A DNA stretch of 64,000 nt from positions 2,789 through 66,788 of the forward strand of contig JBGSLZ010000052.1 in assembly GCA_041740415.1 (NCBI GenBank). The letters are read 5' to 3'. The notes beneath the pieces are model-generated. The model had not been told where the DNA came from, ran no database searches, and saw only the letters and a list, made by a program, of their open reading frames with translations. Both the position numbers and the translations under genes were made by a program. Positions 1-64,000 of this stretch are shown here, piece after piece. How positions within the stretch are numbered: the stretch's first letter is position 1; each line of letters opens with the position of its first letter. Source of the stretch: Rubripirellula sp. Its GTDB lineage: Bacteria; Planctomycetota; Planctomycetia; Pirellulales; Pirellulaceae.

Positions 1-458
1 GCGACGTGCAACCAATAAACGGTGCTGCGCGCAAACGGTTGCTTCAAGTCGAAGCCGCCGATGCGGACCAACAAAATGCCAGTAGCCAGTATCGCCAAAC
101 TGATCGCGAACAACACGTACCCGATCCGAACCGCGCGGCGATTGCGTCGATCCTTGGTGTTGAGCATGTGGATGAAGCCGAAGATCACAAGCGGTAAGAT
201 CAGCGCGAGCCCCAACACCAAGTGCGCCAAAAACATGTACTGATAAAAGAAGTCCTGATATGTTTGGTCCTGATACCACTCCAGGAACGTGAAAATGCCC
301 AGATAGGCTGAGTTGGCAAATAACAGAGCGACAAGAACGAAGATCAGATAAAGCAGTTTGCGAAGTCGCGGACCGACGGCTCGCACGTATTTCTTTTTGG
401 GCAGCGACGACGGCGCGGGTACCGGCGCAGCGGCACCCTCATTGGGTATGGATGACAT
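1..458 (-). CDS. 5' part of a polytopic membrane protein, running off the window start; N-terminus resembles planctomycete multiheme cytochrome c/TPR proteins
   Basis: Not in the ORF track. Manual translation from ATG at 458 gives MSSIPNEG...YVRAVGPRLRKLLYLIFVLVALLFANSAYL...YMFLAHLVLG...RRAVRIGYVLF...YWLHV, open to the edge with several TM helices. Family is recalled; no heme motifs are visible in the window. Confidence 0.7.
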   Translation of the reverse strand, partial: MSSIPNEGAAAPVPAPSSLPKKKYVRAVGPRLRKLLYLIFVLVALLFANSAYLGIFTFLEWYQDQTYQDFFYQYMFLAHLVLGLALILPLVIFGFIHMLNTKDRRNRRAVRIGYVLFAISLAILATGILLVRIGGFDLKQPFARSTVYWLHV

Positions 459-506
459 GATGGATTCCGAGCGGAGAATGGCTTGAATGGGCGTACTGGA
501 ACGTCA

Positions 507-875
507 TCAAACCTGTGGCGGACGCTCGATATCCGACTCAAATCCGTCGGGAAGAAAGATCGATCGATCGGCGACGGCGCGGCCGTCCCAAACGAGATAG
601 GCATGCGACTGGCCGCGAAGGTGCGGGGCAAGCTGCTCGTGACTTCGCTCGGTGGTCGGCACCGATGGCGAGGGAACGGAACCTGAAGGTGACTGTTTGC
701 ACAGCGGCCCGTTGCAAGGGCGATGGGCCGGCAACGGCAGGTCCGACGAATCGGCATTCATGGTCGCGGTCGCCGGATGTGCCAACCAATCACCACAGCT
801 AGCTTCGGCCTCGCGCGGTGCTAAAGCACACGCAGAGATCACGAAAAAAGCGATGATTGGGAGAATTCGCGACAT
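507..875 (-). CDS. Small exported Cys/Pro-rich protein ending in ERPP; DUF2946-like candidate leader ORF
   Basis: Signal peptide (MSRILPIIAFFVISACALAPREAEA), SCGDW and PCNGPLC motifs, C-terminus DIERPPQV; stop lies 48 bp upstream of the co-oriented membrane protein gene. Confidence 0.7.
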   Translation of the reverse strand: MSRILPIIAFFVISACALAPREAEASCGDWLAHPATATMNADSSDLPLPAHRPCNGPLCKQSPSGSVPSPSVPTTERSHEQLAPHLRGQSHAYLVWDGRAVADRSIFLPDGFESDIERPPQV

Positions 876-1033
876 CAACGACCGCCGAGACAAGAGATTC
901 AACACTTAAGGGTAGTCGATGGGGACAACGCTTGTCAAATCGCGGCTCAACGAAAAAACGTGCAGTTTCGATTGTGCTAGATGAGCAAGCAAAGTTTTGC
1001 GAATCTTGTAAATACATTCTTAAGCGAACGCTC

Positions 1034-1960
1034 TCAAGCAAACTCTTCGGTTACGTCCATGTGAATGTGATCGATGTGCGCGGTTCGTCCGTCGTCACCG
1101 CCTTCTTTGCCGTAGTCGGGGTGGACCACGGCGCCGTTCCAGCCGGGCGGGTGCGAGGGGCCAGGGTTCGATGGGGCCTTGGTGCTGCCATCCCTGCATT
1201 GTTCGATCGCAAAGTTGTACATCTTCAAAAAGAAGTCGTGGGCCGTCTTGTCGGATATCGGATCAAGGCGAAAACGCGGGTCGGTGAAGGTGAAACCTGG
1301 GGGCCACTTACCTTTGACGCCGCCGAGTGCATCGGGGATCGACTTCGATCCCCAATCGTTTCGCACCATCAACTTTCCAATACGGGTGGAAGCACCCGCA
1401 AAATCGAGTGCAACGCCGCGGTTGTGACGGTTAGTTTGAATGTCCCCCCTGCCGGCAAATCCCATATGGAAAATGATCGCCGGTCCGCCAAACTCTTTTG
1501 TGACAAAGGTCGCCATCCGAATCGCCAACAGATACATCCGCCAACCCGGACCAAAGATAAGGTTAGCACTGAGATTGTTTGTGTTCAGGAACGTGACATT
1601 GTTGATCACGTTTTCGGTCAACAACATCCCTGTCCAAGTAATCGTTCCCGCCTTGTCCTTCCTCATCAGATCCAGCGGTGGAAACGCGAATCCTTTTCTG
1701 TCTTGGTTCGGAAATCGAAACGCGCCTCGCTCCCAATGGAAGTTCACGATTTCCCTCGCTTCCGGCTCAGTCAAATTTTTGACTTCGACATCAAGCTTGG
1801 CGGGTGGCGGTTTGGGAGGATTCGGCAACGGCCCGCCTTTGTCGCCCTGTGAATCAGGCTCGGTCCTCGCCTTGGATTGATCCAGGACGCCACGGTAGTT
1901 CAGAAGGCCGCCCGACTTATTGTGCGCGTCGAGTACACCGGGTTTTTTGGCAGCACCCAT
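1034..1960 (-). CDS. Extensin-like / peptidase M15 (Hedgehog/DD-peptidase fold) zinc-binding protein
   Basis: Motifs NRHNRGVALDFAG (HxxxxxxD) and HIDHIHMD (HxH) match the LAS zinc-site pattern. Start placed at MGAAKK (1960); the ORF track extends to 2140. Confidence 0.6.
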   Translation of the reverse strand: MGAAKKPGVLDAHNKSGGLLNYRGVLDQSKARTEPDSQGDKGGPLPNPPKPPPAKLDVEVKNLTEPEAREIVNFHWERGAFRFPNQDRKGFAFPPLDLMRKDKAGTITWTGMLLTENVINNVTFLNTNNLSANLIFGPGWRMYLLAIRMATFVTKEFGGPAIIFHMGFAGRGDIQTNRHNRGVALDFAGASTRIGKLMVRNDWGSKSIPDALGGVKGKWPPGFTFTDPRFRLDPISDKTAHDFFLKMYNFAIEQCRDGSTKAPSNPGPSHPPGWNGAVVHPDYGKEGGDDGRTAHIDHIHMDVTEEFA

Positions 1961-2259
1961 CAATGATTCCGAACGTTTTTGAAAGATGACGCGCGTCGTA
2001 CCGGGGGCTTCCGGCCGCCGATGTTCCCGGTGGCTGGGTGTCGCCGCTGTTTCCAGTGACTTAGAGCCCTGTTGATCTTGGTGACTGGTAGCCGCCCTGT
2101 TTCCGGTGACCGGAAGCCTCCGATACGACGCAGCAGGCAATTTCTGTCAGCTTGCTGATGTGTTAATCGCCGTCGTGAACCGCCAGCGAACAAGATTCCT
2201 CCAATATTTCGCTCATCTCATCCTGTTTTCTTTCGCTCGACGATCGTTACCATGGGCGG

Positions 2260-3204
2260 ATGAATGAAAGCATTTTTAGCGGGTGCATTCCCGCGCTGAT
2301 GACCCCCTGCCGAGCCGACCGTACCCCTGACTTTGACGCGCTCGTCGAAAAGGCACGTGAATTGATCGGCCACGGCATGAACGCCGTCGTCTACTGCGGA
2401 TCGATGGGCGATTGGCCGCTGTTGACCGACCAGCAGCGTCAATTCGGCGTCGCCCAGCTGGTCCAAGCCGACGTTCCCGTCATCGTCGGCACCGGCGCTC
2501 AAAACACAACGATCGCGGCAGAACACGCTCGGCACGCGCAAACCGTCGGCGCGGAAGGTTTGATGGTCATCCCGCGTGTGCTCTCGCGAGGAACCTCGGC
2601 GGCGGCCCAACGCGATCACTTCGCCCGAGTATTATCGGCGGCGCCCGATTTGCCCGCCGTGATTTACAACAGTCCCTACTATGGATTCGAGACGAAGGCG
2701 GATCTGTTCTTCGATCTGCGTCGCCAGTTCCCAAACTTGGTCGGTTTCAAAGAGTTCGGAGGCGCCGCGTCGCTCAGTTACGCCGCCGAGCACATCACCG
2801 GCGCTGATGATGACGTGGTGCTGCTGGCGGGCGTTGACACGCAAGTCTATCACGGCTTCGTCCACTGCCACGCCTCCGGTGCAATCACTGGTATCGGAAA
2901 CTGTCTGCCGGTGCCAGTTTTGAAGTTGGTCGATTTGTGTGTCGCCGCGGCCGACGGAGACTCGGTTGCGCAGCAGTTGGCGAAAGAGCTTGACGATGCG
3001 TTGTGGGCGCTGTCGAAGTTCGATGAAGGCCCCGATTTGGTGCTCTACTACAAATACCTGTTGGTGTTGATGGGCGACGATCGCTATGAACGGCACTTCA
3101 ACGAAGCCGATCGGCTGAGCGATTCGCAGCGCGGCTTTGTCGAACAACATTTGCAGCAGTTCATGAATTGGTGGGAATCGTGGGACGGACGCGACCATGA
3201 CTGA
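2260..3204 (+). CDS. Dihydrodipicolinate synthase family protein, probably 1-pyrroline-4-hydroxy-2-carboxylate deaminase
   Basis: DHDPS-family motifs GSMGDW, IYNSP and Schiff-base Lys in GFKEFGG; operonic with a proline racemase-family gene and a D-amino acid dehydrogenase. Confidence 0.85.
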   Translation: MNESIFSGCIPALMTPCRADRTPDFDALVEKARELIGHGMNAVVYCGSMGDWPLLTDQQRQFGVAQLVQADVPVIVGTGAQNTTIAAEHARHAQTVGAEGLMVIPRVLSRGTSAAAQRDHFARVLSAAPDLPAVIYNSPYYGFETKADLFFDLRRQFPNLVGFKEFGGAASLSYAAEHITGADDDVVLLAGVDTQVYHGFVHCHASGAITGIGNCLPVPVLKLVDLCVAAADGDSVAQQLAKELDDALWALSKFDEGPDLVLYYKYLLVLMGDDRYERHFNEADRLSDSQRGFVEQHLQQFMNWWESWDGRDHD

Positions 3205-4192
3205 GCGTCCGACCGAAACGGTGTCGATCGAAGTCATCGATTCGCACACCGGCGGCGAACCGACGCGAGTCGTGTTGACGGGCGTTCCCGATTTGACGGA
3301 TGCCGGCCTAACGGATGCCGGCCTAACCGATGCCGGGACAAGCGGCAGGACCGTCGCCGATCAGCTCGCCTGTTTCCGCGACCACTACGATCACTATCGC
3401 ACGGCGATCGTGACCGAGCCGCGCGGCAACGATGTGTTGGTCGGTGCTTTGCTATGCCCGCCCGCCGACCCGAGCGCGGAATTCGGCGTCATCTTCTTCA
3501 ACAACGTCGGCTACTTGGGCATGTGCGGCCACGGCATGATCGGGCTGGTCGCGACGCTGCGTCACATGGGCTGGGTGCAGACGGGATCGTGTCGGATCGA
3601 AACGCCGGTTGGAACTGTCGAAGCGATCGCCAGCGCCGACGGCAGCGTATCGATCACCAACGTGGACAGCTATCGAAAAGCGAAAGATGTTGCGATCGAG
3701 CTTCCCGAGCTGGGGACGGTGGTCGGCGATGTTGCTTGGGGCGGCAATTGGTTTTACCTCGTCAAAGAACCGACGTTCGACATTTCGCTGGACCACGTGA
3801 ACTCGTTGCAAAACATTGCAGCAACGATCCGGCGCGTGATCAATCAAAGCGGGTATCCCGAAGTCGATCACGTCGAACTGTTCGCGGCTGATGGTGGCAA
3901 ACATGCCGATTCGCGCAACTTCGTCTTGTGTCCCGGAATGGCCTACGATCGATCGCCGTGCGGGACGGGCACGAGCGCGAAGTTGGCTTGTTTAGCGGCC
4001 GACGGAACCCTCGATCCGGGCGCGATCTGGTTGCAGGCGGGTGTGTTGGGCACAACCTTCATGGCCCATTATCAACCGTCGGATTCAGGAAACGGTCGCA
4101 TCGTACCAGTCATCACCGGAACAGCGTTCGTAACAGGCCAATCCAAATTGCAAATCCGCCCCGACGATCCGTTCGCATGGGGCATCCAGTAG
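3197..4192 (+). CDS. Proline racemase family, probably 4-hydroxyproline 2-epimerase
   Basis: DSHTGGEPTR, GMCGHG and DRSPCGTGT (Cys/Cys catalytic pair). Confidence 0.9.
   Translation: MTERPTETVSIEVIDSHTGGEPTRVVLTGVPDLTDAGLTDAGLTDAGTSGRTVADQLACFRDHYDHYRTAIVTEPRGNDVLVGALLCPPADPSAEFGVIFFNNVGYLGMCGHGMIGLVATLRHMGWVQTGSCRIETPVGTVEAIASADGSVSITNVDSYRKAKDVAIELPELGTVVGDVAWGGNWFYLVKEPTFDISLDHVNSLQNIAATIRRVINQSGYPEVDHVELFAADGGKHADSRNFVLCPGMAYDRSPCGTGTSAKLACLAADGTLDPGAIWLQAGVLGTTFMAHYQPSDSGNGRIVPVITGTAFVTGQSKLQIRPDDPFAWGIQ
3293..3337 (+). repeat. In-frame 15-bp tandem repeat x3 (LTDAG)3
   Basis: ttgacggatgccggc / ctaacggatgccggc / ctaaccgatgccggg. Confidence 0.9.
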
Positions 4193-4248
4193 GTCCGGTT
4201 GCACCGGACAATGTCATATCGAATTCCGTCCGGTGGAACCGGACCTAC
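4189..4248. repeat. GTAG-type REP doublet (family A)
   Basis: GTAGGTCCGGTTGCACCGGAC (4189-4209) and inverted GTCCGGTGGAACCGGACCTAC (4228-4248). Confidence 0.9.
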
Positions 4249-4264
4249 TTTTGAGGAACTCACG

Positions 4265-5521
4265 TTGACGAAACGAATCGTCATCATCGGCGGCGGCGTC
4301 ATCGGTTTGCTGAGCGCTTGGCATTGTCGCGGCGCGGGGCACGATGTGACTGTCATCGATCGCGACAGCTCGAAGCGCGACGGATGCTCGTTCGGCAACG
4401 CCGGCATGATCGTGCCGAGCCACTTCGTTCCGCTGGCCGCGCCGGGAATGATTCGCTTGGGGCTGAAGTGGATGGCGAACCCCGAGTCGCCCTTCTACAT
4501 CCGGCCGCGTTTGTCGCTGGAGCTGTTTTCGTGGCTGTGGAAATTTCAACGATCGTGTACGTCAGCGCACGTTGCCGACGCGGGACCGTTGCTCAGAGAT
4601 CTGCACTTGGCAAGTCGCGCCGGCTACCAACAACTGCAGTCGGAATTGCCGGGAGGCTTCGATCTGACCACCGCCGGGCTGCTGATGCTGTGCAAGACTA
4701 AGGTATCGCTGCACGAAGAATCCGAAACCGCGGCGCTGGCCCGTTCGCTCGGCGTGCCCGCCGAAGTGCTATCAGCAGACGATGCCGCGGGGCTCGATCC
4801 GGGCATCAGCATGGACGTTTGCGGCGCGGTGTACTTCCCAAAAGATTGCCATCTGTCACCCAACCGTTTGATGATGGGACTGGAGCAACATTTGGTCGAC
4901 GACGGAGTCACGTTTCACTGGAATTGCGAGTGGTCGGACTTCGCGACCACCGGCGATCGCATCGACAAAGTGATCACGTCGACCGGCGAAATCAACGCTG
5001 ATGAAGTCATCGTTTGCGGCGGCGTTTGGTCGCCGCAAATCGGCGAGCGATTGAATGTCAACTTACCGATCCAAGCGGGCAAGGGTTACAGCGTCACGCT
5101 CGATCTGCCGCGCGAATTACCGGCGATCTGTTCGATACTGACCGAAGCGCGAGTGGCGGTGACGCCGATGGGTGACACGCTTCGCTTCGGTGGCACGATG
5201 GAGATCGCTGGTTTGGACGATTCGATTTCCGAAAATCGAGTGCGAGGCATCGTGAAATCGATCCCGCAATACTTCCCCAACTTTCGCGAAGACGATTTTC
5301 AAGCATGTCGACCGTGGGTTGGGATGAGACCGTGTTCGCCGGACGGTTTGCCGTATCTCGGGCGCACCGATCTTTGGAAGAACGTCATCATCAACACTGG
5401 CCACGCGATGATGGGGATCAGTTTGGCGATGATATCGGGGCAACTGGTCGCCGAAATCGTCAACGGCAAGCCGGCCTCGATCAACCGACTGAAAATGTTA
5501 TCGCCCGATCGTTATAAGTAG
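4265..5521 (+). CDS. FAD-dependent D-amino acid dehydrogenase (DadA family), probably D-hydroxyproline dehydrogenase
   Basis: GGGVIG FAD motif, CSFGNAG, GMRPCSPDGLP, GHAMMG. TTG start at 4265 after GAGG; the track start at 4199 runs through the REP. Confidence 0.85.
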   Translation: MTKRIVIIGGGVIGLLSAWHCRGAGHDVTVIDRDSSKRDGCSFGNAGMIVPSHFVPLAAPGMIRLGLKWMANPESPFYIRPRLSLELFSWLWKFQRSCTSAHVADAGPLLRDLHLASRAGYQQLQSELPGGFDLTTAGLLMLCKTKVSLHEESETAALARSLGVPAEVLSADDAAGLDPGISMDVCGAVYFPKDCHLSPNRLMMGLEQHLVDDGVTFHWNCEWSDFATTGDRIDKVITSTGEINADEVIVCGGVWSPQIGERLNVNLPIQAGKGYSVTLDLPRELPAICSILTEARVAVTPMGDTLRFGGTMEIAGLDDSISENRVRGIVKSIPQYFPNFREDDFQACRPWVGMRPCSPDGLPYLGRTDLWKNVIINTGHAMMGISLAMISGQLVAEIVNGKPASINRLKMLSPDRYK

Positions 5522-5584
5522 GTCCGGTTCCACCGGACGCAAACACCGGACGGCAACATGATCGTCCGGTGGAACCGGACCTAC
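5518..5584. repeat. GTAG-type REP doublet (family A) between convergent genes
   Basis: GTAGGTCCGGTTCCACCGGAC (5518-5538) and GTCCGGTGGAACCGGACCTAC (5564-5584). Confidence 0.92.
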
Positions 5585-6714
5585 CTTTGATAGATCGGCA
5601 AGTAGTGATACCGCACACTCAGACTCAACAGCGTCAACGCGGTGCCGTAGACGGCGCCGATGTTGCGTTCTTCGCCGCCTCGCGCGATCCACGATCCGTC
5701 GCCGCCTTGCGAATTGAGCAACAATTCGGGGACCAGCTTATCGGCCGTTTCCGCGTACTTGCCGCCCGCTTGGTGCATGCCTTGCGCGTAGTAGTAGACG
5801 CCATAAAAGAAGAATCGCTCGTTCTCTTTCGGCGGATTCTGCAACAACCATTCCGCCGCTCCTTCCACCAACGGCGAATCGTACTGACCGCAAACCTGCA
5901 TCGCCAACAAACCCGCAGCCGTCATCGTGAACGACGGATGATATGAACCGGGCGTGTAGGTGAACCCGCTGACCTTGTCACGCGGTTTGCCTTCGCGATC
6001 CAGCGGCGATGCGTACGAAAAGCGAAGATACTCGAGCGCGCTTTCGATCGCTTCGCCCGGCACGTCCATGCCATCGTTCTTCGCTGACCGCAGCGCCATC
6101 AACTGCCAAATCGAAACCGACAAATCCGAATCGCGGCTGTCAGGCGTGTATCGCCAACCGCCGCGCAGCTTCTCGGGTTTGTTCATCGCTTGCGCCGCCA
6201 AGATCACCTTGATCGCATCGACGAGCGACGAGTGGATGCGTTCGTTCTGCTCCGGCGTCGCGCCCATGCCCAACATCTCCGTCAACATCAACGTGACGAT
6301 GCCGTGACCGTACATTCGCGAACCATCACGAGCACCGAAGTAGCCTTCCATCGTTTGGTTGTTGTGGTCGAGTACGAAGTCGATCGCACTTTGCATCGCC
6401 CTTCCGCGACCGGCCAATGTCGACGGCATCGTGCCGATCGCCGCCATCGCCATTACCGCCAATGCCGACATCGCGACTTCGTGACCACGGTCGGCGATCG
6501 CACCATCGGCACGTTGCTTGTTGACCAAGAAGTCGACGCCGCGATCGACCGCGCGATCGATGTCATCTTTCAAGTACAACGACTGTGTCGGTTCTTGAGC
6601 CAACCCTCTCGATGCGGCCAACCCTTTCGATGCCGCCAACATCGACGCCAGCGTCAATAGACAGTGACGTCGATTCGGCTCGGCGGTTGTGACGGATGGA
6701 AGTTTCGGTGTCAT
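5581..6714 (-). CDS. Prenyltransferase/squalene-cyclase repeat protein with Tat-like signal
   Basis: NRRHCLL signal; QW-type repeats (KQRADG, GGWRY..DSDLSVSIWQLMAL, SQGGDGSW). Confidence 0.85.
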   Translation of the reverse strand: MTPKLPSVTTAEPNRRHCLLTLASMLAASKGLAASRGLAQEPTQSLYLKDDIDRAVDRGVDFLVNKQRADGAIADRGHEVAMSALAVMAMAAIGTMPSTLAGRGRAMQSAIDFVLDHNNQTMEGYFGARDGSRMYGHGIVTLMLTEMLGMGATPEQNERIHSSLVDAIKVILAAQAMNKPEKLRGGWRYTPDSRDSDLSVSIWQLMALRSAKNDGMDVPGEAIESALEYLRFSYASPLDREGKPRDKVSGFTYTPGSYHPSFTMTAAGLLAMQVCGQYDSPLVEGAAEWLLQNPPKENERFFFYGVYYYAQGMHQAGGKYAETADKLVPELLLNSQGGDGSWIARGGEERNIGAVYGTALTLLSLSVRYHYLPIYQR

Positions 6715-6717
6715 CGT

Positions 6718-9700
6718 CTATTCCTTTTCGGCCGCTTGGCGAGCGATCGCGCGGAAGTAGGCTTCGATTTCTTTGCGATACTGTGCAGGCACGTTCGGCG
6801 CCGAACTCTCGGCCGCATCGTCCGTACGTCGCTCGCGCAGTTGACCCCACGGATCGCCGATTCGTTCGACGCCCGCCGTGTCCACCATGCCTCCGCCAGG
6901 CATCTCGCCTGAACCCGATTCAGTCGCCGGTTGACCGCTGGCGGTCGGGTCATCCGACGGTTCGCCTTCACCGGCGGGCGACGGATTGAGTTGTTGTTGA
7001 CGTTGGCGTGCCGCGTTTTGCGATTGAGCTTCCATCATGCTTGCCAAAGTCGGTGAAGCTTGAGCGGCGCTCGACGGTTTCCCGCTCGGCTTGCCGCCCG
7101 GCTCGGAACCCGGCTGCTGTCCAGGCTGTCCCTGTTCTCCTTGCGCTTGTTCACCCTGTTCGCCTTCACCTTGTTCCGACTTGGCCATCGCCCGGTCGAG
7201 TTCGTCGAGCGTTTGCGCCAACTGCCGCGCCCGTTCTTCTCCGGCACCCTCGGCGGCCTGGGCGTCCGGTGACGGCTGGCCGGGCTGTTCTTGAGCCTCG
7301 CCAACCTGTGCGACGGACTTGGCAGCGTCGCGAATCTTTTGCTCGGCTTCAGTCACTTTCTGGTTCGCCGCCGCCGACTTTTCCGACTGCTCCGTCGCCT
7401 CTTGCAACGCATCCGCAGCATCCTCAGCAGCCTGCTTCGCGCCCTCGGCAACTTGTTCGGCGACCTGATCGAGTTGGCCGGCAGGTTGCTGATTCCCCAG
7501 TCGCTGTTCATGCCGCGCCGCTCGTTGCAATTGCTCGACCGCTTCATTCACGTCGCCGGCGATCTGATTCTGTTGCCGCGTCAGCGATTCCGCTTGCTGT
7601 TTTGGCGCTCGCAACTCGGCGGCCTTCTCACCGATCTGCGACAGCTCCTTCAACTGCTGCTGAATCTGGGCCAGCTCTTCGGTCGCCTGCTCGGCCATCC
7701 GCTCGGTCAACTGGGCCGCCGGGTTCGGCTTGTCGAGTTTATCGAGTCGTTGACGTCCGAGTTCCTTCTCTCGCTCGCGAGCTTCGTCAGCCCGCTCTTT
7801 CGCGAAGTCGCTCGACTCTCGCGCGGACTGCTCGGACTCCTTCATTTCGTCGGCTTGACGATTGAGATCGGCGAGTTGGTTATCGAGGCCCTCGCGATTG
7901 TTTTCTTCCTTCTTGATTCGCTTTTCAACTTCTTCCTTCCTTCGCTCGACATCGCGAAGTTGACGTTGAGCTTGCTGCATGCGACGGTCGGCGTCGCGCT
8001 GGGCGTTGGACCAATCCTGTTGTTCTTGGTTGGCGGCGCGAGTTCGCTGAGTCCGCGCGTCACGCTCCATTCGCTCGAATTGTTGAGACTCACGTTCGAG
8101 TCGTTGCTTATCATCGCCGTAGATCGGCTTGTCCTTCGCCGCCGACGCGCTCTCATCGAGTTTCTTGAGCGCCTCGTTCGCCTGATCGATCGCCTTGGAC
8201 ATCTGCTGCGCCGTTTGCTGAATCTTGTTCAGCGGCGCTTGCTCGCCGCCCATCCGGTTCGCTTCTTCCACCGCGTCGCGAAGGACCTCATGAGCCTTGC
8301 GCGCCTGCTCGATTGCTGCCGGCGTTTCGGCGGAACCCGCTGCACGCTCGGCCGAACTGAGCAACGATTGATCGACCGATGCCGATCGTCGCGCCAAGTT
8401 GGCAAGCTCACGCGCCGCGCGTGCCTTCGATTCTTGGAACGACGCATCGCTGCGTTCAAGCGACTGGTTCACGTTCGCTTCATCTCGCGCGGATTGTTCC
8501 AGCGATGCCTGCGCGGTCTTGGCGGCTTGCTTGGATATCTCCGACAGCTCGTTTTGCATCGGTTCGTTACGCTGCAACTCCTTCTCGAGCCGTTCCATCA
8601 ACTCTTCGGGGCTTCCCTGCGCGGCATCCGCCATCGCTTTGGCCCGATCGAACCGCTCCTGCAACTGCTGATCGATCTCGAGTTCCGCCTCGGCCTTGCG
8701 AAGCTGTTCCCGCGACTCGCTGACATCCTGACCTTCGGCGGCCTTCTGGAAATGTTCCGACGTCTGCTCGAGCGACTTCGCCAAGTCCTCCAGCGCGGCG
8801 GCGTTCTGGTCCAGCGATTCCTTGCGTTCGCCATCATCGGCAGCTTCCTTGGCCGCGTCCACCGCCTGGTCGGCCCGCTTCATCGCGTCTTGGATTTGCG
8901 CCGACGCGGCATCGGCATCACGCGCCAACTCGCGTTGTTCGGCTTGATCCAATTCAGCGGTATTGGCAAAATCGACGAGCGCTTCGAGCGTCTCCTTGGC
9001 GTCCTGTTGTGCCTCTTCCTGCTGCTCAGCCAATCGCTCGGCCTCCTTCGCCGAATCGTCTTGCCGTTTCTCGTTCTCTTGCTTCGCCTGCTTCGCTTCC
9101 TCAGCCGCCTTGGCAGCCTGTTCGGGCAACGTCAGCACATAGTTCAAGATGGTTTGACGAGCTTCGTCGACCTTTGGCCCGATCGCCGACAAACCGGTCT
9201 CCATACCAGTTACAAGTGTTTGCAGCGGAGATTCGGCGCTAACGATGTCATCGCCGCTCCACAATCGACGCGTGATTCGGTCTCGAGATTGATTGAAGGT
9301 GTCGTTGTAACGGCTGCGGTCGATCGGTTCGATCTGTTTCCAATCCAGTCCCGACTGCTGCATCGTTTGCGAGGGCCATTCCATCAGTGTCCCGAAGCGC
9401 TGAATCCAATTCGAATGCTCGATCTTCGAAATCGCGCCGCCCCGCAGTCGGCGTTCCGCATCAGCCAACGCCTTCAATTCTCTCAGCAACATGCCGGCTT
9501 CGTGATTGCCTTCGATCAGCTTGAACGCGACCGTCAATTTCTGATGCACTTCGCCGGCCGGTTCATCGCGGTAGTTCGCGAACCCCGATCCGGCGACATT
9601 ATCGATCGCGCGGCCGATCAGATTCAGATCTGCCGCGTACTGCAAATCAACCGACGGCAGCTCGCGGTGCAACGTCGATTCGCCTTCGACACGCTCGGCC

Positions 9701-12288
9701 AGATGAGTCCGCGCGGACGCGAATTCGTGATCCGCATAACTGGCGTCGCGTATCCATTGACCGGCTTGGTCCGAGTTGTTTTCATTCTTAATGCGATCTC
9801 GCGATTGGTTCCCGGTCTCGCCCGCCCGCTTCATCGTTTCGATCAGATTGGCGAGCGACCCGATCTCGTTCATGATTTCGCGAGACATCTGATGCAGCGT
9901 CGATGCCACTTGCCCGTCGATCATCGAGTGAACGTATTTGCCATCGGTTTCGGCATCGAATTGACGCACGATGCTGCGAAACTGATCTTCGGCGGGCGCC
10001 TCGATCGACAAATCTCGCAGTCGCGTGCCCCAGTTCTGAGACCAATTCGTCCACTGTTCAAAGTGTCGACGCGTCGACTCGGGAAGCATGGCGGAGTGTT
10101 GTTCAACCAACCGATCGATTGCTTCCAATCGACCCGTTACCACGGTCAAGTATCGCGAGAAACGATCGATCGGAATCGACGATTTGTCGCCGACGAGCGG
10201 TCGCAGGCTGCGACGGAGCGAGTACACATCCGACGAAGTGGCCAACGTGAAACGCTGCGCGAATTCGGCCCGCATCAATCGTTCGATCCGCGACGCTTGT
10301 TGGGCGAAACGCTGTGAGTTGTTGGAAAGATCGCGAAGTTTATTCTCGCGTTGACCCTTCCACGAAGGATGCTGTTCGGCGATAGCGACATCGACTGCCG
10401 CAAACAGATTTCGCATCCGCGCGTCGGTATCGATCAGCCCACGACCGATCAGCTCGATCGTCCGCGCTTCAGCCAATGACGGCGAGGCGATCGTTTGGCG
10501 ACGGATCATTTTCAGCAGCGGCGCGGTCGTCTTGGCAAGCTCCATCGCCGCATCCCGCTGCACGGCGATCGCATCGGCTTCGCCCTGCTGGATTGGATCT
10601 TTCGCTTGCTCGAAGATGGCCTTCGCGCGGTCGGCCCACTCCGTCACCACGCCAGTCAACCGCGAGACCGAATCGAGATGCTTGTGACGGTCGGCATCAA
10701 AATCGTCGTCGGCCACCAACAGTTCGATGAACGGTGATTCACCGCGCTGGCCCAATCGATCGACGGCGACCAACCGAGTGCGAATGATGTCGCCGCCCGA
10801 CAACTTCGCGGATTCCTTATCAGCGGTCGCGCGATGCAACAGGTCCCAGTCCCACTTGACGTTGATCTCGCGCGCCGCAGCCTCGATCGCAACGCTTCGT
10901 TCGGTCAGCGGCTCGCGATTGAGTTGGAACTCTTGAACCATTCGGTCCATCGGCAAATCGTCCGTCGCGAAAGCCGAGAAGGAAACAACATCGAGCGGCG
11001 AAACCAAAACAGACGGCGGCTGCTGCTCGGACCAGCGAACTCGCGGCGCGACATCGACGATCGGCGTGATCGTGTACTGAGGACTGAACGGATTGTTGAG
11101 TCGTGACCGGCTACTTGTTGCATCGATTTGGTACTGACCCGGCGTTTTGATCGGCACGATCGTTCGGAAAATTTCGCGTGATCCCTCGACCGATTCCAAC
11201 TGATACGTCGGCCCACGAGCACCGAAGAGCAGCTTGGCATCGTCGACGGCTTCGTCAAACGTGATCGTCAGCTTGGCACGCGTACCGACGAGTGCTTCTA
11301 GGTCGCCGTGATCCGATTCTTCGATGCGGTTATCGATCTTGGCGTACGACGGAAACTCATAATCTTTCGTGAACAACTTCACGCGCGGGCGCGGCAGCGG
11401 TGTCAGCGTGTGCCACAACGTGATCGCGTCACCAGCGATGATCCGATAATCGACCGGATCGTTTCCGACCAACAAGTTCGCGGCGTAACGATCGCTGGAA
11501 ACTTCGCCGGTTTGCGAAGCGGTCGAACGCGGCGTCATTTGCGTTTCGCCTTCGCTGCCGTCTCGCATCCGCCAAATCATCGTCACTTCGTCGGCCAACA
11601 CTCCGCCCATCCGAACGTTGACGGCGACCGCGTCGCCTTGCGCGACGAAACCGGTCGGCGGCGACGGTGCTTCGATGGTCAAAGTCGTCAGCGACGCACG
11701 CTGGATCGCCATCCCGGGCAACATCGCGCGGGCAAACCGTCTCGCGAATTGAGCTTGCGGAATCACCGTCAACATCGCCGCCAGAGATACCAACAACGCG
11801 CCGGCGATCATCCATCGATAAACCATTTGCAGTGGCAACAGCCGCGCGACATCGATCATGACCGTCCGACGAGCGATGCTGTGTTGCAACCGCTGGCGGA
11901 ATGATTCCGAACCGTTGGCCTGATCGGGGTCCGCAAGCTCAACCGCCGACAACAAATCTTCGCGAAGCCGTGGGTCGACGGACTCGAGTTGCCGCGCCAG
12001 TTGCTTGGGATCGTGCTGGCCGATGTGACGCAGACCGAACCACCAAGCGGCCGCGAGCGTGACCGCGTAACCGCACGCACTCAGCGCCCATCGCACCGGA
12101 TCGGACAACAACCAGACAAAATCGCAAGCAGCGATCAACAGCATCGCGGTCACCAACACGATCGCGGCCGCGGCGATCGCGCGCACGATCAACAGCACTC
12201 GTCGCCGCTTCGCGAACAGTTGCAACGCATCGATCGTTTCGGGACTGAGTCCGACTGGGTTGGTCCATCCGGTTGAGATCGTCGACAT
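6718..12288 (-). CDS. Very large membrane-anchored coiled-coil protein (DUF4175-like)
   Basis: N-terminal TM helices, Ig-like segment (YPSY..G, DDLP), long Q/E/A-rich coiled coil, C-terminal DPWGQL...YRKEIEAYF. Start 12288 abuts the upstream stop at 12291. Confidence 0.85.
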   Translation of the reverse strand: MSTISTGWTNPVGLSPETIDALQLFAKRRRVLLIVRAIAAAAIVLVTAMLLIAACDFVWLLSDPVRWALSACGYAVTLAAAWWFGLRHIGQHDPKQLARQLESVDPRLREDLLSAVELADPDQANGSESFRQRLQHSIARRTVMIDVARLLPLQMVYRWMIAGALLVSLAAMLTVIPQAQFARRFARAMLPGMAIQRASLTTLTIEAPSPPTGFVAQGDAVAVNVRMGGVLADEVTMIWRMRDGSEGETQMTPRSTASQTGEVSSDRYAANLLVGNDPVDYRIIAGDAITLWHTLTPLPRPRVKLFTKDYEFPSYAKIDNRIEESDHGDLEALVGTRAKLTITFDEAVDDAKLLFGARGPTYQLESVEGSREIFRTIVPIKTPGQYQIDATSSRSRLNNPFSPQYTITPIVDVAPRVRWSEQQPPSVLVSPLDVVSFSAFATDDLPMDRMVQEFQLNREPLTERSVAIEAAAREINVKWDWDLLHRATADKESAKLSGGDIIRTRLVAVDRLGQRGESPFIELLVADDDFDADRHKHLDSVSRLTGVVTEWADRAKAIFEQAKDPIQQGEADAIAVQRDAAMELAKTTAPLLKMIRRQTIASPSLAEARTIELIGRGLIDTDARMRNLFAAVDVAIAEQHPSWKGQRENKLRDLSNNSQRFAQQASRIERLMRAEFAQRFTLATSSDVYSLRRSLRPLVGDKSSIPIDRFSRYLTVVTGRLEAIDRLVEQHSAMLPESTRRHFEQWTNWSQNWGTRLRDLSIEAPAEDQFRSIVRQFDAETDGKYVHSMIDGQVASTLHQMSREIMNEIGSLANLIETMKRAGETGNQSRDRIKNENNSDQAGQWIRDASYADHEFASARTHLAERVEGESTLHRELPSVDLQYAADLNLIGRAIDNVAGSGFANYRDEPAGEVHQKLTVAFKLIEGNHEAGMLLRELKALADAERRLRGGAISKIEHSNWIQRFGTLMEWPSQTMQQSGLDWKQIEPIDRSRYNDTFNQSRDRITRRLWSGDDIVSAESPLQTLVTGMETGLSAIGPKVDEARQTILNYVLTLPEQAAKAAEEAKQAKQENEKRQDDSAKEAERLAEQQEEAQQDAKETLEALVDFANTAELDQAEQRELARDADAASAQIQDAMKRADQAVDAAKEAADDGERKESLDQNAAALEDLAKSLEQTSEHFQKAAEGQDVSESREQLRKAEAELEIDQQLQERFDRAKAMADAAQGSPEELMERLEKELQRNEPMQNELSEISKQAAKTAQASLEQSARDEANVNQSLERSDASFQESKARAARELANLARRSASVDQSLLSSAERAAGSAETPAAIEQARKAHEVLRDAVEEANRMGGEQAPLNKIQQTAQQMSKAIDQANEALKKLDESASAAKDKPIYGDDKQRLERESQQFERMERDARTQRTRAANQEQQDWSNAQRDADRRMQQAQRQLRDVERRKEEVEKRIKKEENNREGLDNQLADLNRQADEMKESEQSARESSDFAKERADEAREREKELGRQRLDKLDKPNPAAQLTERMAEQATEELAQIQQQLKELSQIGEKAAELRAPKQQAESLTRQQNQIAGDVNEAVEQLQRAARHEQRLGNQQPAGQLDQVAEQVAEGAKQAAEDAADALQEATEQSEKSAAANQKVTEAEQKIRDAAKSVAQVGEAQEQPGQPSPDAQAAEGAGEERARQLAQTLDELDRAMAKSEQGEGEQGEQAQGEQGQPGQQPGSEPGGKPSGKPSSAAQASPTLASMMEAQSQNAARQRQQQLNPSPAGEGEPSDDPTASGQPATESGSGEMPGGGMVDTAGVERIGDPWGQLRERRTDDAAESSAPNVPAQYRKEIEAYFRAIARQAAEKE

Positions 12289-12290
12289 CG

Positions 12291-14636
12291 TTAAACCAAC
12301 CCCGCTCGTTTGCGAAACCACCACTCAAGGCCGAGCAGTAAAATCACGGCCCAAAACCAGTAAAAAGACTGCCACACCAAAACATCGGACTCAACGATCG
12401 TACCGGACGAAAGCGGACGCAATCGATCGAGAATCTGTGACGCCGATGACTCGTGAAAGTAAACGCCGCCGCCCGAGTCGGCGATCTGAGTCAGCGAGTT
12501 CTTATCAAGGCTGATTCGATTCCATTCGGCACTATCGCCCGGGCCGACCCAAATCGGCGTCGTCGCTTGCAACGCTTCCGCATCGAAACCGCTGGCCCGA
12601 ATCCGCACGCTGTACGCGCCCGGTTCCAATGGCCCCGTCGTGCCTTGATAGGTTCCACGAGCCGGATCGTCGATCGCCAGCGGCACCGTCGCGACGACTT
12701 GGTTGTCGGCGATGATCATCGCATCGACTGTCGCATCACCCACCGGTTTGCCACCCGCGTCTTGCAAGCGAGCGCGAACGATCGCGCTCGCGCCGGGACC
12801 GTACTCGATCTTGTCCGTACCGATCGCCACGTAATCATCGGCCGCCGAATAAGGCGGCTGCATCACGGCCGCCAACAACTGATTCCAAAACCTCGCGTGA
12901 AAACGATCGGCAACCTTGTAACGCCACCGCCATGTTTCGTCCGACGCAATGTAGATGACGCGTCCGGCGCCGAACAAACGAGTCACCAACCATGGCGACT
13001 TAAGACCATCGACGCCCTTCGCATCAGCCCAGCTCTCGGCGCCCTCTTGCACTTCGACGCGAACGGCAGAGACTGGCGCGGGCAACTGAGTCCAAAACTT
13101 TTCCAGCTCCGACTGTTCACCGCCCAAGTTCAAGACCGGCTGTTCGCCACCGATCCGCGTCGGCGCGACGGACACGATCATCGCGGGCGGCTGGTCGGTG
13201 AAGCGGACGGGGATCAGATCGCTCAGCGAGTCCGTGGCGATCTGTTTAATTCGATCGTAGCGGCCGTCGATCACGACGAGCCCACCGCCGCGCGTGACAA
13301 ACTCTCGCAACAGATTCGCGTCGGCCGGTTCCAATTGCTCCGGCGGAATCTCGCCCATCACGATCGCGTCGTAACGTCCCATCGCTTCGCGCGAACGGGG
13401 AAACTGGCCCGGTTCATCGCCCCGTCTCAGCCGCGGCATGTCCGTACCCGCTCCATACAGAATCGTGTCGACCGACCACGCCGGATCGCGCATGAACAAG
13501 TTTCGGATGTAACGCATTTCCCAGCGGCTCGAGCCGTCGATCACCAACAACCGACGATCGCGAGTCGACGCGGCGACGCGAAACGCCGACACGTTGTTGG
13601 CCGCCGAAGTGTCACCGTCGACGGGTTCGACGACCGCGCGCAGATCCATCACCACGGTGTTTCGCTGGACGCCACGAGTGGCGGCGGCAGTGCTGCCCGC
13701 GATCACCTTCGCAACATCCAGCTCGAACGGCACCGACTGTCCCGATGCGGTGGTCGCTTTGACGGTCTTCTGCCAAATCACTTCGCCGCCGTCACCCGAT
13801 TCGATTCGCAAGGAAATGTCGCGGCCCGAAACGCCGTGCTGAGTCAGTTCGATCGATCCGGCCAGTTTGCCGTCCGCCGCGACCGAATCGGGTCGAACGA
13901 CCTGCACGATCGCAACCTCCGTCGGCTCGTTCTCGCTGCCCAAGCCGATCGTGTAAACCTCCGCGCCCGCCGCCTTAAGCGGCGCCGCCAAATCCATCGC
14001 CGATACACCGGAATTGTCGCGACCGTCCGACAATATCACTAGGGCCGAACGATTCAGCACGGATTCCTCCGGTGCAGTCTCTTGTGACGCCGATTCTTGA
14101 GTCGCCATTGTGGATAGCGCCGATGACAAACTGGTCCGCGCTCCGTCCGCGTCGATCGTGATCGTTGTCAGCTGGTTCGATTCGCCGTCGTCATTCTTGC
14201 TCGTCCAGACCGTTGACGGATCGCCACTGCTGAACCGGGCGACCTCGACATCGTGCGTCGAGCTAAGCGATTCGACGAAGCCGGGGTTCTCGGCGTCGCC
14301 GACCAACATCCGCAGCGCCCGCTCGATCCGACTCGGGCTCGACTGGTCGCCTTCGCTGTCGTTCACACTCATGCTTGCCGACGAGTCGACCGCGAACACG
14401 ACTTTGCCCAATGTTCCAACCGTGATTCGGCGATGCCAAATCGGACCCGCCAAAATCAAGATCACCATCGCAACCGCCGACGCACGCAGCGCGGGCAACA
14501 GATAGTTGTAAGGTGCGGCAACCACACGGCTCTCGCGTAGGTACAACCATGCGACGCCAAGCGCGGCCGCTGCTGCCACGCCGAAAACCAGCCATGGCGA
14601 AAGATCGCCGGCGAATCGAATCGACGCCAACATCAT
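12291..14636 (-). CDS. vWA domain plus glutamine amidotransferase-like domain membrane protein
   Basis: MIDAS DSSAS and LSDGRDN; RWEMRY, GGGLVVIDG, TWRWRY; C-terminal TM plus EWWFRKR. ATGA overlap with the upstream gene. Confidence 0.85.
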   Translation of the reverse strand: MMLASIRFAGDLSPWLVFGVAAAAALGVAWLYLRESRVVAAPYNYLLPALRASAVAMVILILAGPIWHRRITVGTLGKVVFAVDSSASMSVNDSEGDQSSPSRIERALRMLVGDAENPGFVESLSSTHDVEVARFSSGDPSTVWTSKNDDGESNQLTTITIDADGARTSLSSALSTMATQESASQETAPEESVLNRSALVILSDGRDNSGVSAMDLAAPLKAAGAEVYTIGLGSENEPTEVAIVQVVRPDSVAADGKLAGSIELTQHGVSGRDISLRIESGDGGEVIWQKTVKATTASGQSVPFELDVAKVIAGSTAAATRGVQRNTVVMDLRAVVEPVDGDTSAANNVSAFRVAASTRDRRLLVIDGSSRWEMRYIRNLFMRDPAWSVDTILYGAGTDMPRLRRGDEPGQFPRSREAMGRYDAIVMGEIPPEQLEPADANLLREFVTRGGGLVVIDGRYDRIKQIATDSLSDLIPVRFTDQPPAMIVSVAPTRIGGEQPVLNLGGEQSELEKFWTQLPAPVSAVRVEVQEGAESWADAKGVDGLKSPWLVTRLFGAGRVIYIASDETWRWRYKVADRFHARFWNQLLAAVMQPPYSAADDYVAIGTDKIEYGPGASAIVRARLQDAGGKPVGDATVDAMIIADNQVVATVPLAIDDPARGTYQGTTGPLEPGAYSVRIRASGFDAEALQATTPIWVGPGDSAEWNRISLDKNSLTQIADSGGGVYFHESSASQILDRLRPLSSGTIVESDVLVWQSFYWFWAVILLLGLEWWFRKRAGLV

Positions 14637-16948
14637 GTCGCGTCTCCCGTCGGCCATGTCGACGGCGGGGTCTTCGATGAAGCGCCACCGAGCGAACGCT
14701 TCCCACGGAGTCCCCGTTGCTGCAAGAACAGTTCGCCCACCATTCCGATTAACAGCGCCACCAACAACCAACGCCACACTTCGCGTCCGAATCGCCGAGT
14801 TTGATCGTCCGATGTCAGCGAACTAACCTCACCGTACACCTGGGCGCCGATGATCTCGGCCGCATGGGACAACCGAGACGCATCGACGTCGCGGAGCTGC
14901 GATTCGATGGCCGGCACTTCGGCGACGCGAATCGTTTGAGTCGTGATCGGTTCGCCGCCCATGACCGGCGTCGTTTGACGAACGCGATAGGTTCCGACGA
15001 GCGCCGCGTCACCGAGCATCAACGACGTCGCCGCTTCACCAACCGGCTGGGTCGCCGCGATCGTCCCTGATGGATCTTCGGTTGCGTAAGTCGGAGGTTT
15101 TGACGAATCAGTTTTCGCATCACTCGGAATCAGCGCCGTCAACTCGGCCGTCGGAACGCTGATCGGTGCGCCCACATCGAGCGTCGTTTGTTTGCGCGAA
15201 CCCGCCAAGTCGAGCACCATCTGCTGCATCATCGGCAGGAACACCAACCGCATCGGCCAGTTCGACCAATCACCGTCGCAGGGAATCGCGAATTGAACGA
15301 TTTGCCCGCCACCTTGTCGCGAGGCGATAACCACTGGATCGCCCGACACGAACGACAGTAGCGTTATCCTCGCCGCCCCCGTTGCCACATCAGCCGCGTC
15401 GATTTCCAATTTGCGATAGCCGCCGACATCGACATCTGCCAGCGGGCGGTTGCTGGTGGTTGCACCGGAGCCGCCGCTGATGATGTTCCACGCCGCATAC
15501 TGGCGGTTCAAGTCGCCGATGGGAAACAGTTCGGCTTCGCGATCGGTGCTGACCGGGCCTCCAACGACCTCACCCATTTTGGCCGGTAAACGCCATGTCG
15601 CGTCGTCCTTCTTCCAAATGTCGTTGTACGCATCCGGTTTGATCTTGTCTCCGTCGAACACAATCAACGAACCGCCTTCATTAACGAATCGCGCCAATCG
15701 TTCTCGTGCCGCATCGTCAGGCTTGGCGACATTGGCCAGAACGACAATGTCCGGCGACTGTTCGTCGATCTCCGCGACCAACTTCGACTCGATCGTCTTC
15801 GACGTCCGCACGGCATCGGGTTGATCTTGACCACCAAACGCAAACGGACTCAGCGCGATCGCTAAGAAATCGGTTTCGCCGGCGAGCGGTCGGTTGCTCG
15901 GGTCACCGTCGACCAACAGCACATTGATCTCGCGAATCACATCGACGCCGATCGTCCGCGAATTGTCGTCCGGCAACGCGTCCGAATGTTCGACACTCAG
16001 CGTGATCGGATTCACGCCGACATCCGTGATTTTATGCGTCAACCGGGCCGTCACTGATGCGCGGGGCGGGATCGTGACAGTTCGTGGCGGCAGCGGCTTT
16101 CCGGCGACTGACCAAGCCACGCGAAGATCGCGAAGCGGTGAGTCGCCCGCGTTGCGAATTCGCGCCGAAAATTTGGCTGAACGTCCCGCCACGACCGCTG
16201 GCGAATCCGATTCGATCGCGTCAACGGACACGTTTGCGACCTTGTCTGATTCGACGCCGACGTTCAGAAAACTGATGCTCGGTCGGATCGACGCTTCATC
16301 AAGCGAAGTCTTCAAACGCTCGAGCGTTTCGATTGCCCCGTCGCCAACGATGTGACTCTGGAAATCAGACGCCACGATGATTTGACGTTGCATATGCGTC
16401 GCGTTCTCCGAAGCTTCTGCCGCGGATTGTACGATGCGACCCAGTTCAACCGGCCCACCCTCGGCTTTGATTTCCTTGATGGCGCGAATCGCATCGGTCG
16501 CGCCCATCGAACCGGCAACCCGATCGATCGAGTTCGTGCCCAACAGAATCACTTCATCTTGTCGCGACAGGGACTCGAGCATCGTCGTCAGTTCGCGTTT
16601 GACCCGTTCGATTCGAGGCTGCCCATCGGCATCTCGCGCCGCCATGCTGCGACTTTCGTCCACCGCAATCACGATCGTCCGCGGCTGGTCGCCGGGCAAC
16701 GAACGAAACCCGGTCAACACCGGCCGCGCCAAACAGAACGCCAACAAAACTGGCAACAAACAGCGAAGCAGCAACAGCAATAGATTCAGCAACTCGATCC
16801 GCCGCCGATTGATTCGCACGACGCTGTCGAGCAAGTGCATGGCGCCCCAATCGACCGTGCGAAACCGGCTGCGCGAAAGCAAGTGAATCGCCAGCGGGAT
16901 CGTGAACGCGAGCGCTCCCAGAGCCAGAAGTCCGTTCAGTAACGTCAC
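14633..16948 (-). CDS. BatA-domain / vWA protein
   Basis: N-terminal PLAIHLL...WGAMHLL...LLLLLRCLLPVLLAFCLARP (BatA), DESRSM MIDAS, ASDFQ, C-terminal EVWRWLL TM. Confidence 0.88.
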   Translation of the reverse strand: MTLLNGLLALGALAFTIPLAIHLLSRSRFRTVDWGAMHLLDSVVRINRRRIELLNLLLLLLRCLLPVLLAFCLARPVLTGFRSLPGDQPRTIVIAVDESRSMAARDADGQPRIERVKRELTTMLESLSRQDEVILLGTNSIDRVAGSMGATDAIRAIKEIKAEGGPVELGRIVQSAAEASENATHMQRQIIVASDFQSHIVGDGAIETLERLKTSLDEASIRPSISFLNVGVESDKVANVSVDAIESDSPAVVAGRSAKFSARIRNAGDSPLRDLRVAWSVAGKPLPPRTVTIPPRASVTARLTHKITDVGVNPITLSVEHSDALPDDNSRTIGVDVIREINVLLVDGDPSNRPLAGETDFLAIALSPFAFGGQDQPDAVRTSKTIESKLVAEIDEQSPDIVVLANVAKPDDAARERLARFVNEGGSLIVFDGDKIKPDAYNDIWKKDDATWRLPAKMGEVVGGPVSTDREAELFPIGDLNRQYAAWNIISGGSGATTSNRPLADVDVGGYRKLEIDAADVATGAARITLLSFVSGDPVVIASRQGGGQIVQFAIPCDGDWSNWPMRLVFLPMMQQMVLDLAGSRKQTTLDVGAPISVPTAELTALIPSDAKTDSSKPPTYATEDPSGTIAATQPVGEAATSLMLGDAALVGTYRVRQTTPVMGGEPITTQTIRVAEVPAIESQLRDVDASRLSHAAEIIGAQVYGEVSSLTSDDQTRRFGREVWRWLLVALLIGMVGELFLQQRGLRGKRSLGGASSKTPPSTWPTGDAT

Positions 16949-17886
16949 CGAATTCGACTCCGCATCGCGAAGTACTCGTGCAACGCATCATCGAACGGAC
17001 GATCGGTCGTGATCGGAAAATGATCGACTCGATTGCGGCGACACGCACTCTGGATCGCGGCTTGGTGTTCTTTCAACCGTTGCAAATAGGCGTCGCGGAT
17101 CGAGCGTGAATCGACGATGTGTTCGTTGGCGACGTTTTCCAAATTGCGAAACTGAACGCGCCCCGTGAACGGAAAGTCCATCTCGTCAGGATCCATCACT
17201 TGAAAGAACAACACTTCGTGGTTCTTCGATCGTAACAGCGTCAACGAGCGGGCGATGGACGCGACGTCGCCCATCGCGTCGGAGATGATGATCACCAAAC
17301 CGCGACGACCGAGTTTCGATGCAACCTTTTGGAACACGCCGCCCAAATCGGTCTCACGTTGGGTGGCGTCATGCGCGAGCGTCCGCATCACCAACTTCAA
17401 GTGCGACGGACGGCTGCGCGGCGGAATCTGATCGCGTGGAGCATCATCGAAAGTAATCAGCCCGACCGCGTCTTGTTGGGCCAGCATCAGGTACGTCAAT
17501 GAAGCGGCCAACGTCTGCGCGTAATCGTACTTGGTTTTGCCGCCGATTCTGTTCGCCGCCGCCCGCTCGCCGCCGTACCGCATCGATCCGCTGCGGTCGA
17601 CCAGCAGCGTGCAACGAAGATTCGTTTCTTCCTCGAATTCGCGGATGTACAGGCGGTCGCTCTTGGCGAACACTTTCCAGTCGATGTTGCGGAGTTCGTC
17701 GCCGGGGACGTACGGCCGATGCTCTTTGAACTCGACGCTGAATCCCTTGTGCGGCGAACGATGCCGGCCGGAGCAAAAGCCCTCAACGACTTGGCGGGCG
17801 AGCATTTGCAGCCGCGCGACGCGCGAGAGTTCTTTGGGCGAAACGAGGTCAAGGATTCGCATATCGGCAGGCGGGTCCGAAAACAC
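16945..17886 (-). CDS. DUF58 family protein
   Basis: GRHRSPHKGFSVEFKEHRPYVPGDELRNIDWK, DRSGSM, ISD; alternative ATG start at 17862. Confidence 0.92.
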   Translation of the reverse strand: MFSDPPADMRILDLVSPKELSRVARLQMLARQVVEGFCSGRHRSPHKGFSVEFKEHRPYVPGDELRNIDWKVFAKSDRLYIREFEEETNLRCTLLVDRSGSMRYGGERAAANRIGGKTKYDYAQTLAASLTYLMLAQQDAVGLITFDDAPRDQIPPRSRPSHLKLVMRTLAHDATQRETDLGGVFQKVASKLGRRGLVIIISDAMGDVASIARSLTLLRSKNHEVLFFQVMDPDEMDFPFTGRVQFRNLENVANEHIVDSRSIRDAYLQRLKEHQAAIQSACRRNRVDHFPITTDRPFDDALHEYFAMRSRIR

Positions 17887-18019
17887 AGTCGGGGTGGGAA
17901 CACGCCATTGTAGCCGAATCCGCAGCGACCGTTGCCGCCAGCCGCCTCAAATCGACGCCGCCCGGGCGTCGTGCCGGTAACCGTTGGATCGGACGCAATG
18001 CCACCTAGTTTCTGCATTT

Positions 18020-18090
18020 ATCAGCCGGAATGTGTTAGCGTCCGGTTTTGGAATGCTGCAAAAACCCGACGCTAATGCGTTCCGGCCGAT
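18020..18090. repeat. REP-like inverted doublet (family B)
   Basis: ATCAGCCGGAATGTGTTAGCGTCCGGTT and inverted AACCCGACGCTAATGCGTTCCGGCCGAT; the same core recurs at 41081 and about 52349. Confidence 0.8.
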
Positions 18091-18363
18091 TTTGGGGGCG
18101 ACTCGGTTGGATACAAAGTCGATGGCATTGGGCTTGCGCCGTACCGCTGCCTTTTCAATCAACGGCAATCGCCAAACGTGATTTGCGATTGCGTCGACTC
18201 GGAATCATGGTAGCCTCGCACGTTGGCCTGCGCGAATCGATCATCAAGGCACGCTCCGACTTCTTGCTGTTGGAGTGTTTCGTTTCGCAATCCGCTTTTT
18301 GCTCTTGTCGGGGATACTCTTCGGCAGACGAACCGCAGCAGGTCTCTGGTTCGCCAACGGCCC

Positions 18364-19455
18364 ATGCTCGATCGACTTTCCGACACACTTTTACTTCGAC
18401 CTTGCGACATCCAACCGTCGCAAGCTGGCTGGGAAGTCATCGGCGTCTTCAATCCTGCCGTGACGATCTGTGGCGACGAGCGGGTGATGATCGCGAGAGT
18501 CGCCGAGCGACCGATCGAGATGCGTCCCGGATTCACGGCCCTGCCCCATTGGATACCCGGGGCCCATTGGATACACGGGGCCCATTGGATACACCGCGGC
18601 GAAGCGGCAGTCGATTGGGTTCGCGATGAAGACTTGCACAAAACGGATGCTCGCGTCGTTTCACTCAATCACAACGGCAATCTGCGACTGACATCGGTCT
18701 CTCATTTTCAAATCTTTCGTCAGTCGATCAATGGCAACGAATCTTGGACATTCCATGATGCGTTGTTTCCCGAGGGTGCGTTAGAAGAATATGGCATCGA
18801 AGATCCTCGAATTACCAAGATCGACGACACCTACTGGATCACCTACGTCGCGGTATCGCGAGCGGGTGCGGCGACGGCCTTGTTATCGTCGACGGATCTG
18901 ATCAACTTTCAACGCCACGGAATCATCTTCGCGAGCGAGAATAAGGACGTCGTGCTATTCCCCCAGCGTATCGCGAATGAATATGTCGCGCTACATCGTC
19001 CGAATCCGCGATCCCACTTTCATCCGCCGCAAATTTGGATCGCCCGCTCACCCGATCTCATTCATTGGGGTCGACATGAACCGATTCTCAGTGGCAACCA
19101 GGCGTGGGAAGGAGATCGCGTGGGCAGTGGAACGCCGCCGATCTTGGTCGACGAAGGTTGGCTGACGATCTATCACGGCAGCGCAACCTCCAACGTCGCG
19201 GGAACCGTCGGAATCTATGCCGCTGGCGCGGTGCTACTCGATCGAAACGATCCGGCCCGCGTGATAGCGCGGTCCAGCGAACCGGTTATGATACCGATGA
19301 ATGAATACGAGACAAGCGGATTTGTACCCCATGTCGTTTTCCCGACGGCCATGTTGGATGATGGCGACGAATTGCAAGTATTCTACGGAGCCGCCGACAC
19401 GTCGGTCGCCATGATTCGTCTTTCAAAGCGGTCGGTTCTCGGCACCTTGAAATGA
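18364..19455 (+). CDS. Glycoside hydrolase family 130 protein (beta-mannoside phosphorylase-like)
   Basis: VFNPA, GIEDPRI, NKDVVLFP, LHRP, GSGTPP, VVFP; no signal peptide. Confidence 0.88.
   Translation: MLDRLSDTLLLRPCDIQPSQAGWEVIGVFNPAVTICGDERVMIARVAERPIEMRPGFTALPHWIPGAHWIHGAHWIHRGEAAVDWVRDEDLHKTDARVVSLNHNGNLRLTSVSHFQIFRQSINGNESWTFHDALFPEGALEEYGIEDPRITKIDDTYWITYVAVSRAGAATALLSSTDLINFQRHGIIFASENKDVVLFPQRIANEYVALHRPNPRSHFHPPQIWIARSPDLIHWGRHEPILSGNQAWEGDRVGSGTPPILVDEGWLTIYHGSATSNVAGTVGIYAAGAVLLDRNDPARVIARSSEPVMIPMNEYETSGFVPHVVFPTAMLDDGDELQVFYGAADTSVAMIRLSKRSVLGTLK
18545..18598 (+). repeat. In-frame 18-bp tandem repeat x3 (HWIPGA/HWIHGA/HWIHRG)
   Basis: cccattggatacccgggg / cccattggatacacgggg / cccattggatacaccgcg. 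Confidence 0.9.
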
Positions 19456-21734
19456 ACTCAACTATGAACAACACAGCCGCGCTGCAAAAGATCGCATTCG
19501 TCGGTGACTATCTGCCGCGAAAATGCGGCATTGCAACTTTCACTCATGACTTGCGAGCGTCGATCGCCAAAGCGTCGGAGGCGAAGTGCATCGTTGTCCC
19601 CATGGACGACATCGTCGGCGGCTATGACTATGAAAACGAAGTGAAGTTCCAAGTCGTCGAACAAGAACTCGAAGACTATCGCGCCGCCGCCGACTTCTTA
19701 AATTTCAGCAACGTCGACATCGTCTGTTTGCAGCACGAATTTGGGATCTTCGGTGGACCTTGCGGCAGCCACATTCTGGCGCTGTTGCAAGACCTGCGGA
19801 TGCCGATCGTCACGACGCTGCACACCGTTCTGTCGGAGCCGAGTCAAACGCAGCGCGCGGTCATGACGCAGTTGATTCGGCTTTCAACGCGGCTCGTTGT
19901 CATGACCGAGCGATGCCGACAAACGCTCATCGACACGTACCGCGTCGATAGCCAGAAGGTGGATTTGATCGCGCACGGTATCCCCAACGCGCCCGATACC
20001 GACCAGAAAGTGCTGAAAGAGCAATTCAGTGTTGAAAACAAGTCGGTGGCACTGACATTCGGATTGCTTTCGCCGGGCAAAGGAATCGAGCACGTTCTGC
20101 AAGCGATTCCCGAGGTCGTGGCCAAGTTCCCAAACTTTATCTATCTGGTGCTTGGCGCGACGCACCCGAGTTTGATACGCGAGCAAGGCGAACGCTATCG
20201 GATCAGTTTGGAGCGAATGGCGAAAGAACTCGCAATCACGAAGCACGTCAGCTTCTATAACCGTTTCGTTGAGTTGGAAGAGCTGACCGAGTTCATCGGA
20301 GCCGCCGATCTGTACATCACGCCGTACTTGAATGTCCAGCAAGCCGTGTCGGGCACGCTGGCTTACGCATTTGGGTGTGGCCAGGCAGTCATCTCGACGC
20401 CGTACTGGCACGCCGAAGAATTGTTGGCCGACGGTCGCGGTGTGCTGGTTCCGTTCGCGGATCCATCCGCGATCGCTCGCGAAATCATCGGGCTGCTCGG
20501 CGACGACGACAGGCGGATGGCGATGCGGGCGAATGCCTACAAGCTTGGCCGATCCATGACGTGGGACAATGTTTCCCATTCTTACTTGGCTTCGTTCCGT
20601 CGGGCGAGAGAGGAACGAAGCAGTCAGCGTAAGCCGCTGGCGGTTCGGACGCTTGATGAGCAACCACTGGCGCTGCCCCAGATGCAACTCGATCATCTGC
20701 GGCACCTCAGCGACTCAACCGGCATCGTGCAACACGCGATCTACACGGTTCCCGATCATGCCCACGGCTATTGCACCGATGACAACGCGCGAGCATTGAT
20801 CCTGACGGTGCTACTGGAAGAGCAAGGGAAGGACTCGCCGGACGTGCATTCGCTCGCTTCTCGTTACGCAGCGTTCTTGAATGTAGCGTTCGATCGGGAC
20901 ACTCGTCGCTTTCGCAACTTCATGAGCTACGAAAGGCGTTGGTTGGAAGACGATGGCTCGGACGATTCGCAAGGCCGCGCGTTGTGGGCGCTGGGAACCT
21001 GCATCGGTCGGTCTCGTCGTGCGGGTCTGGCCGCATGGGCTCGCGAATTGTTTCATCGGGCGATGCCGGCGTGTGAGAACACGACATCACCTCGGACATG
21101 GGCGTTCGGGATCATCGGGATTCACGAGTACCTTCGGCGTTACAGCGGCGATCGTGCCGCAGCCACCATGACCCAGCGACTCGCCGACCGACTGATGGAT
21201 ATGTACGCTGCGACAGCCACCGCTGATTGGCCGTGGTTCGAGAACATCACGACGTACAACAACGCGAAGCTTTCGCAATCTTTGATCGCGCATGGTCGTT
21301 GGGCCAATGACGAACGAGCGTCGGAAATCGGCTTGAAATCATTGCGATGGTTTTGCGAAAAACAACTTTCGCCTCAAGGACGTTTCCGCCCGATCGGTTC
21401 CAACGGCTTCAGTCGCGATGGTGGCGTGGCGGCGATCTTTGACCAGCAGGCGATCGAAGCTTATGCGATGGTTTCGGCCTCGATCGAAGCCTTTGAGTTC
21501 AGCAAGGATCCTTTCTGGAGCGAGCAAGCTCACTTGGCATTCGATTGGTTTTTGGGACGCAATGACCTCGGCCGACCGATCTACGACCCGTCAACGGGCG
21601 GCTGCTACGATGGCTTGATGGAAAATCAAGTCAACGAAAACCAAGGCGCCGAATCGACACTCGCATTCTTACTTTCTCTTGTTGAAATGCGCGGGCTTAG
21701 CGCAACCATGCGAGAGATTTCAACCTCCCCTTAG
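19452..21734 (+). CDS. GT4 glycosyltransferase fused to a C-terminal alpha/alpha-barrel-like domain
   Basis: PRKCGIATF, QHEFGIFGG, TTLHT, KGIE, SGTL; C-terminal half has GYCTDDNARAL, GRFRPIGSNG, NQGAEST. Confidence 0.88.
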   Translation: MNSTMNNTAALQKIAFVGDYLPRKCGIATFTHDLRASIAKASEAKCIVVPMDDIVGGYDYENEVKFQVVEQELEDYRAAADFLNFSNVDIVCLQHEFGIFGGPCGSHILALLQDLRMPIVTTLHTVLSEPSQTQRAVMTQLIRLSTRLVVMTERCRQTLIDTYRVDSQKVDLIAHGIPNAPDTDQKVLKEQFSVENKSVALTFGLLSPGKGIEHVLQAIPEVVAKFPNFIYLVLGATHPSLIREQGERYRISLERMAKELAITKHVSFYNRFVELEELTEFIGAADLYITPYLNVQQAVSGTLAYAFGCGQAVISTPYWHAEELLADGRGVLVPFADPSAIAREIIGLLGDDDRRMAMRANAYKLGRSMTWDNVSHSYLASFRRAREERSSQRKPLAVRTLDEQPLALPQMQLDHLRHLSDSTGIVQHAIYTVPDHAHGYCTDDNARALILTVLLEEQGKDSPDVHSLASRYAAFLNVAFDRDTRRFRNFMSYERRWLEDDGSDDSQGRALWALGTCIGRSRRAGLAAWARELFHRAMPACENTTSPRTWAFGIIGIHEYLRRYSGDRAAATMTQRLADRLMDMYAATATADWPWFENITTYNNAKLSQSLIAHGRWANDERASEIGLKSLRWFCEKQLSPQGRFRPIGSNGFSRDGGVAAIFDQQAIEAYAMVSASIEAFEFSKDPFWSEQAHLAFDWFLGRNDLGRPIYDPSTGGCYDGLMENQVNENQGAESTLAFLLSLVEMRGLSATMREISTSP

Positions 21735-21745
21735 ATGGATCGCTC

Positions 21746-23197
21746 GTGCAAGTCAAACGAACCGGAATCGTTCTCTCACCCAACAAACAACGCGTCGTCT
21801 TGCGGCCGTTCCAACCGCCCGGCGACGAACGCAAACTACGCGTGATCGCCCGCGTGTGTACGCTCTCCGAACAAGAAGTTGATAACCAGCTCGCGCATGT
21901 GCTGGAAGAATTCCATGGACGTCATCAAAGACCCAAGGCGTTTTTCGAGCGGCGATTTCGAGATCTTCAACACCGCCTGTTGACCGATACGCCGCTGAGC
22001 GAAAACCGCCGGCTTCTGCTCGGTGCCTATTTCACTCAGGAGTACGCACTCGAATCGGCCGCACTCTTCAATCCCTCGCTGGTGTGGCACCCCGACCAGA
22101 CAAAACTTCCGCCGGGGTCACGACGCTTCGCCATGAGTCTGCGCGCGGTCGGCGAGGGACATGTCTCGTCGATCGTCTTTCGCAGCGGTACGATCAGCCG
22201 CGATTTGCAAATCACGATCGATGAACCCAATCGCTTTGTCACGACGCCGCGCTTCGTCCCTGATTCTTTCTACGAGAATGATCTATTTCGTCGCAAGTTG
22301 ATTGAACTCGGTTTGGGGACTCCGTTCACCTATGGCGTTCTCGCGGAGCTACCGCCTGAGTTCACGCTCGATCAACTCGAAACATGTTTGAAGACGGCTC
22401 TTCGAGAACGCCGGGCACATCACGACGAACTCGCGCCGCTGGTGCAACAAGTCGTGATGCTGGCGAAATCCAATTACGAAATCCAGTACACACCGGATCA
22501 CGAGTTGTCGGAGCGGCTGATCTTTCCGTTCAGTCCGACCGAAACCAACGGCATCGAAGACGCCCGATTCGTTCACTTTCAAAACGATAACGGCAGCAGC
22601 CGATACTACGCGACCTACAGCGCATACGACGGACGGATGGTGTTGCCCCAGTTGCTCGAGACGAAAGACTTTCTGCGTTTCAAAATGCACACGCTCAATG
22701 GCCCGGCGGTGTCCAACAAGGGCATGGCGTTGTTCCCGCGGAAGATCAACGGCCACTACGCGATGCTGGGCCGCCAGGACGGAGAGCACTTGTTCTTGAT
22801 GTATTCCGACATGCTTTACTTCTGGCACAGCAGCGAGCTGATTATCAAACCTACGAACCCTTGGGAATACGTTCAGATGGGAAATTGTGGTTCGCCGATC
22901 GAAACGGATGCCGGTTGGCTCGTTCTGACGCACGGCGTCGGCGCCATGCGAAAATATTGCATCGGCGCGATGTTGTTGGACTTGGAAGACCCTTCCAAAA
23001 TCATCGCACGACTACACGAACCGCTGATCACTCCCAACGAGGTCGAACGTGAAGGTTACGTTCCCAACGTCGTCTACACTTGCGGCGCGATCGTCCACGA
23101 AAACCATCTTGTCATCCCCTACGCCATGTCCGACTACGCAACGACGTTTGCCACGATCGGAATCGCCGAACTGCTCGCAAACATGGTTTGGCAATGA
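21746..23197 (+). CDS. GH130 family protein with long N-terminal extension
   Basis: LFNPS, GIEDARF, NKGMALFP, GNCGSP, GYVPNVVY; no signal peptide. Confidence 0.88.
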   Translation: MQVKRTGIVLSPNKQRVVLRPFQPPGDERKLRVIARVCTLSEQEVDNQLAHVLEEFHGRHQRPKAFFERRFRDLQHRLLTDTPLSENRRLLLGAYFTQEYALESAALFNPSLVWHPDQTKLPPGSRRFAMSLRAVGEGHVSSIVFRSGTISRDLQITIDEPNRFVTTPRFVPDSFYENDLFRRKLIELGLGTPFTYGVLAELPPEFTLDQLETCLKTALRERRAHHDELAPLVQQVVMLAKSNYEIQYTPDHELSERLIFPFSPTETNGIEDARFVHFQNDNGSSRYYATYSAYDGRMVLPQLLETKDFLRFKMHTLNGPAVSNKGMALFPRKINGHYAMLGRQDGEHLFLMYSDMLYFWHSSELIIKPTNPWEYVQMGNCGSPIETDAGWLVLTHGVGAMRKYCIGAMLLDLEDPSKIIARLHEPLITPNEVEREGYVPNVVYTCGAIVHENHLVIPYAMSDYATTFATIGIAELLANMVWQ

Positions 23198-23229
23198 CCG
23201 AGTGAAGACAGCGAACATGCCATTGATCG

Positions 23230-24992
23230 TCATTGCAAGCGATTGAACAGTTCTTGCAGGCGAGCAACGTCGACAGGTTTGACCATGTGTTCGTCGAAGC
23301 CGGATTCGATTGCCAAAGTGCGATCGGTTTCTTGCCCGAAACCGGTCATGGCGACGAAGTGGACGTTTCGCATTTCGTCGCGTTGGCGGAGTTGTTTGAT
23401 GAGTTCGTAGCCGGTCATTCCGGGCATGGAGATGTCGGAGAAAATCAAGTTGGGCTGATAGTCGTTTAAGAATTTGAGCGCGGTGATGCCGCCATCAACC
23501 GACTCGACTTCGTGCCCCATTTTCTGCAGCAGCCGTGTCAAGACGACTCGCAGCGCGGGTTGGTCTTCGACGATCAGAATCTTGAAGAATCGCTGATGTT
23601 CGCGAGAAACGACACTCGGTGCTGCTTGTGCAGTGACTCGCAATTTGGTCAGTGGCAACCGAACCGCAAACAGGCTCCCGTGACCGAGTCCTGCGCTCTC
23701 TGCGATGACGCTTCCGCCGTGCATCTCGACGAGTGTTTTCACCAGCGTCAAGCCGATTCCCAGTCCGGCGGTCCCCCGTTCGAGCGAATCGTCGACCTGC
23801 GAAAACATTTGGAAAATGTCCTGCAAACGCTCCGCTTCGATCCCGATCCCGTTGTCAAGTATCTGGATCACGGCGTATTGATCGTCTTGGCTAACGGTCA
23901 GCTCGATTCGGCACCCAGGACCGCTATACTTCGCTGCGTTGTTGAGCAGATTGGAAACCACTTGCGTAATCCGCGCCGGGTCGACTTCGACAAATGTTTC
24001 ATCGCGTCGACATACCACCTCGAGTTGCTGTCCATTGTCGGAAATGAACGAAGTTGACGCTTCGATTGCAGCTTCAACGATCGACGCCAGATCGAGTACC
24101 TCGCGACGCAGCGCAATCTTCCCTCGACTGATTCGGGAAACGTCCAACAAGTCGTCGATCAATCGGACAAGCTGCTCGACTTGGCGGGCCATGATTTGCC
24201 GCAGGTCTTCCGTATTGCTGTCCAGCTTGGTCATGCCCATGAGCTGGACCGCGTTCTTGAACGGCGCGAGCGGATTGCGCAGCTCATGCGCAAGCGTTGC
24301 TAAAAACTCATTCTTGCGTCGATCGGCCTCGGAAAGTTCCGCCGCCGTGTGACGCAAGCTTTCCGCCAACTCCTGTTGTTCGGTAACATCCGTACTGGTG
24401 CCAAAGATTCGTAGCACTTTGCCGGTTTGGTCGTGGATAGCTTTCATGCGAGACAGAAACCACCGGTACTCGCCGTCTTTGCCTCGCATTGGAAACGTGT
24501 CTTCCCAATCACGACTGTCGCGAAGGTGCTCGCGAAACTTCAAGATCACTCGATCGGAATGTTCGGGGTGATGAACTCAAGCGGCCCAATGCTCGCTTGC
24601 TCTTTGGGATTGTCGGCGGTCAACGACTTCGCTTGATCGATGAAACCGTTGACGGAACGGAGGGCGATCTCGAACGGTTGCAAGTACTCATCGCGACCGG
24701 TAATGATGTAGCCGCGCTGGCCGGTTTCGGCATCCTTCAACGCCGACTCGATGCGTTCCAACGTCAACAAAACTTCGTGCGTGCGACCGACAACGTCGCG
24801 ATTACGTTCCAGAACGGCGAAGGCTCGCCAAGTGATCGCGCCGGTCAGAACTAAAAAGAAAACCACTGTGGCGATCGCCACGGATTCCTGTAAAGACGGT
24901 CTTAGAGAGGGCAGCAGGTTGCTCGGCATGCAAGGTCGGTCATCGAAAAGGGCCATTGCATCCGATTTCGCAACAGATTGCTGCATTGTCAA
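23230..24992 (-). pseudogene. CHASE3-PAS hybrid histidine kinase/response regulator with an internal out-of-frame deletion
   Basis: 24546-24992 encodes TM plus a CHASE3 start (ETGQRGY...DNPKEQ). It joins at about 24577 to a PAS tail (VHHPEH.DRV..WEDTFP..GEYRWFL), then H-box LAHELRNPL, N/G boxes and a receiver domain. Confidence 0.85.
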
Positions 24993-25087
24993 ACTGCAAG
25001 CTCGGCATTCTCACGTATTTCGCAAAACTCAACAAGTTTCCCGCCGATGCCGGGCGGCCGAGCATTACCACACATGGGTGTGCCAAA

Positions 25088-25130
25088 GAAAAACGCCCTC
25101 AAAAACACGGCGTTTTTGAGGGCGTTTTTC
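25088..25130 (-). terminator. Perfect 19-bp hairpin, terminator-like, downstream of the tRNA fragment
   Basis: GAAAAACGCCCTCAAAAAC-acggc-GTTTTTGAGGGCGTTTTTC. Confidence 0.8.
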
Positions 25131-25135
25131 AGACA

Positions 25136-25153
25136 GCGGAGGACACGGGGCTC
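25136..25153 (-). other. tRNA 3'-end fragment (probably tRNA-Ser type); putative att site
   Basis: Minus strand GAGCCCCGTGTCCTCCGC = end of T-loop, T-stem 3' half, acceptor half GTCCTCC and G discriminator; the rest of a tRNA is absent. Confidence 0.6.
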
Positions 25154-25391
25154 TGCGAAACGCTTCCTGTAAGTTGTTGCTGAGAAAGCACTTCCAAAGG
25201 CGAGTCGTTTTCTGCCAATGACTTACGGATATTCATCTGTGGTCAGATGTGTTCACGTGCTCTCGCCTGTTGTCATGGTTTTTGTCCCACTGGGCCAAAC
25301 GGTTTGGCGTCGACTCTGAATGGAGTGATGTCATGCGATACGGACATGTTGAAGTACCGCCACAGAAGAACGGAACAACCGGGATACCTCT

Positions 25392-25879
25392 CAGGGCTGC
25401 CTTACCGTCTTTGTGATCGTAGCTTCGACGCAGTGTCTTCCCGTCGATTGCGATGACTTGCCCGTCGGTGATCTCGTGCAGTTTTGTCAGCCAAGCAAAC
25501 AAGCAGCGCTCAAATTCGTCGGGCTTGATGTGCTTAAGGATCGAGTTGAATCGATCATGCGATGGGACACCCGAACTCATATCCAAGAACTTGGCGAACC
25601 AATTTTTCTTCGTGTTGACAAAGTGAGCAATGGCGACGAAGTCATCGGCACCAGCGATTACCGCACAAATAGTCATGAAGAGAATATTGGTCAGTGGGTA
25701 AGTGATCTTCCCAGTGCGCGGGTCCGTGACATTGCTAAGATGCTCGGTGAGACTGGCGGAACGTTCCAAGGCGATGACTCCAGGGCAAGATGCATCACCC
25801 GGTCGCTCATCGAACACTCAAACCCAAAGCGATGTCTCACCAAGTTTCGCAAAATACCCATCGTGGCGCAATCGCCCTG
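25392..25879 (-). mobile_element. Truncated ISAs1-family element
   Basis: End CAGGGCGATTGCG at 25879-25867. Transposase N-terminus (DPR..K..YPL.NIL...AGAD, PSHD.F, IAIDGKTLRRS) stops matching after GKAAL at about 25392. Confidence 0.88.
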
Positions 25880-26252
25880 GCAGTCACGGCCCGCGAAAGC
25901 AGCCGCAGTCTACAAGCCCGCGTGCAAAGCGTGATGCTCTGTCAGCGGTTCAAACGCCGGATAGGACAGTGTGAGGCTCTTGAGCTTCGGATAGCTACCA
26001 GGGTGGCGAGACTGAACCATCAATGCTGACCGAGACGTGCTCGCAGCAACGACAAGCCATCGGACTTTGAGACTCACAAAAGCTACCATCCGGTAGTGCC
26101 GTTAGAAATATGCACGCACCTCGCCAAGGCGAGTCATTTCAAGTTTGACCATGACAGTGCTTTGATTTCTCCACCTTTGATTTCTCCGCGGGTGGGCGTA
26201 TAGTCAATTGCGTGGTCTGAAGTGTCTGAATCCGAGCTTTGGAGGTAGTGTC

Positions 26253-27782
26253 ATGGCTGTTGATAAGGACTTGCTGAAGTGGACGATGCGATTTTTCCAG
26301 GTCGGACATGAACAAGAGCCAAAGTGCAGGTCATTCATTTTGACCGTCCTGTTCTCGCTGACGTTATCGTTGCCTTATCAGTCGCCGATTCTGGCGCAGG
26401 TTGATCAGCGACCTATCAGACCGTGGGTTCAAGAAGTCCTTGAGGGCCGTGAAGACCAAGAAACATATTTGCCCGAGACGCCTGCGGTAAAAGCCATCAC
26501 GGAACGTGGCGGAAATGCTCTTTTTGATGAGTTGATCCCCTTGTTGAATCACCCAAATACTCAAATTCGATTGCGCTCTGCACAGATTTTCGGGCACCTA
26601 CAAGAATCGCGAGGGCAAAATTTACCCGATAGAGTCTTGCAGGGATTGATGCAAACCCTGTCCGATCCCGAATACAATGTAAGGGCGTCAGCAGCATCTG
26701 CGATCGCTACCTTTGGCGAACGAGCTGTTCCGCTATTGATTAAAAATCTTGACAACAGAAACCGCATCGTACGCTTTTGGTCGATCGATGCACTTGGAAA
26801 GATTGGTCCACCCGCGAAAGAAGCTGCGCCTTCACTGATTAACACGTATCGTACGGGTGAGTCTCCGTATGGCTACCCAGGGACTTTCGAAGCAACAGAT
26901 TACCACCAAGACGAGAACAATTTCAAAGAAGTTGCCGGGAGTGCCCTAGCCTATATTTGGGTCGATGCTGACTCTGTCCCTCCGTTCCTGATTGAGCAAT
27001 TTGATCTTGAGCCGACTAGTGTCGTCTTTCATCTAGCGAAGGTCGGTGCAACTGCTGTGCCCTTTCTCAACAGTCAACTCAAACACGAGGACTTTCGACA
27101 TCGTTGCGCGGCCCTCGACGCGTTATCTCGTATTCCCAACACCGACGACTATCTTCATAGCGCGCTCAAAAACAGCGAAGTCGAGGTGCGGTACATGGCT
27201 GCTGAATTTCTCCGTTGGCGTAAAAACGACACGCAAGAAGCGATTCCGTATTTGCTACCGCTGTTAAAAGATGATGTGCTTAAAGTGAGACGTGCGGCGT
27301 TAGTAGCAATTCTCCATATCGGCACGACTGAGTATGACAAAATCGCGGAAGTAGTTTTGGCAAGTGCCGATATGGAAGACGATGTAGGCTATTTTCTGGA
27401 ATTCGCTCGCGAAGATGCCGCCAATGAAAAGCTTATTCGGATTCTGCTTGTTGCGTATTCTGATGGCAACACAAATATGCAAAATGAATTGTTGTATTTC
27501 TTTGATCTTGCAAGCTTCGATCAAGTCGAACCGATCCTCACTCGTTGTACTCACGACGAGTCGGAAGTTATTGCTGTCACCGCAAAGCAAATGTTGACTC
27601 GAAAGCAAAAGGCAAAGCGGCGAATTGAACTTAGTAATTTCCTTCTGTACAACCACATCCTGACCGTGTCTTACGATAAGCAGGTGGGTTTTGGCGTCGG
27701 TTATGCCATTGGTAGTGCTGTGGCGCTACGAAACAAATTTGAGAGCATATTGATCACTAATACGTTGGAGTTCCTGAGATAG
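26253..27782 (+). CDS. HEAT-repeat protein
   Basis: Repeated LxD/HPxxxVRxxAAxALG units; GGAGG RBS before the ATG at 26253; visibly more AT-rich than the backbone. Confidence 0.8.
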   Translation: MAVDKDLLKWTMRFFQVGHEQEPKCRSFILTVLFSLTLSLPYQSPILAQVDQRPIRPWVQEVLEGREDQETYLPETPAVKAITERGGNALFDELIPLLNHPNTQIRLRSAQIFGHLQESRGQNLPDRVLQGLMQTLSDPEYNVRASAASAIATFGERAVPLLIKNLDNRNRIVRFWSIDALGKIGPPAKEAAPSLINTYRTGESPYGYPGTFEATDYHQDENNFKEVAGSALAYIWVDADSVPPFLIEQFDLEPTSVVFHLAKVGATAVPFLNSQLKHEDFRHRCAALDALSRIPNTDDYLHSALKNSEVEVRYMAAEFLRWRKNDTQEAIPYLLPLLKDDVLKVRRAALVAILHIGTTEYDKIAEVVLASADMEDDVGYFLEFAREDAANEKLIRILLVAYSDGNTNMQNELLYFFDLASFDQVEPILTRCTHDESEVIAVTAKQMLTRKQKAKRRIELSNFLLYNHILTVSYDKQVGFGVGYAIGSAVALRNKFESILITNTLEFLR

Positions 27783-27803
27783 TCCCACCCCGTACTTCCC
27801 GCT

Positions 27804-27914
27804 TGTAACGCCAGCTGCTTGGGTGAAAGCAATGGTTCCAGGTGAAAGCAAAGGTTCCAGGACTGAATGCCACGTTGGGTGAAAGCAAGGGTTCCAGGAC
27901 TGAATGCCACGTTG
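27804..27914 (+). repeat. Direct-repeat array following TGTAACG; possible IS terminal remnant
   Basis: GGTGAAAGCAA(T/A/G)GGTTCCAG at 27822, 27841 and 27878; near-perfect 37-bp duplication 27841-27877 / 27878-27914. Confidence 0.8.
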
Positions 27915-28110
27915 TTAACGGTCGAAGCACCACAGTTAGTCTGCATCACCCTTTGCTTACACGACCCGTATCACCCGATCATTCGTGTCGTGACGCGGTC
28001 CATCGACTCAATGCTTGGCGTACCAATCGCGGCACAACGCCTCGAGAGCGCCCTCAAGCAAGCAGAGATCCCGGTCAAAGCGTACGGAAAAGGCGACAGT
28101 AATCACAGCC

Positions 28111-29476
28111 GGGGCCTGTCCTAAATTTTGTGTCAGTTGAACTTTGGTTCAGGGTTGGTGATCTTTTGGGATTCGGTCGGGGAACAGTATGGCGAAGTGG
28201 TTCAGAGCTTGCTTCCAATGTTTGATCGGACGGGTCCAACGCTTCGATGCTTCTCGGATCGCCATGAAGGTAAGCTTCAACGCCGACTCTTCGCTGGGGT
28301 ACTGTTTGCGGTTTTTGGTGAACTTGCGAATCGTGCTGTTGAGCGATTCAATCGCGTTGGTCGTGTAGGTTACCCGGCGAATCTCCTCGGGGAACTCGAA
28401 CATCGAAATGATGTCCGCCCACTTCGCACGCCACTGTTTCGAAATCGTCGGGTATTTGGCGTCCCACTTGGTTGCAAACGCTTCTAAATTGTCTTCGGCA
28501 ACCGACACGGTCGCACTGGTGTAGATCTTTTTCAAATCCGCCGCGACCGCTTTGGCATCCTTGGTCGCGACGTAGCGAAGGGCCGCGCGAACCAAATGAA
28601 CCAAACAGAGTTGGACCTTGGTTTGCGGATACGCCGTACGGATCGCATCGGGAAAACCGGCCAGTCCATCGACACAGCACACGAAGATATCTTTCAAACC
28701 GCGGTTGTTCAAATCCGTCAAGCACGAAAGCCAGAACTTGGCTCCCTCGTTCTTGGCGATCCAAAGTCCCAAAAGTTCTTTTTTACCGTCTAGATCGATC
28801 CCCAGGGCAACGTACACGGTGTGCGCACTAACCTTTGCATCGGAGCTTCGGACATGCACGACGATGCCGTCCAAGAACACGATCGGGTACACCGATTGCA
28901 AGCTTCGCGATTGCCACGTTTTGAGGTCCGCTTGAAGATCCTCGGTTACCCGACTGACCAAGTCCGCCGAGACATCGACTCGGTAAAGTTCCTTGACGAC
29001 ATCTTGAATGTCGCGGGTCGTTAAGCCCTTGGCATACAGAGCCAGAATCTTTTCGTCGAAGCCTTCGATGCGTCGCTGGTGCTTGCCGACGATCTCCGGC
29101 TCGAAGGTCGACTCGCGGTCGCGAGGAGTCTCGATCTCGATCTTTCCGAAGTCACCTTGAAGCTTCTTTCGCGATCGACCGTTTCGGCAGTTGGCACGGC
29201 CTGGCGATCGATCGGCAATGCCGGACCGGACTTGTCGCTCGGAGTCGAGATGGTGATCCATCTCGGCATCGAGCATGGTTTCTAGGCCTCGCTTCATCAT
29301 TGCCTGAAGCAGGGCATTGAGCTCGCCCATCGAGCTGGCTCCCGAAGCAAACTCGGCGGCGAGTTGCTCGGCTTTGTCTTGTAATTTGGCATCCATGCGG
29401 GTTTCTCCATCAGGGTAAAAGTAGGTAGTTTAGCAAGCTCCATTTGCTTGCAAACACAAACTTCCTGACAAGCCCC
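28111..29476 (-). mobile_element. IS256-family insertion sequence, apparently intact
   Basis: Imperfect IRs GGGGCCTGTCCTAAATTTTGTGT (28111) and GGGGCTTGTCAGGAAGTTTGTGT (29476, reverse); no matching target duplication. Confidence 0.9.
28149..29396 (-). CDS. IS256 family transposase
   Basis: RNG, PRDR, YAKGLTTRDI, FLDG, DGLAG, QLCLVH, TTNAIES. Confidence 0.95.
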   Translation of the reverse strand: MDAKLQDKAEQLAAEFASGASSMGELNALLQAMMKRGLETMLDAEMDHHLDSERQVRSGIADRSPGRANCRNGRSRKKLQGDFGKIEIETPRDRESTFEPEIVGKHQRRIEGFDEKILALYAKGLTTRDIQDVVKELYRVDVSADLVSRVTEDLQADLKTWQSRSLQSVYPIVFLDGIVVHVRSSDAKVSAHTVYVALGIDLDGKKELLGLWIAKNEGAKFWLSCLTDLNNRGLKDIFVCCVDGLAGFPDAIRTAYPQTKVQLCLVHLVRAALRYVATKDAKAVAADLKKIYTSATVSVAEDNLEAFATKWDAKYPTISKQWRAKWADIISMFEFPEEIRRVTYTTNAIESLNSTIRKFTKNRKQYPSEESALKLTFMAIREASKRWTRPIKHWKQALNHFAILFPDRIPKDHQP

Positions 29477-29556
29477 GAGGCACAACCTGCCGCGATGGAC
29501 GCCTACGATCGTTTGCATAGCAACCGCACAGTCAAGCCTCGTTAAGCGAGTTCCCG

Positions 29557-31266
29557 ATGCACTACCACGTTCTAGCCGCCGACTACGATGGAACTTTGGC
29601 GAGGGATGGCCTTGTCGGCGACTCGACCGTGGACGCACTGAGGCGAGTCCGCGATACGGGCCGCAAGTTGTTGTTGGTGACTGGCCGGCGCTTGGAACCG
29701 GTGCTTGACCTGTTCCCCGACGTGTCCCTATTCCATTCGATTGTGGCGGAGAACGGTGCATTACTTTTTTGTCCGAAGTCCGGCGAAGAAACTCTGTTGG
29801 CTGATCCGCCGCCACCGGATTTTGTTCATGCCCTCCGCGAACGTGGAGTCGATCGTATCGAAACAGGTCGCTGCATCGTCGCGACTTGGCAGCCCTATGA
29901 AGCGATTTGCTTAGAGCTGATTCGTGACTTCGCGGTTGACTTGCAAATCGTCTTCAATAAGGACGCGGTGATGCTGTTGCCCAGCGGCGTCAACAAGGCT
30001 TCTGGGCTATCAAGGGCGTTGCGTGATCTTGGCTACTCGCCTCGCAACACGATTGCCGTTGGCGACGCTGAAAACGACGAAGCGATGATGCGTTCTTGCA
30101 GCGTCTCAGTCGCTGTTGCCAACGCGCTGCCTCGCGTGAAGGATATGGCGACCCTCGTGATGGAGCATGCTCGCGGTCGAGGAGTCGAAGAACTGATTGA
30201 TAAGATCATTGAAAACGATTTGGCAGAGCTGATCGAACGACAGGATCGTCAATTAACGCTCGGGAGTCTACTCGATGGAAAGCCTTTCTCAGTTCCGGGT
30301 TACGGAGACAGCGTTCTTGTTACCGGCGGACCCGGTGGTGGGAAGAGCAGGTTTGCGATCAGTGCGATGGAAGCAATTTCGGCCCGTGGCGAACAGTGCT
30401 GCGTGATTGATCCTGAGGGCGACTACCAGGGGCTAGAGAATTCGATCGCATTGGGAACTGCCGACCGTGCGCCAGAGGTAGAAGAGGTGATTGGTGTTCT
30501 GGCGCAGCCCGATGATCACTGCATCGTCAGCTTCTTCGGTATCGAGAAACAAGACCGACCGGAATACTTCAATCGTCTTTTTCGTGCATTGTCAGAACTA
30601 CGCAGCCGAACGGGTCGACCACATTGGATCATCGTCGACGAGGCTCACTATGCCGCACCACGGGACTGGCAACCTGCAAAGATGTGGAGCGGCGATGAAC
30701 TGGCTGGAATCATGTTCATCACTGCCTATCACGATCAAATTTCGCCAGCCGTGCTTGAACATGTTGACTGGATCATTTCCATCGCCGACAAGCCAGAGGC
30801 AGCCATTGAGCAATGTTGTGAGATCATGGATGAACAGTTGCCAGAATTTCATCCACCCGAAGACCGACGCGTTCATCAGGCATTGGCTTGGAAACGTGGT
30901 GATGCCCGTCCAGTTTGGTTCAGTCGATTTGCTCCGCGATCAAACGCCCAACGCCACCAGCATAGTTACTACGAAGGCGAGATGGACGAAGACTTGCAGT
31001 TCGTTTTCCGAGGTCCAGAAAACAAATTGTCGTTAGCAATTGGCAATCTAAAAGACTTTGTAAAAACGGCGGCGGGCATTGATGACGAGACTTGGATGTT
31101 CCATTTGAAGCGTCACGATTATTCAAAGTGGTTTCGTGAGATTATCAAAGATGATGCGTTGACGCGTGAAATCGATGACGTTGAGCGAACCCAGGATTTA
31201 ACAGCCGACCAGAGTCGTGAACTGATCACCAAACACATTCACGACCGATTCAAGCCGCAATGGTAG
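29557..31266 (+). CDS. HAD-IIB hydrolase fused to a P-loop ATPase and a C-terminal DUF5752-like domain
   Basis: ADYDGT, VNKASG, VGDAEND; Walker A GGPGGGKS, Walker B IIVDEAH; HLKRHDYSKWF tail. Confidence 0.85.
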   Translation: MHYHVLAADYDGTLARDGLVGDSTVDALRRVRDTGRKLLLVTGRRLEPVLDLFPDVSLFHSIVAENGALLFCPKSGEETLLADPPPPDFVHALRERGVDRIETGRCIVATWQPYEAICLELIRDFAVDLQIVFNKDAVMLLPSGVNKASGLSRALRDLGYSPRNTIAVGDAENDEAMMRSCSVSVAVANALPRVKDMATLVMEHARGRGVEELIDKIIENDLAELIERQDRQLTLGSLLDGKPFSVPGYGDSVLVTGGPGGGKSRFAISAMEAISARGEQCCVIDPEGDYQGLENSIALGTADRAPEVEEVIGVLAQPDDHCIVSFFGIEKQDRPEYFNRLFRALSELRSRTGRPHWIIVDEAHYAAPRDWQPAKMWSGDELAGIMFITAYHDQISPAVLEHVDWIISIADKPEAAIEQCCEIMDEQLPEFHPPEDRRVHQALAWKRGDARPVWFSRFAPRSNAQRHQHSYYEGEMDEDLQFVFRGPENKLSLAIGNLKDFVKTAAGIDDETWMFHLKRHDYSKWFREIIKDDALTREIDDVERTQDLTADQSRELITKHIHDRFKPQW

Positions 31267-31292
31267 CGATCGAACTCGAAGGAGTGATTACG

Positions 31293-31628
31293 TTGAAAGT
31301 TTTTGCAACACTCAAACACGACTACAAATTGCTACGCGATGGCAATCCCGGCCGGCGCTTCCGTGACTACACGGATGAACGTCGACGGCGACGTTCGGGC
31401 AGCTTCAGCGTCGGACGAGTCGTGAGTTTCCTGGTCGGGATTTCGTTGATCGCGATCGGTCTTGGCATCGGATGGTTGCCTGGCCCTGGTGGTTTCCTGG
31501 CGATCGTCGGCTTGGCATTGATTGCGCAGGAGATTCCTTGGATCGCTACCGCTCTCGACGCCATCGAATTGCAAATACGACGAGTGATTCGGTCAACCAA
31601 ACGTCTGTTAGTCCATCCTCCGCAATAG
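31293..31628 (+). CDS. PGPGW domain membrane protein
   Basis: GWLPGPGGFL motif between TM segments; TTG start after GGAG. Confidence 0.8.
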   Translation: MKVFATLKHDYKLLRDGNPGRRFRDYTDERRRRRSGSFSVGRVVSFLVGISLIAIGLGIGWLPGPGGFLAIVGLALIAQEIPWIATALDAIELQIRRVIRSTKRLLVHPPQ

Positions 31629-31711
31629 CTCCATTTTCTCTAACGCTCATCGTCCAAAACCACATACGTCTAGTGCCGCGAGAACGAATTGAGGTTGTTT
31701 GGAACAGGACC

Positions 31712-31767
31712 AACCCGAAGCGTAAGCAAGGACATTTTTCTAGACTTCCTCGCTCACGCTTCGGGTT
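31712..31767. repeat. REP-like inverted doublet (family C)
   Basis: AACCCGAAGCGTAAGCAAGG and CCTCGCTCACGCTTCGGGTT. Confidence 0.8.
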
Positions 31768-31881
31768 AGTAAACAAGGTTAGCTCGTTCTCGCAGCGCTA
31801 GTAAAGAAGAACTTTTTGATATCAGAGCGATCGCCACAATCAACCAATCGATTCGCAGTAAAAGTGCCTTGGAGAATCAAC

Positions 31882-32187
31882 ATGCCTGGGTGGACTGACA
31901 AAGACGAGCGACAGTACGAGCACGTGAAAGACAGCATACTCGATCAAGGCAAACCAGAAGACCGTGCAAAAGAGATTGCCGCGCGGACGGTCAACAAACA
32001 ACGACGCGAAGAAGGTCGCACTCCCAACAAAACCACGCAGGGAATCGGAAATCCCAACACTTCGCTGAACGATCGGACGGTCGACGAACTTCGCAACATC
32101 GCTTCGGATATGAAGATCAAAGGCCGAAGCAAGATGAAGAAAGCGGAACTGGTTGAAGCCATTCGAAACCATCGGAAACCTCGATGA
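31882..32187 (+). CDS. Small basic protein with a C-terminal Rho-N-like domain
   Basis: ERQYEHVKDS...AKEIAARTVNK; TVDELRNIA..MKIKGRSKMKKAELVEAI; GGAGA RBS. Confidence 0.8.
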   Translation: MPGWTDKDERQYEHVKDSILDQGKPEDRAKEIAARTVNKQRREEGRTPNKTTQGIGNPNTSLNDRTVDELRNIASDMKIKGRSKMKKAELVEAIRNHRKPR

Positions 32188-32250
32188 CCACACATGCATT
32201 AGAGTAGATCGCGAGCAACGAACCGCACCCCAAGCATTAAAAGAGAAGCT

Positions 32251-33072
32251 ATGACAATGATTCCGACCCGAGATGGACACGCTTTGTACTGCAAAGTTTG
32301 GGGCAGTGGCCGTCCGGTGGTCTTGCTTCACGGTTGGCCACTATCTGCTGATAGTTGGGACTTTCACGCGATGATAATTGCCGATGCGGGATTCAAAGTG
32401 GTTGCCTACGACCGGCGAGGTTTTGGACGATCCGATCAGCCGTTTGGGCAATATGACTACGATTCCTTATCGGACGACCTGAGCGACGTGATGGCGGCCA
32501 CTCAGTGCAAGGATGCGTCGCTCATTGGCTTTTCCATGGGCGGCGGTGAAGTCGTTCGCTACATGTCGCGGCACGCGGGACGTCAAGTCAAGCAGTGTGG
32601 ACTGATCTCGTCGGTCGTACCCTACATGTTGAAGACGGACGACAATCCCCATGGCGTAGATCAAGCGGTGTTTGATACGATGACCGAGGCGATGCTTGAC
32701 GACAGAGCGGCTTTCTTCGCCGACTTCTTCGAAGACTTCTACGGTGTGGGCGTTCTCTCAAAGCCAGTGAGCGATGAGTATTTGCAGTGGACGCGAAGTG
32801 TTGCGACGCAGGCCAGCCTGAAGGCAACACTGGCCTGCGCCAAGTCTTTCGCAACGACTGACTTTCGTCCCGATCTCGCGGCGGTAACGGTTCCTACGTC
32901 GATCATTCACGGCACGCAGGACCAGACGGTTCCCATCGACGCCAGTGGCCGACCTGCCGCAAAGGGAATCGCTTCTGCGGTGCTGAAGGAGTACGAAGGA
33001 GCGCCTCACGGATTGTTTGCCACTCACAAGGACGAACTTGCCGCCGATCTACTAAAGTTTTTAATGCAGTAG
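32251..33072 (+). CDS. Alpha/beta hydrolase (non-heme haloperoxidase/arylesterase type)
   Basis: HGWP, YDRRGFG, GFSMG, HGTQDQTVP, APHG. Confidence 0.9.
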   Translation: MTMIPTRDGHALYCKVWGSGRPVVLLHGWPLSADSWDFHAMIIADAGFKVVAYDRRGFGRSDQPFGQYDYDSLSDDLSDVMAATQCKDASLIGFSMGGGEVVRYMSRHAGRQVKQCGLISSVVPYMLKTDDNPHGVDQAVFDTMTEAMLDDRAAFFADFFEDFYGVGVLSKPVSDEYLQWTRSVATQASLKATLACAKSFATTDFRPDLAAVTVPTSIIHGTQDQTVPIDASGRPAAKGIASAVLKEYEGAPHGLFATHKDELAADLLKFLMQ

Positions 33073-33197
33073 CGTTAAGGGATGTCGTGGCAATCTTTCC
33101 CAGACCCGCATTCACTTGGCGAATGGCTGGCGACGGCGAAACGAGTCGGTATTGTAGGTTCTTCAGACGCGACGAGCATTCACTCGGAGGATCGATC

Positions 33198-34274
33198 ATG
33201 GTCAGAAACGCGAGACATCGATTTGCTTGGTGGTTGATGATTTCGACCGTCGCGATTTTACTTTCGACTGCCTTGATACCATTGATCCCCGCCGATAAGT
33301 GGTGGATTCGAATTGGCGACTTTCCTCGCTTGCAGTTATTGATTGCATACTTGGTCGCTCTTCCGTTGCTGTGGTTCTTCCGCCGTCAAAAAGGGGTTCG
33401 CATTGCTGCGGCGGCTCTCGTCGTCTCCTGCCTCATCCAGTTCTATTGGATTCGGTCCTATTTGCCACTGGCAACTCCGCAAGTGGAAGCATCGAGTAGC
33501 AACGCACCCGACAAACAACTGCGAGTCATGTCAGCGAATGTGCTGGAGACGAACACGAATGCATCAGCGTTACTGCAACTCGTCGCCGAGCAAAAGCCAG
33601 ACCTACTTGTGCTGTGCGAAGTCAATCACCGCTGGGCCGAAGACACTGAGTCGTTGAAGGACGAGTTCAAGTCGCACTTCGTTCACCCACAAGAAAATGG
33701 TTACGGCATCGCCCTGTACAGCCAACTCGACATGACGCGTTGCGAATTGCGGACGATGATTCGCGAATCCGTACCGTCGATTGATGCCGACATCATCATG
33801 CGAAACGGACAAAAAGTTCGCGTGTTCGCGGTTCACCCCAAGCCGCCACGACCGGGAACCGATACGACCGGACGAGATGCGGAACTAATCTTGGTCGGGC
33901 GTGAGGTGCGCGACGATCCCAGTGTCATTGTGCTGGGCGATTTAAACGATGTTGGTTGGTCGCGAACGAGCAACTTGTTCCGTGAAATGAGCCAACTGCT
34001 GGACCCGCGTATCGGACGTGGTTTCTATGCCACGTTCGACGCGACGTCATGGTTCATGCGATACCCACTCGATTATGTTTTTCACAGCGACGACTTTCGC
34101 GTTGCTGAAATGAAAGTGTTGCCATCGATTGGATCGGACCACTTCCCGCTCTGGATTCAACTCAGTCATGAGCCCGGGGCGGTAGATTCGAAATCGGCAC
34201 CTGACCTTGATTCTGGTGATCGCGAAGACGCGGAGGATGCGATTGAAGCAGCGAAAAATAAGTCGCAAACATGA
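33198..34274 (+). CDS. Membrane-anchored endonuclease/exonuclease/phosphatase family protein
   Basis: Three N-terminal TMs; ANV, LCE, VHP, GDLND, PLDY, SDH; GGAGG RBS. Confidence 0.85.
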   Translation: MVRNARHRFAWWLMISTVAILLSTALIPLIPADKWWIRIGDFPRLQLLIAYLVALPLLWFFRRQKGVRIAAAALVVSCLIQFYWIRSYLPLATPQVEASSSNAPDKQLRVMSANVLETNTNASALLQLVAEQKPDLLVLCEVNHRWAEDTESLKDEFKSHFVHPQENGYGIALYSQLDMTRCELRTMIRESVPSIDADIIMRNGQKVRVFAVHPKPPRPGTDTTGRDAELILVGREVRDDPSVIVLGDLNDVGWSRTSNLFREMSQLLDPRIGRGFYATFDATSWFMRYPLDYVFHSDDFRVAEMKVLPSIGSDHFPLWIQLSHEPGAVDSKSAPDLDSGDREDAEDAIEAAKNKSQT

Positions 34275-34328
34275 TGCCGCTGGGATGCAAGGCGGAAATG
34301 CGTCAGAAACTTATTCATCCGATTGCAC

Positions 34329-34978
34329 TCATCCGTCGGCGGTAAGTTCAAGGTTGGCGTTGGACTTGATTCGCACTGATTGGCTACGTCCGGCCATCGA
34401 AACGTCGGTTGGGATACAGCGCGTCATTTTCAAGATCATGCGTGGCTGCAACTCCGCTTCATCACGCTGGTCATGTGAACGGACAACGACAGTCTTGGTT
34501 TCGCCGGACGTATTCGTCAGCTTCAATTGATACGCGGCCGACTTCGGACGTCCGAACATTTGAACCGCGTAGTAGGTGACGTCATCGGTGGTCGCGACAA
34601 CTACACCCGTGTGAGTAATGAATTCGGCAAGCATGCTCTCACGGTGCGGCGGCGAGTCAATCCCGCCCTGCACGAAGACATCGATCAAACTTTCTGCGGT
34701 CACTTCCCCGCTGTTGGTTCGATACGCAATATTCTCGCGAATGACGCAGTACCGTACTTGCCAGTCTCCGCCATGAACTTCGCAAACTGCTTGGCTGCTT
34801 GCATCAGGTGATCGTCGCGCTGGACCGCGGGCAGCTCACGCGACTTACGGAAGTCGTTGGTTTGCTCGAAGATCGAACGCTGAACTTCTGCAATCATGTC
34901 CGACGAAACTTTTTTTGAATCTTGTGCATGGGCGAGCGACATCGTCGCGACGGCCAGGAGTGCAGTGATCGGTGTCAT
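34329..34978 (-). pseudogene. Secreted CAP (SCP) domain protein with an internal frameshifting deletion
   Basis: TNDFR...AAKQFAKFMA.TGKYG joins out of frame at about 34752 to YCVIRENIAY...DSPPHRESM...YAVQMFG. Confidence 0.85.
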
Positions 34979-35047
34979 AGATATAATGCGATTTATTATC
35001 GATTTATGTCTCCAGTTGGTCAGGCGTTCGGCCGAAGGGGCCATCCG

Positions 35048-35380
35048 CTATTCTGGCAAGTTTTCGCTGCTGACTTCCGATTCGATCACAGTCGACTCGC
35101 CGAGTTCGTCCAATTTGTCGGTTAGGTTTTCTTTGGCGTCAGCGATGATGTTGCCTGCTTCTCGTTTCGCTTCCTGAATCCCTTCCCTCGACTTTTGTCG
35201 AGCATCGGCGACGATCTCCACCGCCTCCTCCTCCGAGTCGGCGATCACTTCAGCCGCCTGTTCACGTGCGACTTCGAGGTTTTCCTGAGCCCGTTCGGCT
35301 TCTTCCCGAAGTGTTGTCGGTTCGTTCTGACAACCCCAGATACAGAGGCAAAATAGGATGATGACGATTGATGTTTTCAT
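35048..35380 (-). CDS. Small coiled-coil lipoprotein
   Basis: Lipobox-like CIWG-C; A/E-rich amphipathic repeats. Confidence 0.75.
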   Translation of the reverse strand: MKTSIVIILFCLCIWGCQNEPTTLREEAERAQENLEVAREQAAEVIADSEEEAVEIVADARQKSREGIQEAKREAGNIIADAKENLTDKLDELGESTVIESEVSSENLPE

Positions 35381-35412
35381 GATTGGATTCTTCGAGTTCG
35401 GATTGACGACAG

Positions 35413-36525
35413 CTAATCACTCGTGACTTGACCAGACTGATCATCTCCTAACCGGTCTTGGACGTAAAGCATCTGCACCAGCACCATTACGACGACCACC
35501 AAAGGCGCGGCCATCATCACGCCGATGATTCCAACGAGAACGCCCATCACGAGCTGCGCGGCGATCGTCAATATCGGAGGCAATGAAACTTCGTGCCGCT
35601 GAACCAGCGGTGTAATCAGATAACTTTCGACGGTCTGCAAGATGACGTTGAATAGCAGTACATACACGAGCGTCTGTGTACCGCCGTTGACGGCCAATAG
35701 CATCTGCGGCACCGCCGCCAATAGCGGTCCAAAATTGGGTATGAACGTCAGCAAAGCGGCTATGACACCGAGCGACATTGGCAGTGGAATTTCCAGTAGC
35801 CACATCGCGGTGCCTGTCGCGATTCCCACAATCGCCATTGAAAAAAACCGTCCGACGAGCCAGCGACCAAGTGCCGATCTCAGTTCGTTCAAAACTTCCT
35901 TCGCACGCTCACGTCGCTCGATTGGCATTAGCTTGATCAAACCATTTCGGTAAAGATCGGGTTCATAGGCGGCATACAGCCCAACAAAAAAGATCACCAA
36001 CGCTGCGGTCGCACCCCAGCCAAACCACTGCAAGCCTTGATACATCTCCGGCAAAATCGCGCTGCTTGAATCCGCTACCTTCTCTTGCATCTCTGCAACA
36101 CTGGGCATCAACTCACTGGTCCAGTTGTTCTGTGCCAGTCGTTCGTCCGCCGTTTGAATTGCCGATTGCAGTTGCTTCCATAACTCGTCGGTACGCCGAG
36201 CGACCTGCGAGCCCAGATAAAAACAACCAACACCGATCGAGAGCAACATCAGCGTCACGACGGCCAAAAAACTAGTACGATAGGACAGCGGAGTGATTCT
36301 GGCCGGCAAAGCGCTCATCGCATTTACGAATACGCCAAACAGGAGTCCAGCAAAGACGAGCAGCAAGACGCTCAATGTTGGTGTAAACAGGCCCGCCGTC
36401 GCGAGGACCAGAGCTGCCAACAGCGTGGCGAAAATGAGAACTTGCAAGTTCCTTCTCGATGCTCGAATCATCACAGTCTTAGATCCAGCACTGTTCGCGG
36501 CCAAATTGAATACCTCCTCCATCAC
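35413..36525 (-). CDS. AI-2E family transporter
   Basis: Multi-TM; FIPNFGP, VESYLITP, GVMMAAP. Confidence 0.9.
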   Translation of the reverse strand: MMEEVFNLAANSAGSKTVMIRASRRNLQVLIFATLLAALVLATAGLFTPTLSVLLLVFAGLLFGVFVNAMSALPARITPLSYRTSFLAVVTLMLLSIGVGCFYLGSQVARRTDELWKQLQSAIQTADERLAQNNWTSELMPSVAEMQEKVADSSSAILPEMYQGLQWFGWGATAALVIFFVGLYAAYEPDLYRNGLIKLMPIERRERAKEVLNELRSALGRWLVGRFFSMAIVGIATGTAMWLLEIPLPMSLGVIAALLTFIPNFGPLLAAVPQMLLAVNGGTQTLVYVLLFNVILQTVESYLITPLVQRHEVSLPPILTIAAQLVMGVLVGIIGVMMAAPLVVVVMVLVQMLYVQDRLGDDQSGQVTSD

Positions 36526-36632
36526 ACCTGCGTGAGCGAGAATGGAGAGAAGTTAGGAGAACGGTCGGTCGAAAGATGAAGTCCTTTGAGTCCGATCCAA
36601 TTTTCCTAACTCTAACCAAACCCGAGATCGGA

Positions 36633-37871
36633 TTACCACCACACGCCGAAGTTGCCGATTCGGACTCCGCCCTGACCGTAGCCGCTTCCGTACCCGTAAT
36701 TGTGTCCGAAGTTTCCGTAGTAAGATCGTCCGCCATTACGATAGTAGGAGTTTCCATAACCAGGACTACGGTACAGCGGCGAGCGATACCCGGAGCGGTA
36801 ACGGTTCCGCCAATCGTTGTTGTAGTTGCTGTTGTAGTTGTTGTTCCAACTGCCACCACGATTCCAGTTGTTGCTATTCCAGCGATCAGTGACCAATGTG
36901 ATCGCACCGTCAGTGGATGCGTCGGACCTTGATACATCGTCTTCGTCGGCTGGCTTCGGCTGCTCCGCACTGCCGTTTTTCAACTCGCGAACTTCGTTGC
37001 TGAGTTCGCGAATCTGTTGTCGCATTTCGTCGATTGTTTCATCCAGGATTTCCATCGGGTTGCCTGAATCTCCGCGCGAACTCATGTCCTGATCGCCCAT
37101 CGAAGGGCGCTGAACGCGTTGGAATCGCATCGGCGCTTCACTTTTGTCACCTAGGGTCACGGGAATTTGTTGGTCTTTTCCATTACGTTGCACAGTCAAC
37201 TGCATTTTGGAACCCGGCCCCAAGTCCCCGACGCTTTCGATGAACGACTGCACGTCGGTCACCTGTTTAGCGCCTTGCTTGATGATCGTATCACCGCCGC
37301 GCAATCCGGCTTCCGCAGCAGGGCTATCTCGCATCACTTGTTCAATCAGAACGCCAACGCCTTCTTGCGTCGGTGATAGCATCACACCCAGCCATGCACG
37401 CTGACTGACAGGCAATTCCTCCGACATCGAGGCCGGCATGACTTGCATTTTTGACTCGGTCCCGTGACGCCAAACAGTCAATGTGACTTCTTTGCCAGCA
37501 TCCGACGCTTCGATCGCTTGCTTCAATTCTTTCGGCGAGGACACTTTTTTGTCGTCAACTGACAGAATGTAATCTCCTTGGCGCAATCCGGCTTCATCGG
37601 CGGGACTGCCCCAAATCGTATCCAACACGCAGACCGCATCGCCGGGACAGGAACCCACCACGACACCGAGCGCAGGCGATTCATCTTCCGCGTGTTCATC
37701 CATCACCGTGGTTGATTTGGCATCAGTTGATTCTGAGTGGTTGGCGTCGGATCGAGGTTTGTGCGGTTCATCGCTCCAAACCATTTGGTTTGCGGAAATG
37801 GCAAACATTCCGCAGGCAGCGAGCACAACTCTCCACGGTTTGAGGCGTTGATTGAGATCATTGATTGACAT
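36633..37871 (-). CDS. Secreted two-PDZ protein with no protease domain, with a coiled coil and a G/Y/N/R low-complexity tail
   Basis: ALGV..GSPADEAGLRQGD; WLGV..DSPAAEAGLRGGD; tail WNSNNWNRGG...GYGQGGVRIGNFGVWW. Confidence 0.85.
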   Translation of the reverse strand: MSINDLNQRLKPWRVVLAACGMFAISANQMVWSDEPHKPRSDANHSESTDAKSTTVMDEHAEDESPALGVVVGSCPGDAVCVLDTIWGSPADEAGLRQGDYILSVDDKKVSSPKELKQAIEASDAGKEVTLTVWRHGTESKMQVMPASMSEELPVSQRAWLGVMLSPTQEGVGVLIEQVMRDSPAAEAGLRGGDTIIKQGAKQVTDVQSFIESVGDLGPGSKMQLTVQRNGKDQQIPVTLGDKSEAPMRFQRVQRPSMGDQDMSSRGDSGNPMEILDETIDEMRQQIRELSNEVRELKNGSAEQPKPADEDDVSRSDASTDGAITLVTDRWNSNNWNRGGSWNNNYNSNYNNDWRNRYRSGYRSPLYRSPGYGNSYYRNGGRSYYGNFGHNYGYGSGYGQGGVRIGNFGVWW

Positions 37872-37961
37872 ACGAGAAACTCCGTCATTCGTTTGATGGT
37901 GCACGAACGCCAATCAGCAACATTACCGATACGAATGCGATCGTGCTACGGATGATGGACC

Positions 37962-37975
37962 GCAAAATGCGCGCC
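37962..37975 (-). promoter_or_regulatory. Sigma-54 -24/-12 motif, PDZ operon
   Basis: GGCGCGCATTTTGC, about 90 bp upstream of 37871. Confidence 0.7.
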
Positions 37976-38061
37976 CTCTGCGATGAATAAACTCGCATTG
38001 TTGCATTGGGACTTCTTTTATACGACGAATCAGCTTGTACGTGTTGCTAAGCGACTGATCC

Positions 38062-38075
38062 GGCATGGCGATTGC
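38062..38075 (+). promoter_or_regulatory. Sigma-54 -24/-12 motif, 38173 gene
   Basis: GGCATGGCGATTGC, about 98 bp upstream. Confidence 0.72.
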
Positions 38076-38172
38076 GGCGCTCTCGCTGACACATTGGTCA
38101 CGTCGATTTGATCGCAGAGCTTTCGATGATGGCCTTCAAGCAACAACTCTGCATCGATTGAGGAACATATCC

Positions 38173-39255
38173 ATGACTATTCGGTTGACTCTCAGGGCCC
38201 TCGCTTTCACGGCGATTGGCTATTCACTCTCCATGTCCGCTCATGCCCAGGAGTTTGGCGGCAACAACGCCTATTACGAAGACGACGCATGGTACGACGT
38301 GACGGAGTGGTTTGACGGCAACGATTACAACCCCACCGACGAAGCGATCGGGCGATGGGATAATGAGACGTTTGAGTTCGCCGACAACGCCACCAGCGAT
38401 GATGCGGACAACGATTGGGAAACCAACTGGGGCGAGTATCGCTACAACAATCAAACCGCCGATTCGGATCGCTGGTTCTACGACTACTACGACGATGGCT
38501 ACGGCCATTGGGGCGACTATCGCGGCTGGAACAGCTACTCGCTCTACAACGACGCCAATAACGATGGTCTGTACGACAGCTACTCCTTTTACCGCGACAG
38601 CGATGGCGATGGTCTGTATGACGACTATACCTACTACAATTTCGATTCCAACAAAGCCGACGCGAGCGACAGCAAATCGCAGGTGGCTGCACAGGATCGT
38701 CAAAAATCGATGAAATCGGGCAGTGAGCAAGTGAGCGGTACGGTGGAGAAGACGAAGATGGCGAACGTTCGCGATCGTGTTCACTTGATCGCGACTGTGA
38801 AAGCCACGGACGGCAAGATGGTGACAATTGACCTCGGCCCCAAGCAGTCGTCGACTCAGTTGTTCAAGGGCGACCAGTTGTCCGCTACAGGACATCGTGT
38901 CAAAGTCGGTGATAAAGAACTGCTGGTTGCGACCAGTGCCAAGTCCAAGGACGCGGACGTCACGATCGATCGCAATGGACGCAAGTATCAGGGTACTGTC
39001 GAGAGCACCCGCGAAATTTCACTGCGTGGACAGAAGCATCTGTTGGCGAAGGTGAAGACGCAAGAAGGCAAGTCGATGATGGTCGATATGGGACCAGCGA
39101 GTCAACTTTCCAGTCAGCCCAAGGATGGATCGAAGATCACGGTTCAAGGCGTGCCGGTCAAGATCAAGGATCGCGTTGTGCTGATGGCACGCTCGGTCGA
39201 ACAAGACGGAAAGACGATGGACATCCAGCGAGCGATGGAAAAATCGAAGGGCTAG
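38173..39255 (+). CDS. Secreted protein with a D/Y/W-rich region and two OB-fold-like C-terminal repeats
   Basis: Signal peptide SAHA-Q; DANNDGLYD and DSDGDGLYD loops; duplicated G.VE..K...R..HL.A.V.T.DGK...DLGP units. Confidence 0.8.
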   Translation: MTIRLTLRALAFTAIGYSLSMSAHAQEFGGNNAYYEDDAWYDVTEWFDGNDYNPTDEAIGRWDNETFEFADNATSDDADNDWETNWGEYRYNNQTADSDRWFYDYYDDGYGHWGDYRGWNSYSLYNDANNDGLYDSYSFYRDSDGDGLYDDYTYYNFDSNKADASDSKSQVAAQDRQKSMKSGSEQVSGTVEKTKMANVRDRVHLIATVKATDGKMVTIDLGPKQSSTQLFKGDQLSATGHRVKVGDKELLVATSAKSKDADVTIDRNGRKYQGTVESTREISLRGQKHLLAKVKTQEGKSMMVDMGPASQLSSQPKDGSKITVQGVPVKIKDRVVLMARSVEQDGKTMDIQRAMEKSKG

Positions 39256-39276
39256 ACCGCTGTCGCAAGTGGATGT

Positions 39277-39310
39277 GGCGTGAGCGTGCCGTTTGAAACA
39301 CGCTCACGCC
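39277..39310. terminator. 12-bp hairpin between convergent genes
   Basis: GGCGTGAGCGTG-ccgtttgaaa-CACGCTCACGCC. Confidence 0.7.
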
Positions 39311-39324
39311 TGGGGCCGATGCCG

Positions 39325-39942
39325 TTATTGACCGTCATGGCGGCTTGGGTGCTTGCGTTGCTTCACTAATCGCAAGACCCACCACGCAAACATCGCGATT
39401 ACCACCGCGGTGCTAACCCATCCCAGCGGCCCGGCGAGATCGGCGTATTTGTCACCGAGCCAGTATCCGATCCCTGCCAACAGTGTTGTCCACATCACTG
39501 TCCCGATCGCGGTGAACGTGCAGAACTCTCCCACAGGCATCACTGCAAAACCGGCGGGCACGCTGATCAGCGTTCGCAGGCCGGGGATCATGCGGCAGAC
39601 TAACACCGCGACCGATCCTCGCCGCTCGAACCATTCATCGACGCGATCGAGGTCGTTAGGAGTGATCGTCAACCAAGCGCCGTGCCCTTCGATCCAGCTT
39701 GACAATCGTTCCTTGCCGACCCGACGACCGACGAAGTACCAGAACAAAGCTCCGGCAAACGAACCCGCGCTGCCAGCGGTGACGACCGCCAGAAACGATG
39801 CATCCCCTTGGCTGACCGCGTAACCCGCCCAGGGCATCACAATCTCCGACGGGATCGGTGGAAAGATGTTCTCAATCAACATCAAACCACCAACGCCAAT
39901 CGCCCCGAATTGTTCAAGAAAGTTTTTGATCCATTGGTCCAT
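39325..39942 (-). CDS. dedA: DedA family membrane protein
   Basis: ENIFPPIPSE, YFVGR, CRMIPGLRTLISVPAG. Confidence 0.92.
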   Translation of the reverse strand: MDQWIKNFLEQFGAIGVGGLMLIENIFPPIPSEIVMPWAGYAVSQGDASFLAVVTAGSAGSFAGALFWYFVGRRVGKERLSSWIEGHGAWLTITPNDLDRVDEWFERRGSVAVLVCRMIPGLRTLISVPAGFAVMPVGEFCTFTAIGTVMWTTLLAGIGYWLGDKYADLAGPLGWVSTAVVIAMFAWWVLRLVKQRKHPSRHDGQ

Positions 39943-40050
39943 CGTGTGGGTCTTCGGTGAAAGGATTAGACAACTGGAGTGTAGCCTTCAGGCGATTTTT
40001 AACGCTGACTGGATCGGCTCAAGCCTGGACTCCAATGCTTCTGCCGCGAT

Positions 40051-40064
40051 GCTAGAAACGTACC
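40051..40064 (-). promoter_or_regulatory. Sigma-54 -24/-12 motif, dedA
   Basis: (T)GGTACGTTTCTAGC; the -12 element is TAGC rather than TTGC. Confidence 0.6.
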
Positions 40065-40068
40065 AAGC

Positions 40069-40082
40069 GGTATGTGATTTGC
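40069..40082 (+). promoter_or_regulatory. Sigma-54 -24/-12 motif, 40182 operon
   Basis: GGTATGTGATTTGC, 100 bp upstream. Confidence 0.7.
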
Positions 40083-40181
40083 TCCCTAGAGACGAGATGA
40101 CTCGCGAGTGTTCCGTTTCTTCCGAGACAGAACATCGAATGACTCGCGTTTGTTCGCCAACGACGTTGAAGGAATGCCAGA

Positions 40182-40532
40182 GTGAGTGAAACGAATCCGC
40201 AGATTGAGGAACAACTCGATGCACTGGCCGAACTTTGTTGCCAGACGCTCAACGGTGACGACTCGGGGCTAGACAAGCGAAGCGATGCGTTGTTGAAATC
40301 ACTGCTCATGTGCGGGTATGTGCGAAAAGTCGGTCACAACATCACTGCGGAATTGGAATCGCGTGTTAAGACGCACTGTCCTGAACCAGCGATGCACCGG
40401 GGTGGTGCACTTTCGGGGATCACTCAGACGTTGCAACAGAAATTCAACAAGCTCGTGCAGTGGGAATCCGAGACGCCGCAGGAAACAACCCCGCCGAAGG
40501 CAGCAAACATCAGTTCCGCAACCGACGCCTGA
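40182..40532 (+). CDS. Hypothetical protein
   Basis: 116-aa ORF with AAGGA RBS and GTG start, first of two co-oriented ORFs. Confidence 0.7.
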   Translation: MSETNPQIEEQLDALAELCCQTLNGDDSGLDKRSDALLKSLLMCGYVRKVGHNITAELESRVKTHCPEPAMHRGGALSGITQTLQQKFNKLVQWESETPQETTPPKAANISSATDA

Positions 40533-40546
40533 ATAGGAGAAACATC

Positions 40547-41044
40547 ATTTCGAAATGTCTGATAGCAGAATACGAAACGAGTGCTGCCGCGAAAGTTGGC
40601 TTGGAAGTCCTTGAAAAGAGCAACTTCACGCTCGACCAAGTCTCCGTGGTTTCAAGCGCTGATGATTCCACCGCCGCGCATCTAAGAGATTTGGAAGACG
40701 AGCCTGAAGATCACACAACTTCTGCGTCCGCACCGGAAGGTCGCAATGTTTCGTTGGGCATGTTGATCGGCGGGACGGTTGCAGCGCCCATTGCCGCCGC
40801 GACTTTGATCGGACCGTTCATCATCGCCGGACCGCTTGTCGGTATCGCGATTGGTGCCGCAGTCGGTAGCTTGATCAAAATGGAAAACTGGGGTGTTGCT
40901 CACGATGTTACCGCCGACTACGAGCAGCGCGTCAAGTCCGGCTCTGTGTTAGTGATTGTTCACGACGTAGACGACCTCACACTGGACGATGCCAAAGCGT
41001 CGTTGAAAACGACGGGAGCGAAATCGCTTGAAAAACACGCATGA
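40547..41044 (+). CDS. General stress protein 17M-like membrane protein; start codon reads ATT
   Basis: AGGAGA-N6-ATT TCG AAA TGT; glycine-zipper TM (GPLVGIAIGAAVGSL), YEQRVKSGSVLVIV. Confidence 0.7.
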   Translation: MSKCLIAEYETSAAAKVGLEVLEKSNFTLDQVSVVSSADDSTAAHLRDLEDEPEDHTTSASAPEGRNVSLGMLIGGTVAAPIAAATLIGPFIIAGPLVGIAIGAAVGSLIKMENWGVAHDVTADYEQRVKSGSVLVIVHDVDDLTLDDAKASLKTTGAKSLEKHA

Positions 41045-41054
41045 GCCGAATTAA

Positions 41055-41110
41055 GGGACCGTCCACAAATAGGTTTCCAAATCAGCCGGAACGCGTTGGC
41101 GTATGGTCCC
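41055..41110. mobile_element. Internally deleted MITE-like element with TAA duplications
   Basis: TAA|GGGACCGTCCACAAATAGG...ATCAGCCGGAACGCGTTGGCG...TGGTCCC|TAA; shares its left part with 52324-52445. Confidence 0.65.
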
Positions 41111-41196
41111 TAATCGGACACTGATCATTGAATCAAACGTCCGGAGTGAACTGGCTTAGTCAATTGATCACAAAACTTGGCATCATTGTACCGAGT

Positions 41197-42225
41197 TCAA
41201 GCGGATTGATGATCACGCTTCTCCATCACCCAGCGCACCAACATTCCAACGCCGTCATCGAAGTAGCGGTACGCAGATGCGAAGAACATCAGGTAGCGGT
41301 TGTAGGTTTCTACACCGACCAACTCGATTGCTTGCTCGCGATTGGAGACCAGCTTTTCAAACCAAGCTCTCAGCGTAGGTCGGTAGTCATGAATCGTTCG
41401 CTGCTTAATCACAAATCCGGCGGCTTCGTTCCATTTCACATGGTCAGCGTAGGCCGCGTTCAGTGATCCGGGAAAAAATATCTGTCCCACGATGGCCGTC
41501 GCGGGCAATCGCTTCTCATTGCGACAGAAGAAATGTTGGACCAAGCGTCCACCCGGCTTGAGCGCTCCCTGCAACTTCTGCATCAGCGGAAAAATATCAT
41601 TGGGGCGGACATGCTCCCAAGCACCAATCGAGTAAATCTTATCGTAATGTTCGCTTGGATAATCGGTTTTGATGAAGTCACGGAACTCGACGTTGAATCC
41701 GTTGTTGGCTTCATTAAACGCAACCTGTTCCTGAGACAACGTAAACCCGTGCAAGTTCTCCTTGTCACGCGTCTCTTCACAAATTCGCTTCAGCATTGCA
41801 CCCCATCCGCATCCCAATTCGAGAATGCGTTCCCCAGGTTTAGGATCGATCAATGAGATGAGATGGTTTGCCTTGATCGTTTGCGCCTCCTCGATCGACT
41901 CGTTTCCGTTGGGAAAGTCGGCACAGGTATAGAACATGTACTTGCTGTCCAGAAACAATTCATAAAAAGCATTGGACACGTCGTAATGAGCGGCGATGCC
42001 CTTAACGTGTGCTTGACGCATCTTGTTCGCGATCAGCAGTCCTCGCATGAATGTCGGCGGATAGTTTCGGCGAAACCAATCGAAGACTGGCGGAATTTTG
42101 CCCGTGATCCGCGTCCAAACCTCGTCGGGATCGAGCGGCTGCGGTGAACGGATCATGAACTTGACCCAGCCATAGGCTGGTCCAAACGTGAATGCTTCGA
42201 TAGGCAGCAAGGGATAGCGAATCAT
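41197..42225 (-). CDS. Cyclopropane-fatty-acyl-phospholipid synthase-like SAM methyltransferase
   Basis: IAAHYDVSNAFYELFLD..M.YTC, LELGCGWG, SIGAWEHV, IFFPG. Confidence 0.88.
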   Translation of the reverse strand: MIRYPLLPIEAFTFGPAYGWVKFMIRSPQPLDPDEVWTRITGKIPPVFDWFRRNYPPTFMRGLLIANKMRQAHVKGIAAHYDVSNAFYELFLDSKYMFYTCADFPNGNESIEEAQTIKANHLISLIDPKPGERILELGCGWGAMLKRICEETRDKENLHGFTLSQEQVAFNEANNGFNVEFRDFIKTDYPSEHYDKIYSIGAWEHVRPNDIFPLMQKLQGALKPGGRLVQHFFCRNEKRLPATAIVGQIFFPGSLNAAYADHVKWNEAAGFVIKQRTIHDYRPTLRAWFEKLVSNREQAIELVGVETYNRYLMFFASAYRYFDDGVGMLVRWVMEKRDHQSA

Positions 42226-42245
42226 GTTGTTACTCAAAGTGGTTT

Positions 42246-44084
42246 TCAAAACCGAAGGGGATTACAAACGGGAAGATCAATTCGGCTCGGGCTGACGCTG
42301 CCGTGAAACAAATGGAGTTGACGGCCTGGGCGGTTCTCAAAATTGTTTTCGTCAGCCATCGCGATGGAGAGCTGGATCTGGCTGCCACGGCGAAACAGGT
42401 ACGAAGTCGGTTGCAGGTCGAAGCAAACATGCTGCTTCTTCTGCGCGTGAGTATGGTCAGTATCAACACTCGATGAATTTGGACCGGCTTCATTTCGAGT
42501 GAACCGGCGGTAAGGTGTGCCAAGTTTGCGACAGGCTTCTGATTGCATCGATCCATCAGATTGTGTCTCGGATTGATGAAGGAGGCTCAGTCCACCTTCG
42601 GTTACCATCCATACTCGACCCCTCGGATCAACATCTTCCAAATAGACAAATAGCGCGGCATCAGCGACATCGGTTTTGATGTGCAAATTGACCACCGGAT
42701 GGCCAGTGACTTCAATATCGCTGGCAAGTCGCGGCGACCGAAAACATAGCATACTCCGACCCGCGGCCCGCCGATCGGGATATTGGACTTTGCCGTTAAT
42801 CTCGACTTGCGTTTGCCATCGATTCCGTTTTCCAGTCGTCGTCGGTTGCCGTTCGTATCTTGAATGGCATTGCGTTGCATCCGGCCCAGATTCGAGTCTT
42901 CCACCCGAATTGAGAAAAAGCGAGGCAACGCAAGTTCCCGTTGGTGGCCATTGCTGTGACGATTTCCATCGGGACTCGCCCATCGTGAAGTATTGCACGG
43001 GCGGCTGTTCGGCCAATGCATTCGATCGACCGCGAACGTGCAGATCAAAGAACTGTAGCAGTAAACGATCATGGTCAAAGTAGTTCACACGAGACCGCTT
43101 CATCGGTTCGATATGTCTCGCCCCGCCATGATTCCATGGACCCAGTAAAAGCCGGCTGCCGGGATTGGGTATTCGTACAAACCTCAATGCGGCGGCTCTC
43201 GCATACGCACCGTCCCACCAGCCGCTGACGCCAAAAACTGGAATGCTCGTTGACGCGATTCGATTTGAATAGTGGACGGGACTGATGAGCTGGCTGCCTC
43301 GCAAAACTTCACCATTTTCGCCGGCCGCATTTTGAATCTCCGAAGTCGCTTCCTCTGGTTCATCGTCTGCAAAAGATATTTGTCGCACCCGCTCCCAGAC
43401 ATCGTCGTTCACGCGATGCTGCGAGATCGCTTCCATCAACAGGCGTCGATCTCGGTCGGATGCCACTGCGGTCACGCCACTGGTAAGCAGCCGCACCCAA
43501 CCACCAGCGATCTCGTGTAATCGGTTGGCATCCAGAGCAGCGTTCAACCTGCTCCAACGCTCGACGAATCCGCGATTGAGCAAACCTCCGGGAAACCCGA
43601 TGTCGGCGAACGAATCGCATGAACTGAATCGTGGTGCGATGGCTTTCAATGCCGGATGGCCGGTTGTCAACAACATTTCTGCTGCGGTCCCGTCATACGA
43701 TATCCCCAGCGAGCCCAGAGAGCCGTTGGACCAAGATTGCGAGCCAATCCACTCGACGATCTCGTAGCCGTCAGCGACTTCTGCTTGTGACCACGGACTG
43801 ATGCGATGCCCAAAAGATGCACCTGAGCCGCGTACATCGACATCCACCCATGCGTAACCGGCCTCTAAGAAGCGCCGACGTCGTTTGGCATACAGCCCGC
43901 TGTGGTCAATCGGTCGATTTCGCGTTAGCCAATTGAGTGGCGGTCGCAGTTGTATCGAGCGGAAGTAACGAGTCTGCCGTAGGATCGTCGCTGCTGGCCG
44001 GTGCTGGGAATGCGGCAACCAGACGTCCGCCGCAAGACGAACCCCATCGCGCATCGTCAAATAGTAAGACTGATAATCGAACAC
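42246..44084 (-). CDS. CocE/NonD family serine hydrolase
   Basis: MRDGVRLAAD, DVRGSGAS, GISYDG, GPWNH. Confidence 0.9.
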   Translation of the reverse strand: MFDYQSYYLTMRDGVRLAADVWLPHSQHRPAATILRQTRYFRSIQLRPPLNWLTRNRPIDHSGLYAKRRRRFLEAGYAWVDVDVRGSGASFGHRISPWSQAEVADGYEIVEWIGSQSWSNGSLGSLGISYDGTAAEMLLTTGHPALKAIAPRFSSCDSFADIGFPGGLLNRGFVERWSRLNAALDANRLHEIAGGWVRLLTSGVTAVASDRDRRLLMEAISQHRVNDDVWERVRQISFADDEPEEATSEIQNAAGENGEVLRGSQLISPVHYSNRIASTSIPVFGVSGWWDGAYARAAALRFVRIPNPGSRLLLGPWNHGGARHIEPMKRSRVNYFDHDRLLLQFFDLHVRGRSNALAEQPPVQYFTMGESRWKSSQQWPPTGTCVASLFLNSGGRLESGPDATQCHSRYERQPTTTGKRNRWQTQVEINGKVQYPDRRAAGRSMLCFRSPRLASDIEVTGHPVVNLHIKTDVADAALFVYLEDVDPRGRVWMVTEGGLSLLHQSETQSDGSMQSEACRKLGTPYRRFTRNEAGPNSSSVDTDHTHAQKKQHVCFDLQPTSYLFRRGSQIQLSIAMADENNFENRPGRQLHLFHGSVSPSRIDLPVCNPLRF

Positions 44085-44097
44085 GATCGCGTCGTGC

Positions 44098-44748
44098 CTA
44101 TTCCTTTGCCTCGCTGACGTCCGATAGATATTTGCCGTACCCTTCCGCCTTCATCTGATCCTTCGCTACGAATCTCATGGCTGCCGAATTCATGCACCAT
44201 CGTTTTCCGCCGCGGTCCGTAGGCCCATCTTCAAAGACGTGTCCGACGTGCGAGTCTGCTAGCTTGGATCGAACTTCCGTGCGCGCCGAAAGCAGCGTGT
44301 TGTCTTCACGCAAAACGATGAACTGAGCGTCCAAAGGTTGCACAAACGACGGCCAGCCGGTTCCCGACTTGTACTTGTCAGCGGAAGAAAAGAGCGGCTC
44401 ACCCGAAACGACATCGACGTAAATGCCGCTGCCTTTGTTGTCCCAGTATTCGTTCATGAAAGCGGGTTCCGTGCCGTCTTGCTGCGTAACGCTATATTGT
44501 ATCTCTGTCAAATCTTGTTTCAGTTTCGCTTCCGTTGGCTTCTTAAAATCGGTCCATGGTTGCTTGGCTATGTCTTTTTCGTCGCTGTCGACTTCGCTTC
44601 GCGAAGAACCAACACTACCGTCGCCGCCGGCGGGGTAAGCAACGTGACGGGCCGCGATTGGCTCACTGGTAGATGCAGAATCATCTTGACATCCGGCCAG
44701 GGCGACAACGGCGACAAGAGGAACGAGCAGCGTAAGTTTTGTGGTCAT
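44098..44748 (-). CDS. msrB: Peptide-methionine (R)-S-oxide reductase, lipoprotein, zinc-free type
   Basis: LAG-C lipobox; GTEPAF, GWPSF, RTEVRS, SHVGHVF.DGP, RWCMNS; no CxxC zinc motifs. Confidence 0.93.
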
Positions 44749-44827
44749 CTTTATTTCACCCTTAGGCGTGGTTCCGGTGGACGCGGCTGAACGCAACTGC
44801 GTGCCGCGTCAATCAAGCCGTAGGTCG

Positions 44828-44841
44828 GCAACTTCCATACC
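44828..44841 (-). promoter_or_regulatory. Sigma-54 -24/-12 motif, msrB operon
   Basis: (T)GGTATGGAAGTTGC, 80 bp upstream. Confidence 0.75.
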
Positions 44842-44886
44842 AACGTCGCTGGTGCGAGAACCGACACGACCTGATGCATGCGCCAC

Positions 44887-44900
44887 GGCACACGAATTGC
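44887..44900 (+). promoter_or_regulatory. Sigma-54 -24/-12 motif, fasciclin gene
   Basis: GGCACACGAATTGC, about 79 bp upstream. Confidence 0.75.
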
Positions 44901-44978
44901 TTCGGACAGCTGTGGATTGATCTCGTGATCGACTTCATTCGGGGTCTGCGAGTCATGGAACTTTACTGGAGAAGTGTT

Positions 44979-45539
44979 ATGAAGATGTTGTTAACCATGC
45001 TAAGTGTCGTCGCAGTTACGGCAGGAACAGCGATGGCGGATGAGCATGAGGGCAAGTCGAAGATGGTGGGCGGGGCTGAGATGATGCCGAGCAAAACCAT
45101 TGTCGAGAATGCGTCGCAATCCAAGGATCACACCACGTTGGTCGCTGCGGTGAAAGCTGCTGGTCTGGTCGAAACTCTTTCAGGGGATGGACCGTTCACG
45201 GTCTTTGCACCAACCAACGCGGCGTTCGAGGCTTTGCCGGACGGAACGGTGGACACGCTGCTGAAGCCGGAAAGCAAGAAGAAGTTGGCGGGAATTTTGA
45301 CGTACCATGTGCTGTCCGGAAAGTTTGACGCCGCCGTGTTGATGAAAGGCATGAAAGCGGGATCGGGTGAAACCACGGTCAAAACGGTAGCCGGTGATAT
45401 TTTAACCGTGAAGATGAAGGGCAAGAAAGTGACGGTCACCGATGCTAAAGGCAATGTTGCCAACGTGACGATCGCAGACGTGATGCAGTCCAACGGGGTC
45501 GTTCATGTGATCGACAAAGTGTTGATGCCCTCGCGCTAG
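44979..45539 (+). CDS. Secreted fasciclin (FAS1) domain protein
   Basis: TLVAAVKAAGL, FTVFAPTNAAF, LTYHV, NGVVHVIDKVL. Confidence 0.93.
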   Translation: MKMLLTMLSVVAVTAGTAMADEHEGKSKMVGGAEMMPSKTIVENASQSKDHTTLVAAVKAAGLVETLSGDGPFTVFAPTNAAFEALPDGTVDTLLKPESKKKLAGILTYHVLSGKFDAAVLMKGMKAGSGETTVKTVAGDILTVKMKGKKVTVTDAKGNVANVTIADVMQSNGVVHVIDKVLMPSR

Positions 45540-45589
45540 GTCGTGCGGAAATTCGGTCCTACCCTTTCTGATGTAGACGCTGACGATTG

Positions 45590-45618
45590 ACCCCTCCCGC
45601 TTGCGGCGAGGGGTTTTT
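45590..45618 (+). terminator. Rho-independent terminator after the fasciclin gene
   Basis: ACCCCTCCCGC-TT-GCGGCGAGGGGT followed by a T run. Confidence 0.7.
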
Positions 45619-45663
45619 CATGTTTCTGGTAGAATCAAGCCAATCCGCTGGCGATCATTCGCA

Positions 45664-46217
45664 TCACATTGGCTGCACAACCGCCGTCAAATGCGTCGCC
45701 CAGACCGTGTGTACTTCAATTGCCGGAAGTTGTGCTAGAGATATGGAACGCACACTTTCATCAACCTTGGACTAGATCACAGTTCGTCGCACAGCCGGGT
45801 CGAGATCGAGGTTCGCCCATGCCACCTCACGATCAGCGACGATTTTGAGTTCCGGCACTAAGCTTAGTGTTGCTAGGTGAATCAATCCCGTTAGCAGCCC
45901 TAGTTCCATCGAGGGCGTTACTGATACCAATGCGTGAACGCAATGGGTTGTTGTAGACGCAATGGCTTGCCGGCAATCCAATCGCCAAAGCTATGCGTGA
46001 CAATGCCAACGGTGTCGTTCGGTCCACCGGATGCAATCATTCCGCGAAGACGCTCGACACTTTCCGACGGATCGCGAAACGCGAGTCGGTCCTTAAAAAT
46101 CTCAACCCGGTCGAACTGCTTCGAGAGCAAATGTTTCAGCGGCCGAAACGCGCATTTCGGTTCGAGCAGTCCCGGAACGAGAATGATGCGTTTGATGGAC
46201 GTGGAAATCTTAGGCAC
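45664..46217 (-). pseudogene. Small alpha/beta hydrolase with a frameshift and a nonsense codon
   Basis: LVPGL...THSFGDW, 1-nt loss near 45975, then RQAIA...RRTVI, TAG at 45772 (probably TGG), then SKVDESV...ATHL. Confidence 0.75.
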
Positions 46218-46225
46218 GCCCTACT

Positions 46226-46552
46226 TCAATCCGAGCCATGCTGTTTGACCATTTTGTTGTAGATGCCGAGCAACAGAAATGTGGGTGCCCAATTACCAAC
46301 GAACAACGCTTTCTGCTTCTGATCGTTATATTGCAGAAACAACGAAGTTGCGATGGAGGCACCCGCTGCCCATAACCAAACGTCGGATGGCAATCGAGCG
46401 GTTTGCTCTTCAATCGCGCGAGCCAACGGGCCTTCGCCTGTCTGATGTCGACGGACGCCACGCTCGGGATGCTGCCCTGCACCAAAGCCGGTTTGACGTG
46501 TTTCGCCGAGTTCATTGTCATACGCTTGCGGTATTGTCTCAGCCATTTTCAT
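46226..46552 (-). CDS. Small conserved membrane protein
   Basis: EGPLARAIEEQTARLPSDVWLWAA...LFVGNWAPTFLLLGIYNKMVKQHGSD; family recognised by recall only. Confidence 0.8.
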   Translation of the reverse strand: MKMAETIPQAYDNELGETRQTGFGAGQHPERGVRRHQTGEGPLARAIEEQTARLPSDVWLWAAGASIATSLFLQYNDQKQKALFVGNWAPTFLLLGIYNKMVKQHGSD

Positions 46553-46611
46553 GTTCTCTTGTAAGGGGTTAGTCGCTAATTGATTCGAGTCATTACTCGA
46601 AGAAGCTAGTC

Positions 46612-46625
46612 GCAAACCTCGTGCC
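46612..46625 (-). promoter_or_regulatory. Sigma-54 -24/-12 motif, 46552 gene
   Basis: GGCACGAGGTTTGC, near-consensus, 60 bp upstream. Confidence 0.8.
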
Positions 46626-46674
46626 TACTTTGGACATGCCTTGGCTTCATTTCTCGGCATACTTTGCGAAGGTT

Positions 46675-46742
46675 GTGAGCGGATCGGCGCGAGCCGCCGG
46701 TTCCGATCGGGAATGACCGGGGGCTAGCCCCCGTCCGCTCAC
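46675..46742. repeat. REP-like inverted doublet (family D, degenerate)
   Basis: GTGAGCGGATCGGCGCGAGCCGCCGGT ... ACCGGGGGCTAGCCCCCGTCCGCTCAC; related to 49779-49843. Confidence 0.7.
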
Positions 46743-47058
46743 TGAACGCGGGGCTGCCCAGTTAATCGGCAACAACAGTGCGGCCGAATTGCCGATCGCC
46801 TTGTAGCGGCGAATTCAAAAACGCCAATTCCTGCCGTGGAATGCCTGAACTGATGTCGCAAGGATCGTCGTATTTGGCACCGGAAACGCTACCTTACAAG
46901 CCGACGTTTCGATGTTCGGCGATACCAGCAAAACGCCACGTCTACGCGGGATCTGGAATCCAGAATCGCTCTTTGAAGGGTCAGTTCTCAATCATCCACG
47001 ATCGTAAAGGATTGCTTGGTGGAACGATAAATAATGTCAATCGCCAGGACCGATCACG

Positions 47059-48395
47059 ATGAACGACGATGCCAGTGCCAACATGTTCCCCGTCGTCGGT
47101 GTCGGTGCTTCGGCGGGCGGACTGGAAGCTTTCACGCAACTGCTGAAAAACCTGCCCGATGATGCGGGCATGGCGTTTGTCCTGATCCAGCATCTGGACC
47201 CGCATCGCGACAGCAAGCTGCATGATCTGCTTGGCCGGACCACGTCCATACCTGTGTCCGAAGTTACCGATGGGATGGCAGTCCGTCCAAACAACGTTTA
47301 CATCATCCCCAAAAACACGAACATCGCGATCGCCGGCGGTGTGCTTCTGCTTACGCCCCGCAAGGAGACACACCAGCATTTGCCAATCGACTTTTTCTTT
47401 CGCTCTTTGGCTGGCGACCGGCAAGACCAGGCGATCGGGATCGTGCTTTCGTGGACCGGTTCCGACGGCACCGTGGGAATCAGGGAACTGAAGGCAGCCG
47501 GGGGCCATCACGTTCGCGCAGGATGAACAATCGGCAAAATTTCCCGGCAGGCCTCAGAACGCCACAGCGGGTTGCACCGTCGACTTATCTCGCTCCGGCA
47601 TTGCAGAAACGCGTGATACCGACTTTCCATTACGCATTGAGTCCGACCGGATTTCTGATGTTGGGAACTTCCGAATCGATCGGCGGCTTCACCGATCTGT
47701 TCGAGGTCGTGGATAAGTCACACCGCATTTACGCCAAAAAACAGGGTGTGTTTCGGCAGTACCCGCATTTTAACTCCGAAGACTATCTGGGCGTGACCGC
47801 TGGCAAAGACAAGGACACCGTGCATCCCGCACCCAATCCTGCCGATTTCCAGAAAGAAGCCGACCGAATGGTACTCGGTCAATACGCTCCAGCCGGAGTG
47901 CTGGTCAACGAGTCGTTTGAGATTCTGCAATTTCGTGGGCGAACCGGTCCGTATCTGGAGCCGGCGTCGGGCACCGCCAGTTTGGACTTGCTGAAGATGG
48001 CTCGCGACGGCTTGTTGATGGAACTCAAAAGCGCCTTGGATGAAGTGAAACTCGACAACTCTCCTGTCGAGCGGTTGGACGTAGCGATTCGTGATGGCAA
48101 TCAAACCCGCGACATCAATCTGCGAATCAGCCCGATCAAGCTACGCGGTCAAAACGAACGATGTTTTTTGGTCCTGTTTGAAGAAACGGATTCGCGTCGC
48201 AACGAATCAAGATCGTCGCAGTCCGGCCATCGATGGCCAAGACGGACGAAGCCAAGCGATTCGTGGGTCTCTCGCCTCGCTTCCGTATTGCCGATGGTTG
48301 GCGGGTCTCGAACGGCGACGGAACTGATCGCCGCCATCGAAGAACGCGACCGTGAAGTGATCCAACTCCGGCGTGAATTGGAAGCGACCCAATGA
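47059..48395 (+). pseudogene. CheB/CheR fusion remnant
   Basis: GASAGG, QHLDP, PIDFFF; frameshift at about 47505 (GITFAQDE is in another frame); deletion at about 47585 to the CheR tail (FHYAL..GFLMLGTSE); PAS-like region; truncated at RRELEATQ. Confidence 0.88.
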
Positions 48396-48561
48396 ACAAA
48401 GCATTGTTGACCCGTCGCCAATTCAGCGCATCGGTGCTGACCGCATGGGCAATGAAGTCATGATTGGGTAGCACGAGATGAAAAAGATGATACAAGCCGT
48501 CGTGGAATAGCACGTCGACGTCACCAATCGTTTTCCGACTGCCATCGGTTTCAGTAAACAT
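48388..48561 (-). pseudogene. 5' fragment of a beta-propeller glycosidase (GH32-like)
   Basis: [45 protein letters not shown], then runs into antisense CheR sequence. Confidence 0.7.
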
Positions 48562-48564
48562 GTT

Positions 48565-49764
48565 TCAAACTTCCTCGTCGACGAAGATGACGTGCCGGAA
48601 ATAGTGCTGCGACTCGAAACTTGCTCCCAATGATCCGATCAATAAGCCAAGCGATGCACTCAGCGCACACATCTTTAACTTTAGCACGAATCCGACATCG
48701 ACCGCAGTGAGCTCGGAGGAAGCGGCCCAAGACGTGATTAGATTCGACCCGAACAGAGTGCCGCTGATGACCGCACCGATCAACATCAACGACAACCAAG
48801 TGACGATCATTCCAGATACAACAATTCCGATCGCCGACGATATCGTTACAATTGATTGCTCGCTAGGACGACGGCCATCTTGCATGAGTAATTGTTGTCG
48901 AACGATGACATAGATTGTGGTCAGTGCCCAGGACGTGATCGTCAGGACTGTCAGGCTGAACCAAGATTGCGAAAGCGCTAGGTCCCAGGCTTCGGCGGTC
49001 ATCAAGAGCACCACGACGGTGGAAACCGATGCGAGCGTCAACCCGCTCAATCGACGCGGGAATTGCCAAGGTCGGGCCGCCACAATCGCTTCGATGATTT
49101 CACGACGGTTGATCCATCCGGCGCGGATCGCAAACGCTGACGGACTCCATCGTTCTTCGTTGGTTTCTTCCAGCCTTAGATCGGCCACTTCGCTCAAAGA
49201 AAGCTGCTGTTGTGCGATCTGTTGATCGGTAAGTGTTTCCATCGCATCTAGCCCTTCGGCGTCGGCAGGGTGCGACATCAGATTCGTCGGATCCTCACTG
49301 CGACCGAGTCCCGACAAATGCGAGAGCGAATGCAGTATCAACCGACTCAGTCGATGACCGATACGCTGCACTCGCACCGTTTCATCAACCGACTCTCCGA
49401 CTGCGATCGGATCGATCAACGAGAACGACAGAACGGCGGCGTCGAGTGGCCGGCTGAGCGCTGCCAAGCAATGCTCCGTGTAATGGCTGTCCAGGTCAGC
49501 GGCAGTTAAGACAAGCGCATAGTCCCAATGCCGCGCGTCACGTTCTTCGACTGCATGCCGCAACAAGACGCTCGGTTGGACAATGCGGCCGCCAACCAGT
49601 TCTGGTCGGCGCAAGATGAACAAGTCAAATGCAAACGCCGGAAAGTGTTTCTGCAAAAAATCTTTCGCGGTTGTCGTGGCCAACTTGGTCGCCCGTTCGT
49701 CAATGTCATCAAGCACACCAGCAACGATGATGCCGATTTCAATGAGCGGTTGGTTGGATTCCAT
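48565..49764 (-). CDS. Membrane protein with a degenerate metzincin-like N-terminal domain
   Basis: LHSLSHLSGLGRSEDPTNLM resembles HExxHxxGLxH...M; four C-terminal TMs. Confidence 0.75.
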   Translation of the reverse strand: MESNQPLIEIGIIVAGVLDDIDERATKLATTTAKDFLQKHFPAFAFDLFILRRPELVGGRIVQPSVLLRHAVEERDARHWDYALVLTAADLDSHYTEHCLAALSRPLDAAVLSFSLIDPIAVGESVDETVRVQRIGHRLSRLILHSLSHLSGLGRSEDPTNLMSHPADAEGLDAMETLTDQQIAQQQLSLSEVADLRLEETNEERWSPSAFAIRAGWINRREIIEAIVAARPWQFPRRLSGLTLASVSTVVVLLMTAEAWDLALSQSWFSLTVLTITSWALTTIYVIVRQQLLMQDGRRPSEQSIVTISSAIGIVVSGMIVTWLSLMLIGAVISGTLFGSNLITSWAASSELTAVDVGFVLKLKMCALSASLGLLIGSLGASFESQHYFRHVIFVDEEV

Positions 49765-49778
49765 GTTTGGCTTTGTAT

Positions 49779-49843
49779 GTAGCGGTTGGGCGCAAACCCT
49801 CCGGTTTTGCATCGAGACCGGACGGGTCGCGCCGTTCCGCTAC
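49779..49843. repeat. GTAG-type REP doublet (family D)
   Basis: GTAGCGGTTGGGCGCAAACCCTCCGGT and ACCGGACGGGTCGCGCCGTTCCGCTAC. Confidence 0.8.
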
Positions 49844-50196
49844 GTTGCGTCGAAAGCTGGACGTTCACGCCAAGTCGTCGGCGGGTTCGATGCGTCGTTC
49901 GGAATCAGTGCGATCATCAACAGAAACAGCCCAACGACAATGTGATTTTGGTGCTCGAACGGTGGCGGCGATCCGGAAAGTCTGCCCCAGGCGATTAAGC
50001 CGATGGCGACCGCGATGGTCAATAAATGTGCGTGTCGCGTCGGACGCCAATACGAAAGTCCGGCAAGTCCAGCGATCATTAGCGCGATGCCGAGATCGGC
50101 CCATATCAATGATTGGATCGCAGACGCATGGAAGATCCAAGGACTCATCGCCAGCCATACTGCTGTCATGATTTCAACCACTCGTGCCCACATCAC
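49840..50196 (-). CDS. SPW repeat membrane protein
   Basis: AVWLAMSPWIF; four TMs. Confidence 0.8.
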   Translation of the reverse strand: MMWARVVEIMTAVWLAMSPWIFHASAIQSLIWADLGIALMIAGLAGLSYWRPTRHAHLLTIAVAIGLIAWGRLSGSPPPFEHQNHIVVGLFLLMIALIPNDASNPPTTWRERPAFDAT

Positions 50197-50804
50197 CGTT
50201 TCTCCCTTGCCAACAAAATTTCAGCAGCACGTTCAAACGCTTCGTCGTGGTACCCCCAGAACGCACGCCAAAACAATCCTTTGTCGTGATTCTGGGTCCA
50301 AACAAGTTTCAAATACGTCAGCGATGCCCGCACTTCATCCCATGCCCAGTAAACCAAGATCAAAGAGATGGCGGCAGTGACCAAACAAAGAAAGCACCAA
50401 TCTCCTACGACGAACGCTTGGCACGCCACCAGGATCACGCTCACGATCCCCAGCGGAATCACGTCGATACCGAACAGGATCACCAGCCACGGTCGGTACT
50501 GCCACCGCCGTGTCGATCCGGCGAATCCGAGTATGGCGTCGCCAAGATAGGCAATCACACCAAGCGACGCGTCGTGAATACCAAGAATACCGTACATCGA
50601 TTTGGCTGTATCGGACTTCAACACGCGATTGCTGCCCTCACCGAACACCGGGTCCCAGGAATTTTCAATGAGTCCCCATTGATACATCGACAAGTGTGTC
50701 GAAATGGCTGCCGCGACGAACGCGAGCATACAGATCGGAATCCGCTGACTCCACGCCGATGGATTGTGATGGTACGGAGGAACGTGTGCGTTGAGATCGT
50801 TCAC
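50193..50804 (-). CDS. Vitamin K epoxide reductase (VKOR) family protein
   Basis: YQWG..WDPVFG.GS..VL.S, DASLG, WCFLCL redox motif; GTGA overlap with the upstream gene. Confidence 0.85.
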   Translation of the reverse strand: MNDLNAHVPPYHHNPSAWSQRIPICMLAFVAAAISTHLSMYQWGLIENSWDPVFGEGSNRVLKSDTAKSMYGILGIHDASLGVIAYLGDAILGFAGSTRRWQYRPWLVILFGIDVIPLGIVSVILVACQAFVVGDWCFLCLVTAAISLILVYWAWDEVRASLTYLKLVWTQNHDKGLFWRAFWGYHDEAFERAAEILLAREKR

Positions 50805-51859
50805 GCTTCTAGTCCGTTCGCCTGATACCACTGGTTGGGGTTGTCTTTTAACGCTTGCGTCATTTTGGGAAGCGTGGTGCTCAGGCCGTTTTTGGGCCCC
50901 CAGCCGAGTAATTCTTTCGCACGGGAGATATCCAGTGCGTAGTGATCGTCGGCCATGTTGACCATGAACGGCTTGATGAAAGCGTCACCTCCAGACAGCG
51001 CGTCTGTAACTGCCGCACCTACTTTGGCAACGGACTTGGGAACGTACATCGTCGTCCATTCATGGCCGTGCAATTGCTTGCCGATCAAGTTTTGAAGCGT
51101 CTCATACGATACGGGGTCGGCTTCGCCAATCAGAATCGCGGTCTTCGCTTCGATCGAATCACGTCGCTCAACGGTGCGAATGATCGAATCCACAGCGTCG
51201 TCAAGGTGAACAACCGATTGCCCCGCATCGGTATCGCCAGGAAAGAAGTGGCCATGAAAATCTTGCTCGTAAATTCGCTTGATCTGTTGAACAAGGGTTG
51301 GTTGTTGCCCTTCGTCAGTGTAAATACCGGCAATTCGTAGGAAGACGGATCGTACCCTGGGGTGGCCTTCACGAATCAGTCGTTCTGTTTCGATCTTACT
51401 TTGCGGGTACGGCCATTTGGCCTCCAACGGGTCCTCTTCGCGGATGTGGTCGCCGATCGCGCACGGCGCGTGAACCAACATCGTGCTGGTGAAGATAAAT
51501 TGTTCGAGTTCAAAATCTTCGAGTTCGTTGAGCAACCGATCGGTGCCATTGATCGTCACTTTTTCGTACAGGTCACTGTCTTCACCTGAGAAATTGTAGT
51601 ACGCCGCCATGTGGACGACGCTCGCCAACTTGCCTCCAGTCAATTGATGGACTTTCGCCATCGCAGCGCGCACCGACACCGAATCGGTGACGTCGCATTC
51701 AATGTCGCGGACATGGTCGTGATCCTTGGGCGGCTCAGGCCATCCGACTCGGTCGAAGCCATAGACTTGATAGCCAAGCTCAGCCAATCGGATGCAGACA
51801 GGCCATCCGAGGAGGCCAGAGCTACCGGTGACGATTACCGCAGGTCGATTTTCAGTCAT
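50801..51859 (-). CDS. NAD-dependent epimerase/dehydratase family protein
   Basis: TGSSGLLG, HMAAYY, YPQSK. Confidence 0.9.
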   Translation of the reverse strand: MTENRPAVIVTGSSGLLGWPVCIRLAELGYQVYGFDRVGWPEPPKDHDHVRDIECDVTDSVSVRAAMAKVHQLTGGKLASVVHMAAYYNFSGEDSDLYEKVTINGTDRLLNELEDFELEQFIFTSTMLVHAPCAIGDHIREEDPLEAKWPYPQSKIETERLIREGHPRVRSVFLRIAGIYTDEGQQPTLVQQIKRIYEQDFHGHFFPGDTDAGQSVVHLDDAVDSIIRTVERRDSIEAKTAILIGEADPVSYETLQNLIGKQLHGHEWTTMYVPKSVAKVGAAVTDALSGGDAFIKPFMVNMADDHYALDISRAKELLGWGPKNGLSTTLPKMTQALKDNPNQWYQANGLEA

Positions 51860-51909
51860 CGATTCCTCCCGAGTTGTAGCGTGGTTAGTTTTCTACTACG
51901 TCGTGGGAC

Positions 51910-51923
51910 GCAAGTTCTATGCC
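51910..51923 (-). promoter_or_regulatory. Sigma-54 -24/-12 motif, epimerase-VKOR-SPW operon
   Basis: GGCATAGAACTTGC, about 50 bp upstream. Confidence 0.75.
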
Positions 51924-51965
51924 GTTGCTTGCGGTCCGTTTTCCAATCGCTTGCCTCACGCCCTC

Positions 51966-51979
51966 GGCACAGCATTTGC
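51966..51979 (+). promoter_or_regulatory. Sigma-54 -24/-12 motif, lipoprotein-SDR-oxidase operon
   Basis: GGCACAGCATTTGC, about 54 bp upstream of 52033. Confidence 0.75.
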
Positions 51980-52032
51980 GACCCCGATGGTTTGCAGAAA
52001 TGAATGTTCGCCCCTAAATGATTGAGAAAAAG

Positions 52033-52242
52033 ATGAAGACCCTGCACCAAATTGCGATTGTGTCCCTCTGTATCGCCAGCATCACAGTGATTGGATGCGA
52101 CGGTTTCGCCGATCTCACCGATGACTCGACGCGAATGGAAGTCGAAGTGCCCAAGGTGGAGGTTGGTGATGAAGCGCTCGACATGAACCCAGCGACGGAC
52201 GGCGATCTTGATATCGACACGCCTGCGAAAGGTGACTCGTGA
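52033..52242 (+). CDS. Small acidic lipoprotein
   Basis: VIG-C lipobox, EVEVPKVEV, acidic tail. Confidence 0.7.
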   Translation: MKTLHQIAIVSLCIASITVIGCDGFADLTDDSTRMEVEVPKVEVGDEALDMNPATDGDLDIDTPAKGDS

Positions 52243-52323
52243 CATTGAGAACTCCGGGAAGATGACCTGGCAGACATGTTGCCGAAACGACCTTCCTGAT
52301 ACCACGCAAACTGATCCATCTAA

Positions 52324-52445
52324 GGGACATCGACAAATAAGTTGCCAAATCAGCCGGAACGCATTAGCGTCCGGTTACCGTAAAAACCGTGTGCTAACGC
52401 ACGACATCTGATGCTTAGATCGTAAGATTATTTGCGGACGTTCCC
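52324..52445. mobile_element. 122-bp MITE-like element with imperfect TIRs and TAA duplications, carrying a family B REP doublet
   Basis: TAA|GGGACATCGACAAATAA ... TTATTTGCGGACGTTCCC|TAA; internal ATCAGCCGGAACGCATTAGCGTCCGG and a degenerate inverted copy. Confidence 0.7.
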
Positions 52446-52465
52446 TAAGCCCGAAAGTGTATTCA

Positions 52466-53272
52466 ATGTCACGCAGAGCAATCGTCACCGGCGGCAGTAC
52501 CGGGATCGGACGCAGTACCGCCATCGCCTTGGCCATGTCGGGTCATGACGTGGCAATTACGTTTGCTCACAACGAACATGAGGCGAAATCAACCGCCAAG
52601 GCCGTCGAAGCAGAAGGTCAGCGGTGCATCATCGCGCAACTTGACCTGTCAGAACCCAACAACGCCAGCTCTTGCGTTGACGAGATGGTCGAACAGCTCG
52701 GCGGTTTGGACGTCGTGGTCAGCAACGCGGGCATGATGGTCAATCAAAAACTGCCCGATCTCGATCTCGAGACTGCTTACAAGATTTTCAACGTCAATAC
52801 GTTCGGTGCGTTGTTGGTCATTCAGCGAGCCGTTCATCACATGCTGCCGGGCGGACTCGCCGGCGAACCTCGCAAGACTCCTGGACGCGTGATCGTTGTC
52901 ACCAGCGTCCATGAGGTGATCGCGAGCCCAACGGATACACTTTACACAATGACCAAACACGCACTGGGCGGAATGGTGAAGTGCCTAGCGCTCGACCTGA
53001 CACCGCTGAACATCACAGTCAACGCTGTCGCCCCCGGTGAGATCGCGACGCCAATGAACGATATGGACGCGGAAGACTTCGATGACGTGAAACGCCCGGC
53101 GATGCCAGCTCGTCGAGCGGGAAAACCGGACGAGGTGGCTGCGGTGATCGATTTCCTGGCCAGCGATAAGTGCGGTTTTGTGACGGGTGTTCGCTGGCCC
53201 ATCGACGGTGGATTTGAAGCCGCCACGCCGCTGGCCGCGTCAGGCTATCGCGAAGAATATCTCAAACAATGA
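52466..53272 (+). CDS. Classical SDR oxidoreductase
   Basis: TGGSTGIG, VSNAG, YTMTK, NAVAPG, DGG. Confidence 0.92.
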   Translation: MSRRAIVTGGSTGIGRSTAIALAMSGHDVAITFAHNEHEAKSTAKAVEAEGQRCIIAQLDLSEPNNASSCVDEMVEQLGGLDVVVSNAGMMVNQKLPDLDLETAYKIFNVNTFGALLVIQRAVHHMLPGGLAGEPRKTPGRVIVVTSVHEVIASPTDTLYTMTKHALGGMVKCLALDLTPLNITVNAVAPGEIATPMNDMDAEDFDDVKRPAMPARRAGKPDEVAAVIDFLASDKCGFVTGVRWPIDGGFEAATPLAASGYREEYLKQ

Positions 53273-54192
53273 ATGAATCGGCATCACAATCAGCACTCGA
53301 CTCTGCCGGACAGGGTGCTGAGAAAATTGCCGAGCTGTTTTATTGGATGACTGCTGGGGCGGCAGTGATCTGGATCGTTGTCGTTGGTTTGGCCGTCTAT
53401 GCAATCACGTCACGACGAGAGCACCCTGTACGCTTGACGAGCTGGCTGGTGATTGGTGGGGGAGCAGTCGTGCCAACGATCGTATTGACTCTCTTGCTGA
53501 GTTACGGACTCGCGATCCTTCCCGAATTGCAACGGCCTGCACCCGAGGGAAGCCTCACCATTGAAGTGGCTGGCGTTCGCTGGTGGTGGCGAGTCCATTA
53601 CACCGACCAGAACGGCGGACGTATTACAACGGCGAATGAAATTCATTTGCCTGTGAACCAACCGGTGGAGTTCAAGCTGACGAGCGAAGACGTGATTCAT
53701 TCGTTCTGGATTCCTTCACTGGGAGGGAAGGTTGACATGATGCCAGGCCGCACCAATCGTTTGAAACTTCACCCAACCCGCGAAGGAGTGTACAGCGGCG
53801 TGTGTGCGGAATACTGCGGCACGGCTCACGCACAGATGCGTTTTCGAGTTGTCGTGACGGATCAAGCAACTTTCGATGAATGGCTAACGAATCAGGCGAA
53901 GGACTATCAAGCAAATTCCGGTACAGGAGAATCGACGTTCCTCGCTCGCGGATGCTCCGCCTGTCACGCGATTCGCGGGACATCTGCCGATGGCGTTGTT
54001 GGCCCCGATCTGACACATTTCGGTTCTCGGCTTTCAATTGCCGCGGGCGTGCTTGACAACACAACAGAGAACCTCAAGTTGTGGCTTAACGATACGCATG
54101 GCGTAAAGCCAGGCGTCGAGATGCCGGAGTTTGAATCGCTCAGCGTCGATGAAATCGAGTCGCTCGTTGCCTTCCTGGGGTCGTTGCAATGA
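53269..54192 (+). CDS. ctaC: Cytochrome c oxidase subunit II with fused cytochrome c
   Basis: DVIHSFW and CAEYCGTAHAQM (CuA ligands); CSACH heme c motif. Confidence 0.93.
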   Translation: MNESASQSALDSAGQGAEKIAELFYWMTAGAAVIWIVVVGLAVYAITSRREHPVRLTSWLVIGGGAVVPTIVLTLLLSYGLAILPELQRPAPEGSLTIEVAGVRWWWRVHYTDQNGGRITTANEIHLPVNQPVEFKLTSEDVIHSFWIPSLGGKVDMMPGRTNRLKLHPTREGVYSGVCAEYCGTAHAQMRFRVVVTDQATFDEWLTNQAKDYQANSGTGESTFLARGCSACHAIRGTSADGVVGPDLTHFGSRLSIAAGVLDNTTENLKLWLNDTHGVKPGVEMPEFESLSVDEIESLVAFLGSLQ

Positions 54193-56672
54193 ACGAACAA
54201 GCCCAACGATTGCTCGAAGCGTGGCGAACACCGAAAGGATGGCGGTACTGGTCCGCCGTCAATAATTCCGAAGTCGGGCTGTGGTACACGATCACGGCGT
54301 TCGCGTTCCTGCTGTTCGGTGGATTGCTCGCGCTGGCGATGCGCATCCAACTCGCCGTTCCCGATAACGATTTTCTCACGGCGGATCAATACAACCAAGT
54401 CTTCACGATGCACGGCAGCGTGATGATGTTCTTGTTTGCCGTGCCGATCCTCGAAGCGATCTCGATCTTGCTGTTGCCGCAAATGATGGGCGCTCGCGAC
54501 TTGCCGTTTCCACGTTTGTCAGCTTACGGATTTTGGTCGTTCCTGATCGGTGGCATCTTTGTTTGCGGCTCGCTTTTTTTCGGTGCGGGACCACGCGGTG
54601 GATGGTTCATGTATCCACCGATGACGACGGAATATCAAACCGATGTGGGAGCCGACATTTGGCTGCTTGGTCTGTCGTTTATCGAAATCGCGTCGATCGC
54701 AGCAGCAGTCGAGCTGATCGTCGGTGTGCTGAAATGCCGCCCGCCAGGGATGCGATTGAACTTGATCCCGCTGTACGCTTGGTACATCTTGGTGGTCGCG
54801 GCGATGATCCTGTTCGCCTTCCCACCATTGATCGCCGGTGACTTGTTGATGGAGTTGGAACGGGCACTGGATTGGCCGTTCTTTGACGTGTCACGCGGCG
54901 GCGATCCGATGTTGTGGCAACATCTGTTCTGGATTTTCGGACATCCTGAAGTCTACATCGTGTTCCTGCCGTCGATCGCCTTGGTGGCAATGATCGTCCC
55001 GACATTTGCGCGCACACCGATGGTCGGCTATGGCTGGATTGTGCTGGCGGCGGTCGGCACTGGCTTCCTGAGTTTCGGGTTGTGGGTTCACCACATGTTC
55101 ACCACCGGATTGCCAGGAATCACGATCGGAATTTTCTCGGCGGCATCCGAAGCCGTTGCAATTCCAACGGGCGTGCAAATCTTTTGCTTCATCGCCACGC
55201 TGCTGGTCGGTCGAGTCACCAAGTCCGTCTGTTTGCTGTTCGTACTGGCAGGGTTGGCCACGTTCATCATCGGTGGTTTAACCGGAGTGATGGTCGCGAT
55301 CGCACCGTTCGACTATCAAGCTCACGACACTTACTTCATCGTCGGCCATCTGCACTACGTCCTGGTCGGCGGCACCATCTTCCCAATTGTCGCAGGCGTC
55401 TACTATTTCTATCCGTTGGTCACTGGCAAGCAGCTCTCCGAGCGACTCGGCACGATCGCATTTTGGCTGATGATGATCGGCTTCAACGTCAGCTTCTTTC
55501 CGATGCACATCACCGGATTGATCGGAATGCCACGGCGAGTCTACACCTATCCAGCGGGCATGGGATTCGACAACCTGAACATGATTTCGTCGATCGGTGC
55601 TTTTGTATTGGCCGCTGGATTTGTGGTCTTTTTGTGGGATTTGCTGCGACCAAAAGGCAAACAACCGCTCGCGCCTCGGAACGTGTGGAACGCGGGAACG
55701 CTGGAATGGTTGGCTGAAGTTCCCGATCAACCGTGGGGCGTCCGCAGCATTCCGATTATCAAATCACGCTATCCGCTCTGGGATCAAGAGAACTTTGTGC
55801 GCGACGTTGATGAAGGAAAATTCTATCTTCCCGATGCAGAAGAGGGCTTGCGAGAAACGCTGGTGACATCGACGGTCGAAGCGACACCGATTCAGTGTTT
55901 ACGAGTTCCCGGTCCAACGTTCTTGACCTTGGGGGCGGCTGTCTTTACCGGCGGTGTTTTTATCTTCGGCACGTTTCACTGGTATGTTGCAACCTGCATC
56001 AGCGGTGTGCTGGCGTTCTTCACCATTCTTGCTTGGTTGTGGACAGGCACGGCGATCATCCCCGAGAAGACCGAGAAAGACGTTGGCTTAGGCTTGACGC
56101 TGCCGATCTATGTGTCGGGACCGGACGCGGTCGGATGGTGGGCCATGTTCATCACGATGCTGGGTGACATGACCGCGTTCATGTCGTTGGTGTTCGGATA
56201 CTTTTTCTACTGGACGGTTCACGAAGACTTTCCGCCAAAGGACGTTGATGGTCCCGGAGTTATCTGGCCATTGGTATCAGTCATTTGTACTTTGATCGCG
56301 TGGACATTGATGCTGCTGTCGCGTAAGTCGAACCGCCGCGAAGGTGCCGGAGTGTTTTACATCATCACGGTGTTGTCGGTCGTCATGGCATGCTGTGCCG
56401 CGGGCTCGCTGGTCGCTGGACCTTGGCTGCACCAGATGGACCCGACCGAGCATGTTTATCAATCGTCGGTTTGCGTACTCGTGTTATGGACCGTTGTTCA
56501 TTTGGCGGTCGGCGTTGTCATGCAGTTGTATTGCATGGCACGACGCGCGGCCGGGAAGATGACACATCGTTTTGATGCTGACATTGTGAACGTGACTCTG
56601 TACTGGCACTTCATGATGCTGACCGCAGGCATTACGGGACTAACGATCGCCTTGTTTCCGTTGGCGGCGTGA
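54189..56672 (+). CDS. ctaD: Cytochrome c oxidase subunit I fused to a subunit III-like C-terminal domain (alternative, CoxN-like)
   Basis: TMHG, GHPEVY, VHHM, GHLHY; the extra C-terminal region has WWAMFITM and LYWHF. Confidence 0.92.
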   Translation: MNEQAQRLLEAWRTPKGWRYWSAVNNSEVGLWYTITAFAFLLFGGLLALAMRIQLAVPDNDFLTADQYNQVFTMHGSVMMFLFAVPILEAISILLLPQMMGARDLPFPRLSAYGFWSFLIGGIFVCGSLFFGAGPRGGWFMYPPMTTEYQTDVGADIWLLGLSFIEIASIAAAVELIVGVLKCRPPGMRLNLIPLYAWYILVVAAMILFAFPPLIAGDLLMELERALDWPFFDVSRGGDPMLWQHLFWIFGHPEVYIVFLPSIALVAMIVPTFARTPMVGYGWIVLAAVGTGFLSFGLWVHHMFTTGLPGITIGIFSAASEAVAIPTGVQIFCFIATLLVGRVTKSVCLLFVLAGLATFIIGGLTGVMVAIAPFDYQAHDTYFIVGHLHYVLVGGTIFPIVAGVYYFYPLVTGKQLSERLGTIAFWLMMIGFNVSFFPMHITGLIGMPRRVYTYPAGMGFDNLNMISSIGAFVLAAGFVVFLWDLLRPKGKQPLAPRNVWNAGTLEWLAEVPDQPWGVRSIPIIKSRYPLWDQENFVRDVDEGKFYLPDAEEGLRETLVTSTVEATPIQCLRVPGPTFLTLGAAVFTGGVFIFGTFHWYVATCISGVLAFFTILAWLWTGTAIIPEKTEKDVGLGLTLPIYVSGPDAVGWWAMFITMLGDMTAFMSLVFGYFFYWTVHEDFPPKDVDGPGVIWPLVSVICTLIAWTLMLLSRKSNRREGAGVFYIITVLSVVMACCAAGSLVAGPWLHQMDPTEHVYQSSVCVLVLWTVVHLAVGVVMQLYCMARRAAGKMTHRFDADIVNVTLYWHFMMLTAGITGLTIALFPLAA

Positions 56673-57037
56673 GGCTTATGAACATCAATCTCTGGTGGCT
56701 GACATTCTCACCGCTTTGCTGGGCCAGCCATTTCCTAGCGAGCTATTTGACGACTGCAATCTACTGCGCCAAGTTTACTTCAGCGGACAGTGATGCGATG
56801 CCCGTTCGCATTGCTGTCGCTATTTTTACCGCCATTGCACTGACAATGATTGCGACAATTGGCGTGACAAGTTTGCGAGTGCATCGCATGGGACATGCGA
56901 CATTGCCGCATGACGACGACACACCGCGCGACGAACAGCGTTTTCTTGGATTTGCGGCTTTGTTGTTATCAATTTTGAGCGGTATCGCGACGCTCTTTAC
57001 CGCGCTCGTCTTCTTTTTCATGGAGACCTGTCACTGA
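56669..57037 (+). CDS. Three-TM accessory membrane protein of the oxidase operon
   Basis: Overlapping junctions; WASHFL.SY...YCAK. Confidence 0.75.
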   Translation: MRLMNINLWWLTFSPLCWASHFLASYLTTAIYCAKFTSADSDAMPVRIAVAIFTAIALTMIATIGVTSLRVHRMGHATLPHDDDTPRDEQRFLGFAALLLSILSGIATLFTALVFFFMETCH

Positions 57038-57726
57038 TGCGTTTGGCAACTTGGAATCTCGGTTGGATTTTGCTCGCGGTGGCTTGGATGGGGCCGCTAC
57101 CGCGCTGGGCCGAAAGTTCGTTTGCGGCCCACATGACGCTGCACATGTTGATCGTTGCGATGGTCGCGCCGCTGTTGTCGATCGCGATAGCGGGGCTTCG
57201 ATACGATCCAGTGCAAAAAGTTCCCGCATTGTTTTCGCCGATCCCCGCCTCGGTAGGTGAGTTGCTGATCGTGTGGGCGTGGCACGCTCCGCGACTGCAT
57301 CACTGGGCACGTCATGAATCGCTCGGATTGATTGTTGAGCAAGGAATGTTCCTGGCCGTCGGAATGTGGGTGTGGTTATCGGCGTTCGGTGGCAGTCAAC
57401 CACGAAGCCACGGTCGAGCCGGCGCGGGAGTGGTTGGTCTGCTGTTGACCTCGATGCACATGACCTTCTTGGGTGCATTATTGGCGCTGTCGCCACGTCT
57501 GCTTTATCAGCATCATCATGCGGGATCAGGACTGACTCCGCTGACGGATCAACATGTTGGCGGCGCGGTGATGTTGGTCGTCGGCGGCATCGCCTACTTG
57601 GTAGGCGGACTTTGGTTGACGAGGGATTTAGTGCGTCCCACGAGCCGTTTTGATGCAGACCACCGCTCTCTCGCAAAAAACGTCGCTAGCGCTGCAGCAG
57701 CGAGCCACTCGGAGCTAATTCAATGA
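57037..57726 (+). CDS. Cytochrome c oxidase assembly factor (caa3 CtaG type)
   Basis: HMTLHMLIV..APL, WAWHAP, DQHVGG..M. Confidence 0.85.
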   Translation: MRLATWNLGWILLAVAWMGPLPRWAESSFAAHMTLHMLIVAMVAPLLSIAIAGLRYDPVQKVPALFSPIPASVGELLIVWAWHAPRLHHWARHESLGLIVEQGMFLAVGMWVWLSAFGGSQPRSHGRAGAGVVGLLLTSMHMTFLGALLALSPRLLYQHHHAGSGLTPLTDQHVGGAVMLVVGGIAYLVGGLWLTRDLVRPTSRFDADHRSLAKNVASAAAASHSELIQ

Positions 57727-58814
57727 AACGACGACTCAAAGAACTTGCAATCTTGCTAACGGCACTCGGCATTCTTGGCGTGATCGTACTCGTCTCGGGA
57801 ATCGTCCCGATCAAGGCGAGCAGCGGGCATTGGCCGATCACGCGGTGGACGCTTGACTTCGCCAGTGATCGTTCGGTTGGTTTGCACAGTATCGGTATCG
57901 AGGTTCCGCCGCTGGACGAACCCGGCATGGTCCGGCTGGGTGCAGCGACCTTCGACAGCAATTGTCGCTGGTGCCACGGCGCGCCCGGGTTTGCGCAGCC
58001 ACCCGTCGCCGCACAGATGACTCCGCATCCACCGAAACTGTCCGAAGCGGTGAATCTGTGGGACGATGCTGAGTTGTTCTACATCTTGAAACACGGCATC
58101 AAGTTCGCCGGGATGCCTGCTTGGCCGACGCAGAAGCGTGAGGAAGAAATCTGGCCCGTCGTCGCCTTCTTGCGTGAGTTGCCGACGACCGACGCCAGCC
58201 AGTACCTCAACTTGATTCAGCCGGCTTCTACCGAAATTCAAGCGATCGAAACGCCGATCGCCTATCAAGTTGCAAGGTCGTGTGCCGCCTGTCACGGAAT
58301 GACCGGCAGCACACCCGTCAGCGATCGCGTGCCAAACCTGGCTTCGCAGAGTCAGGCGTATCTGAAGAGATCGTTGCTCGCTTATCAAACCGGCGACCGA
58401 TACAGCGGCGTGATGATGCCGATTGCTCATCCTTTGACAGACCAACAAATCGACGAGCTGGCAAGTTATTTCGCCAAACAACCACGCAGTGCCTCGCCTC
58501 CGACGGCCTCGTTAGATATAGGCTTGATCGAAACAGGTCGCAGACTTGCCAACGAAGGCGACCAATCCGCAAAAATTCCATCGTGTGTCGACTGTCATGG
58601 ACCAGGAGAAATCATACGAAGCGACGAATACCCGACGCTGGCTGGTCAACCCGCACAATATCTACAACGACAGCTTGAGTTGTTCGCCAAAAGAAACCGA
58701 GGCGGCAGCGACAACGCATCACTCATGCACCCCATCGTCGACAAACTGGGCGACGCTCAGCGACTCGCTCTGTCGTTCTACTACGCTTCACTCCATGAAG
58801 ACAGCGACAATTGA
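57723..58814 (+). CDS. Membrane-anchored triheme c-type cytochrome
   Basis: CRWCH, CAACH, CVDCH. Confidence 0.9.
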   Translation: MKRRLKELAILLTALGILGVIVLVSGIVPIKASSGHWPITRWTLDFASDRSVGLHSIGIEVPPLDEPGMVRLGAATFDSNCRWCHGAPGFAQPPVAAQMTPHPPKLSEAVNLWDDAELFYILKHGIKFAGMPAWPTQKREEEIWPVVAFLRELPTTDASQYLNLIQPASTEIQAIETPIAYQVARSCAACHGMTGSTPVSDRVPNLASQSQAYLKRSLLAYQTGDRYSGVMMPIAHPLTDQQIDELASYFAKQPRSASPPTASLDIGLIETGRRLANEGDQSAKIPSCVDCHGPGEIIRSDEYPTLAGQPAQYLQRQLELFAKRNRGGSDNASLMHPIVDKLGDAQRLALSFYYASLHEDSDN

Positions 58815-59392
58815 AAACCATATCGCTGACCAAACCAGACGCCGACGACGTGCTACGCTTTCTGGAGCAGCAATCGAAGTGCGACTTCAACTATCCCGAT
58901 GTTGGAGCAACAAGCGGCGAGTTGCCAATGGGCTATGACCATCACCGTACCGAAGTTACCTTGGGGCAAGGCGAGACTGTCTATCAACGAGCCAAATCGG
59001 CGTTACTGGCCTGGGAGCAGTTCGATGTCGGATGGGTCAGCGCGTTACCCGCGAGCACGCCGATCCGCGAGGGTGAGAATATCGCAATCCGCGCTCGCAT
59101 CTTTGGACTTTGGGCGCTTGCGGCTTGCCGAATCGTTAGAGTCTTTGACGACAACGCTTCGGCGACAAAGACTTTCGGCTTTGCGTTTGGTACGCTGCCA
59201 GGACATCCCGAGCAGGGTGAAGAGCAATTTGAAATTGTCTGTGACGCAAACTTGATCGTGACGTATCGCATCGCGGCATTTTTTCGTCCCAACTATCTAG
59301 CAGCGAAATTAGCGTGGCCCTACTTTCGTATTTGCTTCAACGACTTTCGACACCAATCCACCGACACACTTCTTCGCAGATGCAATGAATAG
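58811..59392 (+). CDS. DUF1990 family protein
   Basis: FNYPDVGAT, LGQGE, CRIV, FGFAFGTLPGHPEQGEEQF. Confidence 0.85.
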   Translation: MKTISLTKPDADDVLRFLEQQSKCDFNYPDVGATSGELPMGYDHHRTEVTLGQGETVYQRAKSALLAWEQFDVGWVSALPASTPIREGENIAIRARIFGLWALAACRIVRVFDDNASATKTFGFAFGTLPGHPEQGEEQFEIVCDANLIVTYRIAAFFRPNYLAAKLAWPYFRICFNDFRHQSTDTLLRRCNE

Positions 59393-59448
59393 GTTGCCCG
59401 AATCACCTCAAAACTGAACCGTCTATCCTCACAATGAAAGCCCACAGA

Positions 59449-59688
59449 ATGCTTGCTGACTTTAGTATTTGGACCCTTGATGACCCACACATGCGTGACG
59501 ACATGCAGGTGGTTCGCGACACGCTTGACGAGCGCGGAATCTCGTACACGATGAACAAAATGTCGACGACAATTGAAGGATCGCTTGCTGAGATTAGTGA
59601 GTCGATTGAAGCGTGCCGGCAAAGGTTAGCAGTCACGCATAATCGATTGCTGATCCAGATCACCTTCGACGACGATCGCTCAAAATAA
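59449..59688 (+). CDS. Thiamine-binding (MTH1187/YkoF-like) protein
   Basis: MLADFSI, MSTTIEG, DDRS. Confidence 0.7.
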   Translation: MLADFSIWTLDDPHMRDDMQVVRDTLDERGISYTMNKMSTTIEGSLAEISESIEACRQRLAVTHNRLLIQITFDDDRSK

Positions 59689-59825
59689 CTCGGCAAAATA
59701 ACTCGGTGCCATCCACAAAGTATGGGCGGAAACATTTACGCCGCGTTGTTGCTTGCACCAGCTACCTGTACGAACACGCGGTTGGACGCGACAATCGCTG
59801 GTCGAGCGGCATGGACGACGAAACG

Positions 59826-59876
59826 TCTACGGAGTGGGCATTCTCTCAAAGCCGGTAAGTGATGAATGGCTCGACT
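59826..59876 (+). pseudogene. About 50-bp relic of an alpha/beta hydrolase paralogous to 32251-33072
   Basis: Encodes YGVGILSKPVSDEWLD, against FYGVGVLSKPVSDEYLQ at 32738-32788. Confidence 0.75.
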
Positions 59877-59901
59877 TACGCATTTTGCACAGGCAACGAT
59901 G

Positions 59902-60018
59902 TCACCTTTTCCAGTGGACTTCCGCAACGCAATTTTCGCAGTCGCAGCCTGCGGTAACATGGATTTCAAAGTCACATTTGGTACAAGGGTACATATCGCC
60001 GGTGGTAGGGGCTTTCAT
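59902..60018 (-). CDS. 38-aa Cys-rich metal-binding-type peptide, possibly 3'-damaged
   Basis: MKAPTTGDMYPCTKCDFEIHVTAGCDCENC; downstream of the CsbD-like gene. Confidence 0.55.
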   Translation of the reverse strand: MKAPTTGDMYPCTKCDFEIHVTAGCDCENCVAEVHWKR

Positions 60019-60065
60019 TTTCTTACTTTCACAGGAGCAACGGAACAAAGAGACATCGTCTGCCA

Positions 60066-60512
60066 TTATCGCGACCAGCGATCGCGCCAAGAAAGCTCTC
60101 GCTCACGTTGGCCGCCGATCGAGATACCTACGAACAATCCAACCAGTAGTCCCACGCCCAGAGCAACGCCAGCGGACTCCAAAGGGTGGCGCGACATACT
60201 TTTTACTGACGTCTGATAGCTTCGGCGAGCTTGTTCTGCAGTCGCATCGTAACCGTCGCGGATTGTTTGACCTGCCTCGCTCGCATAGTTCGCAACTTGA
60301 CCCATGACGGAATCCGCCGACGCACAGCATTCGTCAAAGTACGCCTCGATCTGGTCGCGGCTCTGGCCAGTCTTCTGTTGAACCAGGCCCGCCAACTTAT
60401 CCAAGTCGCCTTCGACTTGCTTTAATTCGTTGTCAGTGATTTCGCCGTATTTCTTCTTCACTGAGCCGACGATCGAGTTCCATTTTCCGCTAATTTCTTG
60501 TTTCGTAGCCAT
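60066..60512 (-). CDS. csbD: CsbD family protein with an ElaB/DUF883-like C-terminal TM
   Basis: GKWNSIVGSVKKKYGEITDNEL..VEG..DKLAGLVQQKTG; HPLES.GVALGVGLLVG. Confidence 0.88.
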   Translation of the reverse strand: MATKQEISGKWNSIVGSVKKKYGEITDNELKQVEGDLDKLAGLVQQKTGQSRDQIEAYFDECCASADSVMGQVANYASEAGQTIRDGYDATAEQARRSYQTSVKSMSRHPLESAGVALGVGLLVGLFVGISIGGQRERELSWRDRWSR

Positions 60513-60613
60513 CGTAAATTCCTCGTGTAACAGCGTCTGTTTATCAGCTTCAATTGCGTCGCTGATGCTCTTGCGCAGCCTCAGAAAGGCAGCGACGAAC
60601 ACTCTCCCGACAA

Positions 60614-60627
60614 GCATTTGTCGTGCC
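60614..60627 (-). promoter_or_regulatory. Sigma-54 -24/-12 motif, csbD
   Basis: (T)GGCACGACAAATGC, about 100 bp upstream. Confidence 0.75.
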
Positions 60628-60686
60628 AAGTTAAATCAATTACGCGTGCCGCTTTAGTGTCGCTCGCACTCATGTATTGAGAGCTT

Positions 60687-60700
60687 GGCGCGCCGTTTGC
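60687..60700 (+). promoter_or_regulatory. Sigma-54 -24/-12 motif, PRC-barrel gene
   Basis: (T)GGCGCGCCGTTTGC, about 60 bp upstream. Confidence 0.75.
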
Positions 60701-60760
60701 TCTCCCTTTGGAGTCAACTCGTCGTCTGGCGACACTCCTCCTTAGATCAAGGAACTCAAG

Positions 60761-61345
60761 ACGAAACGAATTTCAATTCTTTCCACCGCAGTGGCGGTAT
60801 TGCTCTCGGCATCGGTTGCCTCAGCCCAAACTCCTTCTACAGCGCAAGGAACCGATGCGGGTAGGCTTGACAGCAAGACGAGCGGCTCCAACGTCCGCGT
60901 TAGCCAATTGATGGGTGTTAACTTGCAGAACGCTCAAGGCGAGAGCGCGGGTGAAATCCGTGATCTCGTCCTGGACAGCAAGACAGGCAAAGTCCGCTAT
61001 GGCGCAGGCACCTACGGCGGTTTCATCGTCATGGGCGATAAGCTATTTACCGTTCCATTTGAAGCTTTCATTGTTCAACGCGATCCGGATGATCCGGATG
61101 ATCCGAATGACGCGGACGACTTCGTAGTGGTTTTGAACGTCAGCCAACAAAGGTTGGATGGTGCTGTGGGATTCGATCAAGATCACTGGCCGAACATGGC
61201 AGACCAAAAATGGGCCCGTGACTTGGACACTCGATACGGAGTCGATCGAAACCGAATGCGGGATCGCAGTCCAGGAACCGGTGACGACGTGAACGTCAAT
61301 CGTAATGGCGTCGACGTGGACGTGAATCGTGATCGAAGTCAGTAA
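60761..61345 (+). CDS. Secreted PRC-barrel protein; start codon reads ACG
   Basis: AAGGAAC-N4-ACG AAA CGA ATT gives a complete signal peptide; VSQLMG.NLQNAQGESAGEIRDLVLD; 9-bp repeat x3 at 61082-61108. Confidence 0.8.
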   Translation, partial: TKRISILSTAVAVLLSASVASAQTPSTAQGTDAGRLDSKTSGSNVRVSQLMGVNLQNAQGESAGEIRDLVLDSKTGKVRYGAGTYGGFIVMGDKLFTVPFEAFIVQRDPDDPDDPNDADDFVVVLNVSQQRLDGAVGFDQDHWPNMADQKWARDLDTRYGVDRNRMRDRSPGTGDDVNVNRNGVDVDVNRDRSQ

Positions 61346-61520
61346 CGCAAACTAAATGTTGGGCTACTCGCCGCTTTCACAAGCACAGCAATGGGAAACA
61401 TTTCCAGTGCTGTGTTTTTTGATTTTGGAGTTGTGACTGTGTTAGGGCATCAGCTGGCAGTTCTTGCGACTCCACTACTTACCGTTCAATACGAGACACA
61501 TTGCACTTACGGGTACCGAC

Positions 61521-62226
61521 ATGGCGAGCGATACGACATCACCTGTCTTCCCAAACGTGCAGCTGACTGATCCTCGCGATGCATTCGCGAAGCCGCCCTT
61601 CGATAAGCAGAGGAAGACGTCAAACCCCAGATCCACTGGAAAGATGAATCCGACGCCCGCCCGCGAGGGGGCGAACGTCGTTATCAACTACCTGTCCGAG
61701 GACAGCGATGCCGAAGCGACCAAGTTGCTCGTTGAAGAAGCAGGCGTCAAAGCGGTGGTGATCCGTGGCGACCTCCGGCAAGAATCGTTTTGCGAAGAAC
61801 TGATCGAAGTCAGCATCGACTCACTCGGATCACTGGATCTGCTCGTCAACAATGCTGCGTATCAAGCAAGCGGGGAAACGATTGACGACTTCTCGACCGA
61901 ACTCTTCGATCGAATTTTCAAGACGAATATCTATGCTCCGTTTTGGTTGTCTCGTGCTGCGATGGATCGGCTCCCAGCGGGTGGCCGCATCGTCAACACG
62001 GTCACGATCCAGGGATACAATCCGTCTACAGGCCTGCTGCCCTATGCAACGACGAAGTCTGCATTGATTGGAATGACGAAAGCACTTGCTAAGCTGGCAA
62101 TTGAACGAGGCATACGGGTCAATGCGGTCGCACCGGGTCCGGTGTGGACTCCGTTCATCCCCAGTTCAATGCCGAAAGAAAAGTTCGAGAACTTTGGTGC
62201 CGATAGGTTGTTCAAGCGTCCCGCGC
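61521..62226 (+). pseudogene. YghA/YhdF-type SDR lacking the Rossmann motif and the C-terminus
   Basis: MNPTP joins directly to AREGA at about 61658, so GxxxGIG is missing; VNNAA, YATTK and NAVAPGPVWT remain; ends at KRPA. Confidence 0.85.
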
Positions 62227-62445
62227 ATTGCCATGGCGGCTGCGGTGGTCATCGGGAATCTGGCGATGGCCCATTCCTCGGAGCATTTGCTCGCAGCAAC
62301 GCGATGTTTTGCAGCAGGCGCGGTGGGCGCGTCCGTTGCAACGGAAGTGTTCCCGAAAGCCTATAAAGAGGACCATCACATGGCTGGAGTCGCAACGGTT
62401 CTTGGTCTCGTCTTGGCGTTCTTGCTTAGTCACCTTGGCGGGTGA
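62226..62445 (+). pseudogene. 3' fragment of a ZIP-family metal transporter-like gene
   Basis: FAAGAVGASVATEVFPKAYKE...ATVLGLVLAFLL. Confidence 0.7.
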
Positions 62446-62476
62446 TACCCGTGTTCGCCCCAACTGCTTAGACGGT

Positions 62477-63718
62477 TCATTGACTCGACGCTTTTGGGGC
62501 ACGTTGGTAATACGATAGTAATGGTGTTGCCGCGTTGCTGTGAATGAGCAACGACAATGCAATCGTTGTCAGCACGATTCCGCCGAGTCGAATCGCGAGT
62601 TCTGGGTCCAAGCCTTCTCCGATTGCATAGGTCAAGTAATACAGTGATCCGATGCCGCGAATGCCAAAGAAAGCAATCAGTCCTTTTTGAAGGGGTTTGA
62701 CGGGACTGCGGACCAGCGAAGCGTAGACGGCGACGGGCCTGATGACAAAGAACAAAAGGATCGCGATCCACCAGTCGACTGCCATCGTCCAGTGCGTCGT
62801 TAACAGCACTCCAATCAGAACGACCAGCCCGACTTCAAAAATTTGGCCGAACCGTTCGTTGACGCCGGTGACCATCTTCATCAATGTGTCGGCTTCATCA
62901 TCGTCTTCGCCGTCTTCGGCAAACTTTCGCATGGCGACTCCTGCTGCAAACACCGCGAGAAAGCCGTAAGCGTGAATCGCCAGTGCGAGTCCGTAACTGA
63001 TCCCGATCATCCCGAGCACCAACAGTTCTTCGCTCGCCGTGGGTGCCGACGATTTCACACGAACGACGACCGCCAACCGACTGATGATGTATCCGACGCC
63101 CCAACCGCACGCGACGCCAGCGATCGTTGCCCAAAGCAGGTCAACCACGGCCCATCGCCAACCGAAGTCACCTAATTCGTGAAGACCCAGCAGACCGATA
63201 CCAAGCATCACAAATGGAAACGCCGTGCCATCGTTCAGGCCAGCCTCGCCAGTCAGCGAATAGCGAAGTCGGTCTCGGTCGTCATGGTGCTTAACCTGTA
63301 CATCGCCTGCCAATACCGGATCAGTCGGCGCTAAAACCGCACCAAGCAAAACGGCCGCACCGATGGAAAGTCCGAGCGCCCAATATCCGAGCGCGGCCAT
63401 CATCGCAATCGTCATCAACATGGCGATAGAGGCAAGGGGAATTGCAGCCCGCTTCAATTGCGTCAGCGACGGGGATAATCGCAATCCTGCACCGAGCAGA
63501 CTCAAAAGCACGCCAATCTCGGTAACCGTCGCGATCGTTTCAGCGTTCTTGAACAGATCGACTTGAACCAAGTCGAATCCCCACGGACCGATCAATGCAC
63601 CGATCGCAAGATAAATGGCAGACAACGACAACGGCAATGCTTTAAGCGGCCCTTCACCAAACGCCGCGACAAGAAAAACACTGCCGACGATAAGCGCCCA
63701 AACGGTTATCGGTTCCAT
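62477..63718 (-). CDS. Cation:proton antiporter (CPA1/NhaP type)
   Basis: LAPTDPV, EAGLNDG, FFVIRP, FFGIRGIGSLYY. Confidence 0.92.
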   Translation of the reverse strand: MEPITVWALIVGSVFLVAAFGEGPLKALPLSLSAIYLAIGALIGPWGFDLVQVDLFKNAETIATVTEIGVLLSLLGAGLRLSPSLTQLKRAAIPLASIAMLMTIAMMAALGYWALGLSIGAAVLLGAVLAPTDPVLAGDVQVKHHDDRDRLRYSLTGEAGLNDGTAFPFVMLGIGLLGLHELGDFGWRWAVVDLLWATIAGVACGWGVGYIISRLAVVVRVKSSAPTASEELLVLGMIGISYGLALAIHAYGFLAVFAAGVAMRKFAEDGEDDDEADTLMKMVTGVNERFGQIFEVGLVVLIGVLLTTHWTMAVDWWIAILLFFVIRPVAVYASLVRSPVKPLQKGLIAFFGIRGIGSLYYLTYAIGEGLDPELAIRLGGIVLTTIALSLLIHSNAATPLLSYYQRAPKASSQ

Positions 63719-64000
63719 GATGGATCAGGCGGCACCCAGACTGACACGCTACCGGCCTTATAGCGGAACTCGGCCCAACCGTTCACCACTGCATCGTCGA
63801 CGCGGTAGTAGACCGTAAACGGGAAACGCACCGATAACGACCGGTGGTAACCATAAACCTGCTCGTGAATGCCACCATAGAATGCAAGAGATTCGATGTC
63901 AGCGATGATCCAAGTGCGGAAGTAACCGCCCAAGCCCGATACCTGACCTTCGTAGAACCAGTAACCATCGGCGATATCGAATTCAGCGTCACTGCTGATT
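63706..64000 (-). pseudogene. RelE/ParE-type toxin, partial at the window edge, fused to an alpha-amylase-like C-terminal tail
   Basis: DAEFDIADGYWFYE.Q..GLGGYF...HRSLSVRFPFTVYYRV, then at about 63783 NGWAEFRYKAGSVSVWVP. Confidence 0.7.

Follow-up and report, generated by a model that had tools for sequence, protein, structure and literature searches.

Putative sigma-54 promoters upstream of general-stress and envelope genes in Rubripirellula and other Pirellulaceae

The window analyzed here is a 64-kb stretch of Rubripirellula DNA. Between 37 and 62 kb, 12 of about 14 transcription units have a sigma-54-type site, mostly in divergent pairs with 2–84 bp between the paired promoters. The original prediction had named 11 GG-N10-GC motifs in this region, and all of them were found at the positions and on the strands it gave, in intergenic DNA and correctly oriented. 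We scored both strands with a sigma-54 matrix, our own literature-style approximation of the TGGCACG-N4-TTGCW consensus. The top 20 matches in 128 kb of strand included ten of the 11 sites, at 11.5–15.8 bits. For the 11 sites, the distance to the start codon is 37–107 nt, against a predicted range of about 50–110 bp. Two further sites, at 52268(+) and 18123(+), had been missed.

The leftmost site of the cluster, GGGCGCGCATTTTGCG (37961..37976, – strand; 37962(-) in the original prediction), is weak (8.6 bits) and lies 89 nt 5′ of a gene for a secreted protein with two PDZ domains (36633–37871, –; Pfam PDZ_2), whose orthologue at related locus L003 has a 14.8-bit site. CGGCATGGCGATTGCG (38061..38076, +; 12.7 bits) lies 93 nt 5′ of the gene for a secreted 361-aa protein (38170–39255, +), and 14.3-bit sites are seen at its orthologues in L010–L013. 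TGGTACGTTTCTAGCA (40050..40065, –; 12.6 bits) and CGGTATGTGATTTGCT (40068..40083, +; 12.5 bits) stand back to back, 2 bp apart. The former is 107 nt 5′ of a DedA/VTT gene (39325–39942, –; Pfam VTT_dom), with weaker sites at the orthologues (9.6–11.7 bits). The latter is 98 nt 5′ of an operon encoding a 116-aa Pirellulaceae-specific protein (40182–40532) and a ‘Gsp17M-like’ DUF1269 protein (40601–41044); 8/9 orthologous loci have sites of 15–16.6 bits. TGGTATGGAAGTTGCC (44827..44842, –; 12.5 bits) lies 78 nt 5′ of msrB (44098–44748), which probably forms one operon with the same-strand genes for an S15 peptidase (42246–44084) and a CMAS-type methyltransferase (41197–42225). CGGCACACGAATTGCT (44886..44901, +; 14.5 bits) is 74 nt 5′ of a fasciclin-domain protein gene (44976–45539, +), and AGGCACGAGGTTTGCG (46611..46626, –; 13.0 bits) is 61 nt 5′ of a gene for a 107-aa membrane protein (46226–46549, –), with a 10.4-bit site at 50 nt in the L003 orthologue.

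Further along, CGGCATAGAACTTGCG (51909..51924, –; 11.5 bits) lies 49 nt 5′ of an operon of an NAD-epimerase-type SDR (50801–51859) and VKOR (50193–50729). Upstream sites of 13–18 bits occur at 12/15 orthologous Pirellulaceae loci, and when the SDR upstream region was aligned across 11 taxa, GGCAT..TTGC was the sole invariant non-coding block. CGGCACAGCATTTGCG (51965..51980, +; 12.0 bits) is 37 nt 5′ of a gene for a 74-aa lipoprotein (52018–52242, +), whose orthologues have sites of 15.1 (L002) and 16.4 bits (L015). The first added site, TGGCAGACATGTTGCC (52268..52283, +; 11.6 bits), lies 182 nt 5′ of an SDR gene (52466–53272), downstream of which are a caa3-type cytochrome c oxidase operon (53269–58814) and a DUF1990 gene (58811–59392); in L001, an 18.4-bit site precedes the orthologous oxidase operon. 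The oxidase had been taken for an alternative oxidase, but its genes encode COX2-cytochrome c, COX1, CtaG and a dihaem cytochrome c. The other family assignments, among them CsbD, DUF1269, PRC barrel, MsrB and DedA, agree with Pfam. TGGCACGACAAATGCT (60613..60628, –), the best of the window at 15.8 bits, is 100 nt 5′ of a gene for a CsbD-DUF883_C protein (60066–60512, –). TGGCGCGCCGTTTGCT (60686..60701, +; 14.1 bits) is 89 nt 5′ of a PRC-barrel gene (60791–61345, +), with which an SDR gene (61521–62366) may be co-transcribed and whose L003 orthologue has an 18.2-bit site. Far to the left lies a candidate outlying site, TGGCATTGGGCTTGCG (18123..18138, +; 12.9 bits), 225 nt 5′ of a GH130-GT4-GH130 operon (18364–23197).

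Could such motifs be an artefact of composition in GC-rich intergenic DNA? GG-N10-GC alone was not enriched, and a loose pattern with two mismatches occurred in the whole window at the frequency expected by chance (29 versus 28.8), both of which fit that explanation. Since the loose pattern is at chance window-wide, the signal is specific to intergenic DNA. In the 4553 bp of intergenic DNA at 37–62 kb, 11 matches scored at least 11 bits versus 0.63 expected from dinucleotide-preserving shuffles (n = 300); the shuffles gave at most 5, and 0/300 reached 11. Intergenic DNA at 1–36.6 kb showed no enrichment (1 match versus 0.84 expected), in line with the claim that 1–25 kb holds nothing comparable, though TGGCATTGGGCTTGCG is an exception to it. 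All 12 intergenic matches of the window face a gene start no more than 250 bp away, and matches are denser in intergenic (1.02 per kb) than in coding DNA (0.15 per kb). Counting against a sigma-54 reading are matches of similar score within coding sequence, at 27047(-), 49720(-) and 63215(-), the weakness of GGGCGCGCATTTTGCG and the moderate scores of the other window sites.

The same scan of related Pirellulaceae loci (about 325 kb) gave 82 sites scoring 13 bits or more versus 9.6 expected. Across window and related loci, GGCAY-N5-TTGC occurs 75 times, versus 7–20 times for each of the other spacers from N2 to N9, so enrichment is limited to the canonical spacing. The motif is kept with orthologues in more than 10 Pirellulaceae genera, with invariant GG and GC blocks and a variable spacer. 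It precedes orthologues of the PDZ, 38170, 40182, 52018, PRC-barrel and oxidase genes although gene order differs, and between genera the sites stay at orthologous positions while the flanks diverge. Together, the shuffles, the cross-genus conservation and the spacer-specific enrichment refute the chance explanation, to which we give practically no weight.

A different protein might nevertheless read the motif. Its halves, TGGCA and TTGCA, look like a direct repeat, as for a regulator binding TKGCA repeats one helical turn apart, and a divergent sigma-70-family factor could also be considered, given the stress-induced ECF sigma factors of R. baltica; the link to RpoN itself is drawn from sequence. 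Yet the site logo, Y-GG-C/T-A-C/T-R-N4-T-T-GC, extends beyond mere GG-N10-GC and agrees with the sigma-54 consensus wherever a position is informative, with no conservation outside the motif. Only the canonical spacing is tolerated, orientation toward the downstream gene is strict and distances are promoter-like. Elements for sigma-70-family factors are 16–18 bp apart, not 4–5 bp, and rpoN is near-universal in the class, being present in 32/33 Planctomycetia genomes (RB6491 in R. baltica; Wecker 2009). We therefore consider a factor other than sigma-54 improbable.

The putative sigma-54 promoters extend beyond the families of the window. In relatives, the same motif precedes genes for Gsp26/PNPOx-like, Dps, Transgly_assoc, Pmp3, BON, DUF1328, DUF883-type, bPH_2 and BrkB proteins. 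Among 64 environmental Gsp26 loci, 21 had a sense site scoring 12 bits or more, versus 6 antisense and about 1 expected, and 20 of these 21 upstream sites lie 25–135 nt from the start. A 13.7-bit site lies 70 nt before Roseimaritima gsp26, and Singulisphaera (Isosphaeraceae) has one of 13.2 bits at 63 nt. In high-GC planctomycete lineages, the –24 element reads GGCCC, GGTCY or GGCGY. As judged by these motifs, the predicted sigma-54 wiring reaches other Planctomycetota orders, at least for Gsp26.

Expression data from other workers tie counterparts of some of these genes to stress. In R. baltica, RB10950/10956/10958, RB4433/4438 and msrB RB2268 are up-regulated under heat, cold and salt, and RB10950–10958 and RB4433–4438 are expression-defined loci of the shared response to these stresses. 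RB10956/RB10958 are the stress-induced counterparts of the 40182 + 40601 operon, and RB2268, of the same family as the window's msrB, belongs to the shared response. As an independent test, the counterparts of the R. baltica stress loci in Rhodopirellula sp. P2, paired by length, pI and spacing, were found to carry the motif. It is a weakness of the general-stress label that it draws on analogy of protein families and on array data for three loci of another genus. Of the ‘stress or dormancy’ role first proposed, the stress half finds backing in these families and counterparts; dormancy finds none.

True sigma-54 promoters need not form one stress regulon, however. Planctomycetia have a mean of about 21.5 enhancer-binding proteins (EBPs) per genome, several of which could act here on separate signals, each switching on a subset of the units, and no common enhancer motif was found among 69 promoters. 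Alternatively, the common theme could be the cell envelope or exterior, with the cluster reflecting a genomic island of envelope genes. Secreted and membrane proteins are frequent among the targets (PDZ protein, fasciclin, lipoproteins, DedA, oxidase, Na/Ca exchanger), in line with the ‘bacterial exterior’ hypothesis for sigma-54 (Francke 2011). The R. baltica profiles also differ by locus, RB10956 responding strongly to cold and heat and hardly to salt, RB4438 to all three. Set against this, cytoplasmic Gsp26, Dps, MsrB and DJ-1/PfpI have the same promoter type, and the genes with R. baltica counterparts belong to the group induced under heat, cold and salt alike. Moreover, in EBP-specific regulons the target usually has both the EBP gene and a recognizable enhancer beside it. 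Here no EBP gene was found in the window, as the original prediction held, or in any Pirellulaceae island examined, and the 69 promoters showed no shared enhancer motif. An RpoN signature was likewise not found in the window. Separate regulons or an envelope theme seem unlikely, though a good deal less so than a factor other than sigma-54.

The motifs are probably genuine –24/–12 promoters of sigma-54 (RpoN), belonging to a conserved Pirellulaceae regulon for general stress and envelope protection; we infer that these units depend on sigma-54, that one signal co-regulates them and that an activator is involved. Sigma-54 promoters require an EBP, and the failure to find an EBP gene in the window or the islands examined, or an enhancer motif common to the promoters, counts against this reading. 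In the proposed mechanism, sigma-54 RNA polymerase would bind GG (–24) and GC (–12) as a closed complex, which an AAA+ EBP encoded elsewhere in the genome would remodel with ATP, and only then would transcription begin, about 12 nt downstream. Given that no enhancer motif is shared and that paired promoters lie so close together, an activator working without a conventional upstream enhancer, such as an EBP without a DNA-binding domain, is a reasonable suggestion by analogy with CtcC of Chlamydia trachomatis. Also counting against the sigma-54 reading, rpoN of R. baltica is not induced by heat and is down-regulated by salt. Three ECF sigma factors of this species are induced under heat, cold and salt alike (Wecker 2009) and could be the stress regulators. 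If the sigma-54 reading is correct, it suggests that in Planctomycetota sigma-54, and not a factor of the SigB, RpoS or EcfG type, governs the general stress response.

That such wiring had not been described for Planctomycetes holds in part. Sigma-54, its activators and some stress-related targets had been discussed in silico, with hints of sigma-54 stress targets (Studholme and Dixon 2004; Wecker 2009; Carrera-Reyna 2025) that include thioredoxin RB10378, UspA, MscS, chaperones, proteases and CsrA. Those predictions share phylum and promoter class with the present sites. Their accessible text neither names promoters of CsbD, Gsp26, Dps, DUF1269, PRC-barrel, DedA or MsrB genes nor proposes sigma-54 as a general stress factor, and the COG numbers of these families are absent from the supplements as far as these were available. 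A literature search found no paper stating a sigma-54-driven general stress regulon for Planctomycetota.

The sites share with canonical sigma-54 promoters the GG and GC 10 nt apart, the C-A-Y and T-T flanks, strict spacing, a gene-facing orientation and their position, 37–182 nt before start codons. They differ in that, in the window, –26 T is often C, in being known from sequence and in having no adjoining EBP gene or enhancer that we could find. In content, the set resembles the regulons of SigB (Bacillus), RpoS (E. coli) and EcfG–NepR–PhyR (Alphaproteobacteria), which we take to control CsbD, Gsp26/YdaG-type PNPOx-like, Gsp17M/DUF1269, PRC-barrel, Dps, BON/OsmY-type, DUF883/ElaB-type, Pmp3/YqaE-type, Transgly_assoc and MsrB proteins. 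Those regulons use sigma-70-family factors under anti-sigma factors, partner switching or proteolysis, whereas the promoters here are of the sigma-54 class, which has ATP-dependent activators and tight off-states. [quoted passage not shown] In C. trachomatis, sigma-54 with CtcB–CtcC drives a program of membrane reorganization when the cells turn into the resistant infectious form. CtcC has no DNA-binding domain; an activator of this kind would account for enhancer-less promoters. Unlike here, sigma-54 in Chlamydia acts mostly on chlamydia-specific membrane proteins and type III effectors, and Chlamydia has a single EBP versus about 20 in Planctomycetia. Sigma-54 also drives stress-protective genes through RtcR–rtcBA, ZraR, NorR and the Borrelia RpoN–RpoS cascade. 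PspF controls membrane stress (Francke 2011). The PspF–psp, RtcR–rtcBA, ZraR and NorR modules of Proteobacteria have one or few promoters with the EBP encoded beside the target, and Borrelia works by a cascade through RpoS; in Pirellulaceae, by contrast, no EBP gene was found nearby and dozens of predicted promoters lie directly on general-stress effector genes.

Both strands of the window were scored with a matrix that approximates the published sigma-54 consensus, TGGCACG-N4-TTGCW. All 11 motifs of the original prediction, between 37962 and 60700, were recovered where and in the orientation they had been reported. Ten of them were among the 20 best matches in the window, with scores of 11.5–15.8 bits; the other, 37962(-), is weak (8.6 bits). 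An additional site that had escaped the prediction, 52268(+), lies upstream of an SDR gene (52466) and the oxidase operon. At all 12 sites of the 37–62 kb part of the window (the island), GG and GC are exactly 10 nt apart in a TGGCAC-N5-TTGC context, and 11 of these sites score at least 11.5 bits. The gap between motif and start codon ranges from 37 to 182 nt, and 12 of the ~14 transcription units of the island have a site.

To gauge the background, we used dinucleotide-preserving shuffles of intergenic DNA (n = 300) on a curated gene map. Intergenic DNA of the 37–62 kb region holds 11 matches of at least 11 bits, versus 0.63 expected, and none of the 300 shuffles reached 11. In the intergenic DNA of 1–36.6 kb, one match was seen versus 0.84 expected. 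Across the window, each of the 12 intergenic matches faces a start codon no more than 250 bp away, and matches are denser in intergenic than in coding DNA (1.02 versus 0.15 per kb). These data bear out the earlier claim that the sites are intergenic and point toward genes. Counted over the whole window, TGGCACG-N4-TTGC with two mismatches and GG-N10-GC alone each occur only at chance frequency. Location therefore matters, with the signal emerging only when matches are intergenic, oriented and scored.

The sole comparable site outside the island, at 18123–18138 (+), scores 12.9 bits and lies 225 nt upstream of a GH130-GT4-GH130 operon (18364–23197), whereas the original prediction had noticed no comparable match by eye before backbone genes in 1–25 kb. 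The products of this operon might act on compatible solutes of the mannosyl type; a gene for a HAD/S6PP-like phosphatase is located at 29557–31266. Three matches within coding sequence have scores (12.6–14.1 bits) similar to those of the promoter sites: 27047–27062 (-), antisense within a HEAT-repeat gene; 63215–63230 (-), within a Na/H exchanger gene; and 49720–49735 (-), at 12.6 bits. The last was not counted as a promoter, being inside the 48565–49764 coding sequence, the start of which was set by an orthologue (L010). All three are probably false positives, the alternative being internal or antisense promoters.

Next to orthologous genes in other genomes, the two elements of the motif are retained and the spacer and flanks are not. 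Upstream of the SDR orthologues, a 13–18-bit site is present in 12 of 15 Pirellulaceae loci, mostly 42–44 nt from the start. In an alignment of 11 taxa, GGCAT...TTGC is the only invariant non-coding block, and the four bases of the spacer vary. The motif also precedes orthologues of 40182, which encodes a 116-aa protein (8 of 9 loci), and those of the PDZ gene, the secreted-protein gene 38170, gene 46226, the small lipoprotein gene, the PRC-barrel gene and the oxidase operon. It is kept even where gene order differs. DUF1269 and VKOR genes, assigned as operon-internal, have no site of their own. Throughout ~325 kb of Pirellulaceae loci, there are 82 sites of at least 13 bits, versus 9.6 expected (maximum 14), and almost all have an ORF start 12–270 nt downstream. 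Spacing is strict: GGCAY-N5-TTGC occurs 75 times, versus 7–20 times for each of the spacers N2–N4 and N6–N9. The logo of the 75 sites reads T-GG-C-A-Y-R-N4-T-T-GC-W, with zero information outside.

Some features of individual loci are also worth recording. In Stieleria magnilauensis (L009, ~9830–9945), a unit of 17–18 nt, TTCGCAGTGTCTTGGCG, is repeated in about six tandem copies directly upstream of the SDR promoter, running into the –24 element; two copies are present in L012. In R. europaea (L005), low-depth contigs from two marine metatranscriptomes, covering 9865–10423, run through the site at 9920–9935. Coverage of this kind speaks neither for nor against the promoter. The remaining runs in this survey were genome or metagenome assemblies, and for the window itself the survey turned up no RNA run.

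A bipartite motif this strict in orientation, with a single short spacing, is consistent with sigma-54 but with no promoter of the sigma-70 family. Footprint, abundance and geometry thus provide three independent lines pointing to the sigma-54 class, and, judged from sequence, we predict with high confidence that these sites are sigma-54 promoters. The factor itself is widespread in this group: rpoN is RB6491 in R. baltica (Wecker 2009), and Carrera-Reyna 2025 gives rpoN in 32 of 33 Planctomycetia genomes, with an average of ~21.5 enhancer-binding proteins.

Which genes lie behind these promoters? Pfam searches of the island identified a secreted protein with two PDZ domains, DedA/VTT, DUF1269, MsrB, fasciclin, an epimerase-type SDR with VKOR, CsbD with a DUF883-type C-terminus, a PRC-barrel protein, further SDRs, a CMAS-type methyltransferase and an S15 peptidase. 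The target families named in the original prediction were thereby confirmed, except that the operon it called an 'alternative oxidase' encodes a cytochrome c oxidase of the caa3 type. Five of the families in the window are hallmarks of general stress: CsbD, DUF1269, PRC, SelR/MsrB and VTT/DedA. The first 36 kb, motif-free but for 18123(+), encodes hydroxyproline catabolism, VWA/DUF58 proteins, a hybrid kinase, HEAT-repeat and HAD proteins, hydrolases and a transposase. An Rfam scan of the window gave zero matches.

In relatives, Pfam families behind the motif include Pyrid_ox_like, Pmp3, BON, DUF1328, Ferritin/Dps, Transgly_assoc, bPH_2 and BrkB. The genes behind it encode small stress proteins (Gsp26-type PNPOx-like, Pmp3, BON, DUF1328, DUF4235 and LEA-like lipoproteins) and membrane or lipid functions (BrkB/YihY, a Na/Ca exchanger, DUF1206, DUF998, a YegS-type lipid kinase and a CDP-alcohol phosphatidyltransferase). 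bPH_2 and a receiver-only response regulator are found there as well. Many families found behind the motif are typical of SigB, RpoS or EcfG regulons.

Orthologues of the window SDR with 71–85% amino-acid identity occur only in Pirellulaceae (Rhodopirellula, Aporhodopirellula, Neorhodopirellula, Allorhodopirellula, Stieleria and several MAGs), and the family of the 116-aa protein is likewise confined to Pirellulaceae, with Roseimaritima the closest named genus (78%). Exact-match look-ups of the window SDR and of the Roseimaritima 116-aa protein returned no matches. The window DNA itself was found only in a biofilm/hot-spring metagenome run. Given the distribution of these homologues and the origin of the DNA, the window is therefore a piece of the chromosome of an uncultured member of the Pirellulaceae. 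An intact transposase gene of the Mutator family (IS256-like; 28149–29396, -) divides its higher-GC left part (~0.59–0.61) from the lower-GC right part (~0.52–0.56). In the SDR encoded at 61464–62366 (+), the domain match ends near residue 235 of 300 and the rest of the C-terminus looks unrelated, which points to a frameshift or misassembly close to the 3' end. At 47059–48395 (+), CheB_methylest and a C-terminal fragment of CheR fall in two overlapping ORFs, which seem to be the remains of a large, decayed CheB-CheR-PAS-histidine kinase. Rhodopirellula sp. P2 (L022) has that kinase in intact form (1611 aa) at ~7 kb from its stress operon, and in L003 a CheB match is also close to the island.

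Published expression data from R. baltica link counterparts of a few of these genes to stress. Microarrays identified 62 genes induced alike by heat, cold and salt, and RB10950/56/58, RB4433/38 and msrB (RB2268) are induced by all three (Wecker 2009). In Rhodopirellula sp. P2, a series of genes encoding proteins of 233 aa, 117 aa (pI 4.85) and 145 aa (pI 5.27) was matched by lengths, pI and spacing to RB10950, RB10956 (117 aa, pI 4.8) and RB10958; the 117-aa protein is a homologue of that encoded by 40182. At this P2 locus, the leading lipoprotein gene is preceded by a 13.0-bit site, and DUF1328 together with the 117-aa gene by one of 9.8 bits. What has been published as the 'general stress cluster' of R. 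baltica runs from RB4433 (Dps, 162 aa) to RB4438 (PNPOx, 160 aa); P2 has its exact counterpart, with sites before Dps (12.8 bits), a divergent deaminase-receiver-DedA operon (12.7 bits), DJ-1/PfpI-CMD-oxidoreductase (13.3 bits) and a PALP enzyme (15.7 bits). In Roseimaritima multifibrata, a 13.7-bit site lies 70 nt upstream of gsp26, and msrB of the window, which has a site, belongs to the same family as RB2268.

The same arrays sustain a rival explanation, in which stress control rests on ECF sigma factors. Three of these factors are induced by all three stresses, and rpoN is not induced by heat and is reduced by salt (Wecker 2009). In that study, the classic regulators did not respond, and ECF sigma factors were suggested in vague terms. 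ECF-based control is thus a live alternative. Yet the behavior of rpoN is compatible with control of sigma-54 at the level of its activator. Response profiles differ between the R. baltica loci, so several activators may divide the set. As to the claim that this lineage wires its general stress response to sigma-54, the promoter class and the gene families hold up, and a single general stress regulon is probable. The combined reading, sigma-54 promoters serving a general stress regulon, is one we consider likely.

How far does this wiring extend? A Gsp26 protein profile retrieved 80 metagenome loci, of which 64 were non-duplicate and had enough upstream sequence. The best sense-strand site scored at least 8, 10 or 12 bits in 48, 36 and 21 of the 64 loci, respectively, versus 12, 8 and 6 for the antisense strand; about one locus is expected by chance at 12 bits. 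At the same thresholds, 47, 35 and 20 of the sense sites lie 25–135 nt from the start, with a mode of 40–80 nt. Among named organisms, the closest relatives of these proteins all come from Planctomycetota (Pirellulales and Planctomycetaceae MAGs and Singulisphaera). In Singulisphaera sp. PoT (Isosphaeraceae), a 13.2-bit site 63 nt before gsp26 is one of only two matches of at least 10.5 bits in 12.5 kb. Wiring of gsp26 to this motif thus spans several orders of Planctomycetota. In a 10-Mb genome of 69% GC, CGGTTCGGGATTTGCA lies 59 nt upstream of gsp26. High-GC planctomycete lineages among the metagenome loci often have GGCCC, GGTCY or GGCGY at –24 rather than GGCAC and retain TTTGC at –12; these –24 variants score low with our matrix, which is proteobacterial in style. 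In the Litorimonas, Bradymonadales and Phycisphaeraceae loci, the SDR-VKOR operon, the gene pair behind 51909(-), is without the motif. Outside Planctomycetota, a Gemmatimonadales MAG (L016) has a 13.4-bit site at 9854 before the SDR-VKOR orthologue. It also encodes a GSFTGA-type enhancer-binding protein at ~19.3 kb, 9 kb from the site, and is the sole locus examined with such a protein nearby.

No RpoN signature was found in the 64-kb window, and no signature of an enhancer-binding protein in the window or the Pirellulaceae loci, in agreement with the prediction that the window encodes no such activator. Searches for a shared upstream element were also negative. For the seven intergenic regions of the window, the best 8-mer, ATGACTCG, was present in three, and ~3 such 8-mers are expected by chance. 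In a dyad and k-mer search from –220 to –8 of 69 non-redundant promoters, no element was shared by more than five, ribosome-binding sites of divergent genes excepted. This is no bar to the sigma-54 class, because enhancer-binding proteins may be encoded elsewhere or act enhancer-free. CtcC of Chlamydia (PVC superphylum), FlgR and FleT are activators that work from solution without an enhancer.

The arrangement of the promoters also bears on this point. Most of them form divergent pairs: five island intergenic regions contain such a pair, with upstream edges 2, 40, 43, 57 and 84 bp apart. The pair at 40050–40083 stands back to back, 2 bp between sites, and in Roseimaritima (L024, 8626–8686) the two sites cross, such that the predicted transcripts would overlap by a few nucleotides. 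Such spacing leaves little room for an enhancer 80–150 bp upstream, which argues against conventional enhancers and makes an activator acting from solution an attractive hypothesis. Sigma-54 holoenzyme would form closed complexes at the sites, and a AAA+ activator, possibly acting from solution, would trigger opening under stress. A global activator of this kind could be an enhancer-binding protein without a DNA-binding domain. Receiver-only regulators and an Hpt-like protein are under the same type of promoter, a hint that a phosphorelay may feed the sigma-54 system. More speculatively, sigma-54 might be the general-stress master of Planctomycetota, filling the role of SigB, RpoS or EcfG through an enhancer-free global activator, as an ancestral PVC trait. 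We regard this broader scenario as rather unlikely. The proposed trait would be related to the programme by which sigma-54 and CtcC convert Chlamydia to its resistant form.

Planctomycete sigma-54 promoters, rpoN and enhancer-binding proteins had been described in silico, and thioredoxin, UspA, MscS and chaperones were among the stress-linked targets predicted (Wecker 2009; Carrera-Reyna 2025). None of the COG numbers for CsbD, MsrB, DedA, fasciclin and Gsp26 occurs in the accessible text and supplements of Carrera-Reyna 2025. Our literature search, which covered papers other than Studholme and Dixon 2004, found no statement that planctomycete general-stress effectors lie behind sigma-54 promoters. 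The original claim of novelty is thus only partly right, since planctomycete sigma-54, its activators and some stress-linked targets had been discussed before.

A conserved sigma-54 promoter on effector genes provides a concrete hypothesis of stress control for genetically tractable planctomycetes. The motif could help to annotate planctomycete-specific 'hypothetical' genes, such as the 40182 family, as stress genes, and its promoters could serve as tightly regulated parts for genetic tools. Should the hypothesis be borne out, the general stress response would here rely on the enhancer-dependent, ATP-driven mechanism of sigma-54, which keeps promoters tightly off and integrates signals at AAA+ activators. 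To our knowledge, every well-studied general stress response uses a factor of the sigma-70 family. The system is best seen as joining known kinds: its gene set resembles those of the SigB, RpoS and EcfG regulons, which makes it a regulon of the general-stress type, whereas its promoters belong to the sigma-54 class.

What the first reader, a model, noticed from the sequence alone, without database searches (positions are those of the whole stretch)
53269..58814. Alternative heme-copper oxidase with altered proton-channel residues and a triheme cytochrome
Seen: all metal ligands and GHPEVY are intact. However, the K-channel Lys position reads PTGVQIF (CAA at 55176; canonical PTG(V/I)K), and the Asn after the D-channel Asp reads DLPFPRLSA (TCA at 54519; canonical PRLN). 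Subunit I is fused to a subunit III-like domain, subunit II carries heme c, and a triheme cytochrome follows. Established: the K-channel Lys is needed for normal turnover in A-type oxidases. Inference: a low-activity, uncoupled or differently gated oxidase for stress or stationary phase. It resembles the poorly understood CoxMNOP type.
Basis: partly seen in the sequence, partly recalled or inferred. Interest (0 to 1): 0.6.

Follow-up and report, generated by a model that had tools for sequence, protein, structure and literature searches.

The report
Cytochrome oxidase with rewired proton channels
This five-gene cassette encodes an intact, strongly conserved accessory cytochrome c oxidase from a widespread but unstudied branch of the family in which the textbook K proton path is dismantled and the D path is re-lined with glutamates, so it is a natural test of how these enzymes move protons.

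Summary
Subunit I reads PTGVQIF (CAA at 55176) where canonical enzymes have the K-channel Lys, and PRLSA (TCA at 54519) where they have the first gate Asn. All haem and Cu ligands and GHPEVY are intact.

- N121 is Ile, N207 is Glu, S299 is Ala and S365 is Cys (R. sphaeroides numbering).
- New Glu residues sit at positions 89 and 166.
- Subunit II lacks the Glu at the K-channel entrance.

These are clade characters, not a local defect. In a 70-sequence cross-phylum clade, E166 is invariant, Q330 occurs in 67/70 and E175 in 62/70. The N-to-S change is variable.

The cassette is subunit II-cyt c, subunit I+III, a 3-TM protein, Caa3_CtaG and an anchored triheme cytochrome c. It is under purifying selection (dN/dS about 0.1). 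It is patchy among relatives (2 of 40) and nests among Alphaproteobacteria and Acidobacteriota, so it was horizontally acquired. It sits beside a canonical A2 caa3 and a cbb3 oxidase.

Best reading: a working O2 reductase that feeds all protons through a rebuilt D-type path, with coupling probably altered. "Low activity" and "CoxMNOP type" are not supported. An earlier follow-up in this scan (e1-5204562) reached the same reading on other DNA.

The parts
53269..54192 (+). Subunit II (307 aa): 2 TM helices, cupredoxin CuA domain and a C-terminal cytochrome c domain (CSACH). TM2 reads ...WLVIGGGAVVP... and has no Glu at the K-channel entry position.
   Evidence: Pfam COX2 and Cytochrom_C; NCBIfam CoxB 183.8 bits vs cut-off 147.7. 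TM2 alignment with E. coli CyoA E89 and the genome's own A2 subunit II.
54189..56672 (+). Subunit I fused to subunit III (827 aa). The COX1 domain spans about residues 20-525 and the 7-TM COX3 domain about residues 545-827 (nt 55821-56669).
   Evidence: Pfam COX1 2.5e-139; TIGR02891 695 bits vs cut-off 670.75. hhalign vs CyoC 93.8%. AF2 plus Foldseek to subunit III chains.
55176..55178 (+). CAA = Q330, at the position of the K-channel Lys (K362 Rs/Ec, K354 Pd).
   Evidence: Q in 67/70 clade members.
55185..55187 (+). C333 at the position of lower K-channel S365 (Rs) / N365 (Ec).
   Evidence: clade A35/C20/S7 vs canonical N14/S9.
54987..54989 (+). A267 at the position of K-channel S299 (Rs) / S291 (Pd).
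54519..54521 (+). TCA = S111 at the position of gate Asn N139 (Rs) / N131 (Pd).
   Evidence: variable in the clade.
54465..54467 (+). I93 at the position of gate Asn N121 (Rs) / N113 (Pd).
   Evidence: I/V/M in the clade, N in 24/24 canonical sequences.
54711..54713 (+). E175 at the position of gate Asn N207 (Rs) / N199 (Pd).
   Evidence: E in 62/70, N in 24/24 canonical sequences.
54684..54686 (+). E166, a new helix IV Glu at the position of the conserved G198 (Rs/Ec), next to S197/S200/S201. It is the clade's invariant hallmark.
   Evidence: E in 70/70, G in 23/24 canonical sequences; gained once on the tree.
54453..54455 (+). E89, a new helix II Glu one turn (i-4) above the N121 position.
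   Evidence: E in 61/70.
54498..54500 (+). D104, the retained D-channel entry Asp (D132 Rs).
54942..54956 (+). H252-P-E254-V-Y256: CuB His, the A1-type Glu (E286) and the cross-link Tyr (Y288), all retained.
56669..57037 (+). 122-aa protein with three TM helices and no family assignment. It is a conserved cassette member and possibly a subunit IV-like component.
   Evidence: No Pfam or NCBIfam hit. The Atlas returns only unnamed clusters. Syntenic in L005-L018, L023, L049 and L085.
57037..57726 (+). Caa3_CtaG-type CuB assembly factor (229 aa); the only one in the genome.
   Evidence: Pfam PF09678 2.1e-28; single hit in the genome.
57723..58814 (+). Membrane-anchored triheme cytochrome c (363 aa; CRWCH, CAACH, CVDCH); the presumed dedicated electron donor.
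   Evidence: syntenic in the subclade with 60% identity or more.
52457..53272 (+). SDR oxidoreductase whose stop overlaps the subunit II start by 4 nt. It is a lineage-specific add-on, not part of the conserved cassette.
   Evidence: not adjacent to the cassette in any of the 80 loci, only weak SDR-like hits (24-34% identity) kilobases away in 7 of them, and absent from the same-genus orthologous locus.
58811..59392 (+). DUF1990 protein whose start overlaps the cytochrome c stop by 4 nt. It is a lineage-specific add-on.
   Evidence: absent in related loci.

Best explanation
The region is a self-contained, horizontally mobile five-gene cassette for an accessory A-family cytochrome c oxidase. 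Shown: the redox machinery is complete. It comprises the triheme cytochrome c, haem c and CuA in subunit II, two bis/mono-His haem sites, CuB with three His, and the cross-link Tyr, together with a dedicated CuB insertase; haem A synthase is encoded elsewhere in the genome. Shown: the canonical K path is taken apart at four of its six named positions (subunit II entry Glu absent, S365->C, K362->Q, S299->A); only T359 and Y288 remain. Shown: the D path keeps its two ends (D104, E254), but its Asn gate (N121/N139/N207) is replaced by Ile/Ser/Glu and two further Glu are added (E89, E166). Inferred: electrons flow from the anchored triheme cytochrome to haem c, CuA, haem a and then haem a3-CuB, where O2 is reduced. 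Inferred: all substrate protons, and any pumped ones, enter through the rebuilt D-type path along a ladder of carboxylates D104-E175-E89-E166-E254. Inferred from mutant precedent: a carboxylate at the gate uncouples canonical enzymes, so the H+/e- ratio is probably lower than 2 charges per electron (no or reduced pumping, about 40% likely) unless the extra Glu compensate. In a genome that also has a canonical A2 caa3 and a cbb3 oxidase, this enzyme would serve as an alternative branch, for example for high-flux or high-pmf electron disposal.
For: Ligands and motifs are intact and the protein scores above the NCBIfam CtaD equivalog cut-off. Channel substitutions were mapped against PDB sequences and E. 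coli CyoB. Clade-wide statistics: E166 70/70, Q330 67/70, E175 62/70, E89 61/70, N121 never Asn; the canonical set is 24/24 N, N, N, K. No new basic residue replaces the Lys. The subunit II entry Glu is missing across the clade. Trees under LG+G4 and LG+C20 PMSF recover the non-K clade and the E166 clade at 99-100 SH-aLRT; E166 was gained once and K lost once for this whole clade. Purifying selection: pN 0.136 vs pS 0.644 for subunit I+III against the same-genus orthologue. It is accessory and mobile: 2 of 40 relatives carry it; Planctomycetota rows nest with Rhizobiales, Paracoccaceae, Sphingomonadaceae and Acidobacteriota at 60-74% identity; carrier genomes have 3-6 HCO subunit I genes. The only Caa3_CtaG in the genome is in the cassette, and a CtaA gene is present. 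Precedents: N139D/N207D uncouple with turnover retained (PMC7196763); natural K-less A-family oxidases exist in Fe-oxidisers (PMC8239418; bioRxiv 10.1101/2020.03.01.968255).
Against: There is no biochemical or expression datum for any clade member. K362M-type mutants of canonical enzymes lose oxidase activity (PMC7601700), so O2 turnover without a K path needs a compensation that is not demonstrated here. That E89 and E166 line the channel is inferred from helix periodicity and from the Gly they replace, not from coordinates. One subclade lacks both D132 and E175, so the lower D path may not be the universal entry. Q330 is too conserved to be a mere loss, which hints at a residual role in the upper K region.
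Confidence: 0.7

Rival explanations
1. It is a conventional, fully coupled proton-pumping caa3 oxidase. A water-based K path still works through T327/Q330/Y256, as B-type oxidases manage without a Lys, and the Glu substitutions in the D path are compensated, so H+/e- and turnover are canonical.
For: The active site is of A1 type and the D entry Asp and E286 equivalent are kept. Q330 and a T/S at 359 are conserved. B- and C-type enzymes use Lys-free K analogues (PMC3084760). D132N/N139D double mutants regain pumping (PMC7196763), so relocated carboxylates can be compatible with coupling.
Against: The lower K path is apolar: there is no entry Glu in subunit II, S365 is A/C and S299 is A here. 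An acidic residue at 207 uncouples both tested canonical enzymes (PMC7196763).
Confidence: 0.17
2. The physiological oxidant is not O2. The enzyme would be a membrane-bound, charge-separating cytochrome c peroxidase (H2O2 reductase) that uses only the D-type path, or else an NO reductase.
For: K362M abolishes oxidase activity but leaves the D-channel-dependent peroxidase activity of canonical CcO intact (PMC7601700), and this clade is naturally K-less with an elaborated D path. Stress-type genes lie downstream.
Against: Natural K-less A-family enzymes of Fe-oxidisers are O2 reductases (PMC8239418). The CuB site and cross-link Tyr are those of O2 reductases, and the NOR motifs described in PMC3084760 are not present. 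There is no peroxide-related gene in the conserved cassette.
Confidence: 0.08
3. It is a decaying or non-functional paralogue retained by chance.
For: Key residues whose mutation inactivates model enzymes are changed.
Against: dN/dS is about 0.1. All ligands are kept, the signature residues are invariant over many phyla, the five-gene synteny is intact with overlapping stops and starts, and there are no stops or frameshifts.
Confidence: 0.02

Closest known systems
Thermus thermophilus caa3 oxidase (PDB 2YEV)
   Same: Same architecture: subunit I fused to a 7-TM subunit III, and subunit II fused to a cytochrome c domain. 2yev_A matches subunit I at E 3.9e-113 and the C-terminal model at Foldseek E 8.5e-07.
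   Different: The Thermus enzyme is A2-type and is listed with a canonical K channel (PMC8239418, Table S1). The window's enzyme is GHPEVY (A1 motif) with K->Q and a rebuilt Asn gate, and it brings its own CtaG, a 3-TM protein and a triheme cytochrome c.
'A1 type, subtype a, COX1-3 fused' operons with Caa3_CtaG (Degli Esposti classification; PMC4013037, PMC6431628, PMC8239418 Table S1)
   Same: Fused COX1-3, the HPEVY motif, Caa3_CtaG in the cluster, cytochrome c genes at the end, and occurrence in Proteobacteria and Chloroflexi.
   Different: That table scores the subtype's K channel as 'yes', and its residue table (suppl. Table 3) has no Gln variant. Here Q replaces K in 67/70 members and the D channel is remodelled. 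Whether that row means exactly this clade could not be checked.
K-less A-family oxidases of acidophilic Fe(II) oxidisers (Acidithiobacillus rus-operon aa3)
   Same: Natural loss of the K-channel Lys and of the subunit II entry Glu in a working O2 reductase; Caa3_CtaG is associated (PMC8239418; bioRxiv 10.1101/2020.03.01.968255).
   Different: Those enzymes carry hydrophobic residues (I/V/L/M/F) at K354, keep a canonical D channel, have two extra N-terminal TM helices and form a separate lineage (rows P0197/P0214). This clade has Gln plus three new Glu.
Engineered decoupled mutants N139D/N131D/N99D and N207D/N199D of aa3 oxidases
   Same: A carboxylate at the Asn gate of the D channel; E175 sits exactly at N207.
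   Different: Those are single substitutions in an otherwise canonical enzyme with an intact K path. Here the change is natural and is accompanied by loss of the other gate Asn residues, two more Glu and loss of the K path.
CoxMNOP (A1 subtype a-III) alternative oxidase of Bradyrhizobium/Pseudomonas
   Same: An accessory A1-type oxidase of unclear role in multi-oxidase bacteria.
   Different: CoxN is a separate subunit I, CoxO and CoxP are two separate subunit III paralogues, and CoxM can carry two haems c (PMC5492768). The a-III subtype has the canonical K channel (PMC8239418, suppl. Table 3).

Membership tests
Heme-copper oxidase superfamily, O2-reducing A family | Six conserved His (low-spin haem x2, high-spin haem x1, CuB x3) | tested here: met
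   H75, H389, H387, H252, H301 and H302 align with Ec H106, H421, H419, H284, H333 and H334.
Heme-copper oxidase superfamily, O2-reducing A family | Helix VI cross-link Tyr (Tyr-I) and, for type A1, the Glu of the XGHPEV motif | tested here: met
   FGHPEVY at residues 250-256; present in all 121 close homologues.
Heme-copper oxidase superfamily, O2-reducing A family | Canonical D-channel set (Pd D124, N199, N113, N131, Y35, S134, S193, E278; PMC3084760) | tested here: not met
   Kept: D104, Y33, S169, E254. Changed: N199->E175, N113->I93, N131->S111, S134->G114.
Heme-copper oxidase superfamily, O2-reducing A family | Canonical K-channel set (Pd K354, T351, S291, Y280, plus subunit II E78) | tested here: not met
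   K->Q330, S->A267 and the subunit II Glu absent; T327 and Y256 kept.
Heme-copper oxidase superfamily, O2-reducing A family | Curated sequence model for cytochrome c oxidase subunit I (TIGR02891, equivalog) | tested here: met
   695.2 bits vs cut-off 670.75.
caa3-type architecture (Thermus/Bacillus-like) | Subunit II with CuA and a fused cytochrome c domain | tested here: met
   Pfam COX2 plus Cytochrom_C; CuA ligand pattern and one CxxCH.
caa3-type architecture (Thermus/Bacillus-like) | Subunit I-subunit III fusion | tested here: met
   hhalign 93.8% to CyoC; Foldseek TM 0.70-0.78 to subunit III chains and to 2yev_A.
caa3-type architecture (Thermus/Bacillus-like) | Haem a / a3 as cofactors | not testable with these tools
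   A CtaA-like gene exists in the genome, but the haem type needs spectroscopy.
CoxMNOP (A1 subtype a-III) | Separate subunit I and a doublet of separate subunit III genes (coxO, coxP) | tested here: not met
   There is a single fused COX3 domain and no further COX3-like gene in the cassette. The family definition is from PMC6431628 and PMC5492768.
Nitric oxide reductases (cNOR/qNOR) | No cross-link Tyr-I, no CuA, and NOR motifs H-X-Arom-X-E / HH-X-Arom-Arom-X17-E (PMC3084760) | tested here: not met
   Tyr-I is present, the CuA site is present and GHPEVY is present.

The most novel reading that the evidence does not exclude
The clade is a natural 'D-only' heme-copper enzyme whose real job is not energy-efficient O2 respiration. 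In the most novel form it is a membrane-bound, charge-separating cytochrome c:H2O2 oxidoreductase. It would run only the peroxidase half of the oxidase cycle, which in canonical enzymes needs the D but not the K path. A milder form (about 35-40% likely) is a constitutively non-pumping O2 reductase.
Probability: 0.07. Interest if true: 0.85.

Novelty: new variant of a known kind. Interest (0 to 1): 0.6.

Why it matters
Ideas about how A-type oxidases gate and pump protons rest largely on point mutants of three or four model enzymes: K362M, N139D, N207D, D132N and E286Q. Here evolution has fixed the equivalents of several of these 'lethal' or 'uncoupling' changes together. They have been kept under strong selection in a clade spanning at least nine phyla, including culturable Planctomycetes, Rhizobiales, Paracoccus, Sphingomonas and Pseudomonas. 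Measuring turnover, O2 affinity and H+/e- of one member, and solving its structure, would test three things directly:
- whether a K path is dispensable;
- whether carboxylates can replace the Asn gate without loss of pumping;
- what physiological niche a possibly low-coupling oxidase fills.

The result also flags that automatic annotation ('cytochrome c oxidase subunit I') and genome-based bioenergetic budgets treat this enzyme as a standard aa3 oxidase, which may be wrong.

Tried and rejected
- Expression: no RNA holder was listed. The only holder is the probable source, a biofilm metagenome.
- Pfam COX3 does not hit the C-terminal domain even at E<=10. Profile-profile and fold comparison were needed.
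- The 3-TM protein has no match in Pfam, NCBIfam or named Atlas clusters.
- The sigma-70 and terminator scan was uninformative: 1 promoter-like site vs 4.3 expected.
- Sigma-54 pattern matches were at the chance level: 80 vs 71 expected. One 1-mismatch site at 52268-52282 lies upstream of the SDR gene and is not interpretable.
- Literature searches for bll4481-79, coxAC/K15408 and K362Q/K354Q in oxidases found nothing relevant.
- The P. pseudoalcaligenes KF707 oxidase study covers coxI-II-III and coxMNOP only, not this fused type.
- No conserved new Lys, Arg or His that could replace K362 was found.
- The careful IQ-TREE run did not finish in time. The quick trees under two models agree.
- Rejected: a degenerate gene (conservation, dN/dS).
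- Rejected: CoxMNOP membership (architecture).
- Rejected: NOR (Tyr-I, CuA).
Full report
**What is there.** Seven + strand ORFs are chained by 4-nt (once 1-nt) stop/start overlaps between 52457 and 59392:
- an SDR (52457-53272);
- subunit II with CuA and one haem c (53269-54192);
- an 827-aa subunit I (54189-56672);
- a 122-aa protein with three TM helices and no family (56669-57037);
- a Caa3_CtaG CuB assembly factor (57037-57726);
- a membrane-anchored cytochrome c with three CxxCH (57723-58814);
- a DUF1990 protein (58811-59392).

Only the middle five genes are syntenic in related loci, including the same-genus orthologue. The SDR and DUF1990 genes are local add-ons.

**Checking the observation.**
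- The codons are as stated: caa at 55176 within IPTGVQIF, and tca at 54519 within DLPFPRLSA.
- HMMER alignments to solved oxidases place Q330 under the Lys of iptgvkif and S111 under the first Asn of prln.
- An alignment with E. coli CyoB (fetched as L004) fixes the numbering: K362->Q330, N142(Ec)=N139(Rs)->S111, D135->D104, E286->E254, Y288->Y256. All six His ligands and R481/R482 are kept.
- The C-terminal 283 residues are missed by Pfam COX3. They nevertheless match E. coli subunit III by profile comparison (93.8%). They fold with pLDDT 93 into seven helices that superpose on Paracoccus, Rhodobacter and bovine subunit III at TM 0.70-0.78.

The fusion, the haem c on subunit II and the triheme cytochrome are all confirmed.

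**The rewiring is broader than reported.** The D- and K-channel residue sets used here are those listed in PMC3084760 and PMC10341450.

| Path | Kept | Changed or added |
|---|---|---|
| D | D104, Y33, S169, E254 | N121->I93, N139->S111, N207->E175, S142->G114; new E89 (helix II, i-4 of the N121 position); new E166 (helix IV, replacing the near-invariant G198 beside S197/S200/S201) |
| K | T327, Y256 | K362->Q330, S365->C333, S299->A267; subunit II TM2 reads VIGGG where canonical enzymes, including this genome's own caa3, have the entry Glu |

No new conserved basic residue appears anywhere in subunit I.

**These are clade characters.**
- All 119 close homologues (73-92% identity, mostly Planctomycetota) in which the motifs could be read have Q and S.
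- Representatives at 50% clustering and 80 genome loci extend the pattern to Acidobacteriota, Alpha-, Beta- and Gammaproteobacteria, Gemmatimonadota, Chloroflexota, Actinomycetota, Verrucomicrobiota and Bdellovibrionota.
- In 70 clade sequences, E166 is 70/70, Q330 67/70, E175 62/70 and E89 61/70, and the N121 position is never Asn. In 24 K-bearing comparators the Asn triad, G198 and the Lys are essentially invariant.
- Trees under LG+G4 (120 rows) and LG+C20 PMSF (65 rows) both recover a non-K clade (100) and, within it, the E166 clade (99-100). E166 was gained once and the Lys lost once for the whole group.
- The sister groups keep the Asn triad. One is an actinobacterial K->Q group; the other is a 'W clade' with E286->W and K->A.
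- This suggests that the K path went first and the D path was rebuilt afterwards.

**Functional status and biology.**
- Against the same-genus orthologue, subunit I+III shows pN 0.136 vs pS 0.644 (dN/dS about 0.1). CtaG and the cytochrome c behave similarly.
- The genome (6.56 Mb, 99.99% complete) also encodes a canonical A2 caa3 (YSHPAVY, with the Lys and all Asn present) and a cbb3 with fused CcoNO.
- It has a haem A synthase gene, and its only Caa3_CtaG is the one in this cassette.
- Only 2 of 40 relatives carry an orthologue.
- The window's protein sits in a 100-supported subclade with Botrimarina, Acidobacteriota, Aurantimonadaceae, Mesorhizobium/Neorhizobium, Paracoccaceae and Sphingomonas at 60-74% identity.
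- Five carrier genomes from four families have 3-6 HCO subunit I genes each.

The cassette is therefore an accessory, horizontally exchanged oxidase module.

**Mechanism.**
- Electron path (inferred from domain content): anchored triheme cytochrome c -> haem c -> CuA -> low-spin haem -> high-spin haem/CuB.
- Proton path (inferred): the lower K path is apolar, so substrate protons must come through the D-type path. That path now offers a series of carboxylates (D104, E175, E89, E166, E254) instead of an Asn-gated water file.
- Established mutant data bear on both halves. N139D/N131D/N99D and N207D/N199D keep or raise turnover but abolish pumping, and D132N/N139D regains it (PMC7196763). K362M abolishes oxidase activity but not the D-dependent peroxidase activity (PMC7601700). 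Natural K-less A-family O2 reductases exist in Fe-oxidisers (PMC8239418; bioRxiv 10.1101/2020.03.01.968255).
- The most likely reading is a working O2 reductase with a D-only proton supply and altered, probably lower, coupling.
- One caveat: a subclade lacks both D132 and E175 while keeping E166, so E166 rather than the lower D path may be the essential novelty.

**Comparison with the known.**
- Architecturally the closest solved enzyme is Thermus caa3 (2YEV), which is A2-type with a canonical K path.
- In Degli Esposti's operon scheme the cassette matches 'A1 subtype a, COX1-3 fused, with Caa3_CtaG'. That table scores the K channel as present, and its residue survey contains no Gln variant.
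- I found no paper describing this signature, but the searchable library is limited.
- It is not CoxMNOP, which has a separate subunit I, two separate subunit III genes and a canonical K path.
- An earlier follow-up in this scan (e1-5204562) reached the same reading on another genome. My analysis was done independently and agrees.

**Verdict.** The enzyme is a new variant of a known kind. It is of real interest to oxidase bioenergetics, but every functional statement remains inference until one member is assayed.

Noticed in passing
L058, L062, L063, L067, L069, L070, L073, L074, L076, L081 (Rhodanobacter, Paraburkholderia, Caballeronia, Burkholderia, Hyphomicrobium, Sphingomonadaceae loci): A sister 'W clade' of subunit I genes keeps the whole Asn triad and D132. 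It has Trp in place of the A1 Glu (GHPWVY) and Ala in place of the K-channel Lys. This is another unexplained natural variant.
   Followed up: partly
L045, L068, L071, L072, L077, L083 (Actinomycetota loci): An actinobacterial group has K->Q with a canonical D channel, and the E286 position is E/D/L. It looks like the intermediate state before the D-channel rebuild.
   Followed up: partly
L056, L057, L061, L065, L066, L078: A subclade of the E166 clade lacks both the entry Asp (N/S) and E175 (V/I/S) but keeps E166 and Q330. The lower D path may therefore be dispensable in this family.
   Followed up: no
G000:C125:122354-123649 (L003 1312-3729): The genome's cbb3 oxidase has CcoN and CcoO fused in one 805-aa ORF, followed by a CcoP-like gene.
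   Followed up: no
window 52457-53272 and 58811-59392: An SDR and a DUF1990 gene are joined to the cassette by 4-nt overlaps in this genome. Neither adjoins the cassette in any of the 80 related loci, and both are missing from the same-genus orthologous locus.
   Followed up: partly
window 60066-60629 (-), 60791-61345 (+), 62477-63718 (-): Downstream neighbours are a CsbD-like/DUF883 stress protein, a PRC-barrel protein and a Na+/H+ exchanger. This is weak contextual support for a stress-linked region.
   Followed up: no
window 52353-52400: Two short imperfect palindromes (ccggaacgcattagcgtccgg and cgtgtgctaacgcacg) lie in the 150-nt gap upstream of the SDR start and could be operators. A 1-mismatch sigma-54-like site lies at 52268-52282, but such matches occur at the chance rate in this window.
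   Followed up: partly
G006, G011, G017, G020, G023 and others: Many same-genus relatives lack this cassette. They carry another A-type subunit I with a roughly 760-aa open frame that is 41-44% identical. That may be a further fused oxidase type in this genus.
   Followed up: no
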